The position numbers were made by a program, and so were the translations under genes. The notes below the pieces were generated by a model that was not told where the DNA came from, did not search any database, and was given only the letters and a program-made list of their open reading frames with translations. Below are positions 1-64,000 of a stretch of 64,000 bases of DNA, piece by piece. This stretch comes from Candidatus Helarchaeota archaeon. Lineage in GTDB: Archaea > Asgardarchaeota > Lokiarchaeia > Helarchaeales > RDOG01. Position 1 is the stretch's first letter. The number at the start of each line of letters is the position of its first letter. Location: the NCBI GenBank assembly GCA_019058315.1, contig JAHPZH010000004.1, forward strand, positions 416,001-480,000, given 5' to 3'.

Positions 1-603
1 CGTGATAAATATGGTTATCTAACATTACCATTATTAATAGGACTATTTCCATTAGGAGGTTATTCAGCAATTGCCCCATCTCAATTATTTAATGATATGA
101 TTCCTTGGGTGTTATTTACAATGGTATCACTTTGGCAGGCAGGACATATCTTAGCTTATTCTCCTCCACATGGAATAGAGTTAGATGGGAAGACAACTAT
201 TCCTACTTTATTTAAGAGATTAAGTCCTTCAAAAACTCTGCTGATGGCTGGTATTTTAATAACTATCTTAACAATAATGAGTATATATCTCTATTATTTA
301 ATTAATCTAAGCCAGTTTTATCTAATATTGGCAATTATAAGCGGTTCATTTACTTCAATTATGACTTATTACGTATCCATAGAAAAAAATTGCACATTAT
401 CGAATTGTATGAAAGCTACTTTAACAATATCCACTTATGGTGCGGGTCTATTTCTCCTAATTACATTCGAATTATTAATAAGATATTCTTATGATTATTT
501 TCTCATTCTTTTTATCTTGACTACAATCTTGCTTACTTTAAGCATTCCAGCATTTATAGGGACGGGAACACCCTATTTGGAAAATTATGATTATTTAGAT
601 TAA
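1..603 (+). CDS. UbiA-prenyltransferase-like integral membrane protein (5' truncated by window)
   Basis: Frame is open from base 1 (RDKYGYLTLPLLIG...) into the 97..603 ORF; several TM helices; ELDGKTTIPTLF resembles the UbiA second loop (D..G..T.P). Confidence 0.45.
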   Translation, partial: RDKYGYLTLPLLIGLFPLGGYSAIAPSQLFNDMIPWVLFTMVSLWQAGHILAYSPPHGIELDGKTTIPTLFKRLSPSKTLLMAGILITILTIMSIYLYYLINLSQFYLILAIISGSFTSIMTYYVSIEKNCTLSNCMKATLTISTYGAGLFLLITFELLIRYSYDYFLILFILTTILLTLSIPAFIGTGTPYLENYDYLD

Positions 604-678
604 TTGTATCTTTTAAGCAGCCCACCATAACTTACAAGTGTAACTAATGAAATTTTAAAAAAAATTAAAAAAAAGAGT

Positions 679-2328
679 TTAACGTTTCTTAACTTTTTTT
701 GTTTTTACTGGAGTTTTTCTTTGACGAGCAACGACAGAAGACAAAATTATAATAAGTAGTGCTTCTCCCAAGACCATGATGCCCAATACCATTGGGGATA
801 ATAATGTTCTGAGAAAGACATCTATCATTTTTGAGATATCCTCCATAAGCCCTCCGTATTGTCCATGTATAGCCAATGAAATCAAAGTAACCCAATCAAA
901 CGGACTTTCAGGACTTCCAAGTACTCTCTGAGCATAAATATCATCATCATTAATTCCCGTTCTTTCATCATCCCAAGCAATTATTGCACCACCCGCTCCA
1001 TCACTGCAAATTTGAGGGTATTGTTGATCTCCTCCTTTATTGCATATTATAGAACCATTTGCAGTCCATTGTGTCACTCCACTTGCATCTATTTTTTGTG
1101 CGTATATATCATCAGTTGGACCTCTAGGATCCTGCCAAACAATGATTGCACCTCCCGCTCCATCGCTACAGATTTGGTGTTGATCTTGAACTCCTGAAAC
1201 GGTACATATTTCCACTCCATTAGTCGTCCATAGTACGTTTCCTGCTGAACTGATTCTTTGAGCTGTTATATTACCAAAGTCAGATTTCCATGTTATAATT
1301 GCGCCACCTGCACCATCACTACAAATTTTAGGGATTTCATTTAAAACGGCTAAAGTGGATATTTGCACACCATCAGTCGTCCATTGGCCATCACCAGTTG
1401 AATTGATTTTTTGAGCATAAATATGTAATCCAGATCGTGGATCTTGCCAAGTAATGATTGCGCCTCCTGAACCATCACTGATAATCTTTGGAAGATCTTG
1501 ATTAAAAACCGCAGAACATACTACTTTCCCAGTTGCAGTCCATTGTAAATGACCTGTTGAATTTACTCTTTGTGCATGTATATCTATATTTCCATCCATA
1601 GTAATAATAGCACCACCCGCACCATCACTACAAATTTCTGGTCGATAAATATTTGAAGATGATAGGAGTGTACCATCTATAGTCCAGAAGAGGGTACCAT
1701 TTGATAAAATTCTTTGAGCAAAAGAATAGCTGCCATTATCCCAAGTAATAATTGCACCTCCCTCACCGTCACTCATTATTCGTTGATCCTGTTGAGAAAA
1801 AGGTGCCGTAGAAACCAGGAGCCCATTAGCCGTCCATTCCAAAGCTCCATACACATTTACTTTCTGTGCATAAGTATCATAATGAGTCCCACTTCTCCAA
1901 TCCGCCCAAGTGATAATTGCACCACCTGCTCCATCACTACAAATTTGAGGCTCCCATTGAAGAGCTACATCTGTACAAATCGCAAGTCCACCCGTTGCCC
2001 ATGCAACACTGCCATCAGCATGAATTTTTTGTGCGAATATATCATAATTCCCTAATCTATAATCCTGCCATGTAATGATAGCTCCTCCTGCACCATCACT
2101 ACAAATAGCTACAATATCTTGATAACTATTGGCGACAGAGATTGGAGTACCATTATCTGTCCATGCAGTTTGCATATTTTCACTTGAAGATAATTTAGAA
2201 GTTGATTTCATAAGAATATTGTTGGATAACATTGATACTTTGGAATTTGCCAGGGAAATAAATGTAAAGCTAAGAAAAATAACCATAATCAGAATTGCTA
2301 CTTTTTTTTTCATTTTAATAAGATCCAA
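679..2328 (-). CDS. Secreted, membrane-anchored repeat protein (probable beta-propeller)
   Basis: N-terminal KKK + hydrophobic signal; 8 repeats of ICSDGAGGAIITW..AQ; C-terminal TM followed by basic tail. Confidence 0.75.
   Translation of the reverse strand: MDLIKMKKKVAILIMVIFLSFTFISLANSKVSMLSNNILMKSTSKLSSSENMQTAWTDNGTPISVANSYQDIVAICSDGAGGAIITWQDYRLGNYDIFAQKIHADGSVAWATGGLAICTDVALQWEPQICSDGAGGAIITWADWRSGTHYDTYAQKVNVYGALEWTANGLLVSTAPFSQQDQRIMSDGEGGAIITWDNGSYSFAQRILSNGTLFWTIDGTLLSSSNIYRPEICSDGAGGAIITMDGNIDIHAQRVNSTGHLQWTATGKVVCSAVFNQDLPKIISDGSGGAIITWQDPRSGLHIYAQKINSTGDGQWTTDGVQISTLAVLNEIPKICSDGAGGAIITWKSDFGNITAQRISSAGNVLWTTNGVEICTVSGVQDQHQICSDGAGGAIIVWQDPRGPTDDIYAQKIDASGVTQWTANGSIICNKGGDQQYPQICSDGAGGAIIAWDDERTGINDDDIYAQRVLGSPESPFDWVTLISLAIHGQYGGLMEDISKMIDVFLRTLLSPMVLGIMVLGEALLIIILSSVVARQRKTPVKTKKVKKR
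930..2170 (-). repeat. Eight coding tandem repeats of about 50-58 aa (xCSDGAGGAIIxW)
   Basis: Motif counted 8 times in the translation; DNA variants of gcaccacctgctccatcactacaaat recur about every 150-165 nt. Confidence 0.85.
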
Positions 2329-2467
2329 TAAAAAATTATCAAACTAATTATCTACTTATTTAATTTTTTATTTTTTATTCTTTATCAAATATTACAGAAA
2401 TTATATATAGACCTATAAAGATTTAATATTACTAATAATTATTAATCTAACAAATATAAGTAGGAGG

Positions 2468-2917
2468 ATGAAGGTTATGGCTAGTGCTACATATGTAATA
2501 GGATTTATATTTAGTTTTTTAGGATATATTTTTTATATGAATGGAGCATATGTTCTGTCACTTCCTTGTATAATCGTAGGAATTATTTTACTTTGTGCAA
2601 GTTTTGGTAAAAAATCTGAAAAAGATGAATATTCTGAGTCAAGATACGATGTTCAATATGAAGACATCCAGCGAATTGACGAATATAATAATCCCAATCA
2701 TCGATTTTACAAGGCCATTAGAGAAGCGATCGATACTGCTGCTTTTAATTTAGATTCAGATCCAGAAATGGATATAGATTCTCAAATGAGGAGTTTGGGA
2801 ATTGAATCGTATGCAAATTATTGTCCATATTGCCAAGAACAATTATATCTCTTTAAAGATTTTCTGGTTTATTGTTTGAATTGTAAATTATTTATCTCGG
2901 AATTGAAATATCAATAA
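2468..2917 (+). CDS. Small membrane protein with C-terminal zinc ribbon
   Basis: Two N-terminal TM helices; CPYC-x13-CLNC at C-terminus; GGAGG upstream. Confidence 0.6.
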   Translation: MKVMASATYVIGFIFSFLGYIFYMNGAYVLSLPCIIVGIILLCASFGKKSEKDEYSESRYDVQYEDIQRIDEYNNPNHRFYKAIREAIDTAAFNLDSDPEMDIDSQMRSLGIESYANYCPYCQEQLYLFKDFLVYCLNCKLFISELKYQ

Positions 2918-3064
2918 TTAGACTATTTAATCATACCTTTTTTTTTAATATTTAGATTAATTTTTTAATAGAATTAATATATAATATCGAACATCGACAG
3001 AATATTTTTTATTATTTTTTAATAAATGTAATATAATTAGGATAAAATATTTGGAGTTTAAAAA

Positions 3065-4246
3065 TTGTCTGACATTAGTTCTCTTGAAAAATATCTCCCA
3101 GAATTGGTCCACTGTATGAAATGTCATATTTGCTATTCAGCAAATTGGCAAAAACTCGATGATTGGCGAATTTTATGCCCACAAGCTGCTAAATTTGGTT
3201 ATGAATCTTATTATGCTGCTGGTAAAATGGAGCTTGCTCGAGCATTTCTTGAGGGTAGAATTAAAGAACCAACACCACGCTTACTTGAAGTTCTTTATAC
3301 TTGTACTGGATGTGGTGGATGTAGAGAGCAATGTACCGAATTATCTGGGCTTAAGATAGATCATGTAGATTTATATGAAAAAATGAAGGCTTATATTGTT
3401 TCAAAAGGTTGGGGACCTCTAGAAAAGCATAAAAAATTTAGTCAAAGTGTTGCAGAAAATCATAATCCATATGTTGAACCTCATAAAAATCGTTTTGATT
3501 GGATGCCAAAGGATGTTAAACCTTCATCTGGTGAAGAAATTGTATATTTTGTAGGATGCACCTCTTCATATCGACAACAAAAGATAGCACAAGCTACTGT
3601 AAAGGTATTAAAAGCAGCAAACATTCCTTTTAGCATAATGGGTCAAGAAGAATGGTGTTGCGGTTCCCCGCTAATTAGAACCGGTCAATTGGATATTGTA
3701 AACAATCTAGCTTCTCATAATATCGAAACTCTGAAATCTATGGGTGCCAAAACGGTTATTTTTTCATGTGCCGGATGTTATAGAACATTCAAAGAAGATT
3801 ATCCAAAATTAGGTTTTGAACTTCCTTTTAAACCTCGCCATACAACGCAATTCTTCTTAAATCTTATTCGAGATAATAAATTAAAGCTTAAATCACTTCC
3901 CAAAGAATTAACTTACCATGATCCTTGTCATTTAGGACGGCATGCTAAAGTCTATAAGCAACCAAGAAGAATTTTAAAAGCTCTAAAGGTTAACTATCAT
4001 GAAATGCCACGAAACACAACCGATGCTTTTTGTTGTGGAGCTGGAAGCGGTGTTCGGGCTGCCTATCCTGAATATTCAAAATGGGTTTGCAAAGAACGTT
4101 TAGATGAAGTTAAGGAAGTTGGTGCTTCAGTATTGGCCTCAGCATGTCCTTTTTGCAAAAACAATTTCGTTGAAACCTTAAAAGACTTTCCTGACCTTAA
4201 AATTGATGTAGTTGATATTAGTGAACTTTTAGAAGAAGCTCTATAG
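3065..4246 (+). CDS. (Fe-S)-binding CCG-domain protein (HdrD/GlcF-like)
   Basis: CMKCHIC and CTGCGGC ferredoxin motifs; two CCG domains (WCCGSP, YHDPCHLGR..FCCGAGSG..ACPFC). Confidence 0.9.
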   Translation: MSDISSLEKYLPELVHCMKCHICYSANWQKLDDWRILCPQAAKFGYESYYAAGKMELARAFLEGRIKEPTPRLLEVLYTCTGCGGCREQCTELSGLKIDHVDLYEKMKAYIVSKGWGPLEKHKKFSQSVAENHNPYVEPHKNRFDWMPKDVKPSSGEEIVYFVGCTSSYRQQKIAQATVKVLKAANIPFSIMGQEEWCCGSPLIRTGQLDIVNNLASHNIETLKSMGAKTVIFSCAGCYRTFKEDYPKLGFELPFKPRHTTQFFLNLIRDNKLKLKSLPKELTYHDPCHLGRHAKVYKQPRRILKALKVNYHEMPRNTTDAFCCGAGSGVRAAYPEYSKWVCKERLDEVKEVGASVLASACPFCKNNFVETLKDFPDLKIDVVDISELLEEAL

Positions 4247-4358
4247 GAGATTTTCCAAATTATAAATGAATTAAATAGAATATTAAAAAATAAAATGGAG
4301 TATTATAATATTTAAATTAGATAAATTAAAAAAGATATGAATTTGAGAGGTAAAGAAA

Positions 4359-5774
4359 ATGGCTGTACTTGATACCAGTACTTTGGAAACAGAAATAGCT
4401 AAAATTGTGGGTAAAGAGAATGTATCTACTGATTTTGTTGATTTAATTGCTCACGAAAGGGATGATCAATTTGCAACTGTTCCACCACACCTTCCAGATT
4501 TTATTGTAAGACCTGCTAATAAGGCTGAAATTCAGGAAGTTATTAGATTCGCTAATGAAAATAAAATTCCAATTGTTCCATATGGATCAGGCATAAATAG
4601 GAAAGGATTATGTATTGCTCAAAAAGGTGGAATTATCTTAGATTTACGACGAATGAGAAAAATTGAAGTAGATGAAAAAATGATGGTTGCTAAAATAGGT
4701 CCAGGTGTAAATTTTGTTGAAATGGTAACAGCTCTTAATAAATATCCACATCTAAGATGTCTTGCTCCTGATGCTCCTGCTACTGCATCGGTTCTAGCAA
4801 ATTACATGTTAAGAGGAATTTATCCAACGGCGACTCGTTATGGAATAGACCATCTAATTACGATGGAAATCGTGCTTCCAAATGGTGAAATATTGGATAC
4901 TGGCTCAGCAGCAACCCCCGGTTCCCCAGGACCGTATTGTGGTATTGTAAATGGTCCTGATTTAACGAAATTATTCCAAGCAAACGTTGGAACTATGGGA
5001 GTAATTACGGAAGGACGAATCCGACTTTATCCCATGCCGGAAAAGATTGTACCTTTGACTATTAGGTACAAAGATTTCAAATCTATGATTGAACCTGCAA
5101 CCCAATTTGCTTACAAAAATTTAGTAGCAGGGATTTGGGTAATGACTTTTGACCCGGAAGCCATTTCGACTTTTATGGACATGCGTGGGGCGGATGAAGA
5201 AGTGTTTATGTCATTGGTTTTTCTGGAAGGCACCGAGGAAGAAGTGCAAAAACATAAAGAACAAGTCGTAAAAATTGCTGCAGCTTCAAATGGTGATACC
5301 ATGGATTTACCAGATTTTATGGCAAAAGAATTTGTACAAGACCATCGTTATATGCGTTCTTTTATAAGAGGATGGCGTAAAGGAAATCTTTGGGGTTGTT
5401 CCGTCTATGCTCCTATGACAAATGTTGTAAAAATGTATGAAGATTCAAAGAAATTATGTAAAAAAAATAATTTAGAGGGACGTCTACATTTTGAGGCCAT
5501 TCCAGTTCATCCTTTTCATAACGGACAGCTCACATATGTTGATCCATGCGTAATGTGGGATGGTGGAAAACCTGAAGAAGTTGAAAATATTCGCCAACTA
5601 TCTGCAGATATTCGTAAAGCATTTTTAGACATTGGGATTTATGGTTTTTTCAGAGCTTTTCCTGGAACAATTAATTCCCACGAACTTGGTATGTACGGAG
5701 AAATATGGAGGAAAATTAAGAAATTAATAGACCCAAACAATATAATGAATCCTGGAAACCCACCTTTACACTAA
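4359..5774 (+). CDS. FAD-binding oxidoreductase (GlcD/D-lactate dehydrogenase family)
   Basis: PDFIVRP..IPIVPYGSG FAD-binding PCMH motif, GTMGVITE, C-terminal KKLIDPNNIMNPG; adjacent to a CCG partner. Confidence 0.88.
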   Translation: MAVLDTSTLETEIAKIVGKENVSTDFVDLIAHERDDQFATVPPHLPDFIVRPANKAEIQEVIRFANENKIPIVPYGSGINRKGLCIAQKGGIILDLRRMRKIEVDEKMMVAKIGPGVNFVEMVTALNKYPHLRCLAPDAPATASVLANYMLRGIYPTATRYGIDHLITMEIVLPNGEILDTGSAATPGSPGPYCGIVNGPDLTKLFQANVGTMGVITEGRIRLYPMPEKIVPLTIRYKDFKSMIEPATQFAYKNLVAGIWVMTFDPEAISTFMDMRGADEEVFMSLVFLEGTEEEVQKHKEQVVKIAAASNGDTMDLPDFMAKEFVQDHRYMRSFIRGWRKGNLWGCSVYAPMTNVVKMYEDSKKLCKKNNLEGRLHFEAIPVHPFHNGQLTYVDPCVMWDGGKPEEVENIRQLSADIRKAFLDIGIYGFFRAFPGTINSHELGMYGEIWRKIKKLIDPNNIMNPGNPPLH

Positions 5775-5853
5775 TCGACGTGTCAAGATATAAAATTTTT
5801 TTATTTTTTAATTTTTTTATTGCATCTAAGAAAATTAAAAGTTAAGTGGGGAA

Positions 5854-6126
5854 TTAACCACCGCCTATTGCTTGTAGTAAAGTAATTTCATCCCCATCTT
5901 TAGGGATTAGTGAAAATCCCCCAGGAAAATCAATTCTATTACCGTTTAATAATAGTATTGGATTACTTCGTCCTTCTACAAATACACGATAAATGTCATT
6001 CTTGATTTTTTTTCCAATTTTTTTAAATATATTTTTTAATGTCTCATCATTTTTGATCTTTAGATCAATAGATTTCTTGATGAAATTTCTATTAAAAACT
6101 CCATTAATGTTAACTTTAATGTTCAA
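5854..6126 (-). CDS. moaD: MoaD/ThiS family ubiquitin-like sulfur carrier
   Basis: 90 aa; LLNG..DGDEITLLQAIGGG C-terminus; directly downstream of AOR. Confidence 0.85.
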   Translation of the reverse strand: MNIKVNINGVFNRNFIKKSIDLKIKNDETLKNIFKKIGKKIKNDIYRVFVEGRSNPILLLNGNRIDFPGGFSLIPKDGDEITLLQAIGGG

Positions 6127-6137
6127 GTTTATTCCTT

Positions 6138-8111
6138 TTAGTATAATTCATCAGCTATATGACTTAGTCCCAAACTTTGTAACTTCTTTAAAGATGGTTT
6201 ACCATCGACTGGATTCCAATCGGCGGTTTTGTAGAACTCTTTTACTAAAGTATCTAAATCAATTGTTTTTCCAGCAAGTGGTCCATGTTTTAATGGAGGT
6301 ATTCCTTTAACCCTATCGGGTAGTTTGAAGTCTGAAGGTTTAATACCTTCTCTAACATTAAATAATTGTCTTAAAACTTGAACACGCTCTCCTGTTTTCA
6401 GTAAATCATCAGTAGATAATTTCCAACCAGTAACTACTTCCATAATTTCGGGTAAGGGGATGTCTCCGAACATTCCAGAGAATTGACAAATTCCAATACA
6501 ATTTAATAACGCTATAGCATTGCTTAATATCAAATGTGACTCTCCTTTTCCCGTGTATTCATATTTTTTAACTTTTGGAAATTTTATATCTTTCAATGGA
6601 ACTAAATCCATTCCAAACTCAAGGAAGCCAGCTCCTCCAGCAGTATGTCTACCGGGTGTTGGATCTGTAATGTAAGTTGTTCCAAAACTTGGATTTAATC
6701 TAGGATCATGCATTGGAAGTTCTTGACCACCTACATGCATAGCATATTGCTCTGAACCTCTTCCAATTTTTTCTGCTGCTATTTTAACTCCATCTGCAAG
6801 AATATCACCAAAACCTTCGCGTTTGGCTATTTTCTCGGTCATTGTTATAATTGCTTCAGCATTTCCCCATGTAAGGTCAATACCATCAATATCCTCTTTT
6901 GACAATATGTTATTTTCGATACATTCCATCGTAAAAGCAATTGCAGATCCTACAGAAATAGTATCTAATCCATAACTATCACAAATCTCGTTAGCTTTGA
7001 TTATAGAATCTATATTGTCATTTAATAGCATAGTTCCAAATGCCGCTAATGTTTCATATTCTGGTCGATGTGTTTCTTCTCCGGCAAATGGTCCATCTGG
7101 TATTTTAACTACTGCTCCACATCTTAAAGGACAAGCTTGGCACCCATAAGCCCTTATTTTATGTTTGACAACATAATCATCACTAATTTTGAAAGAATGT
7201 TTTTTCATTGAAAAATCATGTGAACCTGCTGCACCCCAATTCCTACATGGGGAATCCCCCATTTCTGAAGATACGGAAGTTGACATGGTAGTTCCATATT
7301 TACGAAAACCATCTACTACTGTTCCAACATCTGGCATTGTAAAAACACCTTGCCTTAAAAGCCAAGGTAAAATAGGATTTATTAACCACATCATGAATTT
7401 CATTATACGAGAAGGTTTCTTTTTCAAAGGTTTTAACCAATCTTTTTTGAGCTCACTTAGTCTTTCCGGATCGAAAATTTTTACCTCATTAGTACCTCTA
7501 ACTGCTACTGCTTTCAATTTTTTTGATCCCATAAGAGCTCCTAGTCCACTTCTGGCTGCAGCTCTCCCATGATCAGTCATAACAGCTGAAATTAAAGATA
7601 ATTTTTCTCCTGCAGGACCTATACTTGCAGACTTTACTAACTCATCACCTAATTCATTCTTAAGCATTTTATCAGTTATTCCAGTATCTTTTCCCCATAG
7701 TTTATCAGCATCACGAATTTCTATTTCATCATCTTTAATCCATAAATATACTGGTTTTTCTGAGATATTTTTTATAAAAACGGCATCATATCCAGCTTTT
7801 TTTAATTCTGTACCGAAATAACCTCCTGAATTAGCGTCTCCCCAAGTTTTAGTCAAGGGCGATTTGCCGACAACAGAATATCTTCCAGAAAAGGGAACAT
7901 TAGTACCATTAAATAGACCTGTAATTAGTCCAAATATATTTTCAGAACCTAAAGGATCAACGCCTGGTCTCTGATTGTCGTAAAGATATCTTACACCTGT
8001 CCCAGTTCCACCAAAATAATTTAGGTAAATTTTTTCTTCTGGTTTCTCAATTTTAATATCTTTACTCGCAAGATCAATAATTAGGATTTTTCCCTTATAT
8101 CCATTTGGCAT
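6138..8111 (-). CDS. aor: Aldehyde:ferredoxin oxidoreductase family (tungsten enzyme)
   Basis: GYKGKILIIDL, KSPLT..NSGG, AAARSGLGALMGSKKLKA, CQACPLRC, PEYET, CDSYGLDTIS, HDPR. Confidence 0.93.
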   Translation of the reverse strand: MPNGYKGKILIIDLASKDIKIEKPEEKIYLNYFGGTGTGVRYLYDNQRPGVDPLGSENIFGLITGLFNGTNVPFSGRYSVVGKSPLTKTWGDANSGGYFGTELKKAGYDAVFIKNISEKPVYLWIKDDEIEIRDADKLWGKDTGITDKMLKNELGDELVKSASIGPAGEKLSLISAVMTDHGRAAARSGLGALMGSKKLKAVAVRGTNEVKIFDPERLSELKKDWLKPLKKKPSRIMKFMMWLINPILPWLLRQGVFTMPDVGTVVDGFRKYGTTMSTSVSSEMGDSPCRNWGAAGSHDFSMKKHSFKISDDYVVKHKIRAYGCQACPLRCGAVVKIPDGPFAGEETHRPEYETLAAFGTMLLNDNIDSIIKANEICDSYGLDTISVGSAIAFTMECIENNILSKEDIDGIDLTWGNAEAIITMTEKIAKREGFGDILADGVKIAAEKIGRGSEQYAMHVGGQELPMHDPRLNPSFGTTYITDPTPGRHTAGGAGFLEFGMDLVPLKDIKFPKVKKYEYTGKGESHLILSNAIALLNCIGICQFSGMFGDIPLPEIMEVVTGWKLSTDDLLKTGERVQVLRQLFNVREGIKPSDFKLPDRVKGIPPLKHGPLAGKTIDLDTLVKEFYKTADWNPVDGKPSLKKLQSLGLSHIADELY

Positions 8112-8319
8112 AATTTTTCACCTTCAATATAACGAAGAAAAATTTTTTTAAAATTTATCGTTTTCTACATTTAGATTAAGTAGATAAGCTATTTTTCGAC
8201 CTTATTTTCGTTTTTTCTTCCTTTTTTTATATGTATTTCTCTTCATGCTCCCTCAAGAATTATTCAATTTTCTATTATTTTCTGTAAAATAGTTTTATGG
8301 TGATACAAAATATTTAAAT

Positions 8320-8354
8320 AGTAGATTTCTACAGAGATAGTGTAGATATCTACA
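8320..8354. promoter_or_regulatory. Tandem palindromic operator-like sites (AGTAGATTTCTACA at 8320-8333; TGTAGATATCTACA at 8341-8354)
   Basis: Perfect 14-bp palindrome plus a near-copy 21 bp upstream, in the divergent aor/V4R intergenic region; same palindrome recurs at 14568. Confidence 0.6.
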
Positions 8355-8434
8355 AAAGAATTTAGTAATGTTTAGCAATAAAAGAACAATCTATCAATTT
8401 TTATTATATAATATGAAATATAGAGAGGATTTAG

Positions 8435-8950
8435 ATGCAAATGGCTGAAACTGACTCATTTAATAGTGAAGAATTGATAAAAATGAGTTTTTTATCAGGT
8501 GTTATTACCGATTTTTATATTCAGTTAGTTCCAAAGTTAATGGAAAAGTATAAAGATGAGCAAAAAGTAGCTGATATCTTGAAAACCTTTGGTAGCCGAT
8601 TGATAATAAGATTTCAGAATTATTGGACCCCTAAAAGCAATGGAATCAAGAGGATAATAGAAGAAACTTATAGGATAATCATGAGAAGAAGGTTAAGAAG
8701 AGTTATTGAGGAAGAAAAAGGTAAGAAATGGATTATGGTGGATTCTGATTGTATATTGTGCGGAAAAGGATCTAAAAAATTTAAAAATTTACATTATTGC
8801 ACACTCTTTACTGGTATAATTGAAGGAGGCATTAATCATTTAAGAGAGAAAAAGGGATTTGAATATCTTCCTAAAATAAAGGCAGAAACTATTGCATCAA
8901 AATCCCATGGGGATAAAGTATGTAAACACGTAATTACTGTGGTGGAATAA
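8435..8950 (+). CDS. V4R/Bet3(TRAPP)-like domain protein
   Basis: DCILC..HYCTLFTGIIEG..GDKVCKHVI V4R Cys pattern. Confidence 0.65.
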   Translation: MQMAETDSFNSEELIKMSFLSGVITDFYIQLVPKLMEKYKDEQKVADILKTFGSRLIIRFQNYWTPKSNGIKRIIEETYRIIMRRRLRRVIEEEKGKKWIMVDSDCILCGKGSKKFKNLHYCTLFTGIIEGGINHLREKKGFEYLPKIKAETIASKSHGDKVCKHVITVVE

Positions 8951-8952
8951 AA

Positions 8953-9582
8953 ATGCTTAGATATATTGAACGAGGATTTAAAGACGTTTTAGGCGGACTT
9001 GGTAAAAGATTTGTTAGACGAACGGAGAAAAAAATGAACACATTATTTCTGAGTATAATTATTTTAGAGTATACTCGAGTTTTGGTAGAATATCTATTTG
9101 ATGGAAATTTAGAAGCTGCTTTGGAAGATTTTTATGATACGGGTAGAATTACTGGAAAAGGAATTACAGATGATCATTTAGATACAGCAAGATATATTCT
9201 ATCAAAATCATTAGAGGATACTCCTCGGATGGCTAAAATTTTTTGGTATATTGCGATGGGCGAAGATGTGCCCAATAGAAATATTCGCTTCGTTCCAAAA
9301 GGGAAAGAAGGTAATGAATATGACATGCTTACTTGGACTTTTGACAAGTGTATTTTCTGTGCAATGTCAACTGAAGAAAAGGATATAATGATCAATAAAG
9401 AGACGATGGGAAATCAGACATGGGGTGGTCAATGTGCAGGAATATTTGAATCTATAATGCAAGCAGTCCAAGACTATATGGGGAATAATTACGAAATAAA
9501 AGTAAAAGAAACAAAATGTATTATGAGGGGCGACCCTAATAATGAATATGAGATGTTTTTCATTCCAAGAGAAATAGAATAA
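8953..9582 (+). CDS. V4R domain protein
   Basis: KCIFC..AGIFES..VKETKCIMRGD V4R pattern; starts 2 nt after the previous gene. Confidence 0.7.
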   Translation: MLRYIERGFKDVLGGLGKRFVRRTEKKMNTLFLSIIILEYTRVLVEYLFDGNLEAALEDFYDTGRITGKGITDDHLDTARYILSKSLEDTPRMAKIFWYIAMGEDVPNRNIRFVPKGKEGNEYDMLTWTFDKCIFCAMSTEEKDIMINKETMGNQTWGGQCAGIFESIMQAVQDYMGNNYEIKVKETKCIMRGDPNNEYEMFFIPREIE

Positions 9583-9623
9583 CTATTTTACCTTTATAGC
9601 TGAATCGTTTGAAGTAAAGATTG

Positions 9624-11336
9624 TCAGAACATCAGCGTTTCAATTCCAATTTTATCTATATCATGTGCTTGGAATTTAATAACCACATCGATTACGGCAG
9701 GTAGATTAGAATTTTTCGCACGCTGAAGAGCACCTTTAATTTTATTTGGATCAGTGACTCTTTCCCCATAGCAACCGAATCCCTTAGCAATTTCGGCAAA
9801 ATTTGTATCACTAAAATCAACATCTATAAATCTTTTTTTGAAAGCATATTTTTGTCCAGATTTGATCATTCCCCAAGCGCTATTATTACCGACTACACAA
9901 ATAAAGGGCAATCCACATCGTTTAGCAGTTTCTAATTCTTGAATGTTAATGATTATAGAACCATCGCCACTGATAGTGCAAACTTGTCTTTCAGGAGCTG
10001 CTAACTTTGCACCAATTGCATAGGGAATACTAGTACCCAAGTGTCCCATCCCGATAGCTTGCAGTACCTTCCGATGGTGATACATATGAATCTGTTCTAA
10101 AGCAAAAAACGCGATATCTCCGCCATCTAGTATTACTATGGCATTATCATCTATAAATTCATCTAATTCCTTTATTAAACGCTGTGGTTTAATTGGAACT
10201 GCATCAGAACTACTGCGTTTTTTCATTTTTTCCATATATTTATCTCGAGCTTCCTTAAGGGATCTAAGCCAGTCGGATTCTTGCTTCACTTCCGGTTTTC
10301 GCTTCTTTATTAATTCGAGCATATGTTGCAATACAGGTTTACAATCACCAAGAATACCTAACTCTACGGGGCGATTTTTCCCTATTTCGCTTGGATCAAT
10401 ATCAATTTGAATTACGGGTAGGTCATCTCGCCATAATGGTGCTTTTCCAAACATAAGGGATAAACCAAATCTGGCACCAAATGCTAATACTAAATCAGTC
10501 TCCATAATAGCTTTTTGAGTGTTAGATGTAAGTAATCCAGGACCACCAATGTAAGCAGAAGTTTCTTTAAGTATTCCTGAACTGCCAATTATAGTGGTAG
10601 TCATAGGAATTTTTAAGTACTCGGCAAAATCATTAAGTTCTTTTTCAGCTTTCGCAGAAACCACACCGCCCCCTGCAATTATTAACGGTCGTTCTGCATT
10701 TAATAATATATTGATTGCTTGTTCAACTAATTTAGGATCTGCCGTTGGATTAAAAAGCGATCGATAATTAGAAGGTTTTGGACAAACAATCTCCTTCTTT
10801 ACTTCAGTAGCTAGCACTTCAAAGGGAATATCAAGATGCACAGGTCTTGGACGTCCTGAATATGCTTCCCGAAAGGCCTTTTGTACATATTCTATAATTC
10901 TCTCAGTACTCAAGATCTGTTTTTGATATTTTACTACTGGTCGATACATACCGATTTGGTCTAAATCTCCTTGTAGAAATCCTATATCCATTTGATTAAT
11001 TGTAACTTGTGGGGTAATTACTAAGACTGGGATGCTATCTGACCACGCGGTGGCAATTCCTGGTAGCATATGTGTTGCGCCGGGTCCTACAGTTCCCATA
11101 CAAACGCCAATCTCTCCTGTAACACGTGCCCAAGCATCGGCTGCATGTGCAGCTCCTTGTTCATGTCGGAACATGATCGTATCAATGCCTTGTTCTCGAC
11201 CCCATCTATAAATCGCGTCATAGATATTTAAAAGTTGACCACCCGGAACTCCGAAAATAAATCGGACATTCTCATTTATAAGTGCCTGAACTAACAAATC
11301 CCCGCCAGTCATAATATCTTTCTTTTTCTCACCCAT
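9624..11336 (-). CDS. Thiamine-pyrophosphate-binding protein (acetolactate synthase large subunit-like)
   Basis: FGVPGG, RHEQGAAHAADAWARVTG, GPGAT, GDGS..NN TPP motif. Confidence 0.9.
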   Translation of the reverse strand: MGEKKKDIMTGGDLLVQALINENVRFIFGVPGGQLLNIYDAIYRWGREQGIDTIMFRHEQGAAHAADAWARVTGEIGVCMGTVGPGATHMLPGIATAWSDSIPVLVITPQVTINQMDIGFLQGDLDQIGMYRPVVKYQKQILSTERIIEYVQKAFREAYSGRPRPVHLDIPFEVLATEVKKEIVCPKPSNYRSLFNPTADPKLVEQAINILLNAERPLIIAGGGVVSAKAEKELNDFAEYLKIPMTTTIIGSSGILKETSAYIGGPGLLTSNTQKAIMETDLVLAFGARFGLSLMFGKAPLWRDDLPVIQIDIDPSEIGKNRPVELGILGDCKPVLQHMLELIKKRKPEVKQESDWLRSLKEARDKYMEKMKKRSSSDAVPIKPQRLIKELDEFIDDNAIVILDGGDIAFFALEQIHMYHHRKVLQAIGMGHLGTSIPYAIGAKLAAPERQVCTISGDGSIIINIQELETAKRCGLPFICVVGNNSAWGMIKSGQKYAFKKRFIDVDFSDTNFAEIAKGFGCYGERVTDPNKIKGALQRAKNSNLPAVIDVVIKFQAHDIDKIGIETLMF

Positions 11337-11419
11337 TTTAACACCAAACAGTTCATAATTGTTTAAAGCTTAAGTTTTTTCATCTAAACATTTTTGTATA
11401 AAATATATATAATAAATTT

Positions 11420-12412
11420 ATGAAAGCTCTAGTTTTAAAAACAATAAAAGATCTTGAATTATCAAAGGATTTCCCAAGACCAACCATTTCAAAAAAGGAA
11501 GTTCTCATTAGGGTAAAATACTGTGGTATTTGCGGAAGTGATCTGGAAGCATATAATTATGGAAAAGTCTTAACACCCCTTATTTTAGGACATGAATTTT
11601 CTGGAGAAATAGAGGAGATAGGATCTAAGGTTACAGATTGGAATATTGGGGATCGAGTAACTGCCTATCCTGGAGAATTCTGTGGAAAATGCTATTTCTG
11701 TAAAAAAGGTGAGGAAAATCGATGTATTAGCACAATGGTAGGACTTGGCATTTCTGTTAATGGTGCATTAGCAGAATATGTGAAAATATCCTCAAAATCC
11801 CTATGTAAATTACCTGATTCGGTTAGTTATGAAGACGGAGCCCTAGTAGAACCCTTATCCGTAGGATATCATGGTGTAAAGAACTCAGGAATCCAATCAA
11901 ACGATACTGCTGTTGTAATTGGCGCTGGGACAATTGGATTATCCACGATCCAAGCTTTAAAGTTATCTAATATTGAAAATATCTATATTATTGAACCTTC
12001 TGAATTTAATCGAAATCTAGCATTACAAATGGGAGTTCAAAAAGCAGTTCGTCCATCCAAGATAAATAAAATTGGTCCAAAATTTATATTTGATTGTGCT
12101 GGCTTTCCTAAAACCTACAAAGACGCCATCCATATAGTTCAGAGGGGTGGTCATGTCGTTTTATTAGGAGTTCATTTTGAAAATGTTCCGATTTCTTTCT
12201 TAGAGGTAATTGCTAAAGAAGTAAATTTGAAAGGAAGCTTTGGCTACTCATTTGAAGAATTCAAGGAAGTAATTGCACTCCTAAGTCAAAAAAAATTTCA
12301 AACCAATCTAATTGTGTCAAAAAAAGTGAGATTTGAGAATGCAATTAACGAAGGATTCCATGAACTTCTTAAACCAAATAGAAAAGCGGCTAAAATATTG
12401 GTCGAAATTTGA
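11420..12412 (+). CDS. Zn-dependent alcohol dehydrogenase (MDR family, sorbitol/butanediol DH-like)
   Basis: CGICGSD, GHEFSG, CGKCYFC..C structural Zn site, GAGTIG. Confidence 0.9.
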   Translation: MKALVLKTIKDLELSKDFPRPTISKKEVLIRVKYCGICGSDLEAYNYGKVLTPLILGHEFSGEIEEIGSKVTDWNIGDRVTAYPGEFCGKCYFCKKGEENRCISTMVGLGISVNGALAEYVKISSKSLCKLPDSVSYEDGALVEPLSVGYHGVKNSGIQSNDTAVVIGAGTIGLSTIQALKLSNIENIYIIEPSEFNRNLALQMGVQKAVRPSKINKIGPKFIFDCAGFPKTYKDAIHIVQRGGHVVLLGVHFENVPISFLEVIAKEVNLKGSFGYSFEEFKEVIALLSQKKFQTNLIVSKKVRFENAINEGFHELLKPNRKAAKILVEI

Positions 12413-12561
12413 TTATTAAATTCTTGTCTACATTCTAAAAAGTTTTTGTCAAATTAAGGAAGAATAAAATAGTATTATTCATCATTTCTAATTTCACTTA
12501 TTTGTAAATTTAAGTTAAGATTTAATAATTAATATTATCTAAAGCGAAATAGAAAATTGAT

Positions 12562-12629
12562 GGATCTCATCCTCTCAAAAAAAGAGGAGGGATGGAGGGG
12601 ATAAAAAATAGTTAATGAGGATGAGATCC
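12562..12629. ncRNA. Candidate structured RNA element D (13-bp stem, 42-nt purine-rich loop)
   Basis: GGATCTCATCCTC (12562-74) is the perfect reverse complement of GAGGATGAGATCC (12617-29); loop shares AAAAAGAGGAGGG..ATG with element E. Confidence 0.5.
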
Positions 12630-12646
12630 TTAATAATGGATTTTTT

Positions 12647-12703
12647 TTACTTTTCCTTCGCGTTCATCTCCTTTTTCTTGTTTATTGGTTTTTGTTTTAA
12701 CAT
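12647..12703 (-). CDS. Putative 18-aa basic micro-ORF (MLKQKPINKKKEMNAKEK)
   Basis: GAAGGTGA SD 4 nt upstream of ATG; lies between elements E and D. Confidence 0.25.
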   Translation of the reverse strand: MLKQKPINKKKEMNAKEK

Positions 12704-12894
12704 TTTTCACCTTCTAATTATTATATTACTTTTTTTCTTTTGATAATTCTTAGGTAAAAAATAGGGAAAAATTGGGACAAATTAGAAATAAATACTGAAT
12801 TGAGTTAATTTTTAATTTAAATTTCCAATTTTGCTCTATTATGACAGATGTAGGTAGATATTCAAATTCATAAAAAAATCTTAATTGGGGGCGA

Positions 12895-12970
12895 GTCTAC
12901 CTTCACCGTAAAAAGAGGAGGGGATGAGGGAGGGGGGAGGGAATCAAAAATGAAACGGTGAAGGTAAGAC
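12895..12970. ncRNA. Candidate structured RNA element E (12-bp stem plus extension, 45-nt G-rich loop)
   Basis: TACCTTCACCGT (12898-909) pairs with ACGGTGAAGGTA (12955-66); stem sequence unrelated to D but loop conserved. Confidence 0.5.
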
Positions 12971-13190
12971 CCTTAAATATATTCCGATGCATTTAAGTAT
13001 CCAGTGTTAATATACGAATTGTTATATTTAAATCGTATAGTTAATTCGAGTTTACGATTTACAACTTTTATTAAATTCAATTTGACTTAAATTTCATTTA
13101 ATTGATTTAAAAATCATTTAAAAGTAATTTCAAAAATAATTATTTGTAAGTTTTAATAGTTATAATTAAATCGAATAATGAGGGATTTAT

Positions 13191-14471
13191 TTGGAAAATG
13201 ACAAGATATTCGAAGAAGTAGATAAAATTGATGAAAAAAGAATAGTTTCTATAATGAATGAACTAATTTCAATAAATACATCAGTTCCTCCAGGTAAAAA
13301 TTATGAGATATTTGTTGATACTTTGGTTCCTTATTTCAAAAATCTCGGTTTTTCGTTAGAAAAAGTAATAGTCCCACCGTCTAAAATTAAGGAGATTCCT
13401 TTACCTCTTGAAGGTGAGAGAGTAAATCTGGTAGCCTTTAGAGATTTGGGAAAAAGCCAAGATATAAATTTCTATTCGCATATGGATGTTGTTCCAGTTG
13501 AAGACGAGAAAAAATGGAAACATAATCCATTTTCCGCTACAGTTACAAAAAGGGGAAAGATTTATGGCCGTGGAACATCGGACATGAAAGGAAATATTGT
13601 ATGCTTAATTCTAGCACTAGAAATAATGAAAAAATTGAATTTAGAATCAAAATATAATATTAAAATTTTAATTTGCACGGATGAGGAAATTGGGATTCAA
13701 CCCGGAGTCAGATATTTAACTGAAAATGGTTATATAAAGGAAGATAGTATAATTATTTGTATGGAGGGTGCACAAGAAAACGTAATTATTGTTGGTTCAG
13801 CTGGAGATTTTGATGTAGAAGTTGAATGTATAGGTATAAGCTGCCATTCAGGAATGAATTTTATGGGAATTAATGCAATAGAACAGACAATTCCTATATT
13901 AAATGAATTAATGAAATTAAAGAAAATTGTTGAAAAACGACAAAGTAAAGATATTCCTGGGATTCCACGTCAGGATGATCCATCTAGAAGAATGATGTCT
14001 CCCATGTTTAATATTGATATAATTCGTGGGGGTACAAAGTCAAATATCGTTCCAGATAAGTGTACATTTGTAATAAATAGAAGATATATACCTGATGAAA
14101 ATTTCGAAGATGTAAAGAAAGAAACCTTAGAAGCTCTTGAAAAAGGTAAATCGCAAAGCTCTTTAAAAAATTTAAAAATTAAGGCTTACAATATATATCC
14201 CGCTTTAAAAGTAGATCCAAATACAGAATATATTGAGAAAATGAAAAAAATAGTTTGCTTAGTTCATAATACGCAACCCGAAAAGCTAGGCTATCTAGGA
14301 ATATCTGGTTCAACGGATATGGGTTTTGTTAATGAAGTATCTCAGAATATTATTATGAGAGGAGTGGCTAATATCCAATCAAATTCTCATGGAGTTAATG
14401 AATCTATTCGAATGAAAGATGTTAAATCTTTTATAAAGGAAATCATATTGTATCTTTGTAGTGATTTTTAA
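13191..14471 (+). CDS. M20 family metallopeptidase/deacylase (ArgE/DapE-like)
   Basis: SHMDVVP, YGRGTSDMKG, DEEIG, GGTKSNIVPD, HGVNE. Confidence 0.9.
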   Translation: MENDKIFEEVDKIDEKRIVSIMNELISINTSVPPGKNYEIFVDTLVPYFKNLGFSLEKVIVPPSKIKEIPLPLEGERVNLVAFRDLGKSQDINFYSHMDVVPVEDEKKWKHNPFSATVTKRGKIYGRGTSDMKGNIVCLILALEIMKKLNLESKYNIKILICTDEEIGIQPGVRYLTENGYIKEDSIIICMEGAQENVIIVGSAGDFDVEVECIGISCHSGMNFMGINAIEQTIPILNELMKLKKIVEKRQSKDIPGIPRQDDPSRRMMSPMFNIDIIRGGTKSNIVPDKCTFVINRRYIPDENFEDVKKETLEALEKGKSQSSLKNLKIKAYNIYPALKVDPNTEYIEKMKKIVCLVHNTQPEKLGYLGISGSTDMGFVNEVSQNIIMRGVANIQSNSHGVNESIRMKDVKSFIKEIILYLCSDF

Positions 14472-14567
14472 AAACAAACTAACCATTTTTCTTCTTTTTA
14501 GGTTTCAAAATGAACCCTTTTTCATTGTTACATTCTAAACATTTATATAGAATATTTTAACAAAACA

Positions 14568-14583
14568 TTGTAGATATCTACAA
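14568..14583. promoter_or_regulatory. 16-bp palindrome TTGTAGATATCTACAA, operator-like
   Basis: Perfect palindrome between a TTTATATA box (about 14542) and the ATG at 14621; identical core at 8341. Confidence 0.6.
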
Positions 14584-14620
14584 ATTAAGATATAAAGAAT
14601 AAAAATTTGGAAGTAAAAAA

Positions 14621-15109
14621 ATGGGTTCAGAAACAAATGAAAAAGAAAAAATAACTTATGGGGAATTGCCACACACACATTTATATCATTTAATAGGAGT
14701 TATATCCTTTTTCACAGTATGGATATTGGATTCATTCATTTTCGAATATTCAACATTTCTACAAGAAGATATAGATTGGTTCATTCGATTCCCCATCGGA
14801 ATGGCTATTATGATTGTTGGTTTCATTATTTCAGGACTAGCACATGAAGTAAAATTTCATAAGAAAGTCTCTGGTGTTATTGACAATGGAGTATATGGAG
14901 TATCCCGACATCCAATGTATTTAGGCTTTATAATGGCTTATATCGGAGCTATAATATCAACACTTTCGCTAATAAGCTTCATTCCTTGGGTTTATATTAT
15001 TATTATAAACCATATAATGGCAAATTTCGAGGAAAAAAAACTTTTAGAGGAATTCGGAGACGATTATCGAGAATATCAGAGTAAAGTTCCAAAGTGGTTA
15101 TTGATTTAG
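14621..15109 (+). CDS. Isoprenylcysteine carboxylmethyltransferase (ICMT/PEMT) family protein
   Basis: GVYGVSRHPMYLG and EEKKLLEEFGDDYREYQSKVP motifs; TM helices. Confidence 0.85.
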   Translation: MGSETNEKEKITYGELPHTHLYHLIGVISFFTVWILDSFIFEYSTFLQEDIDWFIRFPIGMAIMIVGFIISGLAHEVKFHKKVSGVIDNGVYGVSRHPMYLGFIMAYIGAIISTLSLISFIPWVYIIIINHIMANFEEKKLLEEFGDDYREYQSKVPKWLLI

Positions 15110-15312
15110 CTTATTTCTTCATATCTGCGTTTTTCATTTTTTTAATAAACTAGATAACTTAAGAATTATTTTTTAAAAAATTATATTTATTGGATTTATA
15201 TCATAGTAAAAATGGTAAATTATGAAGAAAAACCTGAGAAATTCTTTAATTTTGGATATATACATTATTAGAAGAAAATACATGAGTGATTATTAGACTA
15301 ATTTATAATATG

Positions 15313-15409
15313 ATGGAGGAATCTTCCCTAAAAAAGTGTTTGGGACAATTTAAGCTAAGAGGGGTTTATAAAAATAGAATTTGGGAAGATTCTTAAAATT
15401 TCTCCATAC
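15313..15409 (-). ncRNA. Candidate structured RNA element A
   Basis: Inner stem GAATCTTCCC (15319-28)/GGGAAGATTC (15383-92); outer ATGGAG/CTCCAT; loop GGGACAATTTAAG; strand inferred from TATA-like spacing. Confidence 0.5.
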
Positions 15410-15659
15410 ATATTCTTTAAATAAATTTGATTATTTTAAATTAAAATGTCAATTTGAATTGAATAAATTGAATTAGGAAATTCCAGACAAATAAATAAAA
15501 GAAATGAATGAAATTGTATTTCGTAATTAATTTTTACCTAATTAATGAACAATTGGCAAATTATGAGAACTTAATCGTTAATTGGTATTCGGTTGAGAGG
15601 AATATTATAAATATTCAAGGTATACAAAAGTTACAAATCTGAAAATTCGAAAAAATAAA

Positions 15660-15735
15660 AGAATCTTCCCAAAAGTAGTTTTTAGGATAATTTAAGAAAA
15701 GTGTTATTAAAAAGAGTGGGTGGGAAGATTCTCAT
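15660..15735 (-). ncRNA. Candidate structured RNA element B
   Basis: 12-bp stem AGAATCTTCCCA (15660-71)/TGGGAAGATTCT (15721-32); loop GTTTTTAGGATAATTTAAGAA; T-run follows on the minus strand. Confidence 0.5.
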
Positions 15736-15868
15736 AGCAATATCAAACCAATGATGAAATATAAAATATTATGTTTATTAAAATTGAGTAATTCGAGCAA
15801 TCATCGATTGATATTGAGTTAATGAATTTTTTTTAATGCCTCTTCAAAAATATTAAATTGAGAAAAAA

Positions 15869-16101
15869 ATGGTTTCTAAAAACCAAGATCCTTATGAAAT
15901 AATCGTACAGAAAAATGAGAGAATACCCAAACGACATTCCTATAGTAGAGAGAAAGAGAGTTATTCGTATTTGCCAATCAATTGACCTTCAATCCCAGAT
16001 CTTAAATGTTGAATAAATCCATAAAATTAAGGATAAATGTCAAAAACCAATCGTAATAACTGATTGTGGAAATAGGACGGAAATATTAGAAATAAGAGAG
16101 T
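15869..16101 (+). pseudogene. Degenerate paralog of the 16683..17801 4Fe-4S protein
   Basis: DNA aligns by eye to about 16700-16765 and 17127-17277; frameshift near 15915, large internal deletion, GAA>TAA stop near 16014. Confidence 0.8.
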
Positions 16102-16359
16102 ATGGTAATTGAAATTATGGAAATAGCAAAATCTTCAACTTATCAAGATTAGGGAAACAGATATAGCGGAACTTTCGCAGGGTGGTCTTGGAATGGGAAA
16201 GATATAGAAAAGTTGAATGAAAAATTATTAATTAAAACTCCCATTAATAATCTTTTAATGGTAGGAATATATACCGCATCCGAACTTTTTCTAGGAGGAT
16301 ATCCAACTGCAAGCTTTACCGCAAACTTAGCAGTTGATCTAATTTTAGAGAATCATTAA
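16102..16359 (+). pseudogene. C-terminal fragment of a phytoene-desaturase(CrtI)-like FAD oxidoreductase
   Basis: EIAKSSTYQD*GNRYSGTFAGW..KTPINNLLMVG..GGYPTA..AVDLIL resembles the family C-terminus; in-frame TAG at 16150; no Rossmann N-terminus. Confidence 0.55.
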
Positions 16360-16429
16360 ATAAATAAAGCAAAGCAAAATCGCTGTATACGAATGAAATT
16401 AGGGGTATATATAAAATATTATGAATTTG

Positions 16430-16530
16430 AAGATGGAGGAATCCAACCTACAAAGTTTTTAGGATAATTTAAGAAGGGATACTAAAAGGAGTTTTTCGTA
16501 GGCAGATTCTCATATTCATTTCTCCATCTT
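16430..16530 (-). ncRNA. Candidate structured RNA element C
   Basis: Outer 9-bp stem AAGATGGAG/CTCCATCTT; inner GAATC/GATTC and CCTAC/GTAGG; loop GTTTTTAGGATAATTTAAGAA as in B. Confidence 0.5.
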
Positions 16531-16682
16531 GCAATTTTGATAATCAATCGTACTATTTAAATTTTTTAAGTCAATTTGAATTTACATTAATATTAAAATT
16601 GTTTTCTAGAAAAATCTACTAGATATTATTAATGAATTAATGAATTAAAAGAAATTTAGGATATATTAAATGGAGAAATCGT

Positions 16683-17801
16683 ATGTCTTCTATAGAAATT
16701 AAAGATCCATATGAAATTATATTACAAAAAATGAGGAAATATCCAAACGATATCCCTATAGTAGATGGTGAAATTTCCCAAGCTTTTAGGGAATATATTA
16801 AATTATTATTTACACCAGAAGAAGCAGAAATAGCCCAATATTTAGATATAAGACCATTATCCACACGTGAAATTTCAAAACGTATTGGAAAGACCCGAAA
16901 GGAAACAAAAAAAATCCTCGCAGAAATGACAGATAAAGGTGTAATTCAAGATATAGGTGGGTATTCGTACTTCTTGACAATGGCACATCTTTTAAACATC
17001 GGATTCAAATATTCGAAAGCATTAGAGAGACTCGGAAAAAAGGGAGCAGAATTATATCTTCAATTCTTTATTAAAGAAAAGTATTATAAACGTTATGAAT
17101 CGTCAGATGCCGGAACTTCGCTTATGAGGGTTATCCCTATTGGCCAATCGATTGACTCTCAATCCCAGATCCTAAATGTTGAAGAAATTCATAAAATTAT
17201 GGATGAATGTCAAAAACCAATTGTAATAACTGATTGTCCATGTAGAAATAGGACAGAGATATTAGAAATAAGAGAATGTAAGGACAAATTTCCTATAAAA
17301 GAATCGTGTTTTCAGTTAGGCATATTTGGAAAATATTTTTTAGATAGAGGCGAGGGTAGAGAACTTACTATCGAAGAAGCTCATGAAGTTGTAGATAAAT
17401 TATCGAAACTAGGTCTCGTTTTTACAACCGAGAATGTAAAACAACATAATCATCAAGTGATATGTTGTTGTTGCTCATGTTGTTGTAGCTTATTAAGAGG
17501 TATGACCCGTTTTGAAGAAAAGAATGAAAATTGTATCTCTAAATCAAATTATATTTCAATAGTTGACGAAGATTTATGTAAGGGTTGTGAGCTTTGCTCT
17601 AAAAGATGTCCGTTTAATGCAATTACTATTGAAAATAAAAAGGCATCTGTGGATATTGAAAAGTGTTTTGGCTGTGGTGTATGTGGAGTAACATGTCCTA
17701 ATGGGGCAATTAGACTTCATAGAAAAGAAAGATCCCACATTTTTGAAAATTTTTTACAGTTAATGGATCGGATCTACAAAGAGAATAGAGTTAGTACTTA
17801 G
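16683..17801 (+). CDS. 4Fe-4S binding protein with N-terminal HTH-like region and Cys-rich motif
   Basis: CPCR, ICCCCSCCC, two CxxCxxCxxxCP ferredoxin motifs. Confidence 0.85.
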   Translation: MSSIEIKDPYEIILQKMRKYPNDIPIVDGEISQAFREYIKLLFTPEEAEIAQYLDIRPLSTREISKRIGKTRKETKKILAEMTDKGVIQDIGGYSYFLTMAHLLNIGFKYSKALERLGKKGAELYLQFFIKEKYYKRYESSDAGTSLMRVIPIGQSIDSQSQILNVEEIHKIMDECQKPIVITDCPCRNRTEILEIRECKDKFPIKESCFQLGIFGKYFLDRGEGRELTIEEAHEVVDKLSKLGLVFTTENVKQHNHQVICCCCSCCCSLLRGMTRFEEKNENCISKSNYISIVDEDLCKGCELCSKRCPFNAITIENKKASVDIEKCFGCGVCGVTCPNGAIRLHRKERSHIFENFLQLMDRIYKENRVST

Positions 17802-17839
17802 GGGATTAAATAAAAAAAAATAATTTATTAATAATTTAG

Positions 17840-18283
17840 TTATATTTCTTTAAAACTTTCCGTTATTTGTTTGAATTCATCTTTATATTCTGGAAATGTA
17901 TCTGCCACCAATGTAAAGCTTAGTATCACCATTTTAGAACTTGTTGAAATTATTTTCATTATAATTAAAATATCCTTTCCTTCATGTATTCTGCCAGAAA
18001 TGTCTACTGATAAAGCTTTGCAATCTCCTATAGAGAATTTCTGAATGTTTGAAAATTTTGCTTCAGGAGGTAGACTTTGTTTAATCTGATCTAAAAGAAT
18101 ATCTGAAAGACCATGTAAGTCATCAATTGTTTCATCATTTACATCAATTTTTAGATTAGGAAAGGGATTTTCTGGTTTTTTTCTAGCAGCCCACGATTGA
18201 ATTTCCTCAACATATTTATGTACCCAATCTCCAAAATCTAGAGATATTCCAATATCTTTTAAGTCAACTCGCAAGTATTTCAC
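17840..18283 (-). CDS. Hypothetical protein (possible PsbP/Mog1-like fold)
   Basis: 147-aa ORF ending ..FKQITESFK, typical of PsbP-like C-termini; weak. Confidence 0.4.
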   Translation of the reverse strand: MKYLRVDLKDIGISLDFGDWVHKYVEEIQSWAARKKPENPFPNLKIDVNDETIDDLHGLSDILLDQIKQSLPPEAKFSNIQKFSIGDCKALSVDISGRIHEGKDILIIMKIISTSSKMVILSFTLVADTFPEYKDEFKQITESFKEI

Positions 18284-18433
18284 ATCACTCTATAACTTAA
18301 ACTTATGGACAATATTTAAAAATTTGAGAATATTGACAATATAATTTTCATAAATATATTTTATTCTGATTGTAAATAATCTTTTTAAAATCTATTTTTA
18401 ATTTATTTTAAGATTTCTTTATAGGTGATAATA

Positions 18434-19726
18434 TTGAGTTCCTCTGATAAATTTCAAGCAGATGCACTAGGTGCATCTGATACTATAGAATTACCCTGTA
18501 GGGATGTGTGGTTGATTCCAGCGTTCGGAAATGTGGGAGTCGTGAATTGTGGTGATGAAGGACTAGTAATTTTCGATATAGCACAGCCAGCATTTGAAAA
18601 GAAAATCTTTAACGATATAAGAAAGTTTACTGATAAACCTGTCAAATATTTAATCTTTTCCCATGGACACTTCGACCACGCGTTCGGATTTAGAGTTTTC
18701 TTAAAAGAAATAGAAGAAAAAGGATGGAAAAAACCCCAAATAATTGCTCATGAAAATTGTATTAAAAGATTTGAAAAATATAAAATGATGGATGGTCATC
18801 AAAACTTTATTAATTCTCAACAATTCGCAGCATTGACTCAAAAAGGGGTAAGAAGAGTAGTTTTTCCTGAAACAAGTTTGGATCCTACAATTATAATTCG
18901 GGATAATGAAAATTATTCATTTAAATTAGGTTCATTCACATTTGAGCTATATCCTGAATGGGGAGAAACCGATGATGCTATTTGGATGTATTTACCTGAA
19001 AAAAAAGTTATTTTTTCAGGTGATTTGATAATTTCTCATTACCCAAATGTTGGTAATCCCTATAAAGTACAACGTTATCCCAAGCATTGGGCTTTAGCAA
19101 TGGAGAGAATGTTACAAAAAAAAGCTGAATATCTTATTCCAGGTCATGGTGCATTAATTGAAGGTCCTGAAAATATTAAAGAATGTTTAACTATCACAGC
19201 AGAAGCCATGCATTTTGTTCATGATGAAGTTGTGAAACGATTGAATCAAGGAAAATGGTTTGAAGAATTATATCACGAAATGTTAGAAATTTATCCTAAG
19301 AAATTTGAAAAAAGTAAATGGCTTCGTCCAGTTTATGGATGTTATCGATTTGCTATTCACGCAGTTTATCGATTATATCATGGGTGGTATAATTCCGGAA
19401 ATCCGACAGACCTTTTCCCCTCAAAATCCGCTGATATAGCAAATGAATTGTTAAAAATAGCTGGTTCAAATAGCGAAGATAGATATTTTGAACATGCCAA
19501 AAAACTTTTTGAAGATGGAAAACTGCAATTGGCATTACATATCCTTGATGTGATAATTAAAGGCACAGACACACAAAATAAAGAAATGCTCTTAAGATCT
19601 TATAGTTTAAAAAGAAAGATTTTGAAAAAGCAAGCTAATCTTGAAACATCTTTTATTGTGAAAAACATTTTAAATAATGGTGCAATTCAAATCAAGAATA
19701 AAATAAAAGAAATAAAAAAAAGTTAA
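18434..19726 (+). CDS. MBL-fold alkyl/aryl-sulfatase-like hydrolase, paralog 1
   Basis: SHGHFDH, GETDD, PNVGNP.K..RY, PGHG, dimerisation region; TTG start 5 nt after AGGTGA matches the paralog N-terminus. Confidence 0.85.
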   Translation: MSSSDKFQADALGASDTIELPCRDVWLIPAFGNVGVVNCGDEGLVIFDIAQPAFEKKIFNDIRKFTDKPVKYLIFSHGHFDHAFGFRVFLKEIEEKGWKKPQIIAHENCIKRFEKYKMMDGHQNFINSQQFAALTQKGVRRVVFPETSLDPTIIIRDNENYSFKLGSFTFELYPEWGETDDAIWMYLPEKKVIFSGDLIISHYPNVGNPYKVQRYPKHWALAMERMLQKKAEYLIPGHGALIEGPENIKECLTITAEAMHFVHDEVVKRLNQGKWFEELYHEMLEIYPKKFEKSKWLRPVYGCYRFAIHAVYRLYHGWYNSGNPTDLFPSKSADIANELLKIAGSNSEDRYFEHAKKLFEDGKLQLALHILDVIIKGTDTQNKEMLLRSYSLKRKILKKQANLETSFIVKNILNNGAIQIKNKIKEIKKS

Positions 19727-19767
19727 ATAATAAATAAAGTCTATTCCAATTTTAAGAGGTAATTACA

Positions 19768-21060
19768 TTGAGCTTCTCAGACAAATTTAGAGCTGAATTT
19801 TTTGGTATAGCTAATACAGTTGAATTAGCATGTAAAGACGTTTGGCATATTCCCGCATTCGGAAATGTGGGAATGATAAAATGCGGTGACGAAGGACTAG
19901 TAATTTTTGATATTGCACTTCGAATGTTTAGAAAGAAAATCTTCAAAGAAGTAAGAAAAATAACAGACAAACCGGTTAAATATCTGGTATATTCTCATGG
20001 ACATTTCGATCATTGTTTCGGATTTGAGCCATTCTTAAAGGAAATAGAAGAAAAAGGATGGAACAAGCCCCAAGTTATTGCACATGAAAATTGTATAAAA
20101 AGATTTGAAAAATATAAAATGATGGAAGGACATCAAAATTTTATTAATTCTCAACAATTCGCATCAGAGATGCGTACGGGTTCCGGGGGTATAGTATCTG
20201 CGAAAGAAACTTTAGATCCAACAATTATAATTCGTAATAATGAAAATTATTCATTTGAACTAGGACCATATAAATTTGAAATAAATGCAGAATGGGGGGA
20301 AACTGATGATGCTATTTGGATGTATATGCCTGAAAAGAAAGTAATTTTCGCAGGAGATTTAATGATTTCTGGTTATCCAAACATTGGTAATCCATATAAA
20401 GTTCAGCGTTATCCTAAACATTGGGCCTTGGCAATGGAAAAGATGATTCAAAAAAATGCTGAATATATTATTCCTGGTCATGGTCCGTTGATAAAAGGAC
20501 CTGAAAATGTAAAAGACTGTTTATCTATCACAGCTGAAGCTATGCATTTTGTTCATGATGAAGTTGTAAAAAGATTAAATCAAGGAAAATGGTTCGAAGA
20601 ATTATTTCATGAAATGCTTGAGATATATCCCGAAAAATTCAAAAAAAGCAAATGGTTGGAGCCAATGTATGGCTGTTATCGATTTGGAATTCATGCTGCT
20701 TATCGATTATATCATGGGTGGTATAATTCCGGAAATCCAACAGATTTATTTCCTTCAAAATCATCTGATATAGCAAACGAATTATTAAAAATAGCTGGTT
20801 TAAATAGTGAAGATAAATATTTTGAACATGCAAAAAAACTCTTTGAAGATGGTAAACTCCAATTAGCTCTACATATCCTTGATGTAATAATTAAAGGCAC
20901 AGATCCAAAAAATAAAGAATTACTCTTAAAAGCTTATGAATTGAAGAGAAAAATTTTGAAAAACCAAGCTAATAAGGAAACATCGTTCATAGTGAAGAAT
21001 ATTATAAATAATGGCGCAGTTCAAATCAAAAAGAAAATAAAAGAAATGAAGAAATCTTAA
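19768..21060 (+). CDS. MBL-fold alkyl/aryl-sulfatase-like hydrolase, paralog 2
   Basis: Same motifs; colinear and highly similar to the preceding gene. Confidence 0.85.
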   Translation: MSFSDKFRAEFFGIANTVELACKDVWHIPAFGNVGMIKCGDEGLVIFDIALRMFRKKIFKEVRKITDKPVKYLVYSHGHFDHCFGFEPFLKEIEEKGWNKPQVIAHENCIKRFEKYKMMEGHQNFINSQQFASEMRTGSGGIVSAKETLDPTIIIRNNENYSFELGPYKFEINAEWGETDDAIWMYMPEKKVIFAGDLMISGYPNIGNPYKVQRYPKHWALAMEKMIQKNAEYIIPGHGPLIKGPENVKDCLSITAEAMHFVHDEVVKRLNQGKWFEELFHEMLEIYPEKFKKSKWLEPMYGCYRFGIHAAYRLYHGWYNSGNPTDLFPSKSSDIANELLKIAGLNSEDKYFEHAKKLFEDGKLQLALHILDVIIKGTDPKNKELLLKAYELKRKILKNQANKETSFIVKNIINNGAVQIKKKIKEMKKS

Positions 21061-21114
21061 TTTAACAATATAATTTAATCAATTTTTTTTAGAGATTTAA
21101 ATATTGAATCCAAA

Positions 21115-22098
21115 ATGACTGAATTTATTAAAAGAAATATTCCATTAATAACTCTCATTTTACTCTCCCCAACTATAGGAGAATTACTTTCCGGTTCTGC
21201 CCCTCCTTTAGAATTTTTTAATCCATTCGGATTTATTATACTTGTTGGTCTTTATGGACTTGGAGCATTAATTATTAGGGAACTTCGTGTGAAGTGGGAA
21301 AAAGGTTGGTGGAGCATTCTAATATTAGGAATGGCTTATGGAATTATAGAGGAGGGGCTTGCAATTAAGAGTTTTTTTGATCCAAATTGGATGGATTTAG
21401 GAAATTTGGGCTCATATGGAAGGTTATTTGGTGTCAATTGGGTATGGAGTGTATGGCTAACAATCTATCATACAATTATTAGTATCGCAATTCCAATACT
21501 GCTTTTTGAATTATTATTTCCAGATAAAGAAGATGAAAGATTATTGACAGAAAATAAACTTGGTATAGTTGTTATCCTCTTCATTATTGATGTGATATTC
21601 ATTTCTCTCTTTATGACTCCATATTTTCCTGACTTTTTCCTCTATTTTTTTACCCTAATAATTGTAATATTATTATTTTTAATTGCTTGGAAAATTAGTC
21701 CTGATATTATTTCTCTAAAGAATGAAGAACCCAAAATTCGAGCAGGATGGTTTGGAATCGTGGGATTAATAGCTATATTTTCGTTTTTTATTATTAATAT
21801 AACATTAACTTACTTAATTTCTGAATTTATAATTCCGATAATTCTTGATCTGCTTGTAACACTATTTTTATTACTTCTTGTTATCAAATATGCAGGTTAT
21901 AACAATAATTCATACCATAAACTTGCATTTGCAAGTGGTTTTCTATCGTTTTTTATATTTCTTTCATTTTTTCAAGAATTAAATGGTGTCTTTGGGATGT
22001 CTGTTGTGGGAATATTCTTTATTATATTCTTATTTTATATCAGAAGGAAAGTTTTATCAGAACAAAGCACAAGCAAGGTTAGTAAATTAATTGAATAA
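21115..22098 (+). CDS. Multi-pass membrane protein
   Basis: About 9-10 hydrophobic segments; GELLSGS and YGIIEEGL motifs. Confidence 0.7.
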   Translation: MTEFIKRNIPLITLILLSPTIGELLSGSAPPLEFFNPFGFIILVGLYGLGALIIRELRVKWEKGWWSILILGMAYGIIEEGLAIKSFFDPNWMDLGNLGSYGRLFGVNWVWSVWLTIYHTIISIAIPILLFELLFPDKEDERLLTENKLGIVVILFIIDVIFISLFMTPYFPDFFLYFFTLIIVILLFLIAWKISPDIISLKNEEPKIRAGWFGIVGLIAIFSFFIINITLTYLISEFIIPIILDLLVTLFLLLLVIKYAGYNNNSYHKLAFASGFLSFFIFLSFFQELNGVFGMSVVGIFFIIFLFYIRRKVLSEQSTSKVSKLIE

Positions 22099-22110
22099 CT
22101 AGATTACTTA

Positions 22111-22941
22111 TTATTTGAAATTATTTAAAACTAGGATTTCTTTTATTTTTCCTCTTCTTTTTGCGTTACTATTAATTGCTCTCTTTGCATAAATCGTCAT
22201 AATCTTAAAATCTTTATATAAATCTAAAATAAATTTATTATAAGAATTACTCAACATTACTTTGCAACCTATTTCATCAAGTTGCCTAAAAACTTGAAAT
22301 AATTGACTCTGTGAATCTTTTCCAAACATATTTTTTGTGTAACCAGTAAAATTGGAAGTTTCTGAAATTGGATGATAAGGCGGATCAAGATAAACAAAAT
22401 CATCCTTTTCTGCAAAATTTAAGCAACTTTCAAAACTATTTTTATAGATTTCAATATCTTTTAGCACAATACTAACTGCCTTTAAATTCTTTTCATCACA
22501 AAAATTAGGGTTCTTATATCTACCAAATGGAACATTAAATTCTCCTTTACTATTAACCCTGTAAAGGCCATTATAGCAACATCTATTTAAATAAATAGTT
22601 CTAGACGCTCGCTCTACATCTGAAATTTTATTAAATTCTTCATGATTACGATCCAAATTTCGAATTTTATAAAAATAGCTCTTCTCGTTTTTATGCTTTT
22701 TCAATAGCCCTATTAATTCAGCTACATTATTCTTAATTACTTTATAACAATTAATTAATTCCCCATTATTATCGATTAAAATTGCTTGTTTAGGTAATAA
22801 ATGGAAAAATACTGCACCTCCACCCACAAATGGTTCAACATATTTATTAAATTTCTGAGGAAAATATTGATCAAATTGTTCTAGTAATTGTCTTTTACCC
22901 CCTGCCCATTTTAAAAAAGGGTGTGCAGAATTTTCCGACAT
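22111..22941 (-). CDS. dam: DNA adenine methyltransferase (Dam/D12 class)
   Basis: LKWAGGK, EPFVGGG, YNGLYRVN..FNVPFG, YLDPPY. Confidence 0.9.
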   Translation of the reverse strand: MSENSAHPFLKWAGGKRQLLEQFDQYFPQKFNKYVEPFVGGGAVFFHLLPKQAILIDNNGELINCYKVIKNNVAELIGLLKKHKNEKSYFYKIRNLDRNHEEFNKISDVERASRTIYLNRCCYNGLYRVNSKGEFNVPFGRYKNPNFCDEKNLKAVSIVLKDIEIYKNSFESCLNFAEKDDFVYLDPPYHPISETSNFTGYTKNMFGKDSQSQLFQVFRQLDEIGCKVMLSNSYNKFILDLYKDFKIMTIYAKRAINSNAKRRGKIKEILVLNNFK

Positions 22942-23202
22942 TTTGGTAATTCACTTTTAATTTTCAAATTCCCAATATTTTTGTCGTTTTAATTAAAAGA
23001 ATATATTCTAAGGACTTATATCTAATAGAAAATTTTTGAAATTTTTGTAAGAAATAGAAAATATTATGTAATTTTTTTAATAATATATTTTGAAATGCTC
23101 CGCATTTCTACTAAATTTGTTTAAATTTTATTAAATAAGAAATAGTTATTATTAAAAATAACAAACATTAAAAATGTATTTTATAAAAGGAGATAAATTT
23201 GA

Positions 23203-24444
23203 ATGCCAGCAATAAAAATGGAAGATAATGTATATTGGATAGGAGCGAATGTTCATACTGAAGATTTGTTTGAAGGAATTTGGCCTATTCCTAATGGAGT
23301 TGCTTTAAATAGTTATATTGTAAAAGGTGATAAAATTGCAATTGTAGAACTCGTCCGTGAATGGGGTGGAGCAGCGATGTGTTTACTTGAAAATTTAAAT
23401 TCTCTTTCAATTTCACTCAAAGATATTGATTATATCATTCTCAATCATCTAGAACCAGATCACACTGGATTTACCTATTTATTTCGTACATTATCCCCTA
23501 AAGCACAAATAGTAACAACCGAAAAAGGTGCCTCCCTAATAAATGGTTTTTATGGTATTGATGATCATATTTCTATTGTAAAAACTGGGGATGAATTAGA
23601 TCTGGGTCAGAATAAGCATTTCCAGTTTATTGAAATCCCAAATGTTCATTGGCCGGAAACAATGGTTTCTTATGAAACTAATACAAAAATTCTTTTTTCT
23701 GGAGATGCATTTGGGGCTTTTGGAGTTCATCTTGGAGAAATTTTTGATGATGAAACGCCTGACGTTCATAAACCATATTGGGAGGAAGAAATGTTACGGT
23801 ATTATGCAAATATTATTGCTACATTTTCTTCAAATGTTCTCAAAGCCATAGATTCGTTGGCTAATATTAATATTAAAATGATTGCACCATCACATGGTCT
23901 GATTTGGCGAAAACATCCAGAAGTAGTTATAAGGAAATATTTACGTTATGCAAATTATAATAAAGATTTTGCAGAACCAGAAATATGTGTTGTTTGGGGG
24001 AGTATGTATGGAAATACAGAAGTGATGTTGAATTCAATATTAAGGGGCATTGCAAGTGAGGGTGTACCAGTAACTGTTCATAGAGTACCAAATGAAGATG
24101 TCTCTTTTATCCTAGCAGATGCTTATAAATCCGCAGGGTTAATCATTGGAGCACCTACTTATGAGTATGGAATGTTTCCTCCGATGAAATATTTCCTTGA
24201 AATTTTAAAAAAGAAATTGATTTGGTATAAAAAAGTTTTATATTTTGGATCATTTAGTTGGAGCGGTGGAGCACAACGGGAGTTTGATGCCTTAAGCAAA
24301 AATATGCATTGGGACATAATGGATCCAATAGTGTTTAAAGGACATCCCAGCAATGAACAATTAAAGAAAGGGGAAGCACAAGGTGCCGAATTAGCGATGC
24401 AAGTGAAAAATATTCCTTCTAAAATAAAAGATGAAAATTATTAA
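23203..24444 (+). CDS. fprA: Flavodiiron protein (FprA, O2/NO reductase)
   Basis: NHLEPDH, HWPET, SGDAFG, PSHG diiron ligands plus flavodoxin SMYGNT. Confidence 0.92.
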   Translation: MPAIKMEDNVYWIGANVHTEDLFEGIWPIPNGVALNSYIVKGDKIAIVELVREWGGAAMCLLENLNSLSISLKDIDYIILNHLEPDHTGFTYLFRTLSPKAQIVTTEKGASLINGFYGIDDHISIVKTGDELDLGQNKHFQFIEIPNVHWPETMVSYETNTKILFSGDAFGAFGVHLGEIFDDETPDVHKPYWEEEMLRYYANIIATFSSNVLKAIDSLANINIKMIAPSHGLIWRKHPEVVIRKYLRYANYNKDFAEPEICVVWGSMYGNTEVMLNSILRGIASEGVPVTVHRVPNEDVSFILADAYKSAGLIIGAPTYEYGMFPPMKYFLEILKKKLIWYKKVLYFGSFSWSGGAQREFDALSKNMHWDIMDPIVFKGHPSNEQLKKGEAQGAELAMQVKNIPSKIKDENY

Positions 24445-24478
24445 CATTCATAAAATAAAAAAGATTAATTAAATTTGA

Positions 24479-24811
24479 TTAGATTTTTTCCTGAGGTCTT
24501 CTTTCTGGAATTTTATTAGGCTTCTTACCACTTTCAATGAACTCTTTAGAAAGGAATAAAGCACAGTAACAATGCCCATATTCTTTGATATCTGGTTCAG
24601 AGTATTGGCAAGGGCAGATGATATCACGGTCCTTTTCTTTTTCACCGGTGGCTAATCTACAAGGGCAGGAACGATATCCAAACCGCTCTTTATTAATAGC
24701 AAGACCTTCAATTAAGTCATTTAACATGATTTCATCAGGTTCTAAAATCCAATTTCTATGATCAGCAACTGTCTTTACATATTTTTTCGTATCTTCTATG
24801 TCAGGCATCAT
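24479..24811 (-). CDS. Ferredoxin:thioredoxin reductase catalytic subunit-like
   Basis: CPCR, CPC and HCYC motifs. Confidence 0.9.
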   Translation of the reverse strand: MMPDIEDTKKYVKTVADHRNWILEPDEIMLNDLIEGLAINKERFGYRSCPCRLATGEKEKDRDIICPCQYSEPDIKEYGHCYCALFLSKEFIESGKKPNKIPERRPQEKI

Positions 24812-25088
24812 TTACCAAATCCTGTATTTTTTGATCTATAAATTGATTTTCAATAAATTCATCATCAATAAACATCATTGGAAATGCTAATATCCGTCTG
24901 TATTGTCTTAGTTGAGATTTTACCTCTGTTTTCTCTGGAAGAGTTAATAAATCTATATCTAAATAAGTATATTCTATATTATTCTGATTTAATTTCCTTT
25001 TTAATCTCGTACACCACATACACGTAGAAATCGTATAGATTTTTACCTTTTGTTTGTTGTATTTACCAGAAACAGTTTTGAAATCCAT
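24801..25088 (-). CDS. Glutaredoxin family protein
   Basis: STCMWC active site and cis-Pro FP; overlaps the FTR gene start. Confidence 0.85.
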   Translation of the reverse strand: MDFKTVSGKYNKQKVKIYTISTCMWCTRLKRKLNQNNIEYTYLDIDLLTLPEKTEVKSQLRQYRRILAFPMMFIDDEFIENQFIDQKIQDLVNDA

Positions 25089-25152
25089 TTTTTTCCCATC
25101 AATAATTTTTAATTTTGAATAAAATATCTAATTCTAAATTTTTTATATTTAT

Positions 25153-25722
25153 TTAAGCATATCGTTCCTCTTTCCATGGATCTGCCGTATTACTATAGCC
25201 TCCTTGTTCCCAATAACCAAGTTCATCCTTTTCAACGAATTTTAATTTTAGAACCCACTTAGCACTTTTATAAAAATATTTTTTAGGGACCAATCCCCTC
25301 ACTGGACCACCATGTTTAATATTCAAATCTTCTCCGTTATATTTGAATGCTAACATTGTGTCATCTCCCATCAAATCCTTTATAGGCAAGCTGGTTGTAA
25401 AGGATCCTCCTAAATCTGCACATTCAAAAATAACAAATTTTGCTTTTTCGGTTGGTTTAACTATTTTAAAAATTTCCTTAAAAAGCACTCCTTCCCAGTT
25501 AGTATCCAATAAACTCCAGGTAGTTACACAATGAATATCTGTTTTAATTTTTGTTTTTGGTAATTTGATAAATTCTTCATAATTATATTTCTTAGGGTTT
25601 TCTACTTCTCCATAAATTTCGAGACTCCAATTTTCTTTCGTTAAATCATAAGGAATTCCTCCTGCCTGTAAAACTGGAAATCTACTAACCTCTGTTTGAT
25701 TCGGTGGTAAACGATCTTTCAT
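25153..25722 (-). CDS. Sulfite-oxidase-like molybdopterin oxidoreductase (YuiH/MsrP-like)
   Basis: RLPPNQ, DIHCVTTWS, HGGPVR, YKSAKW, GYWE..GY. Confidence 0.9.
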   Translation of the reverse strand: MKDRLPPNQTEVSRFPVLQAGGIPYDLTKENWSLEIYGEVENPKKYNYEEFIKLPKTKIKTDIHCVTTWSLLDTNWEGVLFKEIFKIVKPTEKAKFVIFECADLGGSFTTSLPIKDLMGDDTMLAFKYNGEDLNIKHGGPVRGLVPKKYFYKSAKWVLKLKFVEKDELGYWEQGGYSNTADPWKEERYA

Positions 25723-26081
25723 TTTTTGAACCAGATATATTTTATTTCAATTTTTAATAATGGAATTAAAGTAAAATTTTATACTCTAATTAAAGTACTA
25801 AAAATTTGAATTTATTATTGTTTGATAAAAATCATTTTTTTAATTTTAAATATTTTAAGGTTCAATTGAACTAATCTCACAAATTGAAAATCCAATACCA
25901 GTTCATTTATCAATGTGTTTAGTAGAAAAGAACGGTTCAAAAACCCTAAGCAAATCAGACTCTTTGATTCCTTTACTATTATCAATTATTTTAATTTCTA
26001 CATTACATTTTATTTTTGAAAATGTAATTTAAATTTTAGGTTTATGTTTTTTTGATATTGTTTATTTCTGATATTGTTTGT

Positions 26082-26651
26082 TTATATCATAAATGAAGGT
26101 AAATGATTTTTATAGAATTTTAAATATTTTTCGATAATTTTTTGATCAGAAATTTTAAAAACTGTATTTAATTTTGAAATTAATTCAATTTTTGTTAAAA
26201 TTCCTGAAATTAACAAAATTTCCATCTTATCTTTAATAATAAATGTCGAATTTATGTTTGGATTTATGAAATGATTAATTTTTGGGGTGGATGCCAGTAT
26301 GTCAAATGATTGAATGCCATCTTTTTCATATATGTTATTTCTTTTTGTCGTTATTACAAAAATATTTTTTAATTCATTCAATTTCTTAAGAATTAAATCT
26401 AAAATATCAGAACTTATAAATTTGGATGCAAATATTAATTCGATTTTAGATTCATCAATGAAATTAGTGACTATTTTATAAATTTCCTTACTATTTGGAG
26501 GTATTGATGTTGTGAGGAAATAATTTTGACTTTGTATATTCAGAATATTGATTAATTTATCCTCTAATTTTAAATTTTCCTCTTTAAGTACTTTAATTCT
26601 ATCTTGTAAATTTATTATTAGCTCCTTATATGAACCGTAAGTCTTGGACAT
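26082..26651 (-). CDS. Coiled-coil + degenerate PLD-like domain protein
   Basis: N-terminal heptads; IDESKIELIFASKFIS and INSTFIIKD..LISG resemble the PLD fold but lack HxK. Confidence 0.45.
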   Translation of the reverse strand: MSKTYGSYKELIINLQDRIKVLKEENLKLEDKLINILNIQSQNYFLTTSIPPNSKEIYKIVTNFIDESKIELIFASKFISSDILDLILKKLNELKNIFVITTKRNNIYEKDGIQSFDILASTPKINHFINPNINSTFIIKDKMEILLISGILTKIELISKLNTVFKISDQKIIEKYLKFYKNHLPSFMI

Positions 26652-26728
26652 AATCTAGTCCTTCTGATGTTTTATTTATAAAAATTTATGAAACTGCTTT
26701 CTTCAAAATTTTAAATAAAAAATAAATT

Positions 26729-27118
26729 TTAATTAATTTTAGTCATTTCAGCGAACAGGTTTTCAAAAATCTTCTCATAATTTTCCTTCTGAAGATTTGA
26801 AAGTATTTGTGCAGCTCCTTTCTTCAAAATTTCTTTAAATTTCAGAGGTTTTTCATTCCTTCTTAATAATAAAGCAATTATATAATTAGGAATAACTACT
26901 TGGTTATCATCTATTCCACTAAAAAAGCTAATAATTTTAGTGTTTATCAGTGTTAAAGAAGCAAAATTCGGTCCTGTAGTATTCATCCGGTGATTTGCGT
27001 ATATATTTGTTAATAATTTAGTAGTTATTTTTAAATTCTTAGGATATTTAGCAACAAGTATTGCACCCGTATCATTATTCCAGGTTATAATCGCTATTCC
27101 TTTAGGCATTTGGAACAC
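26729..27118 (-). CDS. Longin/uDENN-like single-domain protein
   Basis: PKGIAIITWNNDTGAILVAKYP beta-hairpin motif shared with 28912, 39784, 40453 and 36966. Confidence 0.55.
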   Translation of the reverse strand: MFQMPKGIAIITWNNDTGAILVAKYPKNLKITTKLLTNIYANHRMNTTGPNFASLTLINTKIISFFSGIDDNQVVIPNYIIALLLRRNEKPLKFKEILKKGAAQILSNLQKENYEKIFENLFAEMTKIN

Positions 27119-27164
27119 TATAATTTATTTTTATTTATCGTTATTAGATGGAAAAAATTATATC

Positions 27165-28766
27165 TTAAATTTCTTTAATCAAGCTGATTTTTATTTGAGT
27201 AATTTTATACAAGGTTTCTCTTTTTGAGATATTTAACCTTTCAAATTTTTTCTCATAACGCTCTTGAGATATCGTATTTTTTTGATATAGTCTCTCGAGG
27301 GTTGAAAATTGTTTTTTAAGATTATCTAATTCTAGTTCCAGATTCAATATTTTTTTCTCAATATCCTCGTGTTCAATATTTTTATTGATTGGATTTAATG
27401 CATTATTTACTTGCGTTTCTTCTGGTATTTTTCCAGAATCTTTAATATTTTGCTGATTATTTATTGAAAAAGTAGACAAATTTTTTGATTCTTGAATTGT
27501 AGTTGTACACGCAAAATTATTATCATTACTAATCCATGTAGTATTTGGAACAGTAATTGACTGCAGTAGTTCTGCATCCATTGGTTTAATTTTTGCTTTT
27601 AGTTGTGTGATCGTATTTAATTTAGGATTTGACTCTAATTTCACTTTTGGAATTTCTATAACATCAGATAATTGCTTAATTTCATTAGATTTTTCTCTCT
27701 TTTCTTTATTATTTTCTAAATTTTCAGAAATTTTCGATTTTATCCATTTTGCTCTTTCTAAAAACTCATATGCTATTTTAGAATCTCCTAAGTCTATACA
27801 ATTTTTCGCAATTTTTTCAAATATTAAAATAGCAGTTTGGAATTCTTGATTAATTAAAGCATTTTCTGCAGCTTCAACTAATTTATCACGATCTAGTAGT
27901 GGACGTATTAAAGGAGATATTTCTGTAGAGATCCCTAATGTTTGTGCTACTATTTCTATCATTTTTGCACGATTATTTGGGTCAATTGCAATCATACCAT
28001 GTGTATTAATACCTAAAAGGGTTTCAATTTCTTCTGCTGTTAATACATCTGGTAAATCTTGTTTATTTGCAACTACACACAATTTAGCAGTAGGAACCTT
28101 CTCATTTGTTAGTCTTATGAAAAATTTTGATTTTTCAATATTTTTCAGACTAGAATCTGTAATAATTAATACTGCATCAGCATCTTTAACGAACTTTGGC
28201 CAAAGAAACGCAAATTGTTCTTGACCTGCAAAATCCCATAAATTAAAATGCAATTTTCCTATTTTTATTGTATATATATCACCAGTTATAGTCGGGTTAT
28301 GAACTTTCGGTATTTCATCTGCTCTTATTAGCTTCGTAATGGTAGTTTTTCCTACTCCACTAAACCCTACTAAGGCGATTTTTGGTCTTAAATCCTTATG
28401 AATAAGATCTGTAATAGGATTTAATGGTTCAAAAATTGATGGATCAATTGCAGTATCAATGATTTTTCTAGAAAATAATTCTTGAAATTCGTCTTTTAAC
28501 CTTTTTAATTGAGTTTTAATCAACTCATTATTATCCATAGGATCACTTACAAGAACAAACAATAATTTCATTTCTTTAATTGAAGCGTATGAAATTTTAA
28601 ATCCCATTAAATCAGGTAAAATTCCGTCAATTTCATCTGGACTTGACTCAATTGATCTACAGAATGTAAATAAAATAGGAGATAAATTTTCCCATGAAAT
28701 AGCTTTTCCGAATTGCCTCCAATATAATAGGTCTAAACCTCTAAGAATATGTATTTCTCTTAACAT
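27165..28766 (-). CDS. Longin-domain + Arf-like small GTPase + helical/coiled-coil protein
   Basis: GFSGVGKTT, WDFAGQ, NKQD; N-terminal AP-sigma/longin-like region; C-terminal coiled coil. Confidence 0.8.
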   Translation of the reverse strand: MLREIHILRGLDLLYWRQFGKAISWENLSPILFTFCRSIESSPDEIDGILPDLMGFKISYASIKEMKLLFVLVSDPMDNNELIKTQLKRLKDEFQELFSRKIIDTAIDPSIFEPLNPITDLIHKDLRPKIALVGFSGVGKTTITKLIRADEIPKVHNPTITGDIYTIKIGKLHFNLWDFAGQEQFAFLWPKFVKDADAVLIITDSSLKNIEKSKFFIRLTNEKVPTAKLCVVANKQDLPDVLTAEEIETLLGINTHGMIAIDPNNRAKMIEIVAQTLGISTEISPLIRPLLDRDKLVEAAENALINQEFQTAILIFEKIAKNCIDLGDSKIAYEFLERAKWIKSKISENLENNKEKREKSNEIKQLSDVIEIPKVKLESNPKLNTITQLKAKIKPMDAELLQSITVPNTTWISNDNNFACTTTIQESKNLSTFSINNQQNIKDSGKIPEETQVNNALNPINKNIEHEDIEKKILNLELELDNLKKQFSTLERLYQKNTISQERYEKKFERLNISKRETLYKITQIKISLIKEI

Positions 28767-28911
28767 AGTGTTAAATCAAATCCATTACTTCTAGCCTTGT
28801 CTTTTATAAATGAAACATTAGTCTTTAATCACTATGTCGGATAGAATTGACATTTCGAATTTAAAAATGATGGATAATTAAACACTATAACTAAAATGAG
28901 GAGTTTATTTA

Positions 28912-30033
28912 ATGCCCATTGGAATGCTTGTTTTTACTTGGGACGACAGAATCGGAGCAGACATAAAAGCGAAAATTCCAAAAGATTTAGAGATACCAGA
29001 ACAGACTATAAAGCAGATTTATTCCTCTCACTTTCTTGAAGAAAGTGGCGGGTTTTTATCCTTAATCATTGGAGCTTTGAATGTAGCAAGTTATTATACG
29101 GGTTCAGAGCTCAGTTATTTCATATCTTTATTATTAACAATAGAAGAAGATCCTGATGATTATGAAGATGCAATAATTGATGCTGCACGATTTATCATAA
29201 CTAATATGGCTAATGAACGATATATAGAGTTATTATCGAATATTTATGAACGAATTTCATTATATCCCTCATTCGAAGAAGAACAAAAGCTTGCACTTGT
29301 TTATATCGATGAAGTAAAACGGTTAATTATTGATAGACTAGTGGAAGATGGCAATGCTACAAAAAATGACCTACTAAATTGGTTAAAAGAAAAATTAAAT
29401 GTTGAATATCTTAATATTGATGGCATTCTTAATTCCTTAGTTAAATTAGGTCTCATAAAAATCGCCTCAGTAAAGGGCTTACCTAGTGAATCTGTATTTT
29501 TAACAAATGATGTTTTTATAACACGTATTCCTCCTGGACACATAATAAAACAAGCAAGAGGTAAAAAAATAAGTGACGCCATGAGATCGGAATTTATTTC
29601 TAATATGAAGGCATATTTTGAAAGGTATAAACCAACATTGGATGATGAAAAAACTATTTCAGAAATAATAGCTGACATCGATACATACACGATCTTGAAT
29701 TTACTAAGATTATCCCCAGTTACCCGAAAGGGGTTAGATAAAGTCAAGAAGAAAGTTAAAAATATCGATTTGTCACTAAAAAAAATTTGGTCAGCAGGCA
29801 TCATTCAAGTATTAAAAGATAAATCAGGTGAGGAATATTTTTTCCTAAAAACAGATATTCGAATAGAAAAATTCTATCCCGAATATATGATTGATATAAT
29901 TCGAACCAGTTTTAATAATCGAACAGTTGCTAACGCTGTATTAATAGAGCATCTAAAAAATCTCAAAGATACCTATGAAACACAATTTAAAATAAAAAAG
30001 AAAAAAAATAAAGAGGAGAAACCAGGTGATTAA
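28912..30033 (+). CDS. Longin/uDENN-like + tandem winged-helix protein
   Basis: WDDRIG..P N-terminal motif; two wH-like segments (ILNSLVKLGLIKI; LKKIWSAGIIQV..EEYF). Confidence 0.55.
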   Translation: MPIGMLVFTWDDRIGADIKAKIPKDLEIPEQTIKQIYSSHFLEESGGFLSLIIGALNVASYYTGSELSYFISLLLTIEEDPDDYEDAIIDAARFIITNMANERYIELLSNIYERISLYPSFEEEQKLALVYIDEVKRLIIDRLVEDGNATKNDLLNWLKEKLNVEYLNIDGILNSLVKLGLIKIASVKGLPSESVFLTNDVFITRIPPGHIIKQARGKKISDAMRSEFISNMKAYFERYKPTLDDEKTISEIIADIDTYTILNLLRLSPVTRKGLDKVKKKVKNIDLSLKKIWSAGIIQVLKDKSGEEYFFLKTDIRIEKFYPEYMIDIIRTSFNNRTVANAVLIEHLKNLKDTYETQFKIKKKKNKEEKPGD

Positions 30034-30034
30034 T

Positions 30035-33000
30035 ATGAAAAGCAGTTCGATTTTTAAAAAAGGACTTCAATTTTGTTTGTTAATTGTATTTATCACTAGT
30101 CTTTTTATAGGTTTACATTCAACAAATCGTGACACAAATATTTTTACAAATACTCCCGAAAATTCCCGACACCCCATGGAATTCACAAATCCAATTACCA
30201 TTTCAAAATCTTTACCTAGAGCAGAGTGGTGGAATACCTCATTTCAATATAGAAAACAAATTAATATTACAAACCAATATGATTATGATTTAAATAATTT
30301 TAAAATATCGTTTCAATTTAATTACAGCCAACTGGTTAGCCTGGGAAAAATGCAAAATGATTTAGAAGATATAAGAATCGTTGAAAACGGAACATTATTA
30401 AGATATTATTATATAAAAAATTCACCCACAGCTGGTTTAGCAACGGTTTGGTTCGAAACAAACGTTTCTGCCACATCTTCATATTATTATTCATATATGT
30501 ATTATGGAAATGATACCGTATCCAAAGCTTTAGACTATTATGATGATGAATATTTTGGAATGTTATGGTATGATTTTGAAGATTATAATTCATCAACAGC
30601 AAGAGATTTGATGGGTAAAAATAATGGGACTATTTTTGATGTAGGAGATCATGTAAATTATGTTACTGGTCATGCAGGAAATTATGCGTTAGATTTTGAT
30701 GATACACAGACCGAAGCTTATATTAGTATTCCTAATGATGCAATAAATGGAATATATAATTTTACCATTTGTTTTTGGGCCACTGCTGGACATAGTGGAG
30801 AATATTTAATTTCGGGCTCATACGCAGGAAATCATAACTATATGTTAATGAGGTCCCCTACAGCAGCAGGTTGGCACTTTTATATCTGGATGAGAAATGG
30901 AACAACTCCCCATATTTATACGGATTTAGTTCGAACAGATGGGCTTATATATTCCAATCCAGGTAATCCCGTTTATATAAGTCCTGGTGGATTAATATGG
31001 GCACAAGAACAAGATTCATTAGGAGGCTCGTTTGATCCAAACCAAGCTTTTTCAGGTTCCATCGATGATATCAAGTTTTTTAACCATGATCTATCCTATA
31101 CAGAATTAATTTGGTTATTTAATAATTATACTTTGGATATTTCACTTTTAGGAGAAGAGGTGGCTAGCACTGAGTTTACAGTATTTGTCAAAGATATTGA
31201 AGGTAATTCCGTTCCTGGAGCGGAGGTTAATATATATAATCAATCTGATATCTTGTATCTTCCTGTATTTGGTTATTTTACGAAAAATACCACCTCAAGT
31301 GGAAGCGTAACTTTTGAGGGTGTTCCATTTGGAATGTATAACATAACCGTTAATTATACTTCTACCGAAGGTTTAACCGAAATTGTTAATATTTCTTTAA
31401 ATGTACAAATGAATGAAGTACAGCAAAATTTTACTATCAACACAATACTTTGGACAATTAATTTTAACATTACTGATATTGATTATCAACCAATGGAAAC
31501 AGGTTGGGTTATAGTAAAGAATTTTACGAGTGGTCAAACAATTTCAAATATAACTGTAAACAGTTCTGGAATAGCAATATTTAGATGGTTAAATCACACG
31601 GTAAATTGGACCGGGTTTACTAATATATATAATGTTATTGGTTATAATTATTCTGTATTTTACAATAATTCATTATATAATGGACATCCGTTATTAGTCA
31701 ATGAAAGTATGGTACCAAATATCATCTATTTTCATCAAAACCTTGTTTTTATAATTACTAATCTAACAACATTAAATTTTTTATTGTATTCTAAAGATAC
31801 ATCTGAAATTTTAAATGGTGCAACTATTTTTATTTTTAGAGATAATAACACAGATAATCATGTTGTAAATTTATCTGCACCATTAGGTATTGCAACTTTT
31901 CGATGGGTTAAAAGAGAAGCACCAGAAAATTATACTATGCGTATTTGGTTTTATTCATATAAAGAATTCAATGTATCTGAATCGTTAGATGATTTAGCAT
32001 ATTTTTATAACTTTACATTAACTGCAAAGAAAAATCTAACTTTTTATGTTGCAGTAAATCCAGCAAACTTTAAAACTGAACTAATTTCAATGAATCCCAG
32101 TCCTCTAATTGTTACATATATAAGCTATGATATAGAATTTTACGTTTTATTTAATATTACATCAAATCCAGGAGGAACAAATGGAACTGCATGGGCAGAT
32201 TCTGTAGTATGGACTCTGAAAAGAGGAACTACAATTCTTAATTCTGGATCCTTTGAAAGGATAGAAAATTCTCAATATGATAGGGGCCTATACTTTCTTA
32301 AATTAAATACAATTGATGAAGGTATTATAGACACTTCAAAAATATATATACTTCAAGTTAGAGCCTCAAAAAGTGGTTTTGGTGAACCTCAAAATCTTTA
32401 TTATACTCTATCTGTAAATGAGCTTCCCACTCAATTTAGCGCTGATAGGAGTCTTGATATTCCAATAGGTAAATATTGGAAACAGAATTTAACTGTGTTG
32501 TTCAACTATCAAGGTGTAATTTTAGAAGAAATTGAAATTCAAGATTCTTATCCAATAATTACTAATCATAGCGGAAGTGTAAACTTAGAGCCATATATTA
32601 CATCCTTTACAAACCATTGGAATTTGACTGGTTTATTTTTTAATTTTTCAGCCATAAATACGTCTTCAGTGTTACTTCAATGGCCTGAATTTATAAAAAT
32701 GAATGTTACATATGGTTCTAATAAGTATGAAGTTATTAATGGAATCAATCCAGGTTTTGGATACGTAAATATAACAAAAGAAAATTTGAATTTGTATCAA
32801 AATTCATATCAATTTGGGGTTGAAGGAAATGGACTAAGCAATTATTCTGTTCAAGTTACTGCATATTTTGAACGATATTTTACTAGTTCTAAAACAATCA
32901 ATTCCAATGATTCAAAAACTCAAGGAACTCTTACGATCGATGGTCCTAATGATTACAGAAATCTTGTGTACATTAAATTTGAGATCTTCGATATCAAAAA

Positions 33001-34903
33001 TACTAGTGATTTCATCGTTAATGCATCCGATGTTCTGATGAACATCACTATCCCTGGATATGGTGATACTTTAAACGTTATGGATACGGGGACTAATGGA
33101 CAAGGTGTCCTTGAATTATCTAATTATACTATTATTCCAATTAATTCTAGGTTTAATTTTACTATTAATAGCACTGAAATGAAAAGTTATTCAATTAATA
33201 TAACATCAGGTTTTGAGTCAACTTTTAAAAAACAAGATAATTTAGAAAGCACACAAACTAGTCAATTCTATACTATATTATACGCAAGTAGCACTATTAA
33301 TGTAACAGAACCAGTTGATTCTTGGAATCTAACAAGACTTTTAATTGAATTTACTAATCTAAATGAAACGTCAATAAACAAGACTTTTTATCCCAGTCAA
33401 GCCAATATGAGTGTATGGCATAATGGAATAAACTACATCGTATTAGATGGCGAAGTAAATGGTTCTGGATATGTAATCATTCCACTTATAAATGAAAATG
33501 GGAATAAGACTTTAGTTTTTACAATAACTACTAATCTTTCAACTTTATTTACATATGATGCACAATTTCAAAGGTCATTTAAATATCAAGAACTCCTACC
33601 CCTCTCAGATGCAGATGTATCTTGGCAATATTCGACACTATCTGGCGATATTTCGGAAATTTCTGCTGGGAACTATAATTTTACTTTAAATACAAGTGTT
33701 TTTTTACCTACATCTGAAACAAAGTTGATTCATATAGTAGCTACTAAAGAATTTTACCAAACAAATTCTAGTTCATATGTTAAACTCATTTTAAATGAGA
33801 GAGTTACTTTATTAAACAGCAGTAGACGTAATTTTTACGAAATTCAATTTTATGCATTACAAAGTGCTTTAATTTCATTTAATTACACAGATGAATTATC
33901 AGGCAACACCTTAAAATCCGATGCTTTGGGAAATGTAAGTGCTACTTTTTCCTGGTATGACTTAAATGATCCAAATAATGTATATAATGGAAATTTGACT
34001 GAAGTTGGTAACTATTTCGTACTTGATTTTGACACCGACTTAAAAAAAATAGGTAAATACGTCATTGCAGTCAATATAAAACGTGATAATTATTCCCAAC
34101 CTACTATATTGCTATTTTTAAGTATCCAACAAAGACCAATAAAAATAAATCTAGTTCCACCAGTTATAACATTACCGCAAAAAACTGCAAGTATGATTTT
34201 TATAACATTAGAAGACGAAATTTCAGGAAATACGCTAACAGGATTTGAAGTTAATTATTTTATTGACGGTATACCTATGGGTTCCTTGATTGATCAAGGG
34301 GATGGTAATTACATGCTTCCTGTTACAGCTGCGACTTTGGCTGTAGGTGGGCATTATATTCTCATATCAATGGAACATGATAATTATACGATGCCTATTT
34401 CAGCAGTAAGTTTAACCGTGACCTATGAACAAATATTTGGAATTGATGCTCCAATTTTTTACACAATAATAATTGCTGTAGCAGTTGTTATCGCTGCGTT
34501 GTCAATTTATACGGCAATAAAATCTGCTAGAATCCCATATGTGATTAAAAAAATCGATGAAACTATAAAATTTATTGAAAAAGGTAAAGATAAAATTAAT
34601 AGTCCGATAATGAAATCAAAAGAACTTATCTTTTTAGAGAAATTTGGCAGTGATTGGCAAGTATTATCCTTAGAACCACCAATAAAACCAATAAAGGTAA
34701 GAGATGAAACAATCGAAGAATTTAAGGATCTCTTATACAGCATGAAAGGTATTAAAATGACAATAAAGGAAATTGAGAATCTTAAATTAAAATTGAGAAA
34801 AATCTCAGAAAATGAAGCCACAATTCTCCTTCAATCTATGGGTATTCCGCCAGATGCTAGCGAAAAACTAATTAAATTAGCAAAAAATAATACACGAGGT
34901 TAA
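30035..34903 (+). CDS. Giant surface glycoprotein: DUF2341-like + LamG/pentraxin + Ig-like repeats + TM + cytoplasmic tail
   Basis: Signal/TM N-terminus; WWNTSFQYRKQINI..DIRIV..YMYYGN; QEQDSLGGSFDPNQAFSG; very many NxS/T sequons; TM near the C-terminus; ATG 5 nt after AGGTGA. Confidence 0.8.
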   Translation: MKSSSIFKKGLQFCLLIVFITSLFIGLHSTNRDTNIFTNTPENSRHPMEFTNPITISKSLPRAEWWNTSFQYRKQINITNQYDYDLNNFKISFQFNYSQLVSLGKMQNDLEDIRIVENGTLLRYYYIKNSPTAGLATVWFETNVSATSSYYYSYMYYGNDTVSKALDYYDDEYFGMLWYDFEDYNSSTARDLMGKNNGTIFDVGDHVNYVTGHAGNYALDFDDTQTEAYISIPNDAINGIYNFTICFWATAGHSGEYLISGSYAGNHNYMLMRSPTAAGWHFYIWMRNGTTPHIYTDLVRTDGLIYSNPGNPVYISPGGLIWAQEQDSLGGSFDPNQAFSGSIDDIKFFNHDLSYTELIWLFNNYTLDISLLGEEVASTEFTVFVKDIEGNSVPGAEVNIYNQSDILYLPVFGYFTKNTTSSGSVTFEGVPFGMYNITVNYTSTEGLTEIVNISLNVQMNEVQQNFTINTILWTINFNITDIDYQPMETGWVIVKNFTSGQTISNITVNSSGIAIFRWLNHTVNWTGFTNIYNVIGYNYSVFYNNSLYNGHPLLVNESMVPNIIYFHQNLVFIITNLTTLNFLLYSKDTSEILNGATIFIFRDNNTDNHVVNLSAPLGIATFRWVKREAPENYTMRIWFYSYKEFNVSESLDDLAYFYNFTLTAKKNLTFYVAVNPANFKTELISMNPSPLIVTYISYDIEFYVLFNITSNPGGTNGTAWADSVVWTLKRGTTILNSGSFERIENSQYDRGLYFLKLNTIDEGIIDTSKIYILQVRASKSGFGEPQNLYYTLSVNELPTQFSADRSLDIPIGKYWKQNLTVLFNYQGVILEEIEIQDSYPIITNHSGSVNLEPYITSFTNHWNLTGLFFNFSAINTSSVLLQWPEFIKMNVTYGSNKYEVINGINPGFGYVNITKENLNLYQNSYQFGVEGNGLSNYSVQVTAYFERYFTSSKTINSNDSKTQGTLTIDGPNDYRNLVYIKFEIFDIKNTSDFIVNASDVLMNITIPGYGDTLNVMDTGTNGQGVLELSNYTIIPINSRFNFTINSTEMKSYSINITSGFESTFKKQDNLESTQTSQFYTILYASSTINVTEPVDSWNLTRLLIEFTNLNETSINKTFYPSQANMSVWHNGINYIVLDGEVNGSGYVIIPLINENGNKTLVFTITTNLSTLFTYDAQFQRSFKYQELLPLSDADVSWQYSTLSGDISEISAGNYNFTLNTSVFLPTSETKLIHIVATKEFYQTNSSSYVKLILNERVTLLNSSRRNFYEIQFYALQSALISFNYTDELSGNTLKSDALGNVSATFSWYDLNDPNNVYNGNLTEVGNYFVLDFDTDLKKIGKYVIAVNIKRDNYSQPTILLFLSIQQRPIKINLVPPVITLPQKTASMIFITLEDEISGNTLTGFEVNYFIDGIPMGSLIDQGDGNYMLPVTAATLAVGGHYILISMEHDNYTMPISAVSLTVTYEQIFGIDAPIFYTIIIAVAVVIAALSIYTAIKSARIPYVIKKIDETIKFIEKGKDKINSPIMKSKELIFLEKFGSDWQVLSLEPPIKPIKVRDETIEEFKDLLYSMKGIKMTIKEIENLKLKLRKISENEATILLQSMGIPPDASEKLIKLAKNNTRG

Positions 34904-34906
34904 TAT

Positions 34907-35449
34907 ATGAGTGAATTTGACTTTTTATTTAAAATTATTATTGTTGGCGATGGTTTAGTAGGTAAGACTGCAATTCTCACACGTTTTATTGAGAATCGAT
35001 TTGAAGAGCACTATGCTATGACAAGAGGAGTGGACTTTGCTACAAAAATTATAAATACTAAAGGATATAAAGTAAATCTTCAAGTTTGGGATACTGGTGG
35101 TCAAGAAATATTCTCCCATATTCGCCCACTTTTTTATAAAGGTGCGGCAGCATCCATTAATGTGTTTGATTTAGCCAATCGTGAGAGTTTTGAAAACCTT
35201 CCTAAATGGATTGAGGAAGTTAAAAAAAAGTGTGGTGATATTCCTTTTATACTTGTTGGTAATAAATCCGACTTATCCAATCGAGCTATGGAAAATAAAG
35301 AAATAAATGATTTCTCTAAAAAAATGGGGATGAATTATCTAGAAACTTCCGCTAAAACTGGAAGTAATGTTTATGACTTATTTACCAAATTAAGTGAAAT
35401 GCTTCTAAATTCCGAAATAATTATATTAAAGAGGAAATCCCGTGATTAA
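34907..35449 (+). CDS. Rab-like small GTPase
   Basis: GDGLVGKT, WDTGGQE, NKSD, ETSAK; RabF-like GVDF, LQVW, FYKGA; no C-terminal Cys. Confidence 0.92.
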   Translation: MSEFDFLFKIIIVGDGLVGKTAILTRFIENRFEEHYAMTRGVDFATKIINTKGYKVNLQVWDTGGQEIFSHIRPLFYKGAAASINVFDLANRESFENLPKWIEEVKKKCGDIPFILVGNKSDLSNRAMENKEINDFSKKMGMNYLETSAKTGSNVYDLFTKLSEMLLNSEIIILKRKSRD

Positions 35450-35918
35450 TAGCATTCACATTATTTTAAATTCGGGGATACTAATTTTTAATAAATCATT
35501 TAAGGAGGAGGTATCATTTTTTAATTCTAAAGAATTTCTAATATCCGGATTATTTACTGCAATAAAACAATTAGTTCATGAAACATTAAAAGATGATTTG
35601 CAGGAATTAATACTTCAAAATCAAAAAATTTTCTTTACTTTTCATGAAAACTATTTCATCGTTCTTATTACACGATTTGATGCAGATAGTGAAAATATTA
35701 AAGAAATTTTAGCTGAAATAGATCAAAATTTTTCTGAAAAATACGATTTAAGTGATTATAAGGGAAGTATTGATGAATATTTTGATTTTGAACACATTGT
35801 AATTGGTATAATTGAAAAATATAAAACAAAAGAAATGAAATTAGCTGAAATCTATCAAAATATTATTAGTAAAAATATCAAATTATCAAAATTAAAAAAA
35901 AAGAGGTTTAATCAATGA
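35442..35918 (+). CDS. Longin-domain protein
   Basis: SIHIILNSGILIF..LISGLFTAI pattern. Confidence 0.7.
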   Translation: MINSIHIILNSGILIFNKSFKEEVSFFNSKEFLISGLFTAIKQLVHETLKDDLQELILQNQKIFFTFHENYFIVLITRFDADSENIKEILAEIDQNFSEKYDLSDYKGSIDEYFDFEHIVIGIIEKYKTKEMKLAEIYQNIISKNIKLSKLKKKRFNQ

Positions 35919-36871
35919 ATGAAAGTACAAAATTAGCCATTATAGGATTATCAAAAGCTGGTAAAACGTCAATTTATAGGCGTTGTTTTGAAAGACATAA
36001 CCTTAAAGATATTGAACAAACACCTCCAACCATTATGATTGCCCAAAATTTAATTAATCTAGGACATATTTCGAAAGGAATTAGTATATGGGATTTCGGA
36101 GGTCAAAAAACATTTCGAGACGCATATTTGCTTAATCCAGATTATTTTTCTCACACAAAGATAATTCTCTTTGTTGTAGATATATTAGCAAATGGTGATT
36201 TTTCAGAGGAAAAAGAATACTTCAGTTCTATCATAAAAATTTTTGAAGATTTAAAAATTGAAAGAAATCTAGAAAAACCAAAGATTTTTGTATTTTTACA
36301 TAAGTGTGATCCTGATAAAAAAAATAAAAATAATGAGCAAATTGCCAAAAGTATAATAGAAATGTCCCAAATTTTTGGTAGTGAAGTTCCTTATTTTATG
36401 ACTTCGATCTATGATGATTCTGCATGTAGATCATTAAATAATATCTTATTTTTCTCCCTTCCAGAAGAAATTATTAACCAAGTTTTTATGAGAGAATTCT
36501 TTGATGATATTAAAAAGGTAATTTCAGAAAAAATCAAGGAAACTCCTCAGCTCCAAATAACTGAAGTTTCTAAAGTTTTTGGAGATTTATTGGGGAGGAA
36601 ATTGCATGATTTATGGATTAACGCACCTTTAGAAAAAATTGAGGAGGTAGAAAGTAAATCATTAAAATCTATAATAACTGTTAGTGAAAAAGATCATAAT
36701 TACTTTAAAATGAGATGTCCTTATTATAATATTGAAAAAAAATGTTCCGAAGAAGATTGCATAATAGTCCATGGCTTTATTGCCGGAATTTTGACCTCAT
36801 TAAATTTGAGTAAAAGAAGTCTGAATATCAAACGAATTGAAGAAAATGGTGATTGCTATTTTATTTTTTAG
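35915..36871 (+). CDS. Rag/Gtr-like GTPase fused to a C-terminal V4R-like domain
   Basis: GLSKAGKTS, WDFGGQ, HKCD, TSIYD (Rag signatures); C-terminal CPY..CIIVHGFIAG..DCYF. Confidence 0.75.
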   Translation: MNESTKLAIIGLSKAGKTSIYRRCFERHNLKDIEQTPPTIMIAQNLINLGHISKGISIWDFGGQKTFRDAYLLNPDYFSHTKIILFVVDILANGDFSEEKEYFSSIIKIFEDLKIERNLEKPKIFVFLHKCDPDKKNKNNEQIAKSIIEMSQIFGSEVPYFMTSIYDDSACRSLNNILFFSLPEEIINQVFMREFFDDIKKVISEKIKETPQLQITEVSKVFGDLLGRKLHDLWINAPLEKIEEVESKSLKSIITVSEKDHNYFKMRCPYYNIEKKCSEEDCIIVHGFIAGILTSLNLSKRSLNIKRIEENGDCYFIF

Positions 36872-36965
36872 TATTTTTACTTTATTTTGTACCTGAAAAT
36901 AAATAAAAAGCTAAAAAAGAGTAGAAATGATTCTATGAATATTTTAAAATAGAATAAAAATAGAA

Positions 36966-38015
36966 TTGATTAAAAAAGGGAGCATTGTGGATAAAGAAAT
37001 AATTAATGGTCTGATTTACACGAAATTCGATCCCAGAATTGGACCAAAAGCATTCATCTCGGTTCCCGCAGATCTGTCTGAAGAGATAAAATCTCTAATT
37101 AGTGTAAAATCGCTTACAATATTTTCTGGGGAAAAAGATGCCATTCCAAAATCATTAGCCATGATTCCATTTCCCTCCTTGGATATGAAAGGGTTGACCA
37201 AATGTTTGAGAATAGTAGACGAAACACAAAGAGGGGGAATTATCGACTGCGCAATTACATTAATTTTTGATGAAGGTAATGATATCATATTTTATAAATA
37301 TATGAAGAATTTTGAGGCAATTTTTAAAGAAGCTACAGATAATATAATTAAATTAGAAGATTTAAAAGCAGATAAAGTAAAAATTTCGAAACAAATTGAT
37401 AAATTATATATTGATTTAATTAAAATTTTAAATGAATTACGTGATGGAGAAATTTTATCTCAAGAGAAAGAAGTTCTAAAAAAAATTATCAATGAAGAAA
37501 ATGTAAATAATTATAGATTTAAAATAATAGTTTGTGGGGATATTTCAGTAGGAAAAACTTCAATCGTTATGTCTTTTACTGATAACATTTTTGCAAGATC
37601 ATACAAACCAACTATAGGAGTCAATGTTTGTGAAAAACAAGTTCTTTATGAAAATAATAAAATTCAATTTTTAATATGGGATATTGCAGGACATAGCAGA
37701 TTTGAAACAATGAGAAAACATTTCTATATAGGTACAAATGGAATATTTTTGGTATTTGACTTGACAAACATTGAATCTTTTCATAATCTTTCTGTTTGGT
37801 ACCAAGATATTAAAAAACATATAAAAAATAATATCCATGGAATAATAATTGGAAACAAGAAAGATTTGAAGGATCAAAGAAAATTAAAAAAGGAAGAAAT
37901 ATTACAGTACGCAAAAAAGATAAATTTTGAATATATAGAAACTTCAGCATTAACTGGAGAAAATATTGAGGAAGCTTTTAGTAAAATTGGTAAAGAATTG
38001 TCCAAATTTTCTTAA
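36966..38015 (+). CDS. Longin/uDENN-like domain + Rab-like GTPase fusion
   Basis: FDPRIGP..P and RGG motif in N-terminal half; GDISVGKTS, PTIGV, WDIAGH, NKKD, ETSAL. Confidence 0.85.
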   Translation: MIKKGSIVDKEIINGLIYTKFDPRIGPKAFISVPADLSEEIKSLISVKSLTIFSGEKDAIPKSLAMIPFPSLDMKGLTKCLRIVDETQRGGIIDCAITLIFDEGNDIIFYKYMKNFEAIFKEATDNIIKLEDLKADKVKISKQIDKLYIDLIKILNELRDGEILSQEKEVLKKIINEENVNNYRFKIIVCGDISVGKTSIVMSFTDNIFARSYKPTIGVNVCEKQVLYENNKIQFLIWDIAGHSRFETMRKHFYIGTNGIFLVFDLTNIESFHNLSVWYQDIKKHIKNNIHGIIIGNKKDLKDQRKLKKEEILQYAKKINFEYIETSALTGENIEEAFSKIGKELSKFS

Positions 38016-38046
38016 TGAAAAAAATAAAAAATATTTATATTGTTTT

Positions 38047-39240
38047 CTATTCTGCTTTTCGTAATTTAAGTACAGATTTTAGTTCATCCTTTAATTCCGA
38101 TCTTATAGTCTTAACTTGTCCTAAATCATCCAAACTTCTGATAACTTCATATTTATTTCTTGCAATTGCTGATTTATTTTGCATTACCCCTTTCATATTA
38201 TCAACCCATTCTCTAATATTTTCAACTAACCCCTCTAAATTAATAAAACGTTCTTCAATAGAAGCACTTAAATTAATTATTATATTCAAAACACGCTCTA
38301 TTGAATTTCCCAAGTGTTTAGTTATATCCTCTTTTTCTTCTAATGGTGGTTTTAGACAATTTCGAATTTCAGAAATTACATTCTTATTTGCTCCCAAATA
38401 ATTATAAATGCTGTATGTAGACATTTCATATTTTAAATCCGTTTTTTCAAACAGTCCAACAATTTGCGTTGCTAATTTTTGAATAGAGTCTTGTATTTCC
38501 TTATTCTCTTTAATATCTGGGTCAACTTTATGTAACAATATTAAAAATTCTGGATTTTCTTTAAAATCAATAATTGTTTTTAAAATATCTTCTAAATATT
38601 TTATAGCGCTTGAATATTTCTCAGGTTCTTGAATATCTATTACGAAAATTAAAAGATCAATATTCGTAAAATATTTTTCAGCATTTTGGAGATATTCATT
38701 TCGAAATTGTATTTGACCACCCATATCCCAAAAAATTAGATCACTATCTAATTTATTGATTTTAACCCTTTCTACTCCCATTGTAGGTGGTAATTTACGA
38801 AGAATGTCAAGCTTAACATTATCTTGTAAAAAGTGTAAAAGGGTGGTTTTTCCTGCATTATCCAATCCGACAATTAAGATTTTCTTTAGATCATAAATCT
38901 CTTGAACTTTTTCGGATTCTTCTTCTTTTTCAATTCCTTCGGTCTCCTTTGGCTCAGGGGCTCTAAGCGCGTTTATTTTCTTTGCAATATAAACCCATTT
39001 ACTAAATCGATATTTTTTAATGCCCAAAGTCCTCAATTTTAAAATTTCATCATGTTTTACTTGTTTATCTGATAATTCTGCAATAGTTGAAATATCTAAA
39101 ACTTTTTGTAGATTTTGGAATGTTTTTTTACCAATTCCCTTAATGTGTGTTAAATCTAAATCCTTAAGTTCCTCTAAATTCGAAATTTCCTTGGGTATAT
39201 CTATTACTTCTTTTATATTATATGGTACTGATTTTATAAT
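38047..39240 (-). CDS. HhH-motif + Arf/Rag-hybrid GTPase + coiled coil (probable ATT start)
   Basis: Frame stays open 68 codons upstream of the listed TTG and encodes LTHIKGIGKKT; GAGGTGA 5 nt before ATT; GLDNAGKTT, WDMGGQ, HKVD. Confidence 0.75.
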   Translation of the reverse strand: MIKSVPYNIKEVIDIPKEISNLEELKDLDLTHIKGIGKKTFQNLQKVLDISTIAELSDKQVKHDEILKLRTLGIKKYRFSKWVYIAKKINALRAPEPKETEGIEKEEESEKVQEIYDLKKILIVGLDNAGKTTLLHFLQDNVKLDILRKLPPTMGVERVKINKLDSDLIFWDMGGQIQFRNEYLQNAEKYFTNIDLLIFVIDIQEPEKYSSAIKYLEDILKTIIDFKENPEFLILLHKVDPDIKENKEIQDSIQKLATQIVGLFEKTDLKYEMSTYSIYNYLGANKNVISEIRNCLKPPLEEKEDITKHLGNSIERVLNIIINLSASIEERFINLEGLVENIREWVDNMKGVMQNKSAIARNKYEVIRSLDDLGQVKTIRSELKDELKSVLKLRKAE

Positions 39241-39264
39241 TTAAATCACCTCTTATTCTTATTT

Positions 39265-39771
39265 TCAGCCGAATTTTAATAGCGAGCCCAATTCTTCAAA
39301 TACCTCTCTAATATTCCTATTTAATAAAGCAGAAGTCTCAAAAAATGCTTTAGCCCTTATTTTCTTTTGAAGTTCTTTGCCTTCTTCATATGAAACTTGT
39401 CGTTCCCCATCTAAATCTGCTTTATTTCCCACAAGAATGAATGGTATTTTTTTCTTCAAACTTTTTCTAATATCCTCTTCCCAATTCATAATATCCTCAT
39501 AAGTATAACTACGAGTAACATCATAAATTAAAATACAACCATCAGTTTGAGTATAGTATTTATTCCAAGACTCTCTTAAAAGAATTTGTCCTCCTAGATC
39601 CCAGATTCTTAATCCTATTTTATTTTTTTTCACATCAATTATTTTATAACCAACATTTACAACTAACGTAGGACGATACGAAACATCAACCAGCTCTCCC
39701 GTAATTGCTCTAAAACAGGTAGTTTTTCCTACTGCATCAGAACCAAGCAAGAGAATTTTATATTCTTTCAT
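39265..39771 (-). CDS. Rab-like small GTPase
   Basis: GSDAVGKTT, WDLGGQ, NKAD, ETSAL. Confidence 0.9.
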   Translation of the reverse strand: MKEYKILLLGSDAVGKTTCFRAITGELVDVSYRPTLVVNVGYKIIDVKKNKIGLRIWDLGGQILLRESWNKYYTQTDGCILIYDVTRSYTYEDIMNWEEDIRKSLKKKIPFILVGNKADLDGERQVSYEEGKELQKKIRAKAFFETSALLNRNIREVFEELGSLLKFG

Positions 39772-39783
39772 ATTTCATCACCT

Positions 39784-40305
39784 TTATTTTTGAATATGAT
39801 CTGTGATTTTCAAGATAAGATTTTCAATCTGAATAAGACGTTTATCAATAGTCTTGATAAAATTGTTAAAAATATTTAAAAAAACATCAAATCTATCCTC
39901 AAAAGATCCAATTTGGACTGGATATGGATTATTAAGCTCAGGATTTTCGTGGTTTATTTTAAAATAATCCTCAAATTCCTCTTTTGTTTTAATTATATCT
40001 ATCCTACTTCCCAAAATATTATAAAAAAATTCAATAAGTGGTAATTTGAAGACTCTACCATTCTCAGTTTTATTTAACAATAGTATTGCCATATCTTTAC
40101 TATTTTCACCACCAAAAAAAGAAGCTATATTGAAATCTTCAGAACTATAAACGGAAAACCTTGGAATGATCATATTTCCTAAAGTTTGACTTGAATATAT
40201 GCACATAATATCTTTTATGCTTACTTCTAATGTTTCCGGATATTGCCAGTCCACCAATATCCCTGTTCTATCATTCCATTTAATCCATATAATTCCTTTA
40301 GGAAT
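39784..40305 (-). CDS. Longin/uDENN-like protein (probable ATT start)
   Basis: Upstream in-frame (I)PKGIIWIKWNDRTG matches the paralog N-terminus MPKGIAIITWNNDTG; GGGGTG 5 nt before ATT. Confidence 0.6.
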   Translation of the reverse strand: MPKGIIWIKWNDRTGILVDWQYPETLEVSIKDIMCIYSSQTLGNMIIPRFSVYSSEDFNIASFFGGENSKDMAILLLNKTENGRVFKLPLIEFFYNILGSRIDIIKTKEEFEDYFKINHENPELNNPYPVQIGSFEDRFDVFLNIFNNFIKTIDKRLIQIENLILKITDHIQK

Positions 40306-40452
40306 AAGAACACCCCTTTTGAATCGATTTTATGATTTTTGTAGAATTTGTATACACCATTTTCTCTTTTTTAAGAGTGAAAGATAAATGAAAGTGATTG
40401 AATGAATTGATGAATTTAAAGAAAGGTGTATATCCTTTGAATTTGAAATCCT

Positions 40453-41352
40453 TTAAATCTGAACCATTGGAGTTGATAAAATCTCTGAGATAACTTTCCA
40501 ATATTTTTTTACATCCCAATCTTTTCCTTCCTTTATAATATTTGAAATTTCTTTATATATTTTCCGTATTTTTAAAGATTCAAAATAATTTATCTTTGGG
40601 GCAATTACTGTTAGCATGAAACGTCTATATCCTCCTCTTACATCCTCATCCAGGATTGAATCGAAATAAATGTATCCATCTCTATGGATATTTTCTATAT
40701 TTAACAAAATCCCCTGAGCTGTATTAAGATTTTCTTGCCCATAGATAGATGCAGTGGCAATGAATAACTGAGGACCAACACTTTGAATCGTAAGTTTAAT
40801 TTCCATCTCCATGGGATAAAATGACATCAATTGAGGACCAACTTTTTCATCCCATAAAAAATAAGATAATGAAACTTCATCTTTTTCTTCCTCTGTTATA
40901 GAAGGTGCCAAATCTATTTTCAATGAAGTAAGAGTTTTACTTATTTCTTTAATTATGGACTTAACTTTATTATTACGGTTAATTTTTCCCTTAATACTCG
41001 CAAGAAGGTCTTCTTCTTTAAAGGGTTTTGTTATGTAATCATCTACCCCAAGTATTTTTCCAAGACGAATATCATCTGGTGTGGAGCGAGCAGTTAGAAA
41101 TATAAAGGGTATGTTACTCCAAATTGGATTTTCAGCAACTTTCTTAAAAAAATCATAACCATTCATTTCAGGCATCATTATATCGCTAATTATAATGTCA
41201 GGAAGCTTTTGTAAACCGTTAAGAATCTTAATGGCATTATTTCCATTTTTAGCGGTAATAACTTTAAAATTATTAAATTCTAATGTCATTTTCAAGTTCG
41301 CCAATATTCCAATATTATCTTCAACAACCATTATCAGAGATTTCAACTTCAT
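40453..41352 (-). CDS. Response regulator: receiver + longin/uDENN-like output domain
   Basis: VVED, ISDIMMP, FLTA, YITKP; C-terminal WDEKVGPQLMSFYP..RGG. Confidence 0.8.
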   Translation of the reverse strand: MKLKSLIMVVEDNIGILANLKMTLEFNNFKVITAKNGNNAIKILNGLQKLPDIIISDIMMPEMNGYDFFKKVAENPIWSNIPFIFLTARSTPDDIRLGKILGVDDYITKPFKEEDLLASIKGKINRNNKVKSIIKEISKTLTSLKIDLAPSITEEEKDEVSLSYFLWDEKVGPQLMSFYPMEMEIKLTIQSVGPQLFIATASIYGQENLNTAQGILLNIENIHRDGYIYFDSILDEDVRGGYRRFMLTVIAPKINYFESLKIRKIYKEISNIIKEGKDWDVKKYWKVISEILSTPMVQI

Positions 41353-41384
41353 TCACCAGTTTTTCATTTTATTATTGATTTGAA

Positions 41385-44054
41385 CTAAGTTTTTATACTC
41401 TCACTTTGAATTTCTTTAAATCGAGGTAGAAATACGAAAAATGTCGAACCTTTACCGTACTCACTCTCTACAAATATATCTCCTTTATGTAATCGAGTTA
41501 AATCACGTGCGATAGGAAGTCCTAATCCTGTTCCAGGAATATCATTTACATCTTCAGATCTGAAAAATCGATCAAATAAAAATGGTAAATCTTTTTCATG
41601 TATACCTCTTCCAAAATCGGAAAATCGAACTAAAACTCCATCATTTTTATGTTTATTATATTCACCTTTATAATGGTCTATTACATCTATTTTTATTTTA
41701 GTTTTTTCATCAGAGTACTTTATAGCATTATCGATAATAATTCTAAAGACTTGTCCAATTCTTTTTGAATCTCCATATAATAATATCTGTTCATTTCCTT
41801 CAACTTCTATAGAAATTTCTTTTGCAGATCGATTAGGTTCCATTTGCATTAAAATATCATTAAGCACCTCTAAAGGTTGGTATTGGGACCATTCGATTTC
41901 TAATCTTTTTTCATCTATCCGAGATACTAGAAGAAGATCATTTACTAACTCCTCCAACACTTTAGCATTCTGAGACATCAGAGATAATAGTAATTCTTGC
42001 TGCCCTTTTGATATATTACTTTCATACTTTTTTAAATTATGGAGCGATTGAATGATTACTGTTATCGGTGTGCGTAATTCATGAGAAACGGTAGAAACAA
42101 ATTGTTTCCGCATATTATCAAAATTAACAAATGGTGAAACGTCACGAACTTCAATTATCGCCCCAAGAGAGGATTTATCGTGAAAACTATTGCCCGTAGA
42201 AACGAACTGTAGATGCAATCCTTCCTTTGGTTCAATAGTCACTATTTTAGGTTTTCCTACTAAAAATAATTCTTTTATCTTCTCATCAAAGGTATTCTGT
42301 GGTTCAAAATAATAATCAAATACATTAGGCATCTGCTGATTAAAAATTCTTTGATAATAATCTTTTAAGGTCCTGTTAACTAATGCTAAATTTCCGTCAC
42401 TATCCAGAACTAATATCCCGTCAGAAATTGTGTTGATAATATATTCAATACGTCTTTTCTCTTCAGCCAAACTCCAAGTCTTTTCTATAACTTGTTCGGC
42501 TAAAGAATCTCTAGCTTTAGCAAGCTCCCTAATTGCCTCCTTCCTTTCAGTAATATCTATAAACGATCCCATCATACAGATAGGCTTACCATTTTTATCC
42601 ATTACAGTACTGACGGAAAGTTGGACATCAAAGAATGAATTATCTTTTCTTTTAGCAATTAATTCACCGATCCAACTTCCTTCTTTGCGAAGTTTTTCTA
42701 TTATCATTTGACCGATGTCTTCATTTTGCCAAAATTCTAAAGCAGATTTTCCTAATAATTCTTCTTTATCATCATAACCCCACATTTTAAGAAAGGAATT
42801 ATTCACATATGTTAAAACACCACTAAGATCAGTAATGGCAATGGCATTAATAGACGATGCTATGGCGCTATCCTTTATTTTCAATTCCTTTTCTACCCGC
42901 TTTCTCTCAGTGATGTCCCTAGATATTTGAATTCCCTTTAATTTACCATCTATATCTATAAATGTCCTACCTTTTGTTCCAAACCAGATATAACTACCAT
43001 TTTTATGCTTGATTCGTAACTCCGCATTTGCATTACCCTTATTTAGACCATTTGCTAGACCTCGATATGCTTGATCAAGATCATTTGGATGAACAAAATC
43101 TAAGCTAACCTTTCCTATCAACTCCTCTTTTGAATAACCCATTAATTTTTTATGAATTTTTTCGTTAATATATTCGAATTCAAATTTGTCATTAATAATC
43201 ATAATTAGATCATTTGCGTTTTCTGTTATAAGTCGATATTTTTCTTCAGATTCTTCTAGTTTTTCCTTAGCTTTCATTTTTTCCGAAATATCATCATACA
43301 CAGCAACAATTTCTCCAGTAGATAATTTATATACGAAGTTTTCTCGCCAACCTTCAATTCTACAATCTTTGTAAAATGAAATAGGAAGGTGTTCTGGAGT
43401 CCCAGTTTTCCAGACTCTTTTGAAAACATCAAATAAACCAAATTCTTCTATACCAGGAAAAACATCCATTACAGATTTTCCTATTACTTGTTCTTTTTTT
43501 ATGTTTTCAATTCTCTCAGCAGCTCTATTAAAATCTTTAAAAATAAAATTCTCTCCATCATTAATAGATTCATAAACTGCAACCCCACTACTCATATTTT
43601 CTATAATATTTCGATATTTTTCCTCTGATTCTTTTAACTCTTTTTTTAAGCTTTGTTTCTTTAAAGCGTCGTTTATTTTATAGATTATTTCTTTCATATG
43701 TGTAGGTTTAACAAAATAACCATCAGCACCTTCATCAAGAGCATTTATAGCATTTTCTATTGTGGCATTACCAGTTACTATCATACAAACCATATCGGGA
43801 TGGATTTCTTTGAAATTTTTGAGAATTTCTATCCCATTCATGTCAGGAAGTTTTAAATCAATTATTGCTGCATTAAAATATTGATTCTTTACTTTTTCAA
43901 TAGCGATTCTTCCTGTATTAGCGATTCCGACTTCATAATCTATCTCCTCAAAAATAGAACAAATTGTTTCACATATCCCCTCATCATCATCCACAATTAG
44001 TATTTTTTTTGAGTTAATGCTAATCACTCCTTTATCTTTCAAAAGAAATCTCAT
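41385..44054 (-). CDS. Hybrid sensor histidine kinase (REC + multiple PAS + HisKA/HATPase)
   Basis: IVDDD..IDLKLPD; about 4 PAS domains; SHELRTP, NAIKYS, DFGRG, GTGLGL. Confidence 0.92.
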   Translation of the reverse strand: MRFLLKDKGVISINSKKILIVDDDEGICETICSIFEEIDYEVGIANTGRIAIEKVKNQYFNAAIIDLKLPDMNGIEILKNFKEIHPDMVCMIVTGNATIENAINALDEGADGYFVKPTHMKEIIYKINDALKKQSLKKELKESEEKYRNIIENMSSGVAVYESINDGENFIFKDFNRAAERIENIKKEQVIGKSVMDVFPGIEEFGLFDVFKRVWKTGTPEHLPISFYKDCRIEGWRENFVYKLSTGEIVAVYDDISEKMKAKEKLEESEEKYRLITENANDLIMIINDKFEFEYINEKIHKKLMGYSKEELIGKVSLDFVHPNDLDQAYRGLANGLNKGNANAELRIKHKNGSYIWFGTKGRTFIDIDGKLKGIQISRDITERKRVEKELKIKDSAIASSINAIAITDLSGVLTYVNNSFLKMWGYDDKEELLGKSALEFWQNEDIGQMIIEKLRKEGSWIGELIAKRKDNSFFDVQLSVSTVMDKNGKPICMMGSFIDITERKEAIRELAKARDSLAEQVIEKTWSLAEEKRRIEYIINTISDGILVLDSDGNLALVNRTLKDYYQRIFNQQMPNVFDYYFEPQNTFDEKIKELFLVGKPKIVTIEPKEGLHLQFVSTGNSFHDKSSLGAIIEVRDVSPFVNFDNMRKQFVSTVSHELRTPITVIIQSLHNLKKYESNISKGQQELLLSLMSQNAKVLEELVNDLLLVSRIDEKRLEIEWSQYQPLEVLNDILMQMEPNRSAKEISIEVEGNEQILLYGDSKRIGQVFRIIIDNAIKYSDEKTKIKIDVIDHYKGEYNKHKNDGVLVRFSDFGRGIHEKDLPFLFDRFFRSEDVNDIPGTGLGLPIARDLTRLHKGDIFVESEYGKGSTFFVFLPRFKEIQSESIKT

Positions 44055-44440
44055 TCTTTATCATTATTTTTTAGTTTCTTTATGGTTTGATTCATAAAAT
44101 TTATTATTTTTTCAATATCAAATGGTTTGTAAAGAATTCCATCGACTCCTAGATCTAGAGCTTCTTTGATAAGCTCTTCTACCGAATAGGCTGTCATCAT
44201 AACAATCTTAATAAATGGTCTTATATTTCTTACCCGCTTTAACGTCTCCACTCCGTCAATACCAGGCATCTTGATATCCAAAAAAGCCAGATCATAAAAC
44301 TTCTCACCAATCAACTCTATAGCTTGATAACCATCATTAGCAACATCTACATCAATATTGAAATCCTCAAAAATATCCTTCATAGTTTCACTTATTCCAA
44401 TATCGTCATCAACGATAAGTACATTAATTTTAACTGTCAT
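44051..44440 (-). CDS. Single-domain response regulator
   Basis: IVDDD, LDIKMP, MTAY, KP. Confidence 0.92.
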   Translation of the reverse strand: MTVKINVLIVDDDIGISETMKDIFEDFNIDVDVANDGYQAIELIGEKFYDLAFLDIKMPGIDGVETLKRVRNIRPFIKIVMMTAYSVEELIKEALDLGVDGILYKPFDIEKIINFMNQTIKKLKNNDKE

Positions 44441-45660
44441 TTCATATTCTCCTTTTTTCCAAATGGTATTCTAATAGTAATTGTTGTTCCTATATCTGAT
44501 TCACTTTCGACTCCTATCTCACCTTCATGTAATTCAATGATATTCTTGACTAAAGTTAATCCCAGTCCAATTCCATAGATTTTAGTACTAAAAAGTGGGT
44601 TGAATATTTTGTATAAGTTTATTTTCGGGATACCCATACCCGAGTCTTTGAATATTATTTCGACTAATGAATCATTTTTTTTGGTTTTTATCCCCAAATT
44701 TCCTCCGTTTGGCATAGCCTCAACAGAATTTTTAATAATATTTTGAAATACTTGATGAATTAAAAGTCTATCGATTTCTATTAACGGAAGACTATAATCC
44801 AAATTTAATTTTAATGCAATATTAGTAGGAAATTCGTAATCTTCTAAAAATTCTTTAATTAAGAGATTAATATCTCCCATTTCAAGATTTAATTTATTTA
44901 AGCTTGTTAAATTAAGTAAATGGGTTACTAATTTATTAGACCTTTCAACCTCCTTTTGCATCATTTTAAGATGTTTTCTAATTTTTTCATCCGAATTTTT
45001 AAGTCTTAAAGTTAGGTAATAGATGGAATTATTAATTACTCCAAGAGGATTTCTAATTTCATGCCCAATTTTCTCTGCAAGAATTCCTAAAGTTGCTAAT
45101 TTCTCCTTATATACATAGTCTTCAAAAAATGTTTCAAGTTTTTGGCTATGATATAATAATTCAAGGTGAGTTTCAACAAGCTCCTTGAACTTTCGAATTA
45201 ACTTTTCATATTTTTTAGTATAACTATTCTCTTTTAAATCAAGTACACAGATAGTGCCAAACACTTCTTCATCAGGCCAGAACAATGGAAAACCTAAATA
45301 GGAAATCATTCCTAGTTTAATGTCTGGATTATTATTCCAAACCTCATTTTTTAAAGCATTGGAAATTAATAACTTCTTTTTAGTCTTAATTACTGTCTCA
45401 CAATAAAGTCCCGCTAAAAGTTCCTTATTTCCTACCTTATATGGATTATTGGCTGTTTCGCTGGAGCAAAAAACTTTAATGTAAGGTTGTTCAACTTTCA
45501 TTATTAATGCTGCTGGGACTTGAATGATTTCTGCTAAAATATTTACAATTTCCTGCCATTTTTCAATTATTTTGTTATATATGATTATATTTTCTTTATT
45601 GAACAGCTTATTTGACAGTGTTTTGTTCCTATCTATAATAATTTCATTTTTATTAGTTAT
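44437..45660 (-). CDS. GAF-domain histidine kinase (start uncertain, upstream of the listed ATG 45501)
   Basis: In-frame upstream KWQEIVNILAEIIQVPAALIMKV (GAF first helix); GLYCETV..YLGFPL..GTICVLD; GHEIRNPL. Confidence 0.8.
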   Translation of the reverse strand: MTNKNEIIIDRNKTLSNKLFNKENIIIYNKIIEKWQEIVNILAEIIQVPAALIMKVEQPYIKVFCSSETANNPYKVGNKELLAGLYCETVIKTKKKLLISNALKNEVWNNNPDIKLGMISYLGFPLFWPDEEVFGTICVLDLKENSYTKKYEKLIRKFKELVETHLELLYHSQKLETFFEDYVYKEKLATLGILAEKIGHEIRNPLGVINNSIYYLTLRLKNSDEKIRKHLKMMQKEVERSNKLVTHLLNLTSLNKLNLEMGDINLLIKEFLEDYEFPTNIALKLNLDYSLPLIEIDRLLIHQVFQNIIKNSVEAMPNGGNLGIKTKKNDSLVEIIFKDSGMGIPKINLYKIFNPLFSTKIYGIGLGLTLVKNIIELHEGEIGVESESDIGTTITIRIPFGKKENMK

Positions 45661-45667
45661 ATCACTT

Positions 45668-47146
45668 TTAGCTTTTATTCTTCAACCCCCCTTCAATCAT
45701 ATTTGGTAATTTAATTATAAAAGTCGTTCCTACTCCAACTTTGCTTTCGAATTCTATTGTACCTTTATGTAACTCAATTATATCTTTCACAATTGGCAAA
45801 CCCAATCCAATCCCTTTAGCTTTAGTACTAAAAAGTGGTTCAAATATCTTTTGATAATTTTCTTCTGGAATCCCTACCCCTGTATCTTCAAAATATAATT
45901 CTATCATATTATCAATTTTTTTCGTTTTAATAACAATAATACCACCTTTTGGCATAGCTTGGATTGAATTGGTGATTAAATTCTGAAAAACTTGTTGTAA
46001 TTTAATCGGATCTATGAGACATTTTGGCAATTTTGAATCTAAATCTAATTCTATAATTATCGATGCAGGAACATTAATGTTTGAAAGAGTTGCCTTAATT
46101 AATGAATTAATATCTCTCATTTCAAGGATTGGTGAACTTACTCTAGCAAAATCAAGTAAATCCTTTAAGATCCTGTTAGACTTCTCCACTTCTCTTTGTA
46201 ATATATTAAGATGTTTCCTGACTTTTTTGTCACCATTTTTAAATCTCATATTTATAAAATAAATTGAATTACTGATTACTCCCAGAGGATTACGAAGTTC
46301 GTGACCTACACTTCCTGCAAGTTTTCCCACGGCAGCTAATTTTTCCTTACGTATCAATTCTTTTTGAGCTTCCTTAAGTTCTTTTGTTCTTTCTTCTATT
46401 TTTGTCTCTAATTCTTCATTAAGAAGACGAAGTGCCACTTCCATGTTCTTCCTTTCTGTTATATCCCGCAAAGAAGCAATACACGCCCTCTCACCCTTCC
46501 AACCCGTCTTAACTACCCTCATCTCTACTATCTTGGTCTCACCTTTTCTACTAACAACATTTATTTCGGTATTTTCTCCTACTACAACCGGAAAACCGAA
46601 TAGTTCTCCTATTAGATTTTCCCTATTACGATCAAAAAGGGATTCTGAAGCAGGATTAGCAAAAAGAACTACTCCATTTTTATCTACAACTACAACGCCA
46701 TCTGAGTTTTTTTCAATGAGAGTTCGGAATTTATCTTCACTTTGTCTTAGTCTATGTTCAAGTTGTTTACGCTCGATAGATCGTATCAAAGTCGGTTTTA
46801 ATAAATATTCAATAAAATTTTCTTTGATTAAATAATCTTGTGCTCCTTCTTTTAATGCTCTAAATCCTAATTTTTCATCATCTAGAGCTGTCAATATTAT
46901 TATTGGTATATTCGGAGCATAATTATAGGTCTTTTTAAATGTTTCAAATCCATAACTATCTGGAAGAGTAAGGTCTAGTATAATTACATCAATATCGCTA
47001 TTGGCTAAAATTTTAAAAGCTTCAGATAAATTTGTTTTGTGGGTTAATTGAAAAAAATCCTCGTCAACTGATAATAATTCCTTTATTAATCTGGCATCTC
47101 CAGGATTATCTTCAACCAGTAATATCCTAATTAGTCTATCTTCCAT
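45668..47146 (-). CDS. Hybrid histidine kinase (REC-PAS-HisKA-HATPase)
   Basis: LVEDNPGD..LDLTLPD; PAS; GHELRNPL; DTGVG, GIGLGL. Confidence 0.92.
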   Translation of the reverse strand: MEDRLIRILLVEDNPGDARLIKELLSVDEDFFQLTHKTNLSEAFKILANSDIDVIILDLTLPDSYGFETFKKTYNYAPNIPIIILTALDDEKLGFRALKEGAQDYLIKENFIEYLLKPTLIRSIERKQLEHRLRQSEDKFRTLIEKNSDGVVVVDKNGVVLFANPASESLFDRNRENLIGELFGFPVVVGENTEINVVSRKGETKIVEMRVVKTGWKGERACIASLRDITERKNMEVALRLLNEELETKIEERTKELKEAQKELIRKEKLAAVGKLAGSVGHELRNPLGVISNSIYFINMRFKNGDKKVRKHLNILQREVEKSNRILKDLLDFARVSSPILEMRDINSLIKATLSNINVPASIIIELDLDSKLPKCLIDPIKLQQVFQNLITNSIQAMPKGGIIVIKTKKIDNMIELYFEDTGVGIPEENYQKIFEPLFSTKAKGIGLGLPIVKDIIELHKGTIEFESKVGVGTTFIIKLPNMIEGGLKNKS

Positions 47147-47257
47147 TTCTTTTTTTCCATTAATTTTTATTCAATAACCTATATACTTTTTTAAATTAAT
47201 TCTAAATCTTTCAGATTTACTCATAATTCAAACCATTTATTCAATTCATTTTTTTTA

Positions 47258-48778
47258 TTATTGTCTCTTGAATAATTCATCAATTTTGCCAATTTCCTCC
47301 ATTTCAATATGAGTTGGACTTCCAGCAATAATCCCGATTACATTTTTGAAAGGGTTACCAATATGTAATCCTTTATTATCAATGATAATTTCACGAATGT
47401 CTTTATCATGCATAGAACCACGCATTTTAAGGACTGCTAATCCCCTATGCATTTTTCCGTACATTTCAACATATCTAAGTAAGATAATAAGATCGGTTAT
47501 TGTGGATATATGCATTTCTGTAATGGAAGTGCCACCCATTAAAGTTGGAGTAGTAGCTGTGAAAAGTCCGGCAATTTCTTTTTGTTTTATAAATGAAGTT
47601 ATTCCAATTACGAATTCTCGGAAACTTTTTTTTGTAGAAACACGTTCTAAAGCAGACAAGCTATCAATTGCAATGCGTTCTGGCTTAAAATCATTTATAA
47701 CTCTTTTTAAATTTATTAAATGATCTTCTAAATTAGCACTTTCTGGATATACACAAACAACTTTAAGTTTGCCTTCTTCTTCAAATGGAACAAAATTTAT
47801 TCCCCAACCTAGTGCATTTCTAAAAAGTTGTTGTCGGCTCTCCTCAAATGCAAAATATATACAATTTTCTCCTCTTTCTAGTCCACCATTTATAAACATT
47901 GTAGACATGAGGGTTTTTCCAGTTCCTGTAGCACCTGAAATAAGAATGATTGAATCTCTATAAAATCCACCCCCACACATTTCATCTAATTCTTTTATAC
48001 CCGAATAAATACGAATATTTGAGGATTCTTGTTTCAACTCAATTGCGGAAAGTGGGATGACTATAATGCCTTCATTTGGTATAATTGTAAAAGGAAATTC
48101 TCCCTTTTGATGATAAGTTCCCCGAAATTTCAGAATTTCTACAGTGCGACGACGTTCTTCATCATCCAAAACATTACGTAAAATAACCACATTATCTGTA
48201 ACAAATTCTTCGACATCCAACCGTGTAACAGAACCATATTCGTCGATTCTCTCTGCTGTTAAAATAGATGTGACTTTTAATTTTTTTAAAGTTGAAGCTA
48301 ATCTAAATATTTCATCCCGTACAACTGAGTGATCTTTAAACTGAGAAAAAATTGCACCTAAAGAGTCTAAAGAAATTCGTTTTGCGTTAATTTTCTGGAT
48401 AGCATATGTAATTCTGGATAATAAAGCTTCCAAATCATAATCACCCGTTACAATTTTCTTCATTCCTGGTTCGGGAGATGCATTTACAAATAACCATTTA
48501 CCATTTCCCTCCCATTTTTCTATATCCCAATCAAAACCTAACATATTTTCGCGGATATCTTCAGGAGTTTCTTCGAAAGTAACAAAAACCCCATTTTCAT
48601 TTGATTTTATAATTCCCTCTGCAAGAAATTGAGCAGCAAAAACTGTTTTTGCGCTACCTGATGTTCCTGTAACGAGTGTAGTACGAAATTTCGGCAAACC
48701 TCCATCAGAAATTATATCAAAACCTGGAATTCCAGTAGGTATTTTTTGAATTTGTTTATTCTTTTTATCTTCCTTCAT
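47258..48778 (-). CDS. kaiC: Circadian clock ATPase/kinase KaiC (copy 2)
   Basis: Two RecA domains (GTSGSAKT, GATGTGKT), FEE in both, HISTITD phosphosite motif, KMRG, IIAGSP A-loop plus tail. Confidence 0.95.
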   Translation of the reverse strand: MKEDKKNKQIQKIPTGIPGFDIISDGGLPKFRTTLVTGTSGSAKTVFAAQFLAEGIIKSNENGVFVTFEETPEDIRENMLGFDWDIEKWEGNGKWLFVNASPEPGMKKIVTGDYDLEALLSRITYAIQKINAKRISLDSLGAIFSQFKDHSVVRDEIFRLASTLKKLKVTSILTAERIDEYGSVTRLDVEEFVTDNVVILRNVLDDEERRRTVEILKFRGTYHQKGEFPFTIIPNEGIIVIPLSAIELKQESSNIRIYSGIKELDEMCGGGFYRDSIILISGATGTGKTLMSTMFINGGLERGENCIYFAFEESRQQLFRNALGWGINFVPFEEEGKLKVVCVYPESANLEDHLINLKRVINDFKPERIAIDSLSALERVSTKKSFREFVIGITSFIKQKEIAGLFTATTPTLMGGTSITEMHISTITDLIILLRYVEMYGKMHRGLAVLKMRGSMHDKDIREIIIDNKGLHIGNPFKNVIGIIAGSPTHIEMEEIGKIDELFKRQ

Positions 48779-49080
48779 TTTTTTTCACTCTTATTATCTG
48801 TTTTAGCTTGATTTATTAACTCCAAACCTACTAAAACCTTCTCTCTATCAGATAAATCACCAATAATCATTCGAAGTGGAGGAGGTAATTTTTTAATCAA
48901 AGTTGGTGTAGCTAATATTTTTTCATCCTCAGCTAATTGTGGACTTTCTAGAACATTAATAATTTTCAATTCATATTTTCCTTTTAAATCGGATTCACAT
49001 ATTTGACATAGATTCGAAATAGCTTTCTGGGACCTTGAACTATCACCTGTTATGTATAATCTTAAAATATATTTTTCCAA
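48775..49080 (-). CDS. kaiB: Circadian clock protein KaiB (copy 2)
   Basis: LRLYITG..PQLAEDEKILATPTL..PPP..IIGDLSDREKVLVGL. Confidence 0.95.
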   Translation of the reverse strand: MEKYILRLYITGDSSRSQKAISNLCQICESDLKGKYELKIINVLESPQLAEDEKILATPTLIKKLPPPLRMIIGDLSDREKVLVGLELINQAKTDNKSEKK

Positions 49081-49129
49081 ATCAATTCACTAAGTTCATT
49101 TATTCTGTATTTTATTTCATTTACAATAT

Positions 49130-50644
49130 TTATTCGTTAAACATATCTCTAAATCGCTCAATTTCATCTTTAGTAAAATGTTGTGGAACTCCTGACAAAA
49201 TACCTGTGATATTTCTAAATGGTTTTCCTATATGCATCCCTTGATTATCAATAGTGAACTCTCGAATTTGTTTATCGTGTATAGATCCTCTCATTTTAAG
49301 TACTGTTATACCTCGCCGCATTTCTCCAAACATTTCTACATATCGAAGTAATATAATAGAATCTGTAATAGTTGATATGTGAGTCTCCGTTATAGAAGTG
49401 CCACCCATTAATGAAGGAGTAGTAGATGTAAAAAGACCTGCAATTTCTTGATGTTTTATAAACGATGTTATACCAATTACAAACTCACGAAATCCCTTGG
49501 GTATCGAAACTCGTTCGAGGGCAGAAAGACTATCCACTGCTATACGATTTGGTTTAAACTCTTGGATGATTTTCCTTATTTTAATAAGATGGTCTTCGAG
49601 ACCAGCAGTTTCAGGATATTCACAAACAACCTTAATTTTACCAAGTTTCTCCATTTCCTCAAAATTAATTCCCCAACCAATTGCATTTCTAAAAAGTTGT
49701 TCTCTACTTTCCTCAAAGGCAAATAATAGACATTTTTCACCATTTTTCGCACCACCAGCAATAAATTCGGTTACCATAAGTGTTTTACCAGTTCCTGTAG
49801 CACCTGATACTAGGATAATAGAATCTCGAAAGATTCCGCCACCACACATCCCATCTAAAGTGATATTGCCAGATGAAATGCGTACCTCAGAAGATTTTTG
49901 TTTTAATTCAATTGCAGAAAGTGGTATCACTATAATCCCTTGATTCGGAATAATTGTAAAGGGATATTCTCCTTTATTATGAGTTGCACCCCTGAACTTA
50001 AGTATCTCCATCGTTCTACGACGTTTTTCTCCTTCTAGAACATTTCTTAGAATTACCACGTTATCTGAAACAAATTCTTCTACACCATAACGAGCAATTT
50101 CACCATATTCTTGAATCCTTTCCGCTGTTAAAATAACCGTTACTCTCAATTTCTTAAAAGCTGAAGCAATACGGAAAAGTTCTTTACGAATATTTGTAGT
50201 ATCAGTGAATTGGGTAAAAATTGCGCTAATTGAATCCATAGCAACTCGTTTTGCTCCAACTTTATTAATGGCATGTTCAATACGAACTAAAAGAGCCCCT
50301 AAATTAAATTCTCCGGCTTCAATATTCTCAATTTCTGGAACTGGTGATGCATCTACAAAAACCCATTTTCCATCTTTTTCCCATCTAACTATATCAAAAC
50401 CTAGACTAATCATATTTCTTCTTATATCATTAGGGGATTCTTCAAAAGTAATAAAAACGCAATTAGCATTAAATTTTTCAATGCCTTTAGCAAGAAATTG
50501 TACAGCAAAGACTGTTTTAGCGCTACCTGAAGATCCCGTAACCAATGTTGTACGTTCTTTGGGAAGACCTCCATCGGAAATAATGTCAAACCCTGTTATT
50601 CCAGTTTTAATTTTTTCGACTGGTAATAGTTGTTCTATTATCAT
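49130..50644 (-). CDS. kaiC: Circadian clock ATPase/kinase KaiC (copy 1)
   Basis: GSSGSAKT, GATGTGKT, FEES twice, HISTITD, ILSGVP A-loop plus tail; ATG 5 nt after GAGGTGA. Confidence 0.95.
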   Translation of the reverse strand: MIIEQLLPVEKIKTGITGFDIISDGGLPKERTTLVTGSSGSAKTVFAVQFLAKGIEKFNANCVFITFEESPNDIRRNMISLGFDIVRWEKDGKWVFVDASPVPEIENIEAGEFNLGALLVRIEHAINKVGAKRVAMDSISAIFTQFTDTTNIRKELFRIASAFKKLRVTVILTAERIQEYGEIARYGVEEFVSDNVVILRNVLEGEKRRRTMEILKFRGATHNKGEYPFTIIPNQGIIVIPLSAIELKQKSSEVRISSGNITLDGMCGGGIFRDSIILVSGATGTGKTLMVTEFIAGGAKNGEKCLLFAFEESREQLFRNAIGWGINFEEMEKLGKIKVVCEYPETAGLEDHLIKIRKIIQEFKPNRIAVDSLSALERVSIPKGFREFVIGITSFIKHQEIAGLFTSTTPSLMGGTSITETHISTITDSIILLRYVEMFGEMRRGITVLKMRGSIHDKQIREFTIDNQGMHIGKPFRNITGILSGVPQHFTKDEIERFRDMFNE

Positions 50645-50663
50645 TTTTTTCACCTCTTTTTTT

Positions 50664-50945
50664 TTAATCTGTAAAAGTCTCTAAATCAAGTCCTAACAAA
50701 ACCTTGTCTTTATTAGAGAGATCACCTATGATTCTTCGTATTGGTGGAGGTAGTTCTTTAATTAATGCAGGTGTGGCGATGATTTTCTCATCCTCAGCTA
50801 ATTGTGGTCTTTCGAGAACATCAATTATCTCGATTTCATATTTATCCTTTAAATTTTCCTCACACATACGACGTAAGTTAATAATTGCTCTCTCAGATTG
50901 TGGCGTATGGCCTGTAATGTATAACCTCAACAAAGATTTATTCAT
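50664..50945 (-). CDS. kaiB: Circadian clock protein KaiB (copy 1)
   Basis: LRLYITG..PQLAEDEKIIATP..PPPIRRIIGDLS..VLLGLDL. Confidence 0.95.
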   Translation of the reverse strand: MNKSLLRLYITGHTPQSERAIINLRRMCEENLKDKYEIEIIDVLERPQLAEDEKIIATPALIKELPPPIRRIIGDLSNKDKVLLGLDLETFTD

Positions 50946-51105
50946 AAAATACCTCCATTTAAAGAAATTTTTTTATTTTTTGAAAAGTAATTTTTTAAAT
51001 TTAATTTAAACGCTAATTTTACCATTTTAATCCTCCATTTGTATTTTAATTCTATTTTCATGTTCTGTCTCAATTTTTTTTGAATGATTTGATTTTCTAA
51101 ATATA

Positions 51106-52011
51106 TTATTCATAGATTTTTTCCTCGATAATTCTTTTATCCTCTTTTCTTCTGTCGGATTCGCTCCATAGAGATTGTTTTGCAATCATTGAGTATTTAC
51201 GATAATAAGATACTAAGTATCCCATAAGTTTGAGTGCTAAAAAATGCCCTTCCTCGGTATATACCACCGATTTCTGATAAGGGCTAGAATTAATCTTCTT
51301 TTTTAAAGCATGACTATGAATTTCTACGACATCTCTTGGTCCTGCATTTAAAAATCCCATTTCCTCAGCTATAGCTCTGAGTTGTTCGTTTGTATTATGT
51401 TTTACCTTATAGATCCGTTGCTCAATCGCCAATTCTATTAAATTTTCATATTTTTTAACTAATTTATAAAAATTATCTGGCAGGGATTCACGTAAAGGTG
51501 CTAAACCATAAAGACGAGCTGTGACAACAGTTTTAGGAAAATCTGACAAGCGTTCGAGTAATTCCAACTCATTCTGCTCTAACTTGCGTAATTCTATAGA
51601 CTCTAGTTTAACTAACAAGTGTTTTCTTTCAATGGAATGTCGTAATGCGCTCTTTAAAATTGAAGTATCTACCAATCCCTTTATTAAATAATCTTGCGCT
51701 CCCTCTCTTATTGCCTGGATCGATAGATCGTCATCATTTGTTCCAGTCAATATTATAATTGGCACTTTTGGAACGATAGAATTTATTCTAGAAAATGTTT
51801 TAATCCCCTGACTATCTGGTAGTCCAAGATCAAGCAAAATTATATCAAAAGTTTCCTCTTCAAGATATTTTATAGCTTTTGATAGAGAATTTGCGCACTT
51901 TAAATTTGCGTCTAGCTTTGTATCGGATAATAATTCCTTTATAAGTCGTATATCTGCTAAGTTATCTTCAATTAATAAAATTTTATGCTCTATATTATCC
52001 ATAAACTTCAC
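51106..52011 (-). CDS. Receiver domain + KaiA-C-terminal-like (RsbU-N fold) protein, KaiA3-type
   Basis: Intact REC ([16 protein letters not shown]); C-terminal [30 protein letters not shown] resembles KaiA (..IIEIH..LCEMYR); directly upstream of kaiB. Confidence 0.72.
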
Positions 52012-52454
52012 TCCAATGGTAATTTAACAATTGTAAACCAAAAATCTTCAATTGATTTTATTACTCTAATGAACTTTTCAAGTTCAACCGGTTTTGTCAC
52101 ATAGGCGTTAGCATGTAAATTATAACTTTTAAATACATCTTCTTCGGCTCTAGATGTCGTTAAAACAACTATAGGAATTCTCTTAAGGTTATCGTTACTT
52201 TTTATTTCTGCTAAAACCTCACGTCCATCCTTTTTAGGTAGGTTAAGATCAAGGAGAATCAAGTCTGGCCGAGGTGCATATAAATATTTACCTTTTTTGA
52301 GTAGAAAATCTAAGGCTTCAACACCATTATAGGCAACATGTAAATTATTAATCACTTTACCCTCTTTTAAGGCCTCTTGTGTTAATCTTACATCTCCTTG
52401 GTTATCTTCTACCAATAATATCTCAATATTTCTAACTGTATTTTTATCATTCAT
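52008..52454 (-). CDS. Rcp1-type single-domain response regulator
   Basis: [42 protein letters not shown]. Confidence 0.92.
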
Positions 52455-53905
52455 AATTTTTCATCCTTCAATAAAATTTCATTTTTAATTTCAATTCTTT
52501 CTGGAATTGTGAAATAAAACGTTGCTCCCTCCCCAAGTTGCGAATCCACCCAAATTTTCCCCTTATGACGTTCAACAATTTTCTTACATAGAGCTAGACC
52601 TATCCCAGTCCCTGGATATTCTTCTCTAGTGTGTAATCTCTGGAATATAACAAAAATACGTTCAAAATATTCTGGATCTATACCAATACCATTATCTTGA
52701 ACTGAAAAAATCCAATTCTCATTTTTATTCTCAGCTGAGATGAGAATTCGTGGAGGTGCTTTATTACGGAACTTAATAGCATTGCTAATAAGATTTTGAA
52801 ATAGTTGTTCCATCTGTGATCCATCAGCCATAACTTCAGGTAAAGAATTTCGGATAATTATGGCTGAATTCTCTTCGATTAATTTTGTCAAATTATTAAG
52901 TGCTCTATCCAAAATTTTATCGCAATCAACTCGATCAAAAGGTTTACCTCTTGTTCCCACTCTTGAGTAAGTTAATAAATCATTAATAAGTTGTTTCATT
53001 CTGTTTGTCCCATCAACAGCATAATAAATGAAATCATCTGCTTCGTCATCAAGTTTACCTTTATAACGCTTTGCTAGAAGCTGAACATAACTTGAAATCA
53101 TTCGTAAGGGTTCTTGTAAGTCGTGAGAAGCTATATATGCGAATTGTTCTAACTCTTTATTTGAAATTTCTAACCTATTTAAAATGATTTTTAATTTTTC
53201 CTCTGCTCTCTTACGATCGGATATATCTATTCCTACTCCTATCAGAAATATATCTTTATGTATTTCCTTATATTTTCCCATAAAGTAAAAAGGAGTTGAA
53301 ATACCGTTTTTTGATATAAAATTTATTTCAAAATTTAATCTCCCTTTATCAAAAACTTCTTTTAATTTATCATTTAGTATATTTTTCTCTAAAAAAAAAT
53401 CAAGGATGTTCATATTTGAAATTTCTTTTAAAGAATACCCAGAAATTTTTTCTAAGTTTTTATTCCACCTTATAAGTCTTCTATTTTTATCAATTATAAA
53501 AAAAATACCTGGTAAACTATTTATTATAAACTTAGATAGATTTTTTTCTCTTTGTAAATCTTTTTTCATATGGTTACGAATTCTTTCTTTAGAGTGTTCC
53601 AGTTCCAATGTTAGGGATAACATTCCTTTATTTGTTTCTGTCAGTTCCGTTTGTAAAGTCTGTATGGTATTTTCTGCTTCCTTAAGTTTTCTTTTTAATT
53701 CTTTGACGCTCATAGTTAATACTTCTTGAATGTTTCGAAGTTCCAGGGTACGTTGCTCGACTTGCTGTTCTAATTTCTCATTAGCTTTTTCCAATTCCAA
53801 TGTCAAAACCATAATTCCCTTATTAGTTTCCTCCAATTCTATTTGTAAGGAGCGAACTATATTTCTCTCTTCTTGCAATTGTTTTTGTAATTTATTATTG
53901 CTCAT
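52451..53905 (-). CDS. PAS histidine kinase (Cph1-type HK core) with two N-terminal ELxETNxG coiled-coil units
   Basis: [37 protein letters not shown]. Confidence 0.92.
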
Positions 53906-54039
53906 AGAACACCCCGCATCACAATTTCTCCAGTTCTATCACCGATTGAGGCGAGATTTGACTCATTAAGCTCAGTCAGTAAAAAAAATATGGTATTTTT
54001 TTGTCCTTTAAGTCGATTTTTTAATTTTTTAATGTTCAT
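53902..54039 (-). CDS. 45-aa ORF carrying a degenerate ELxETN coiled-coil unit (possibly frameshifted)
   Basis: MNIKKLKNRLKGQKNTIFFLLTELNESN..; AGGGA SD; ATGA overlap with the next gene; VIELEKL continues in another frame. Confidence 0.45.
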   Translation of the reverse strand: MNIKKLKNRLKGQKNTIFFLLTELNESNLASIGDRTGEIVMRGVL

Positions 54040-54141
54040 TAAAATCCCTAACATATTAAAAAGAATTTTCTATCTTTATATAAATCTAATAATATTTTTT
54101 GTAAAATTGAATAAGTAGAACTATATTTTTTCGAAATCAAT

Positions 54142-54963
54142 TTAATTTTCTCCATTCTTAATCTGTTCTTCATTAATAGGAAGTTTAATTGTGAAAATAG
54201 AACCCCTATTAAATCTACTTTTAACTTGTATTGTTCCATTATGTTGCTCAATAATATATTTCGCTATTGGCAGCCCCAACCCCATACCTTTAACTTTAGT
54301 GCTGAAAAGCGGCTCAAATATTCTTTTCAAATTCTCCTTTGGTATGCCCGCACCCGTATCTTTAATTTTTATTTCAATTATATTATTTTTAATAAGAGTC
54401 TTTATCTCTAAAACTCCTTCTTCTTGCATTGCTTGAATGGCATTAATAATGATATTTTGAAAAGCTTGTTGAATTTTTAAAGGATCTAAACTAATTAATG
54501 GTAAATTTTCACCAAGATTTAACAATACTTCAATATTACCATTTATGAGAGTATTGGCTATTGAATTTTTAATTAATAAGTTTATATTACCCTTTTCTAT
54601 ATTAGGTTCCTTTACTATTGCAAAAAAAAGTAGATCGGTGATTATTCTATTTGCCCGAATCACTTCTTTTTGAATAATATTAAGGTGTTTAATTATTTTC
54701 TGATCCACATCTTTAAGTCTCATATTTAAGTAATAAACTGAATTACTAATAACTCCAAGGGGATTCCGTAGCTCATGTCCAACACTTCCTGCAAGCTTTC
54801 CGATCACTGCTAATTTTTCCTTTGAAAACAATTCGTCCTTAGTGCGATCCAACTCCAATGTTAAAGCAACTATTCCACGGTTAGTCTCATCAAGTTCTTT
54901 CTGTAAATAATGAATATTTTCATTTGCCATTCTAAGCTTTTCCATTAATTCGCTATTGTTCAT
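54142..54963 (-). CDS. Histidine kinase with N-terminal ELDETNRG coiled-coil unit and no sensor domain
   Basis: GHELRNPL, NAIQAM, DTGAG, GMGLGL. Confidence 0.9.
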   Translation of the reverse strand: MNNSELMEKLRMANENIHYLQKELDETNRGIVALTLELDRTKDELFSKEKLAVIGKLAGSVGHELRNPLGVISNSVYYLNMRLKDVDQKIIKHLNIIQKEVIRANRIITDLLFFAIVKEPNIEKGNINLLIKNSIANTLINGNIEVLLNLGENLPLISLDPLKIQQAFQNIIINAIQAMQEEGVLEIKTLIKNNIIEIKIKDTGAGIPKENLKRIFEPLFSTKVKGMGLGLPIAKYIIEQHNGTIQVKSRFNRGSIFTIKLPINEEQIKNGEN

Positions 54964-55964
54964 ATTTTTCCCCTCACAACGACCACTGTTGCATCATCAT
55001 CATCTTTTGCTAAAGAACGTAATAAAACTTGAGCAATTTTCGTAGCTGATTCATTTTGAAGATAATAAAAATTATCCCAATTCCAATGTGATATTATACC
55101 ATCTGAATGAAGAATCATGATATAACTAGGATCCCAATGTTTCTCATTGATTACTGGATTTGGGCTTTTAATCCCAAGTATTCCACGTCTTATAATAAAG
55201 TCTATTTTTTCTGAAGAACCAATAACCCTCACTGTAATGTTTCCAATGCTAGCAAGAGTGATTTTTTGCTTTGTCCAATCAAAACGTGCTAGAGCCATTA
55301 CAACGCCACGTGTAGCACTACATGTACGTCCAGTGCCACGAAAAATTTGGTCTAATGGCTGGTCATAATGTTTCATTATATAATTCCATGCAGTTTTAGC
55401 AGCGCGATGTGCAAATTGTCCATGTCCTAGACCATCAATTACTCCTACTAATGCGCTGTGATTCCATCGTTTAATTATAAATGAGTCTCCATTAAGACTC
55501 ATCCCTAATCTTGGACGTGATGCACCATCTATTAAAAAAGGACAGGAACCCGATATTCGCTTATTTTTTATATAATATTTACAAATAATATGCGTATATC
55601 CCGGCTTTGAACTAATTTCAAGTTCGTCCATTATTCTATTAACAATTCCTAAACCATAACCCAAGCTTTTCTTTGTTGAATACCCATTAGTAATTGATTT
55701 TTCAATATTATTAAATCCTGGTCCACTATCCACGGATTCAATTTGAACACCTTGCTTTTTACCATTATTAAGGGAGCTAATTATCAATTCTCCTTTATTA
55801 GCATGTTTTATCAAATTAGTAGCAAGTTCATTAATAACTAGTTCAATATTTTCAGATGTTAATGTATCAAATCCTATAGCAACGCCTAATTGTTTTACTA
55901 TTTGGCGTGCGAGTAAAATATCGCTTCGATTTTTTATTATTATAATTTCTTTGATTTTTTTCAC
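54960..55964 (-). CDS. rsbX: RsbT-like ATPase domain fused to RsbX-type PP2C (SpoIIE) phosphatase
   Basis: ELATNLIKHA, DSGPG, GYGLG; then NGD, IDGLGHG, SDG, DDATV. Confidence 0.88.
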   Translation of the reverse strand: MKKIKEIIIIKNRSDILLARQIVKQLGVAIGFDTLTSENIELVINELATNLIKHANKGELIISSLNNGKKQGVQIESVDSGPGFNNIEKSITNGYSTKKSLGYGLGIVNRIMDELEISSKPGYTHIICKYYIKNKRISGSCPFLIDGASRPRLGMSLNGDSFIIKRWNHSALVGVIDGLGHGQFAHRAAKTAWNYIMKHYDQPLDQIFRGTGRTCSATRGVVMALARFDWTKQKITLASIGNITVRVIGSSEKIDFIIRRGILGIKSPNPVINEKHWDPSYIMILHSDGIISHWNWDNFYYLQNESATKIAQVLLRSLAKDDDDATVVVVRGKI

Positions 55965-55971
55965 GCTACTT

Positions 55972-56379
55972 TTATTTAAGCCATTTAATAATAATCACTT
56001 GTGTTCCTTTACCTACCTTGGAATCAATCTCCATTTCATCCATGAGTCGTTTAGATCCAGGTAATCCCATTCCTAGTCCATTACCAGTACTATAACCTTC
56101 TTGCATTGCTAATTCAATATCTTGGATGCCCGGACCATTATCCTTAAAAATTAACTTGAGCCCAACCTTATTTTCAGAATTAACTTTCATCCATATCATT
56201 TTTCCCGAACCAGCAAATTTATAAATGTTCCTAGCTAGCTCAGAAACTGCTGTAATTATTCTAGTAACGTCTGTCATACCAAATCCCATCGCATTAGCCG
56301 CATTACGTGCCATTCTCCTTGCATTTATTATATCCGTTTCAGAACTAATAGTAACTATATTTTGAGTTGTTAGGGTCAT
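55972..56379 (-). CDS. rsbT: Stressosome switch kinase RsbT
   Basis: TAVSELARNI, DNGPGI, GYSTGNGLGMGLPGSKRLMDE. Confidence 0.95.
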   Translation of the reverse strand: MTLTTQNIVTISSETDIINARRMARNAANAMGFGMTDVTRIITAVSELARNIYKFAGSGKMIWMKVNSENKVGLKLIFKDNGPGIQDIELAMQEGYSTGNGLGMGLPGSKRLMDEMEIDSKVGKGTQVIIIKWLK

Positions 56380-56753
56380 AATTGATGATCACTGCCTATT
56401 AAGTCAATAGCACTATCAACATCAAGCGATGTGATTGCATTACCTAATGTTAGTCCCAATTGTGTTGTTGTAATGGCAACACTAGGACGCATTCCTGCTA
56501 TAACTGTCACACCGCCCATCAAGGCTACCATTTGAGCTGTTTCCGCTATTGTACGGGCAAAAAATGAATCTACTGTCTCAACCATTGAAATATCCATGAC
56601 TAATCCCTTCACCGTATATTTCTCCATCGCATCCAACACTTTCTCCTGTAATTCAGAAACGGAACTATCATCCGGATCGGAGGGCACCGTAACTATCAAT
56701 ATTTCACGAATCTTATTTACTGAAATGCTCTCAAACTTCATTCTATACATCAC
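56376..56753 (-). CDS. rsbS: Stressosome antagonist RsbS (STAS)
   Basis: DISMVETVDSF (phospho-Ser motif), GMRPSVAIT. Confidence 0.93.
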   Translation of the reverse strand: MMYRMKFESISVNKIREILIVTVPSDPDDSSVSELQEKVLDAMEKYTVKGLVMDISMVETVDSFFARTIAETAQMVALMGGVTVIAGMRPSVAITTTQLGLTLGNAITSLDVDSAIDLIGSDHQL

Positions 56754-56770
56754 CCACTAACTTAAACATT

Positions 56771-58042
56771 TCATTTTTTACTATTTTTGTTAATTATTTT
56801 CAATTCCAGTACTTCTAAAGCAAGTTCTAATCCTTCAGCTAAAGATTTACATGTACGGACACCCGAGAGATCAATACCAAGATGAATTAATGTTTGCGCA
56901 ATAGCAGGATTTATTCCAGTTAAAACTACTTTTGAGCCTAGTAAACGAACTGCATTTATTGTATCAACGAGATGTTGGGCAATTCCAGTATCAATAGCTG
57001 GGACACCCGTAATATCTAATAAAGCGACTTTAGAGTGTGTATCTACGATTCTTTGTAGTAAATGTTCCATAATTTGCTGTGTGCGTTCGCTATCTAACAT
57101 GCCTATTATTGGAGTAATTACAACGCCTTCCCAGATTTGTATGACTGGAGTAGAAGATTCAAGTATATCTTCAGCTCTCTTCTCTAATGATTTTCGAAGG
57201 GTGATATCTGAAGCCACTGACGCAAGTGCGGTGATATTTGCGCCCCCAGTAGTAGATGTTGACATGGAGAAATATCTTTTTTGTCCATCTTCCCCAATAA
57301 ATTCAACTTCATAGCCAAGTTCGGGGGTTTTTGTTTTAAAAACTTTTTTGAATATCTCTAATAGTCGATTAGACTCATTAGGAGATACTAAATCAATTAA
57401 TGATGTCTCGACAACATCTTGATATTTGAAACCTAATCGATCGCTTAATGCTTTGTTACTATAAAGAATTTGGCCATTTGTATTGTGTAATATTAAAGCA
57501 TCTTGTGTGTTTTTTACTAAAGTTTGATATTTTTCCACATTTAACATTAGCGTTGAAATATCAATAAAATGTCCAACAGTCTGACCCAGAGATTCTAAAT
57601 TTTTAACATCCTCATTGGTATATCCACCTGCTTTATTAGCAACAGATATCGTGCCAATAGGATTTCCATGATGTCGTAAAGGAATACCTAAAAAAGAATT
57701 GATAGGTGGATGCCCTTCTGGAATACCTCCACTTTCTGGATCTGTAGATGGGGAATTAGAGATGTAACTCTTATTAGTTCTTATAGGAACCAACCAAAGA
57801 TGTTTGCCAACTAGAGCTGATGGTGGGAATACAACTTCTTTTATTGGCATTTTACATGCTTCCCAACCCATCCCATTTATCCCAAGGGTATGATAAGAAC
57901 CTTCCGACATAATGCCAGTTTGACCATACTCACTTTTTGTTAGTTCTACCGCATAATCTATAAGGATTTGTCCTTGTTCATAAATATCTTTTTTACTTCT
58001 CATTTTTGCTATTAAAATATCATTTTTTTCATTATTACTCAT
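56771..58042 (-). CDS. rsbR: RsbR-type stressosome sensor: GAF-PAS-STAS
   Basis: GIPEGHPPINSFLGIPL GAF; PAS; STPVIQIWEG..LDSERT..DITGVPAIDT STAS. Confidence 0.9.
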   Translation of the reverse strand: MSNNEKNDILIAKMRSKKDIYEQGQILIDYAVELTKSEYGQTGIMSEGSYHTLGINGMGWEACKMPIKEVVFPPSALVGKHLWLVPIRTNKSYISNSPSTDPESGGIPEGHPPINSFLGIPLRHHGNPIGTISVANKAGGYTNEDVKNLESLGQTVGHFIDISTLMLNVEKYQTLVKNTQDALILHNTNGQILYSNKALSDRLGFKYQDVVETSLIDLVSPNESNRLLEIFKKVFKTKTPELGYEVEFIGEDGQKRYFSMSTSTTGGANITALASVASDITLRKSLEKRAEDILESSTPVIQIWEGVVITPIIGMLDSERTQQIMEHLLQRIVDTHSKVALLDITGVPAIDTGIAQHLVDTINAVRLLGSKVVLTGINPAIAQTLIHLGIDLSGVRTCKSLAEGLELALEVLELKIINKNSKK

Positions 58043-58108
58043 TCATGTTTCCTCCATTTTTTAAATTTGTTTCATAAAATTAATTTCGTTTCTTATTATC
58101 CCCTCTTT

Positions 58109-60202
58109 CTACGCTATATTATTACTAATTATTTTCATATCTAGCATACTTAATGAAAGTCGAATTCCTTCCATTAATGACTTACATGTAAAAATTCCAG
58201 AGAGATCAATACCTAAATAAACTAAAGTCTGAGCAATAGAGGGTTTTATGCCAGTCAAAACTACGTGTGTACCTAATAAACGAACAGCATTAAATGTATC
58301 GATTAAATGTTGGGCAATTGCAGTGTCTACAGTAGGGACACCTGTAATATCCACCAAAGCGACCTTTGAATGTGTTTCTACAACACGTTCTAATAATTGA
58401 TCCATAATTTGTTGAGCTCTCTCGCTATCCAATGTGCCTATAATCGGTATTACGACAATGCCTTCCCATACTTGAACCACAGGTGTGGAAGCTTCGAATA
58501 TAGCTGCTGTTCTCAGTTCTATTTCCTTAATGCGAGACATATCCCTGAGAGACTCAACTATTCCGATTATTTCGCCATCAATATTCCGATATGGTTGTGC
58601 AGTTATAATACAAGGGATTATAGTACCATCTTTGCGTATATGTTCAACGGGTAGTTCTAATCGATCTTTACCACCTAATATCTGAACTAATGTACATTCA
58701 GGAGTATGACATAAAGGGCTTTTTATTGCATCAAAGCAATTTATTCTTAATGATTCATCTATGCTTAATCCTGATAGTTCTGTAAATGTTTTATTTATTC
58801 GAAGCACATTGAAATTCTTGTCAATTATACGTATCCCGTCTGCTGCGGTATTAAAAACAGCATTCGTTGTATCAATTTCTCTTTTTATATTTTCATTTTT
58901 TTCGGTGAGAATATCCCTCATAAACTTCATGTTAAGGACTAATTCATTAAGAATCTGTTCTAACAATCCAATTTCCCCAGAATCGGTAATCTTCAGTTTC
59001 TGATCAAGATCTCCACCAGCAACAGATGCTATCTGCTTAATAATAATTGATAATCGATTCTGAACGGATTCAGACATATCTAACTCTTTAAGTGGTTTTT
59101 CTTCTTCTTTAAATGCACTAAATGGTTGATTTGAAACATATTTCAAGGGATCTTCACCTGTAAAAGGATGAATCCCACTGAGACTAGGTTTTTTTTCTAT
59201 TTCAAACCCAAGCGATTTTGCAAGCTCTCGATTTGCATCTATCTCAAAGACGTTTTCAACAATGTCTGAATAATTAACTTTTACTGATAATTGGGACCAT
59301 CTTTGCATCTGTGAAAGCATCCATATTCCATATTCGACCCATGGGAAAGGAGCAAAATCAATTCTATCAGGAATAACATGATTTTTCCCCTTACCATCTG
59401 GAAAATCTCCTGATAAAGCTTGTGCTACTGGTATATAATTTTCTTGATTTATATAATATGGAGCAGAGATTTCCTTAGCGATTTCCTTCCTTTCCTCAAC
59501 TTTCGCATTGTGCAATATCCATTCCGCCTCCAGAACGCTTTTCAGCATTATTTTGTATGTATTGGGATACTTTTCTATAAACTTCTGTTTAATTGCAAAG
59601 GCGCAGCAAGGATGACCTTGCCATATCTCCTTAGAAAGCGTATGAATGAATCCTATTTTTTGATAGACTGCTAATTGATTATATGGTTCTGCGGTAAAAT
59701 AACCATCTAATTTGCCCTTTTTTAGATAATATGGCATCAAAGATGGGGAAACTTCTTCCATTTTTACGTCTTTGAGAGGATTTAAACCATTTGCTGCTAA
59801 AAAATAACATAATAAGTAGTAATGCATAGAAAAGCGATATGGTATTCCAAAAGTGAATCCTTTCATATCCTTTACAGATTTTATTCCCAAATGTCTATTC
59901 GAGAGAGTTAAAGCTTGACCATTTATATTTTGCATAGTTACTAGTTTAATTTCTGATTTTTTACCATCTAATCCCAAATGGCAAGCAAGGGGCATTGGCG
60001 AAAGCATATGTGCCGCATCGATATAATCATAAACTAATAATTCCTTGACACCACTCCAACCAGGGGGTTTGATCATTTCCACATTAAGTCCGTTTTTTTC
60101 AAAAATACCATGACTATGAGCATAAATGAGTGGAGCAGAACAAGTAATTGGTATAAATCCAATTTTTAGGTCTGGTTTTTCAATTTTATAATTAATCAAC
60201 AT
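58109..60202 (-). CDS. rsbR: RsbR-type stressosome sensor: CmpA/NrtA/CynA-family anion-binding domain + HAMP-like + PAS + STAS
   Basis: KIGFIPITC, HMLSPMP, NINGQA, FSMH, EPYNQ, GHPCC; no signal peptide; STAS LDSERA..VDTAIA. Confidence 0.9.
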   Translation of the reverse strand: MLINYKIEKPDLKIGFIPITCSAPLIYAHSHGIFEKNGLNVEMIKPPGWSGVKELLVYDYIDAAHMLSPMPLACHLGLDGKKSEIKLVTMQNINGQALTLSNRHLGIKSVKDMKGFTFGIPYRFSMHYYLLCYFLAANGLNPLKDVKMEEVSPSLMPYYLKKGKLDGYFTAEPYNQLAVYQKIGFIHTLSKEIWQGHPCCAFAIKQKFIEKYPNTYKIMLKSVLEAEWILHNAKVEERKEIAKEISAPYYINQENYIPVAQALSGDFPDGKGKNHVIPDRIDFAPFPWVEYGIWMLSQMQRWSQLSVKVNYSDIVENVFEIDANRELAKSLGFEIEKKPSLSGIHPFTGEDPLKYVSNQPFSAFKEEEKPLKELDMSESVQNRLSIIIKQIASVAGGDLDQKLKITDSGEIGLLEQILNELVLNMKFMRDILTEKNENIKREIDTTNAVFNTAADGIRIIDKNFNVLRINKTFTELSGLSIDESLRINCFDAIKSPLCHTPECTLVQILGGKDRLELPVEHIRKDGTIIPCIITAQPYRNIDGEIIGIVESLRDMSRIKEIELRTAAIFEASTPVVQVWEGIVVIPIIGTLDSERAQQIMDQLLERVVETHSKVALVDITGVPTVDTAIAQHLIDTFNAVRLLGTHVVLTGIKPSIAQTLVYLGIDLSGIFTCKSLMEGIRLSLSMLDMKIISNNIA

Positions 60203-60203
60203 T

Positions 60204-60530
60204 CTATTTTTCTCCCTCGATCATTTCTATTTCTGTATTTAAAGTCTGTAAATTACTGATGGGACTTGTACCAGATTTTTTTAATTCACTATATACTTTA
60301 TTTGGCAAGATCGAAATATGTTGAACTAGTTTTTCTATTAAAAAACCCAATAGTAGACAAGCCGGAATTCCAACAAATAGCGCAATTAAATGAGCAAAAA
60401 GCCAATCAAATAAAAAATTTGAACAAAAACCAATTCTAAATGCTGTTACTGTGAAAGTTACTATTTGAGTCATAAAAAATGCAATTAAAATTCTTCCTAA
60501 TACTTTAGCATATTTTTGTGGAATTTTCAT
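60204..60530 (-). CDS. DUF2798-like two-TM membrane protein
   Basis: FFMT.IVT..F..FLFDWL.A.LIA..V.IP pattern; ends 1 nt before rsbR. Confidence 0.65.
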   Translation of the reverse strand: MKIPQKYAKVLGRILIAFFMTQIVTFTVTAFRIGFCSNFLFDWLFAHLIALFVGIPACLLLGFLIEKLVQHISILPNKVYSELKKSGTSPISNLQTLNTEIEMIEGEK

Positions 60531-60620
60531 ACTTTTTCCTCCTTTTCTGAAAGTTTATTTTTGCTTATAATCTCGAATTTAATTTTGTAAATCTCCTAAT
60601 TTTTTTTGATTAGATAGAAA

Positions 60621-60812
60621 TTACCCCTCAATGTAAGTCCTTGAGTTTAAAACTTGAATTTTTTGTTTAATTGAAGCAATTATTGAAGGTTTTTTATTAT
60701 TTGAGTTCAAATGATTATTATTAAGAAGTGGACCAAATACGATACCACAACCCTTACAAACTAACATTTTACGGTAGAAAAACAATTTTTTATCATCACA
60801 GCAATCTTTCAT
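60621..60812 (-). CDS. Small zinc-ribbon protein (TFIIB-ribbon-like)
   Basis: CC..LVCKGCGIV; GGTGA SD upstream. Confidence 0.5.
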   Translation of the reverse strand: MKDCCDDKKLFFYRKMLVCKGCGIVFGPLLNNNHLNSNNKKPSIIASIKQKIQVLNSRTYIEG

Positions 60813-61644
60813 ATGATTTCACCAAATTTTCCAATGAATTCATTATAAAAACTTATTTACCCGATATTTTAAGTAGTTATTTAAAATTGATTATCCAACT
60901 ACCTTTATTCATCTATTTTATTCCATTCATTTTTTGGGAAATTTTCCTCAAAGGAATCTAACCCATTCATAATAAAATTTTCCAAATTTTTAAATCAATA
61001 TGTCTATTAAAATTGAATAAACAAATAAAAATGTCCATTTAATTTGATATTAAAGGTATATGTTCAATTAAATTGAGTAAAAAATAGATAAGTCTATTTT
61101 TTTGATAACAGACTAAGGTATATTACATATTGATTAGCTAAAATATTGAATATTTTTTCCTTGATTAACAATTTTCTTAATGTAATGTGAATAATTTTTC
61201 ATAATTTTATTTATTTTATGATTGTATAATAGCATATAAAATTAAATTAAATAATTTCTAAATTATTCTTCCAATAATGAATTAAATGTATAAGTGTAAA
61301 ATCTTTTAGTTTCTCAACTAATCATTTAGACCTCGAAGCATTTAATTTTTTAGAATCAAATTACTAGCGTCTCGTATTCCCTAAACTGAATAATTAACTT
61401 AAAGTCTAGCTAAATCGAGTTATTTTATTAATGTCTATTCTGGTTGAGTTAATAGCTTTTATATATTGTCGAATTAATTTATAATACATATTTTGGTGTA
61501 GGTTTTTTCATGAATAGTAATATTAAATTAAAAAAAAATAATACTATTAAAATTGAAGTTAATTACAGTGTGGGGGAAAACTTGAGAAAACGAGATAATA
61601 TTTATAAATTTAATAAATGAAAATTAGATACAGGTTGAAAAGAG

Positions 61645-62766
61645 ATGAATATTCTGATTGTTGATGATGATGAGGTTTTTTTGGACAAAATTCAAAAAAT
61701 TTTAACTCTAAACCACTACAAAATCGTTACGGCCAATTCGGGTAATCAAGCTTTAACGAAAATAGATGGAAATTATTATGATTTAATTTTAACTGATTTA
61801 AAAATGCCAGGATTATCAGGAGTTGAATTAATAAAAAAAATAAGAGAAAAAGGAATCCAATCAATGATCATAGTGATTACAGGGTACGGAACTATCGAAT
61901 CAGCAGTAGACTCAATTAAAGCTGGTGCCTATGATTATATTTTGAAGCCATTTGAAATATCTATTTTATGGGAAAAAATCAAAGAAGTTGAAAGAGAATT
62001 GGAATTAAGGAAAAGACTTAATGTTTTAAAAATTACCGAGGGATCAGAAATTGGAGAATCTTTTGATTTAAATACTCTCAACGATTATGATGGTCCTTTT
62101 TTATTAATCTCCGATGAAAAACCTGACAAATTTATTAATGGGCTCCATCTTTCTAATATAACTTCAATTTGGCTTAATTATGAAGGAGAAAATGATAGTA
62201 TTATCCCATCAAAGCTACATTTTTTAAAATCTAGAATAGATAACTTTGTAAAAAAGAACCAGAAAGGTATTATTATTTTTAAAGGAATTGAAGAACTTTT
62301 AAATACGCATAAATGGATAGATCTCAAAAAATTCATCATATATTTACAAAACGAAGTTATTACATCTAATTTTTCTTTACTGATTCTTGTTAAAGAAGAT
62401 AAAAATATTCTCAATAATTCACAGCAATCATTATTAAATGACGCTCTTTCACTTTTAGTGAATCCGGTATTTAATAAAATAATCAATTTATTGTCACATC
62501 CATTAAGAAAAGACATAATTAGTCTTTTATCAAACGAAGAGAAATTGAATTATAATAAAATTCTTAAAAAATTGGATGTTGGACGTTCATCTGTATTGGC
62601 TTTCCATCTTAATAAATTGCTTCAAGAAAATTTACTAATAAAGAAAAATAATAGTTATTTATTAAATTCAAGAGGACTTTATTTCTCTGAAATAATTTTC
62701 CATTTGGAAAAATTAGGGTTTTCCTATCCTGAATCTCAAGTTAAACTATTTAAAATTGCTTCATGA
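61645..62766 (+). CDS. Response regulator: REC + DUF835-like + ArsR-type winged HTH
   Basis: IVDDD, TDLKMP, ITGYG, LKP; IWL..IIP..L..I..F..GIIIFKGIEEL; LSHPLRKDII..LAFHLNKL. Confidence 0.8.
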   Translation: MNILIVDDDEVFLDKIQKILTLNHYKIVTANSGNQALTKIDGNYYDLILTDLKMPGLSGVELIKKIREKGIQSMIIVITGYGTIESAVDSIKAGAYDYILKPFEISILWEKIKEVERELELRKRLNVLKITEGSEIGESFDLNTLNDYDGPFLLISDEKPDKFINGLHLSNITSIWLNYEGENDSIIPSKLHFLKSRIDNFVKKNQKGIIIFKGIEELLNTHKWIDLKKFIIYLQNEVITSNFSLLILVKEDKNILNNSQQSLLNDALSLLVNPVFNKIINLLSHPLRKDIISLLSNEEKLNYNKILKKLDVGRSSVLAFHLNKLLQENLLIKKNNSYLLNSRGLYFSEIIFHLEKLGFSYPESQVKLFKIAS

Positions 62767-63045
62767 CAGTATATAATTTCATTTTTACCCTATTAGGAGA
62801 TTTTCAGAAGTAATACTAAAAGAATCAATGTTTACTACTTTTGAGTTATTAGCTTTTATATTATAATTACATCTTCTATCATAAAACTCTAGGATAACTC
62901 TATTTTATTAGTAAATTGGGTTATTGAATAATAATTAAAAAATTTGGGAACTATACACTGAATTGAATTATTAAAATAATAAATACACAAAACTTGTTAA
63001 TACTTTTTGAAGAATTTGAAAAATCTTAAGAAAAAGGAGTTAGTT

Positions 63046-64000
63046 TTGACGGAAACAGAAGAAAAATACCGCTTAATTTCAGAAAATTTTAAAGATTTAA
63101 TTACTTTACTTAATAACAATTTGGTAATTGAATTCATTAATGAACTGTCATATTTTAATTTATTAGGTTATATGAACGATGATATTCTTGAAAAATCCGT
63201 TTTTGAATTGATTCACCCAGAAGATCGCGAACTTACTAAAATAATATTCAAAAATATTCCGAAAAAGGGGGAGAGATCTATACAGCATAGATTCAAACAT
63301 AAAGATGAAAATTACTTATGGTTTGAAACAAGTATTAGAAGATTTTTTAAAAAAGCTGATAGAGATGGAATTCTTTTAATTTCGAGAGATATAACTGAAA
63401 TTAAAAAAGCCGAAGAACGGTTAAATAAATCAATGAATAGATATCGTCTCATAACTGAAAATGCTAATGATTTAATTGCCATTCTTAACGATAAAATGGA
63501 ACATGAATATATTAATGAAAAAACCAATTTGAAAATATTGGGCTATTCCAAGGAGGATTTAATAGGAAAAACTCCAATTAATCTAATACATCCAGACAAC
63601 CTCAAAGACATTATCAATATTTTTAAAAAAGGTTTTGAAATGGGAGAAGGGAAAGGAGAGTATAGGTATAAACGAAAAGACGGCAGATATATTTGGTTAG
63701 AGAGCAGAGGGATAACATTCCAAGATTTAGATGGAAAACAAAAAGCATTAGTAATATCGAGAGATATTTCTGATAGAAAAATCACCGAACATAGTTTAAA
63801 AGACTCTGAAGAAAAATTTAGAACAATTGCTGAACAATCACTCGTCGGTTTGGCTATTATTCAAGATGGAATGGTAAAATTTGTTAATGAGGCTGCATCA
63901 AAAATTACTGAATATTCCATTCGGGAAATGGAAGGATGGAAAACTAAAAAGTTTTTTGATCATATTCATCAAGATGACAGATGGTCTAGTTTAGATCTAT
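63046..64000 (+). CDS. Multi-PAS sensor protein (3' truncated by window)
   Basis: TTG after AGGAG; repeated EEKYRLISEN/IHPED/W.E/RDITE PAS motifs; frame appears open to the window end. Confidence 0.85.
   Translation, partial: MTETEEKYRLISENFKDLITLLNNNLVIEFINELSYFNLLGYMNDDILEKSVFELIHPEDRELTKIIFKNIPKKGERSIQHRFKHKDENYLWFETSIRRFFKKADRDGILLISRDITEIKKAEERLNKSMNRYRLITENANDLIAILNDKMEHEYINEKTNLKILGYSKEDLIGKTPINLIHPDNLKDIINIFKKGFEMGEGKGEYRYKRKDGRYIWLESRGITFQDLDGKQKALVISRDISDRKITEHSLKDSEEKFRTIAEQSLVGLAIIQDGMVKFVNEAASKITEYSIREMEGWKTKKFFDHIHQDDRWSSLDL

Follow-up and report, generated by a model that had tools for sequence, protein, structure and literature searches.

Stressosomes of the minimal Vibrio type, as described for V. 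vulnificus (VvD1/VvD2) and in the Pane-Farre 2005 survey, are encoded by rsbR-rsbS-rsbT-rsbX followed by genes for two-component proteins, with c-di-GMP enzymes as output (PMC9237108). Modules of this type are present in some archaea as well (PMC9237108). In Bacillus subtilis and Listeria, a homologous STAS core and RsbT are combined with RsbU-RsbV-RsbW-SigB. Synechocystis sp. PCC 6803 possesses a KaiA3-KaiB3-KaiC3 system with orthologues in Roseiflexus, Chloroflexus, Microcystis and further taxa, and its KaiA3 is reported to bind and stimulate KaiC3 (PMC11372060). The locus analyzed here carries relatives of both systems side by side, followed by genes for small GTPases.

The window, that is the whole 64,000-nt stretch of DNA under analysis, is crowded with genes for kinases, receivers and GTPases, on the plus as well as on the minus strand. 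A run of 22 co-directional genes (g01 to g22) extends along the minus strand from 60530 to 38047, and all features described below lie on this strand. All 22 ORFs were found at the positions given in an earlier note on this DNA, and Pfam searches backed almost all gene assignments. The seven ATGA overlaps listed there are all true 4-nt overlaps, six of them formed by ATGA and the one at 52008 by GTGA. A single superoperon, as proposed in the same note, is unsupported as stated, because intergenic gaps of 111-236 nt interrupt the run at g07/g08, g10/g11, g14/g15, g15/g16 and g19/g20 and leave one transcript for the whole run unproven. These gaps could provide room for promoters. The AT-rich spacer of 236 nt that separates the stressosome genes from g08, the kinase gene of the Kai cassette (53906..54141), contains T5 and T8 runs, a TTTATATAAAG stretch and a TATA-like sequence and is a candidate terminator plus promoter. 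At the 5′ end of the run, g01 (60204..60530) encodes a small DUF2798 protein (PF11391, E 1e-10) and lies 1 nt ahead of g02; it is a doubtful member of the system, since no counterpart was present at any related locus compared.

The genome (5.79 Mb) encodes ribosomal protein S8e and lacks L20, and the closest named relatives of g19 belong to Helarchaeota and Promethearchaeota MAGs. These features identify the host as an Asgard archaeon of the Helarchaeales type, in agreement with the earlier assignment. It is a non-phototrophic sediment organism. Sequence comparison indicates that the run is a mosaic of three modules, each conserved separately elsewhere. Modules A (g02-g07) and B (g08-g14, perhaps g15) appear to have come from bacteria by transfer and now adjoin module C (g16-g22), which is composed of genes judged native to Asgard archaea. 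The run is not an ancestral Asgard unit but two bacterial-type modules beside a native one. Per-gene phylogeny had been suggested as a way to separate one block of horizontal transfer from a mosaic; in the KaiC tree, both KaiC proteins of the run fall inside bacterial clades.

Module A is predicted to encode a bacterial-type stressosome (two RsbR, RsbS, RsbT and a kinase-PP2C fusion) followed by a histidine kinase. The first RsbR-type sensor, g02 (58109..60202), has the domain order NMT1_2-HAMP-PAS-STAS (Pfam NMT1_2, E 1e-66; STAS, E 2e-15). Its NrtA/NrtC-like, cytosolic solute-binding domain at the N-terminus most closely resembles the regulatory domains of NrtC/CmpC, which are likewise cytosolic (E 5e-44), and its STAS domain most closely resembles Listeria RsbR (E 3e-31). 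The second sensor, g03 (56771..58042), is a GAF-PAS-STAS protein according to Pfam and aligns with residues 138-276 of Listeria RsbR (E 2e-29). The presence of one RsbR with an anion-binding type of domain and another with GAF-PAS supports the proposed chemical sensing. The lone STAS protein g04 (56376..56753) finds its best solved relatives among RsbS proteins (E 3e-19), with Listeria RsbS being the closest, and shares 63-68% identity with its relatives in bacterial modules. The phospho-acceptor positions are intact both in g03 (DS and DT) and in g04 (serine of the DSF motif), which supports the assignment as a stressosome. The switch kinase RsbT, g05 (55972..56379; Pfam HATPase_c_2), has 3803 relatives at E<=1e-20, the best of them 64-68% identical and named RsbT by JGI. 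Besides the N-terminal domain of g06, it is the sole RsbT copy in the genome. The label rsbX given to g06 (54960..55964) is correct in so far as a PP2C domain (Pfam SpoIIE) suited to the RsbX role is present; the protein is not a plain RsbX, as a further kinase domain of the RsbT type (Pfam HATPase_c_2) is fused to its N-terminal side. A corresponding fusion of 338 aa comes after RsbT in the loci L081, L082, L084 and L186, and one of 345 aa in L188, at 44-53% identity.

The layout of module A is already known from bacteria. The order R-S-T-(kinase+PP2C)-HK, mostly followed by a response regulator, recurred in the bacterial-type loci L081, L082 and L084/85, whose RsbT proteins are 64-68% identical to g05, and in the Asgard loci L186, L188, L191 and L192. 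Altogether, about eight of the 400 Asgard genomes searched carry module A. The position of a histidine kinase directly after the module in both groups of loci supports the claim of a two-component output. Like the Vibrio-type systems, the island lacks sigma-B, has conserved RsbR and RsbS phospho-sites and proceeds from R-S-T-phosphatase immediately to histidine kinase and receivers. It differs from them in its two other types of RsbR (NrtC-like anion-binding and GAF-PAS), in the fusion of the phosphatase to a kinase domain, in an ETN(R/K)G motif at the N-terminus of the downstream kinases and in an output that leads to KaiA3-KaiB-KaiC instead of c-di-GMP enzymes. Unlike B. subtilis and Listeria, it contains no RsbU, RsbV, RsbW or sigma factor, and its output runs through histidine kinases.

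Module B corresponds in gene content to a bacterial cassette of histidine kinase, Rcp1-type response regulator, KaiA3, KaiB and KaiC, here with two KaiB-KaiC pairs. This cassette was recovered from 160 bacterial or metagenome loci with a KaiA3 relative and from none of 399 other Asgard genomes. All well-covered loci mapped among the 160 displayed the order HK-RR-KaiA3-KaiB-KaiC, with KaiC identities of up to 74%, and the relatives of g10 were always located ahead of kaiB-kaiC. The KaiA3-family protein g10 (51106..52011) consists of a receiver (Pfam REC) and a 180-aa helical C-domain of the KaiA3 type, which is all-helical in the AF2 model (pLDDT 86). It is 37% identical to a Microcystis protein over residues 7-270, 42-44% to Roseiflexus and 50% to Anaerolineae proteins, all from taxa among those in which KaiA3 was defined (PMC11372060). 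Profile and fold searches with the C-domain recovered no similarity to canonical KaiA. The Kai set named in the earlier note is of the KaiA3-KaiB-KaiC type.

The two KaiB proteins, g11 (50664..50945; Pfam KaiB, E 6e-30) and g13 (48775..49080; E 3e-29), share 65% identity, and the two double-domain KaiC proteins, g12 (49130..50653; Pfam KaiC, E 3e-114; PDB 8zn5, E 1e-218) and g14 (47258..48778; Pfam KaiC, E 4e-121), share 68%. g12 retains the two Walker A motifs and the two EE pairs, together with the HISTITD phospho-site block. In the KaiC tree, g12 is sister to a Bacteroidota KaiC (SH-aLRT 98), while g14 clusters not with g12 but with Nitrospirota and with the bacterial locus L009. The REC-PAS-histidine kinase g15 (45668..47146) is situated at the junction of bacterial-type and native genes and perhaps belongs to module B. 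Bacterial cassettes carry a REC-HK after KaiC that is 35-51% identical to g15, and the g15 kinase core shares 63% identity with a Helarchaeota REC-GAF-HK. The island resembles the Synechocystis type in the receiver and helical C-domain of KaiA3, in the order kaiA3-kaiB-kaiC and in a two-domain KaiC with an S/T phospho-site block. It differs in its non-phototrophic archaeal host, in two kaiB-kaiC pairs after a single kaiA3, in the stressosome upstream and in the lack of KaiA1B1C1.

The border between modules A and B falls within one kinase protein, since g08 combines features of both and overlaps by 4 nt into the g09-g10 chain. The sensor-less histidine kinase g07 (54142..54963; Pfam HisKA and HATPase_c) opens with one ETNRG coiled-coil motif (residues 25-39), and g08 (52451..53905; PAS-HisKA-HATPase by Pfam) with two ETNKG motifs; these are the only three ETN(R/K)G occurrences in the genome. 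The motif opens the kinase directly behind the stressosome in L081, L082, L084/85, L186 and L188, and degenerate versions were found at this kinase in L191 and L192. Among the 160 Kai loci it occurred once, in L079. The g08 core (residues 227-470), on the other hand, is 58-64% identical to bacterial Kai-cassette kinases; the Asgard kinase linked to the stressosome in L188 matches it at 60%, bacterial stressosome kinases at only 30-34%. The next gene, g09 (52008..52454), encodes an Rcp1/RcpA-type single-domain response regulator (Pfam REC; PDB RcpA, E 2e-45; Rcp1, E 2e-43) that is 74% identical to its L009 counterpart and shares 60-68% identity with the copies in bacterial Kai cassettes. The Asgard genome G219 encodes a stressosome, then a g08-type kinase (60%) and a g09-type regulator (69%), without Kai genes. 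The modules appear to overlap at g08-g09, so that the two-component system at the output of the stressosome would at the same time be the input of the Kai cassette; a functional connection of A with B is probable.

In our view, the odds are slightly better than even that the three modules make up a composite signalling island, in which A and B share a kinase/receiver pair beside the native module C. If true, there would be a testable path by which chemical signals reach a protein timer and perhaps also eukaryote-like GTPases. The novelty of this stressosome lies in its Kai output and its Asgard setting. The alternative of some standing is that the three modules are independent neighbours with their own promoters, inputs and outputs, whose adjacency and co-orientation mean nothing beyond each module. 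Each module does occur alone elsewhere, AT-rich gaps of 111-236 nt are placed at or near the module borders (g07/g08, g14/g15 and g15/g16), and the region is rich in signalling genes anyway. Moreover, among the 90 Kai loci whose upstream sequence extends over 5 kb or more, just one had a stressosome, and the linkage was seen in none of 60 same-class relatives. The family mate G001 has no STAS, RsbT or KaiA3, and selection for the combination of A and B cannot be shown.

Against mere neighbourhood stand the two stressosome-type motifs joined to a Kai-cassette-type core in g08, the gene order of G219 and the bacterial locus L009, in which the same linkage is found with a different RsbT lineage. 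There, R-S-T-PP2C-kinase is followed by HK (63%), RR (74%), KaiA3, KaiB and KaiC (70%). Its kinase is without the ETN motif and its RsbT only 49% identical, so the two linkages may have arisen separately, or they may work in different ways. We consider independent neighbours rather unlikely. The stressosome-to-Kai link proposed in the earlier note is sustained by the motif on g08 and by L009 and weakened by its rarity; the suggested synteny search for rsbRST-kaiABC was positive in L009 and negative in the 60 same-class relatives.

In the composite island, the anion-binding and the GAF-PAS RsbR sensors would form with RsbS the STAS core that holds RsbT, and g06 would reset this core. A chemical cue would free RsbT, which might then bind the ETN(R/K)G coiled coil of g07/g08 or phosphorylate its threonine. 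A study in Vibrio detected no binding between RsbT and the downstream kinase (PMC9237108). Altered activity of g07/g08 could shift how far g09 and the receiver domain of KaiA3 are phosphorylated, and KaiA3 in turn would govern KaiC autophosphorylation. KaiB-KaiC would act as a timer, an hourglass or a stress switch and need not form a circadian clock; a timer or stress switch is as possible as an oscillator.

KaiA-C and RsbU_N are members of one structural superfamily (SCOP). If the helical C-domain of KaiA3 shares its fold class with the RsbU N-domain, RsbT might bypass the kinases and bind KaiA3 directly, changing its action on KaiC. Both stressosome-Kai loci encode KaiA3, and RsbU_N, the RsbT docking domain, is borne by some proteins downstream of stressosomes (PMC9237108). 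However, only one of 21 KaiA3 C-domains gave an RsbU_N match in Pfam, and a weak one (E 0.036), the profile and fold searches tied the C-domain neither to RsbU nor to KaiA, and nearly all KaiA3 cassettes are without a stressosome. With the ETN motif of g07/g08 as the better-supported target, such a shortcut appears improbable, and the kinase route of the composite island is preferred.

An assembly or binning artefact, with bacterial DNA wrongly joined to an archaeal contig, might be suspected from an estimated genome contamination of 6.6% and from the bacterial nearest relatives of modules A and B, but is very improbable. The GC content of the block is 0.28-0.36 and resembles that of the remaining 605-kb contig and of all 12 contigs of the genome (0.29-0.33), while the nearest bacterial loci reach 0.53-0.63. 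Asgard-specific genes lie on both flanks, and other low-GC Asgard genomes have stressosome modules as well. In addition, a Logan contig from a sediment run covers 39000-58999 with zero differences, a flat depth of 17.5 and no joints. The Logan contig, from an independent assembler, crosses the junctions at which a chimera had been considered; the check is only partly independent, since the sediment run is probably the source of the DNA.

Module C starts with the GAF-histidine kinase g16 (44437..45501; Pfam), the single-domain response regulator g17 (44051..44440; Pfam REC, E 3e-29) and the REC-PAS-PAS-histidine kinase g18 (41385..44054; Pfam). The latter is likely the cognate kinase of g19 (40453..41352), in which a receiver (Pfam REC) is fused to 170 aa with a longin-like domain. 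A g18-type kinase lies directly upstream of the REC-longin gene in L166, G001, G006, G003 and L168, and the pair is present at two further sites in the host genome. The g19 family is restricted to Asgard archaea (34 proteins; best identity 66%, a named Helarchaeota). In the AF2 model (pLDDT 84), residues 161-293 are predicted to fold as beta-beta-alpha-beta-beta-beta-alpha-alpha. The 157-aa, Asgard-specific protein g20 (39784..40257) belongs to no Pfam family, has only 14 relatives among 1.84 billion representatives and pairs with Ras-type genes; a paralogue is positioned directly ahead of a Ras gene at C1:505405, and in four relatives its N-domain is fused to TackOD1. It is followed by the Ras/Rab-like GTPase g21 (39265..39771; Pfam Ras, E 3e-38) and the Rag/Arf-like GTPase g22 (38047..39036; Gtr1_RagA, 78.8 bits at a cut-off of 22; Arf, 75.7 bits). 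The Helarchaeota locus L166 (GC 0.28) has the same order of HK, REC-longin (66%), g20 counterpart (56%), Ras (72%) and Rag.

A g18-type kinase would phosphorylate g19, which together with g20 would probably regulate g21 and g22. By analogy, module C resembles the MglA module of Myxococcus xanthus (MglB roadblock GAP, RomR, RomX), which likewise combines a small GTPase with receiver-domain and roadblock/longin-class regulators. It is distinguished by the receiver-longin fusion, the dedicated kinase gene upstream and the adjoining Asgard-type Ras-like and Rag-like GTPases. A longin-type gene next to a Rag-like GTPase also recalls the eukaryotic longin GAP complexes FLCN-FNIP and GATOR1 NPRL2 (PMC12290439, PMC10933270). 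The similarity of the g19 family to FLCN/NPRL2 is marginal: three of 27 members gave weak Folliculin matches in Pfam, and the protein atlas offered NPR2 leads. Unlike these complexes, g19 is without a DENN part, and its receiver fusion follows a prokaryotic logic. In MK-D1, GTPase genes as a rule do not share operons with those for longin or roadblock proteins (PMC10933270), which makes the conserved module C cluster an exception. The signalling link from Kai to the GTPases that the earlier note had drawn is unsupported as stated, its basis being adjacency; a route from B to C might run via the receiver-bearing kinases g15 and g18. At the 3′ end of the run, the g22 frame is open for about 63 codons further upstream, takes up most of the g21-g22 interval in phase and contains an HhH-like stretch, and T6 and T7 runs follow the g22 stop codon.

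The ORF map contains the 22 consecutive minus-strand ORFs from 60530 to 38047 (g01 to g22 in transcription order) described in the earlier note, whose gene list matches Pfam almost gene for gene. The run opens with a DUF2798 gene (g01), followed by genes for NMT1_2-HAMP-PAS-STAS (g02), GAF-PAS-STAS (g03), STAS (g04), HATPase_c_2 (g05), HATPase_c_2 plus PP2C (g06) and HisKA-HATPase (g07) proteins. A PAS-HisKA-HATPase kinase (g08), a receiver (REC, g09) and a REC protein extended by 180 aa (g10) precede KaiB, KaiC, KaiB and KaiC (g11 to g14). The remaining genes code for REC-PAS-HK (g15), GAF-HK (g16), REC (g17), REC-PAS-PAS-HK (g18), REC followed by 170 aa (g19), a 157-aa protein without Pfam family (g20), Ras (g21) and Gtr1_RagA/Arf (g22). 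The analysis is based on one metagenome-assembled genome (MAG; 5.79 Mb, 12 contigs, 94% complete, 6.6% contamination), in which the window lies on a 605-kb contig, and on comparative inference. The presence of ribosomal protein S8e and the absence of L20 mark the genome as archaeal. GC content is 0.29-0.33 in all contigs, 77 Ras-like matches were counted, and the nearest named relatives of g19 come from Helarchaeota and Promethearchaeota MAGs.

A chimeric assembly, the objection that the earlier note had raised against its own reading, is unlikely, because a contig from a different assembler runs across 39000-58999 with 0 differences, 0 joints and a flat depth of 17.5, and because the GC content of the block (0.28-0.36) resembles that of its surroundings and differs from that of the nearest bacterial loci (0.53-0.63). 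The spanning contig was assembled from the sediment run from which the MAG itself probably derives.

The components RsbR, RsbS, RsbT and PP2C that define a stressosome module are all present in g02 to g06. In g02 and g03 the C-terminal STAS domain has Listeria RsbR as its closest match (E 3e-31 and 2e-29) and retains the phospho-acceptor residues; the acceptor positions of g03 read DS and DT, compared with DT and DT in Listeria RsbR. The single STAS domain of g04 (125 aa) retrieved RsbS chains as top PDB matches (E 3e-19), with Listeria RsbS most similar, and the phospho-serine is conserved: the serine of its 'DSF' aligns with the one changed to alanine in PDB entry 9o4r. The protein g05 (135 aa), encoded directly after this rsbS gene, matched 3803 relatives at E<=1e-20; the top ones are 64-68% identical and named RsbT by JGI, and N-box and G-box residues do not vary across the g05/RsbT alignment. 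The C-terminal half of g06 scores barely over the SpoIIE/PP2C cut-off (25.1 bits, cut-off 25) and is joined to a second kinase domain in a fusion whose identical layout is kept in five related loci. STAS, RsbT and the kinase+PP2C fusion occur at this locus only in the genome. The sensor domain of g02 most resembles the cytosolic regulatory domains of NrtC and CmpC (E 5e-44), which supports the proposal that the stressosome responds to chemical cues. NrtC and CmpC are nitrate and bicarbonate transporter subunits.

The closest RsbT relatives are found in three bacterial-type loci (L081, L082 and L084/85) with the order RsbR-RsbS-RsbT-[kinase+PP2C, 338 aa]-HK followed by a response regulator (RR). 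When 400 genomes of the phylum were searched with profiles, stressosome modules emerged in about eight other Asgard genomes, and the Asgard loci that were fetched (L186, L188, L191 and L192) have the gene order of g02-g07 and low GC. The repetition of RsbR-RsbS-RsbT-fusion-HK in both groups bears out the claim that a two-component system lies downstream of the stressosome. Archaeal stressosome-to-kinase modules are already known from the literature: rsbRSTX modules with two-component outputs have been described 'even in some archaeal species' (PMC9237108).

Two other Asgard loci presented different arrangements. In L190 (G063:C1:2284000-2303999, positions 337-4758), the genes immediately before RsbR-RsbS-RsbT-(PP2C+kinase) code for a single-domain KaiC-like ATPase and a DUF7504/KaiC-like protein, and the stressosome module is not followed by two-component genes there. 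The same arrangement occurs in L189 (G065); the hosts belong to another Asgard family with a GC content of ~0.48 and are two of the three closed genomes. This is a second, different adjacency of stressosome and KaiC-family genes, and it is possibly due to chance since four KaiC-like genes lie within 12 kb in L190. In a contig from an Asgard genome of the same taxonomic order as the window's host (L179, G003:C24:1-3744), a PP2C gene is followed by a 559-aa fusion of an RsbT-like HATPase_c_2 with PAS-HisKA-HATPase_c and then by a gene of the g19 type; here a partner-switch-type kinase domain is thus fused to the kinase preceding the receiver protein. No STAS domain was found in this genome (82% complete).

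The second module of the run is a KaiA3-KaiB-KaiC cassette. The g10 protein consists of an N-terminal receiver and a C-terminal KaiA3-type domain and is homologous to named KaiA3 proteins; residues 7-270 are 37% identical to the Microcystis, 42-44% to the Roseiflexus and 46-48% to the Chloroflexaceae proteins (E 1e-52 to 1e-84), the lineages in which KaiA3 was defined and reported (PMC11372060). In an AF2 model its C-terminal domain is all-helical with a pLDDT around 90. Sequence and profile searches of the PDB with this domain did not retrieve KaiA entries, and in fold searches with the full model (Foldseek PDB, VIA-align wide) every row was a receiver-domain match. The C-terminal domain has 25 relatives in a collection of 5.8 billion proteins, most of them with a receiver, and the few named ones are bacterial. 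We examined 160 KaiA3 loci from genome and metagenome scans (the best 80 of 166 and the best 80 of 190), within which all named loci are bacterial. The tblastn maps displayed a recurring cassette, HK(g08-type)-RR(g09-type)-KaiA3-KaiB-KaiC, often followed by a REC-HK, with KaiC up to 74% identical. Accordingly ordered genes are found in the window, where g09 is an Rcp1/RcpA-type receiver and the kaiA3-kaiB-kaiC order of g10-g11-g12, shared by six loci (L001-L005 and L009), is followed by a second kaiB-kaiC pair (g13-g14).

Both KaiC proteins retain Walker A motifs, EE pairs and the phospho-site block (GATGTGKT, FEES, HISTITD), and the PDB KaiC match reached E 1e-218. The GSAKT variant of the CI Walker A motif is no archaeal oddity, as it is present in 72 of 89 relatives and hence the family norm. 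In a tree of 91 KaiC sequences, g12 and g14 nest among bacterial sequences, g12 with a Bacteroidota sequence (SH-aLRT 98) and g14 with Nitrospirota and the L009 KaiC (91/83); a recent local duplication is unsupported, as the two are 68% identical and not sisters. A KaiA3 C-domain profile found no copy in the other 399 of the 400 Asgard genomes, and double-domain KaiC of this type is present in only two of 60 classmates (~50% identity). An Anaerolineae contig (L051, 3305-10151) carries KaiA3-KaiB-KaiC twice in tandem behind a single HK-RR pair, so multiplied Kai sets exist in possible donor lineages. That the Kai set functions as an oscillator is a hypothesis.

The junction between the stressosome and the Kai cassette is marked by a sequence motif, E-x-(E/D)-(T/S)-N-(R/K)-G-x3-L-x2-E-L, a coiled-coil unit termed ETN(R/K)G. 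In the bacterial-type L081, L082 and L084/85 and in the Asgard L186 and L188, the kinase directly after the stressosome carries it among its first ~45-50 residues; in L191 and L192 the motif is degenerate. A search for the strict motif across all six frames of the 5.79-Mb genome gave three matches, one in g07 and two in g08. The g08 kinase core shares 58-64% identity with kinases of Kai cassettes and only 30-34% with bacterial stressosome kinases. The Lokiarchaeia-class locus L188 (G219:C36:44000-63999) combines the same features: downstream of its stressosome come a motif-bearing 724-aa kinase whose core is of the g08 type (60%) and two Rcp1-type RRs (69% and 57%), and no Kai genes were found in this region. 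An HK and an Rcp1-type RR were also observed upstream of RsbR-RsbS-RsbT-(kinase+PP2C) in this locus (10464-17461). Motif, Kai-type core and the G219 arrangement together place the g08-g09 pair in both conserved neighborhoods, where it appears to be the output pair of the stressosome and the input pair of the Kai genes. The g08-g09 unit overlaps the KaiA3 gene by 4 nt. Through this shared pair and the motif, the proposed stressosome-to-Kai connection gains better support than adjacency would give it; the further parts of the earlier interpretation, namely a single superoperon, an oscillator and a GTPase link, are still hypotheses.

Across the 160 Kai loci (best 80 of 166 plus best 80 of 190), a single ORF carries the motif, in a Planctomycetota MAG (L079). 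There, the ORF from 8291 codes for an ETNRG kinase without a stressosome, the motif (ELAETNRGILALYAELEDK) standing immediately before HisKA. Counting against the proposed connection, only one stressosome was found in the 90 Kai loci, within the same best 80 of 166 and best 80 of 190, for which 5 kb or more of upstream sequence is available. In L009 of the bacterial genome G061 (L20 present, S8e absent) the order is RsbR-RsbS-RsbT-PP2C-kinase-HK(63%)-RR(74%)-KaiA3-KaiB-KaiC(70%). Its RsbT is only 49% identical to g05 and the kinase does not carry the ETN motif, which suggests that this linkage probably arose in a separate event.

How signals leave stressosomes without sigma-B is an open question of the field, and in a Vibrio study binding of RsbT to the downstream kinase could not be shown (PMC9237108). 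The ETN(R/K)G motif, common to stressosome-adjacent kinases of bacteria and archaea, is a concrete candidate for a docking or phospho-acceptor site, and the Kai cassette would be a new kind of stressosome output. Finding a KaiA3-type set together with a recognizable chemical input in a non-phototrophic archaeon also opens an approach to what the KaiA3 receiver senses. We found no literature report of a Kai cassette downstream of a stressosome, of a KaiA3-type set in an archaeon or of a conserved cluster of kinase, receiver-longin and Ras/Rag genes; titles, abstracts and term counts of papers naming both stressosome and KaiC gave no apparent link between them.

The third module, g16 to g22, combines kinases with GTPases. 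In the AF2 model of g19 (pLDDT 84), residues 161-293 adopt a beta-beta-alpha-beta-beta-beta-alpha-alpha order (strands 161-168 and 172-179, helix 189-210, strands 213-219, 224-234 and 242-251, helices 256-274 and 281-293), which is the longin topology; pLDDT is 78-94 in most blocks and 63 in one. Weak Folliculin Pfam matches in three of 27 family members (best E 0.012) and a weak NPR2 lead from a protein atlas agree with a longin-like domain as predicted from this topology. Sequence and profile searches of the PDB with the C-terminal domain gave no longin entries, and every row of the fold search with the full model (Foldseek PDB, VIA-align wide) was a receiver-domain match. This domain has 34 relatives, all named ones from Asgard archaea. 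The module order recurs in a Helarchaeota contig (L166, GC 0.28) as REC-GAF-HK, RR, REC-PAS-HK, g19-type protein, 137-aa protein, Ras and the start of a Rag-like gene, with identities of 41% to g18, 66% to g19, 56% to g20 and 72% to g21. A g18-type kinase gene also lies directly upstream of a g19-type gene in the family mate G001, in G006, G003 and L168 and at two further sites of the window's own genome.

For the small protein g20, a set of 1.84 billion representatives yielded only 14 relatives. A paralogue stands directly before a Ras gene at C1:505405, and in four relatives (P0189, P0192, P0193 and P0195) the N-terminal ~85-135 residues are fused to TackOD1 (PF18551), an archaeal signaling output domain that is otherwise joined to receiver domains of archaea. 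Sequence did not support g20 as a longin, BLASTP finding no similarity to the g19 C-terminal domain. For g22, the Gtr1/RagA (PF04670, 78.8 bits, cut-off 22) and Arf (75.7 bits) scores are almost equal, so 'Rag/Arf-like' is a safe name. Asgard small GTPase genes are usually unlinked to regulator genes, which makes matching the two difficult (PMC10933270). The conserved cluster of kinase, receiver-longin, small protein, Ras and Rag genes provides candidate GTPase partners and suggests that His-Asp phosphorelays control Asgard GTPases.

Between the Kai cassette and these genes, adjacency and shared orientation were the only support found, and a GTPase link of the stressosome/Kai run is a hypothesis. 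Kinases encoded upstream could pass phosphoryl groups to the receiver-bearing kinases g15 and g18. The nearest relative of the g15 kinase core is a Helarchaeota kinase (63%), and the N-terminal half of g15 resembles the bacterial REC-HKs after KaiC (46-51%). The kinase-GTPase module occurs in relatives without the stressosome or the Kai cassette, and the simplest history is insertion of a bacterial-type block upstream of a pre-existing Asgard kinase-GTPase cluster. On the other side of g01, a REC-DUF835-HTH regulator gene (61645-62766, plus strand) and a multi-PAS protein gene (63007-63999, plus strand) run away from it, and in L166 genes for a REC-PAS-DUF835 protein and a PAS kinase precede the kinase-GTPase cluster of that contig; the neighbors of g01 may mark the ancestral surroundings of the insertion.

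If the whole run is read as one chain, the stressosome would sense anions or nutrients through a cytosolic sensor and set a KaiA3-KaiB-KaiC protein timer, whose output kinases g15, g16 and g18 would phosphorylate the receiver-longin protein, and this in turn would switch the Ras-like and Rag-like GTPases. We regard this complete chain as rather improbable. If true, it would represent a prokaryotic, time-gated forerunner of nutrient-to-Rag signaling in the archaeal lineage closest to eukaryotes.

Transcription of all 22 genes as one superoperon is likewise hypothetical. The seven 4-nt overlaps listed in the earlier note are all present; six read ATGA as described and one reads GTGA. They mark off sub-operons, and five intergenic gaps measure 111-236 nt. 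The run was interpreted as several units (g01-g07, g08-g10, g11-g14, g15, g16-g19 and g20-g22), which may or may not be co-regulated. A TATA-like stretch lies in the spacer between g07 and g08 along with runs of T5 and T8, and T6 and T7 runs follow g22. Oligo-T was discarded as a terminator marker in this AT-rich DNA, since runs of T6 or longer occur inside genes (24 in 21.2 kb) nearly as often as outside them (4 in 1.8 kb) and cannot delimit transcripts. The sequencing runs listed as containing the stretch comprise one DNA run, probably its source, and no RNA runs.

A sixth apparent gap, between g21 and g22, is mostly open frame in phase with g22. This frame continues for ~63 codons before the called TTG start (39037-39264, minus strand), includes an HhH-like stretch (IKGIGKKTFQNLQKV) and contains no ATG, GTG or TTG. 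The orthologue in L166 was called ~67 aa longer, and a non-canonical or mis-called start of g22 is likely. A second GTPase cassette on the plus strand (34907-38015) converges on g22. It encodes a Ras protein (34907-35449), a 158-aa protein (35442-35918) without BLASTP similarity to g20, a Rag-like GTPase (35915-36871) that shares 32% identity with g22, and a longin-like N-terminal domain fused to Ras (36966-38015). This longin-like domain is weakly similar to the C-terminal domain of g19 (25% over 121 aa, E 0.01).

Follow-up and report, generated by a model that had tools for sequence, protein, structure and literature searches.

The 64,000-nucleotide stretch of Candidatus Helarchaeota DNA analysed here (the window) contains a clock system of a known kind in a host and a gene order that are unreported, its timekeeping being putative. 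It is a KaiA3-KaiB3-KaiC3 system, of probable bacterial origin, in which the KaiB-KaiC module stands doubled behind one KaiA3 on an Asgard chromosome; we lean towards the view that, by analogy with characterised systems, it would run a slow phosphorylation cycle and amount to at least a damped oscillator. The two tandem kaiB-kaiC pairs described in a first-pass annotation were recovered by the ORF check at exactly the same positions, as four intact ORFs on the minus strand, and with the gene upstream of them the order reads A3-B-C-B-C (Table 1). The start codon of kaiC-b overlaps the stop codon of kaiB-b in an ATGA motif, which suggests translational coupling and co-expression of the second pair; kaiB-b itself has no clear ribosome-binding site before its TTG. 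The ATG at position 50644 is the more likely true start of kaiC-a, since an AGAGGTG motif precedes it and the database copy (P0001) has 504 aa. The kai cluster is part of a run of some 20 kb on one strand that also encodes kinases, receivers and proteins of the RsbR/S/T type.

Table 1. Genes of the doubled kai cluster and of the conserved block around it (positions in the window)
Feature	Position	Strand	Properties
PAS histidine kinase, opening the conserved block	52451-53905	minus	Pfam PAS, HisKA, HATPase_c
Single-domain response regulator	52008-52454	minus	Pfam Response_reg
KaiA3-type gene	51106-52011	minus	Receiver domain (Asp61) and KaiA-like helical domain; directly upstream of kaiB-a
kaiB-a	50664-50945	minus	93 aa; PF07689 (Pfam KaiB) E 6e-30; GGAGG motif before ATG
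kaiC-a	49130-50653	minus	504-507 aa; likely start 50644; NF006799 722.5 bits
kaiB-b	48775-49080	minus	101 aa, TTG start; PF07689 E 3e-29; NF006798 121 bits (cut-off 110)
kaiC-b	47258-48778	minus	506 aa; NF006799 725.8 bits
Receiver-PAS histidine kinase, closing the conserved block	45668-47146	minus	Pfam Response_reg, PAS, HisKA, HATPase_c

Each KaiC contains two Pfam KaiC domains (E 2.5e-114 for KaiC-a and 4e-121 for KaiC-b) and scores well above the cut-offs of the NCBIfam circadian KaiC model NF006799 (408 bits) and of TIGR02655 (661 and 647 bits for KaiC-a and KaiC-b, cut-off 546), whereas both remain far below those of the archaeal KaiC and ArlH models (89-101 bits against 215 for ArlH). 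These low scores rule out a generic single-domain archaeal KaiC/ArlH ATPase and bear out the initial view that the proteins are of clock type and unlike the generic archaeal KaiC/FlaH ATPases. The KaiCs are 67-70% identical to KaiC3 of Crocosphaera, Microcystis and Hydrococcus, whose proteins made up the cyanobacterial KaiC3 comparison set, and 55-57% identical to KaiC1 of the same genomes, recognised by its adjoining Pfam KaiA gene. In a phylogeny, as had been proposed for a check, a branch with support of 100/100 parts KaiC1 from the clade that contains both window KaiCs. KaiC2 of the Rhodobacter/Legionella type was rejected: compared with KaiC-a, Rhodobacter KaiC2 scores 306 bits against ~600 for KaiC1, and the window proteins, at 504-506 aa, are shorter than the Rhodobacter chain (568 aa) and lack the long extension that KaiC2 has at its C terminus. 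Most of the closest relatives of the window proteins are bacteria other than cyanobacteria; KaiC-a is 72-75% identical to KaiC3-type proteins of Chloroflexota and other bacteria, and the best database matches of KaiC-b reach at most 70%. The description of the pairs as cyanobacteria-like thus holds for the clock-type, double-domain KaiC and the long form of KaiB, but the KaiCs are KaiC3 and not standard KaiC1, and their relatives lie mostly elsewhere. Judged by sequence, both KaiCs and both KaiBs belong to the KaiC3/KaiB3 subgroup (Schmelling 2017), or group III (Mukaiyama 2025).

Alignment to the Thermosynechococcus KaiC, together with a further alignment including Crocosphaera KaiC1, placed the equivalents of T426, S431 and T432 in both proteins (TSITE...HISTITD), along with the catalytic glutamates (FEE in CI, FEES in CII), the CII Walker A motif GATGTGKT and an undeleted B-loop. 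The double-domain KaiCs with Ser-Thr pair, upstream Thr and catalytic EE noted at first sight are therefore genuine features of the alignment. An A-loop segment and a C-terminal tail are also present in both, as had been claimed, but the tail, first taken for one of the kind that binds KaiA, is a KaiC3-type tail. Tails of this type do not respond to canonical KaiA but do respond to KaiA3 (PMC5520375, PMC11372060). The CI Walker A motif reads GSSGSAKT and GTSGSAKT in the two KaiCs, with Ala replacing the second Gly. This variant had been singled out in the first-pass annotation; it occurs in both proteins but is nothing special, and by its distribution the GSAKT form is a clade trait and not a peculiarity of the window (Ala in 123, Ser in 9 and Gly in 28 of 160 related loci). 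Among 100 loci with a KaiA3-type gene upstream, 94 have Ala or Ser at this residue and 83 have the tail motif, against 15 and 14, respectively, of the 30 loci that lack such a gene upstream; these are counts over related sequences, descriptive only, and those for the tail were made with a looser pattern, a strict one having separated the loci poorly. Both window KaiCs carry the tail motif and the Ala Walker A. A literature search retrieved neither GSAKT in connection with KaiC nor the KaiA3-linked tail motif.

The KaiBs conform to this picture. At the positions of K58, G89 and D91 (S. elongatus numbering) KaiB-a has K, G and D and KaiB-b has K, G and E, a Glu that occurs at the last position in 9 of 89 KaiB homologues. 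The PPP motif and the C-terminal Gly (GLDL/GLEL) reported earlier for both were found again by alignment, and the GL(D/E)L segment is absent from the other Asgard KaiBs. In these residues and in their full-length C-terminal segment, the window KaiBs resemble fold-switching KaiB.

The gene directly upstream of kaiB-a is, by sequence and structural model, of the KaiA3 type, with a receiver and a KaiA-like C-domain encoded before kaiB3 (Koebler 2024). A Pfam Response_reg domain with the acceptor Asp61 covers residues 11-119, and the protein is colinear over its full length with, and 41-50% identical to, the protein encoded immediately before kaiB3-kaiC3 in Crocosphaera, Roseiflexus and numerous others. 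The C-domain was folded by itself for a fold search (AF2 model, pLDDT 91.8), in which KaiA C-domains took the top five places and eight of the ten best PDB matches, with probabilities of 0.97-1.0 and TM scores of 0.45-0.61 but weak E-values of 0.05-0.2; the full-length model retrieved receiver domains only. Canonical KaiA was rejected, as Pfam KaiA (PF07688) has no match at this gene or anywhere in the genome, while a control genome and three cyanobacteria do match. Among 130 related loci with sufficient upstream DNA, a full KaiA3 gene is present in 54 and a gene for the C-domain only in 41-45. In the window, the full KaiA3 gene falls outside the interval described in the first-pass annotation and was missed there.

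The same three protein types, in the order A3-B-C, constitute the KaiA3-KaiB3-KaiC3 system of Synechocystis sp. PCC 6803 (Koebler et al. 2024, PMC11372060), which has orthologues in Chroococcales, Roseiflexus, Chloroflexus and Rhodospirillum (PMC11372060) and corresponds to 'group III' of PMC12081879. Over the full length, the window KaiA3 has 41-45% identity to its counterparts in such systems, with which the window KaiCs also have the ST phosphosites, the equivalent of T426 and a tail of the KaiC3 type in common. It differs from the Synechocystis type in its archaeal host, in the B-C module doubled behind one KaiA3, in the PAS kinase, receiver protein and receiver-PAS kinase that flank the cluster, and in a genome that offers no KaiA1B1C1 system for coupling (no Pfam KaiA and only two KaiB genes). 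Compared with the KaiABC proteins of Synechococcus elongatus and Thermosynechococcus, the double-domain KaiCs (~56-60% identity) have the same phosphosites, catalytic glutamates, B-loop and A-loop position, and the KaiBs (~60% identity) keep K58, G89 and, in KaiB-a, D91. In contrast to that standard system there is no canonical KaiA and no SasA-type KaiB-like kinase domain in the genome, the CI Walker A is GSAKT instead of GTGKT, and the tail is shorter and different. The KaiA-less hourglass of Rhodobacter sphaeroides (KaiC2 type, PMC10076222) is likewise a KaiB-KaiC pair outside the cyanobacteria, from which the window is set apart by the KaiC score and C-terminal end described above and by its KaiA-type partner. 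Within the phylum, double-domain KaiCs adjoining KaiB occur in 6 of 400 genomes searched (family f4); these proteins are 43-50% identical to those of the window, but in their KaiC the SITE Thr is missing and the chain terminates directly behind the A-loop position, their KaiB stops ahead of the GLDL segment, and no KaiA3 was seen at the one locus checked (L002).

In vitro, KaiA3 stimulates and KaiB3 opposes KaiC3 phosphorylation, giving a temperature-compensated cycle of ~24 h with a weak, damped rhythm (PMC11372060), and KaiCs of group III, combined with their cognate KaiB and KaiA3, show oscillation (PMC12081879). On the pattern of the Synechocystis and Cyanothece systems, each window KaiC would form a hexamer and autophosphorylate on its Ser-Thr pair, a reaction that KaiA3 would drive by binding the exposed C-terminal tail. 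Slow ATP hydrolysis in CI would then allow fold-switched KaiB to bind the B-loop and turn the cycle towards dephosphorylation, the expected outcome being a slow phosphorylation cycle and at least a damped oscillator. A rather unlikely alternative is a non-oscillating hourglass or plain phosphorylation switch, through which the two-component and stressosome proteins encoded nearby would be informed of the state of energy or stress (ATP/ADP, redox). Such a role has reportedly been proposed for KaiBC of Rhodobacter, Legionella and Pseudomonas. It would suit the position of the cluster inside the same-strand run mentioned above, and also the host, a non-phototroph from sediment, a habitat in which a daily cue may be absent. 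The activity of KaiA3, with its phosphorylatable receiver, may simply track kinase input, and the ATPase of KaiC3 alone is temperature-dependent and not temperature-compensated (PMC6989803). On the other hand, a KaiA-type activator converts an hourglass to a free-running oscillator in known systems, the two KaiA3B3C3 sets tested in vitro both cycle (PMC11372060, PMC12081879), and all residues of the ordered cycle are kept in both KaiCs.

Under our preferred reading of a cycling system, both KaiCs probably draw on one KaiA3 pool, which would couple the two modules, because both keep the tail motif and the Ala Walker A that travel with KaiA3 elsewhere. KaiC-b is, by its sequence features, at the divergent end of the clade. 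At 197 clade-conserved columns it deviates 8 times and KaiC-a 4 times (clade median 1, maximum 9), none of the KaiC-b deviations falling within the catalytic motifs; its tail reads EIGK where most homologues have the usual EIER, and its branch length is 0.45-0.58 against 0.26-0.30 for KaiC-a. Owing to this divergence and to the Glu at the D91 position of KaiB-b, the second module may behave differently or respond poorly to KaiA3. It is less probable still than the hourglass that the first pair alone partners KaiA3, the second being a drifting redundant copy or having a KaiA3-independent role. The longer branch, the doubled number of deviations, the EIGK tail and, in kaiB-b, D91E and the TTG start without a clear ribosome-binding site could all be signs of such drift. 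However, both genes are intact and retain at least 189 of the 197 conserved columns (189 in KaiC-b) with all catalytic motifs, 8 deviations lie inside the range of the clade, the ATGA overlap suggests co-expression, and the GC3 is host-like.

The paralogues are 68% (KaiC) and 66% (KaiB) identical, which excludes an assembly duplication, and on this measure the two pairs are old paralogues. Their order, A3-B-C-B-C, is found at none of the 160 related loci. Two Kai modules also lie side by side in the tandem A3-B-C-A3-B-C arrays of some bacteria and metagenomes (L031, L109, L145, L157), but there each module has its own KaiA3 and the KaiCs are of different subtypes (54-59% versus 70-73% identical to KaiC-a), in contrast to the one KaiA3 and two KaiCs of the same subtype in the window. 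Trees of 111 KaiCs (quick) and 53 KaiCs (careful) show a star-like KaiC3 clade in which no donor phylum is resolved. The window KaiCs are not placed as sisters, and forced sisterhood was not rejected (AU p = 0.31); a grouping of KaiC-a with KaiC1 and one KaiC of the L031 array (L031_KaiC_1) in the quick tree was flagged as a meeting of long branches and discounted. The two KaiCs have 7 rare residues in common (null mean 1.7, null maximum 9), but these are mostly Ile and Asn, as AT bias predicts, and equal numbers are shared with unrelated bacterial proteins, so that they are uninformative on the duplication. A bolder version of the preferred reading, that two coupled KaiC oscillators share one KaiA3 pool in a non-phototrophic Asgard archaeon and differ in period or phase (daily and tidal, fast and slow) or form mixed hexamers, seems to us doubtful.

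The genes around the kai cluster have counterparts in bacteria. At eight bacterial loci (L007, L134, L168, L171, L029, L108, L072, L062), a homologue of the PAS kinase (40-49% identity) is encoded 1.2-2.8 kb ahead of kaiC3 and points the same way; of 97 loci with sufficient upstream DNA, 12 have a regulator immediately preceding KaiA3 that shares 60-68% identity with the response regulator of the window; and at 12 of 117 loci kaiC3 is followed, at a distance of 30-270 nt, by a full-length homologue of the receiver-PAS kinase (32-39% identity). At L168 every flanking gene of the block is present. Given these matches of the flanking genes to some bacterial loci, the 8-kb block was probably acquired from bacteria. 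The PAS kinase is a candidate input kinase and the receiver-PAS kinase, whose receiver is 50% identical to that of KaiA3, a candidate output or feedback kinase; through them and the phosphorylatable receiver of KaiA3, environmental or energy signals could enter and the state of the system be passed on.

A bacterial origin also raises the issue of bacterial DNA misjoined or misbinned into an archaeal genome, since every close relative is bacterial, the genome has a contamination estimate of 6.6% and the KaiC3-type system occurs in just 1 of 400 genomes of the phylum, that of the window. We consider this extremely improbable. The genome has an archaeal SSU rRNA and a eukaryote-type actin (448 bits), and genes for Ras, Arf and Gtr1/RagA GTPases are found in the window. 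On the contig, which has a length of 604 kb, Ras and Gtr1/RagA-type GTPase genes lie 8 kb from the kai cluster on the same strand. A Logan contig of 23,880 nt, assembled independently, covers positions 37940-57400 with zero differences and an even depth of 17.5, its reads being from the probable source run only, so that it represents a different assembler and not an independent sample. No RNA run was listed as containing the locus, a result that has no bearing on expression. The block genes have a GC of 0.28-0.34 and a GC3 of 0.16-0.28, within the host range, whereas the bacterial loci mostly have a GC of 0.42-0.70. This host-like, apparently ameliorated codon use suggests long retention of the cluster in its archaeal host.

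To our knowledge, KaiA-type activators were long believed to be limited to cyanobacteria, and in 2024 KaiA3 reportedly added a few other bacteria. With a complete and intact KaiA3-KaiB3-KaiC3 set in an Asgard archaeon, their range would come to include a second domain of life and a heterotroph that lives in the dark; how eukaryotic clocks arose is not directly addressed by this finding. Two patterns across the family, Ala in the CI Walker A and the KaiA3-linked tail motif, point to what may determine dependence on KaiA3 and slow ATP hydrolysis in CI. The arrangement of a single activator and two B-C modules constitutes a natural test of how Kai modules are coupled or insulated, for which expression of just five small proteins in E. 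coli would suffice. Should the window encode two coupled oscillators, they would be the first example in Archaea of a self-sustained protein clock of the KaiA type.

The locus is, on the evidence of its sequence, a genuine KaiA3-KaiB3-KaiC3 system in good preservation; its kaiB-kaiC module is doubled and its host belongs to a domain new for such systems. Systems of this kind are already known and the window adds a member. Four intact genes lie at 47258-50945 on the minus strand, in the order kaiB-a, kaiC-a, kaiB-b, kaiC-b. The first two spacings are 10 nt and 49 nt, and the last two genes overlap by 4 nt (ATGA); kaiC-a more probably begins with the ATG at 50644. The first-pass annotation had placed these genes correctly while missing their KaiA3 partner directly upstream of kaiB-a. 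Pfam and NCBIfam models identify all four unambiguously. KaiC-a and KaiC-b score 722-726 bits with the circadian KaiC model NF006799 (cut-off 408), pass the cut-off of TIGR02655 and stay far under those of the single-domain archaeal KaiC and ArlH models, in agreement with the earlier statement that they are unlike generic archaeal KaiC/FlaH ATPases. Since the paralogues are 68% (KaiC) and 66% (KaiB) identical, the doubling is old and not an assembly artefact.

Coordinates of the features discussed
Feature	Position	Strand	Remarks
PAS kinase	52451-53905		recurs at same position in bacterial loci
Single regulator	52008-52454		60-68% identical to bacterial counterparts
KaiA3	51106-52011	-	receiver with acceptor Asp61 fused to helical domain
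kaiB-a	50664-50945	-	
kaiC-a	49130-50653	-	
kaiB-b	48775-49080	-	
kaiC-b	47258-48778	-	
Receiver-PAS kinase	45668-47146		recurs at same position in bacterial loci
Stressosome-like gene set	54960-60202	-	directly upstream of kai block
GTPase and receiver genes	38047-41352	-	beyond kinases downstream of kai block
Tandem triplets	L031:2113-7500; L109:5128-10488; L145:2062-6967; L157:4680-10488		bacterial and metagenome loci
Stand-alone KaiA-like gene	L010:5203-5592		no receiver
Crocosphaera watsonii WH 8501 kai genes (L087, L090)	chromosome 5544436-5557545		

The window represents 416001-480000 of a 604-kb contig in a genome of 5.8 Mb (12 contigs, 94% complete, contamination estimate 6.6%). The archaeal SSU rRNA and eukaryote-type actin (448 bits) of this genome, together with the Ras, Arf and Gtr1/RagA-type GTPases encoded in the window, identify the host as an Asgard archaeon. 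It is very unlikely that the kai genes were joined chimerically or binned wrongly. The only public run containing the stretch is a sediment metagenome, probably the source sample, and from this run Logan independently assembled a contig of 23,880 nt that spans 37940-57400 with zero differences and an even depth of 17.5 and connects the kai genes with those for the GTPases. The GC (0.28-0.34) and GC3 (0.16-0.28) of the kai genes fall inside the range of the contig's long ORFs (GC3 0.205, sd 0.031, for 217 long ORFs); the GC of related bacterial loci is mostly 0.42-0.70. From 38 to 60 kb the window is one single-strand run of signalling genes. It includes Ras-like and Gtr1/RagA-like GTPase genes, a receiver protein with an unassigned C-terminal domain, and a stressosome-like set. 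The latter has a small STAS protein, an RsbT-like kinase, a fusion of kinase and SpoIIE phosphatase, and two sensors with STAS domains, of which one also has HAMP, PAS and an NMT1-type binding domain and the other GAF and PAS.

The label "cyanobacteria-like" given to the pairs at first calls for correction. A search of 5.8 billion protein clusters gave no match above 75% identity for KaiC-a or above 70% for KaiC-b; those with names come from Chloroflexota, Dehalococcoidia, Acidobacteriota and Chroococcales-type cyanobacteria, and the best 80 loci in species-representative genomes are all bacterial. With the KaiC3 of Crocosphaera, Microcystis and Hydrococcus both proteins share 67-70% identity, but with the second KaiC of these cyanobacteria, a KaiC1 because it adjoins a Pfam KaiA, only 55-57%. 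In a careful tree, the kind of check initially proposed, a 100/100 branch parts KaiC1 from a clade with both window KaiCs and all KaiC3-type sequences. Rhodobacter KaiC2 matches with 306 bits compared to about 600 for KaiC1. By identities, branch and score the window proteins are thus KaiC3-type (group III) and not the standard cyanobacterial KaiC. In the PDB they match best with 8ZN5, an ancestral KaiC obtained by reconstruction (PMC12081879). The tree of the clade is star-like, making donor and duplication date unreadable; it places KaiC-a and KaiC-b apart rather than as sisters, and forcing them together is not rejected (AU p = 0.31).

Aligned to the solved Thermosynechococcus KaiC, both proteins possess the equivalents of T426, S431 and T432, the two Glu-Glu pairs and the Walker A of CII, with no deletion of the B-loop, bearing out the residue-level observations of the first-pass annotation. 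KaiC-b, the faster evolving of the two, departs from the clade at 8 of 197 columns conserved in it and KaiC-a at 4 (clade median 1, maximum 9), with the catalytic motifs untouched. The CI Walker-A variant GSAKT is indeed present but hardly special: it is a family trait. In 160 KaiC3-type loci the residue preceding the lysine is Ala 123 times, Ser 9 times and Gly 28 times. KaiC1 has GTSGTGKT. Two papers term the CI Walker A conserved, leaving the Ala change unmentioned (PMC5520375; PMC6989803). When a KaiA3-type gene lies upstream, Ala or Ser occupies this position in 94 of 100 loci and the tail motif E-[ILVM]-x-[RK]-x3-[LMF]-F occurs in 83, compared to 15 and 14 of the 30 loci lacking such a gene; these counts over related sequences are descriptive only. 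KaiC-a and KaiC-b carry both Ala and motif. About half of the 30 belong to a group of Gemmatimonadota type, in which CI reads GSGKT and the tail differs and is basic; this suggests that tail and Walker-A residue co-vary with KaiA3 dependence. Examples that keep the canonical GSGKT in CI and whose C-tail is long and basic (ERxW...RRR) are L018, L032, L049, L057, L061, L070, L076, L082, L123, L129 and L131.

Full-length alignment of KaiA3 with the gene preceding kaiB3 in Crocosphaera, Roseiflexus and many others gives 41-50% identity; Crocosphaera and Roseiflexus are among the genera that served to define KaiA3 (PMC11372060). When folded separately, the C-domain of the window's KaiA3 has a pLDDT of 91.8, and of the 10 PDB structures that match its fold best, 8 are KaiA C-domains, all of the top 5 among them (probabilities 0.97-1.0, E-values weak). 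No canonical KaiA was found in the whole genome. At 41-45 of 130 KaiC3 loci (e.g. L010, L098, L114, L119) the gene before kaiB encodes a stand-alone KaiA-like domain without receiver, matching only residues ~130-275 of the window's KaiA3. The PAS kinase, single regulator and receiver-PAS kinase hold the same positions in about one tenth of the bacterial loci, and one locus (L168) has all of them. On the simplest reading, the 8-kb block (45668-53905) derived from a bacterium.

KaiC3-type genes occur in 1 of 400 genomes of the phylum, that of the host. Six others, all from a single family (L002, L091-L095), contain a different KaiB-KaiC pair, whose KaiC is 43-50% identical, lacks the SITE threonine and ends right after the A-loop position without a tail, and whose KaiB terminates before the GLDL segment. 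The usual orders among 160 related loci are KaiA3-KaiB-KaiC and KaiB-KaiC, and none has the window's A3-B-C-B-C order. Four of them carry two complete KaiA3-KaiB-KaiC triplets in tandem, each with two differing KaiC subtypes. The KaiC encoded upstream in these arrays belongs to a divergent subtype, with 54-59% identity to KaiC-a and GSSGSGKT as its CI Walker, that joined cyanobacterial KaiC1 in a quick tree, a placement that is unsure given long branches. In Crocosphaera watsonii kaiA-kaiB-kaiC lies only ~10 kb from kaiA3B3C3.

With gene set, residues and synteny directly observed, the working of the system may be proposed by analogy with Synechocystis, where KaiA3 promotes KaiC3 autophosphorylation and KaiB3 its dephosphorylation, the three together producing a damped, temperature-compensated cycle of ~24 h (PMC11372060). 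The group III KaiCs of Cyanothece and Synechocystis show oscillation when combined with the KaiB and KaiA3 that belong to them (PMC12081879). On its own, KaiC3 hydrolyses ATP slowly and in a temperature-dependent way, and it can form mixed oligomers with KaiC1 (PMC6989803). From this behaviour, two populations of KaiC hexamers, or mixed hexamers, would be expected in the host, with one KaiA3 pool stimulating both KaiCs and each KaiC reset by a KaiB. The outcome may be an hourglass, a switch or a free-running rhythm. Phosphorylation of the receiver would act as a gate on KaiA3 activity. Since this receiver shares 50% identity over 123 residues with that of the receiver-PAS kinase, the same kinase may address both, and would thereby link input to output.
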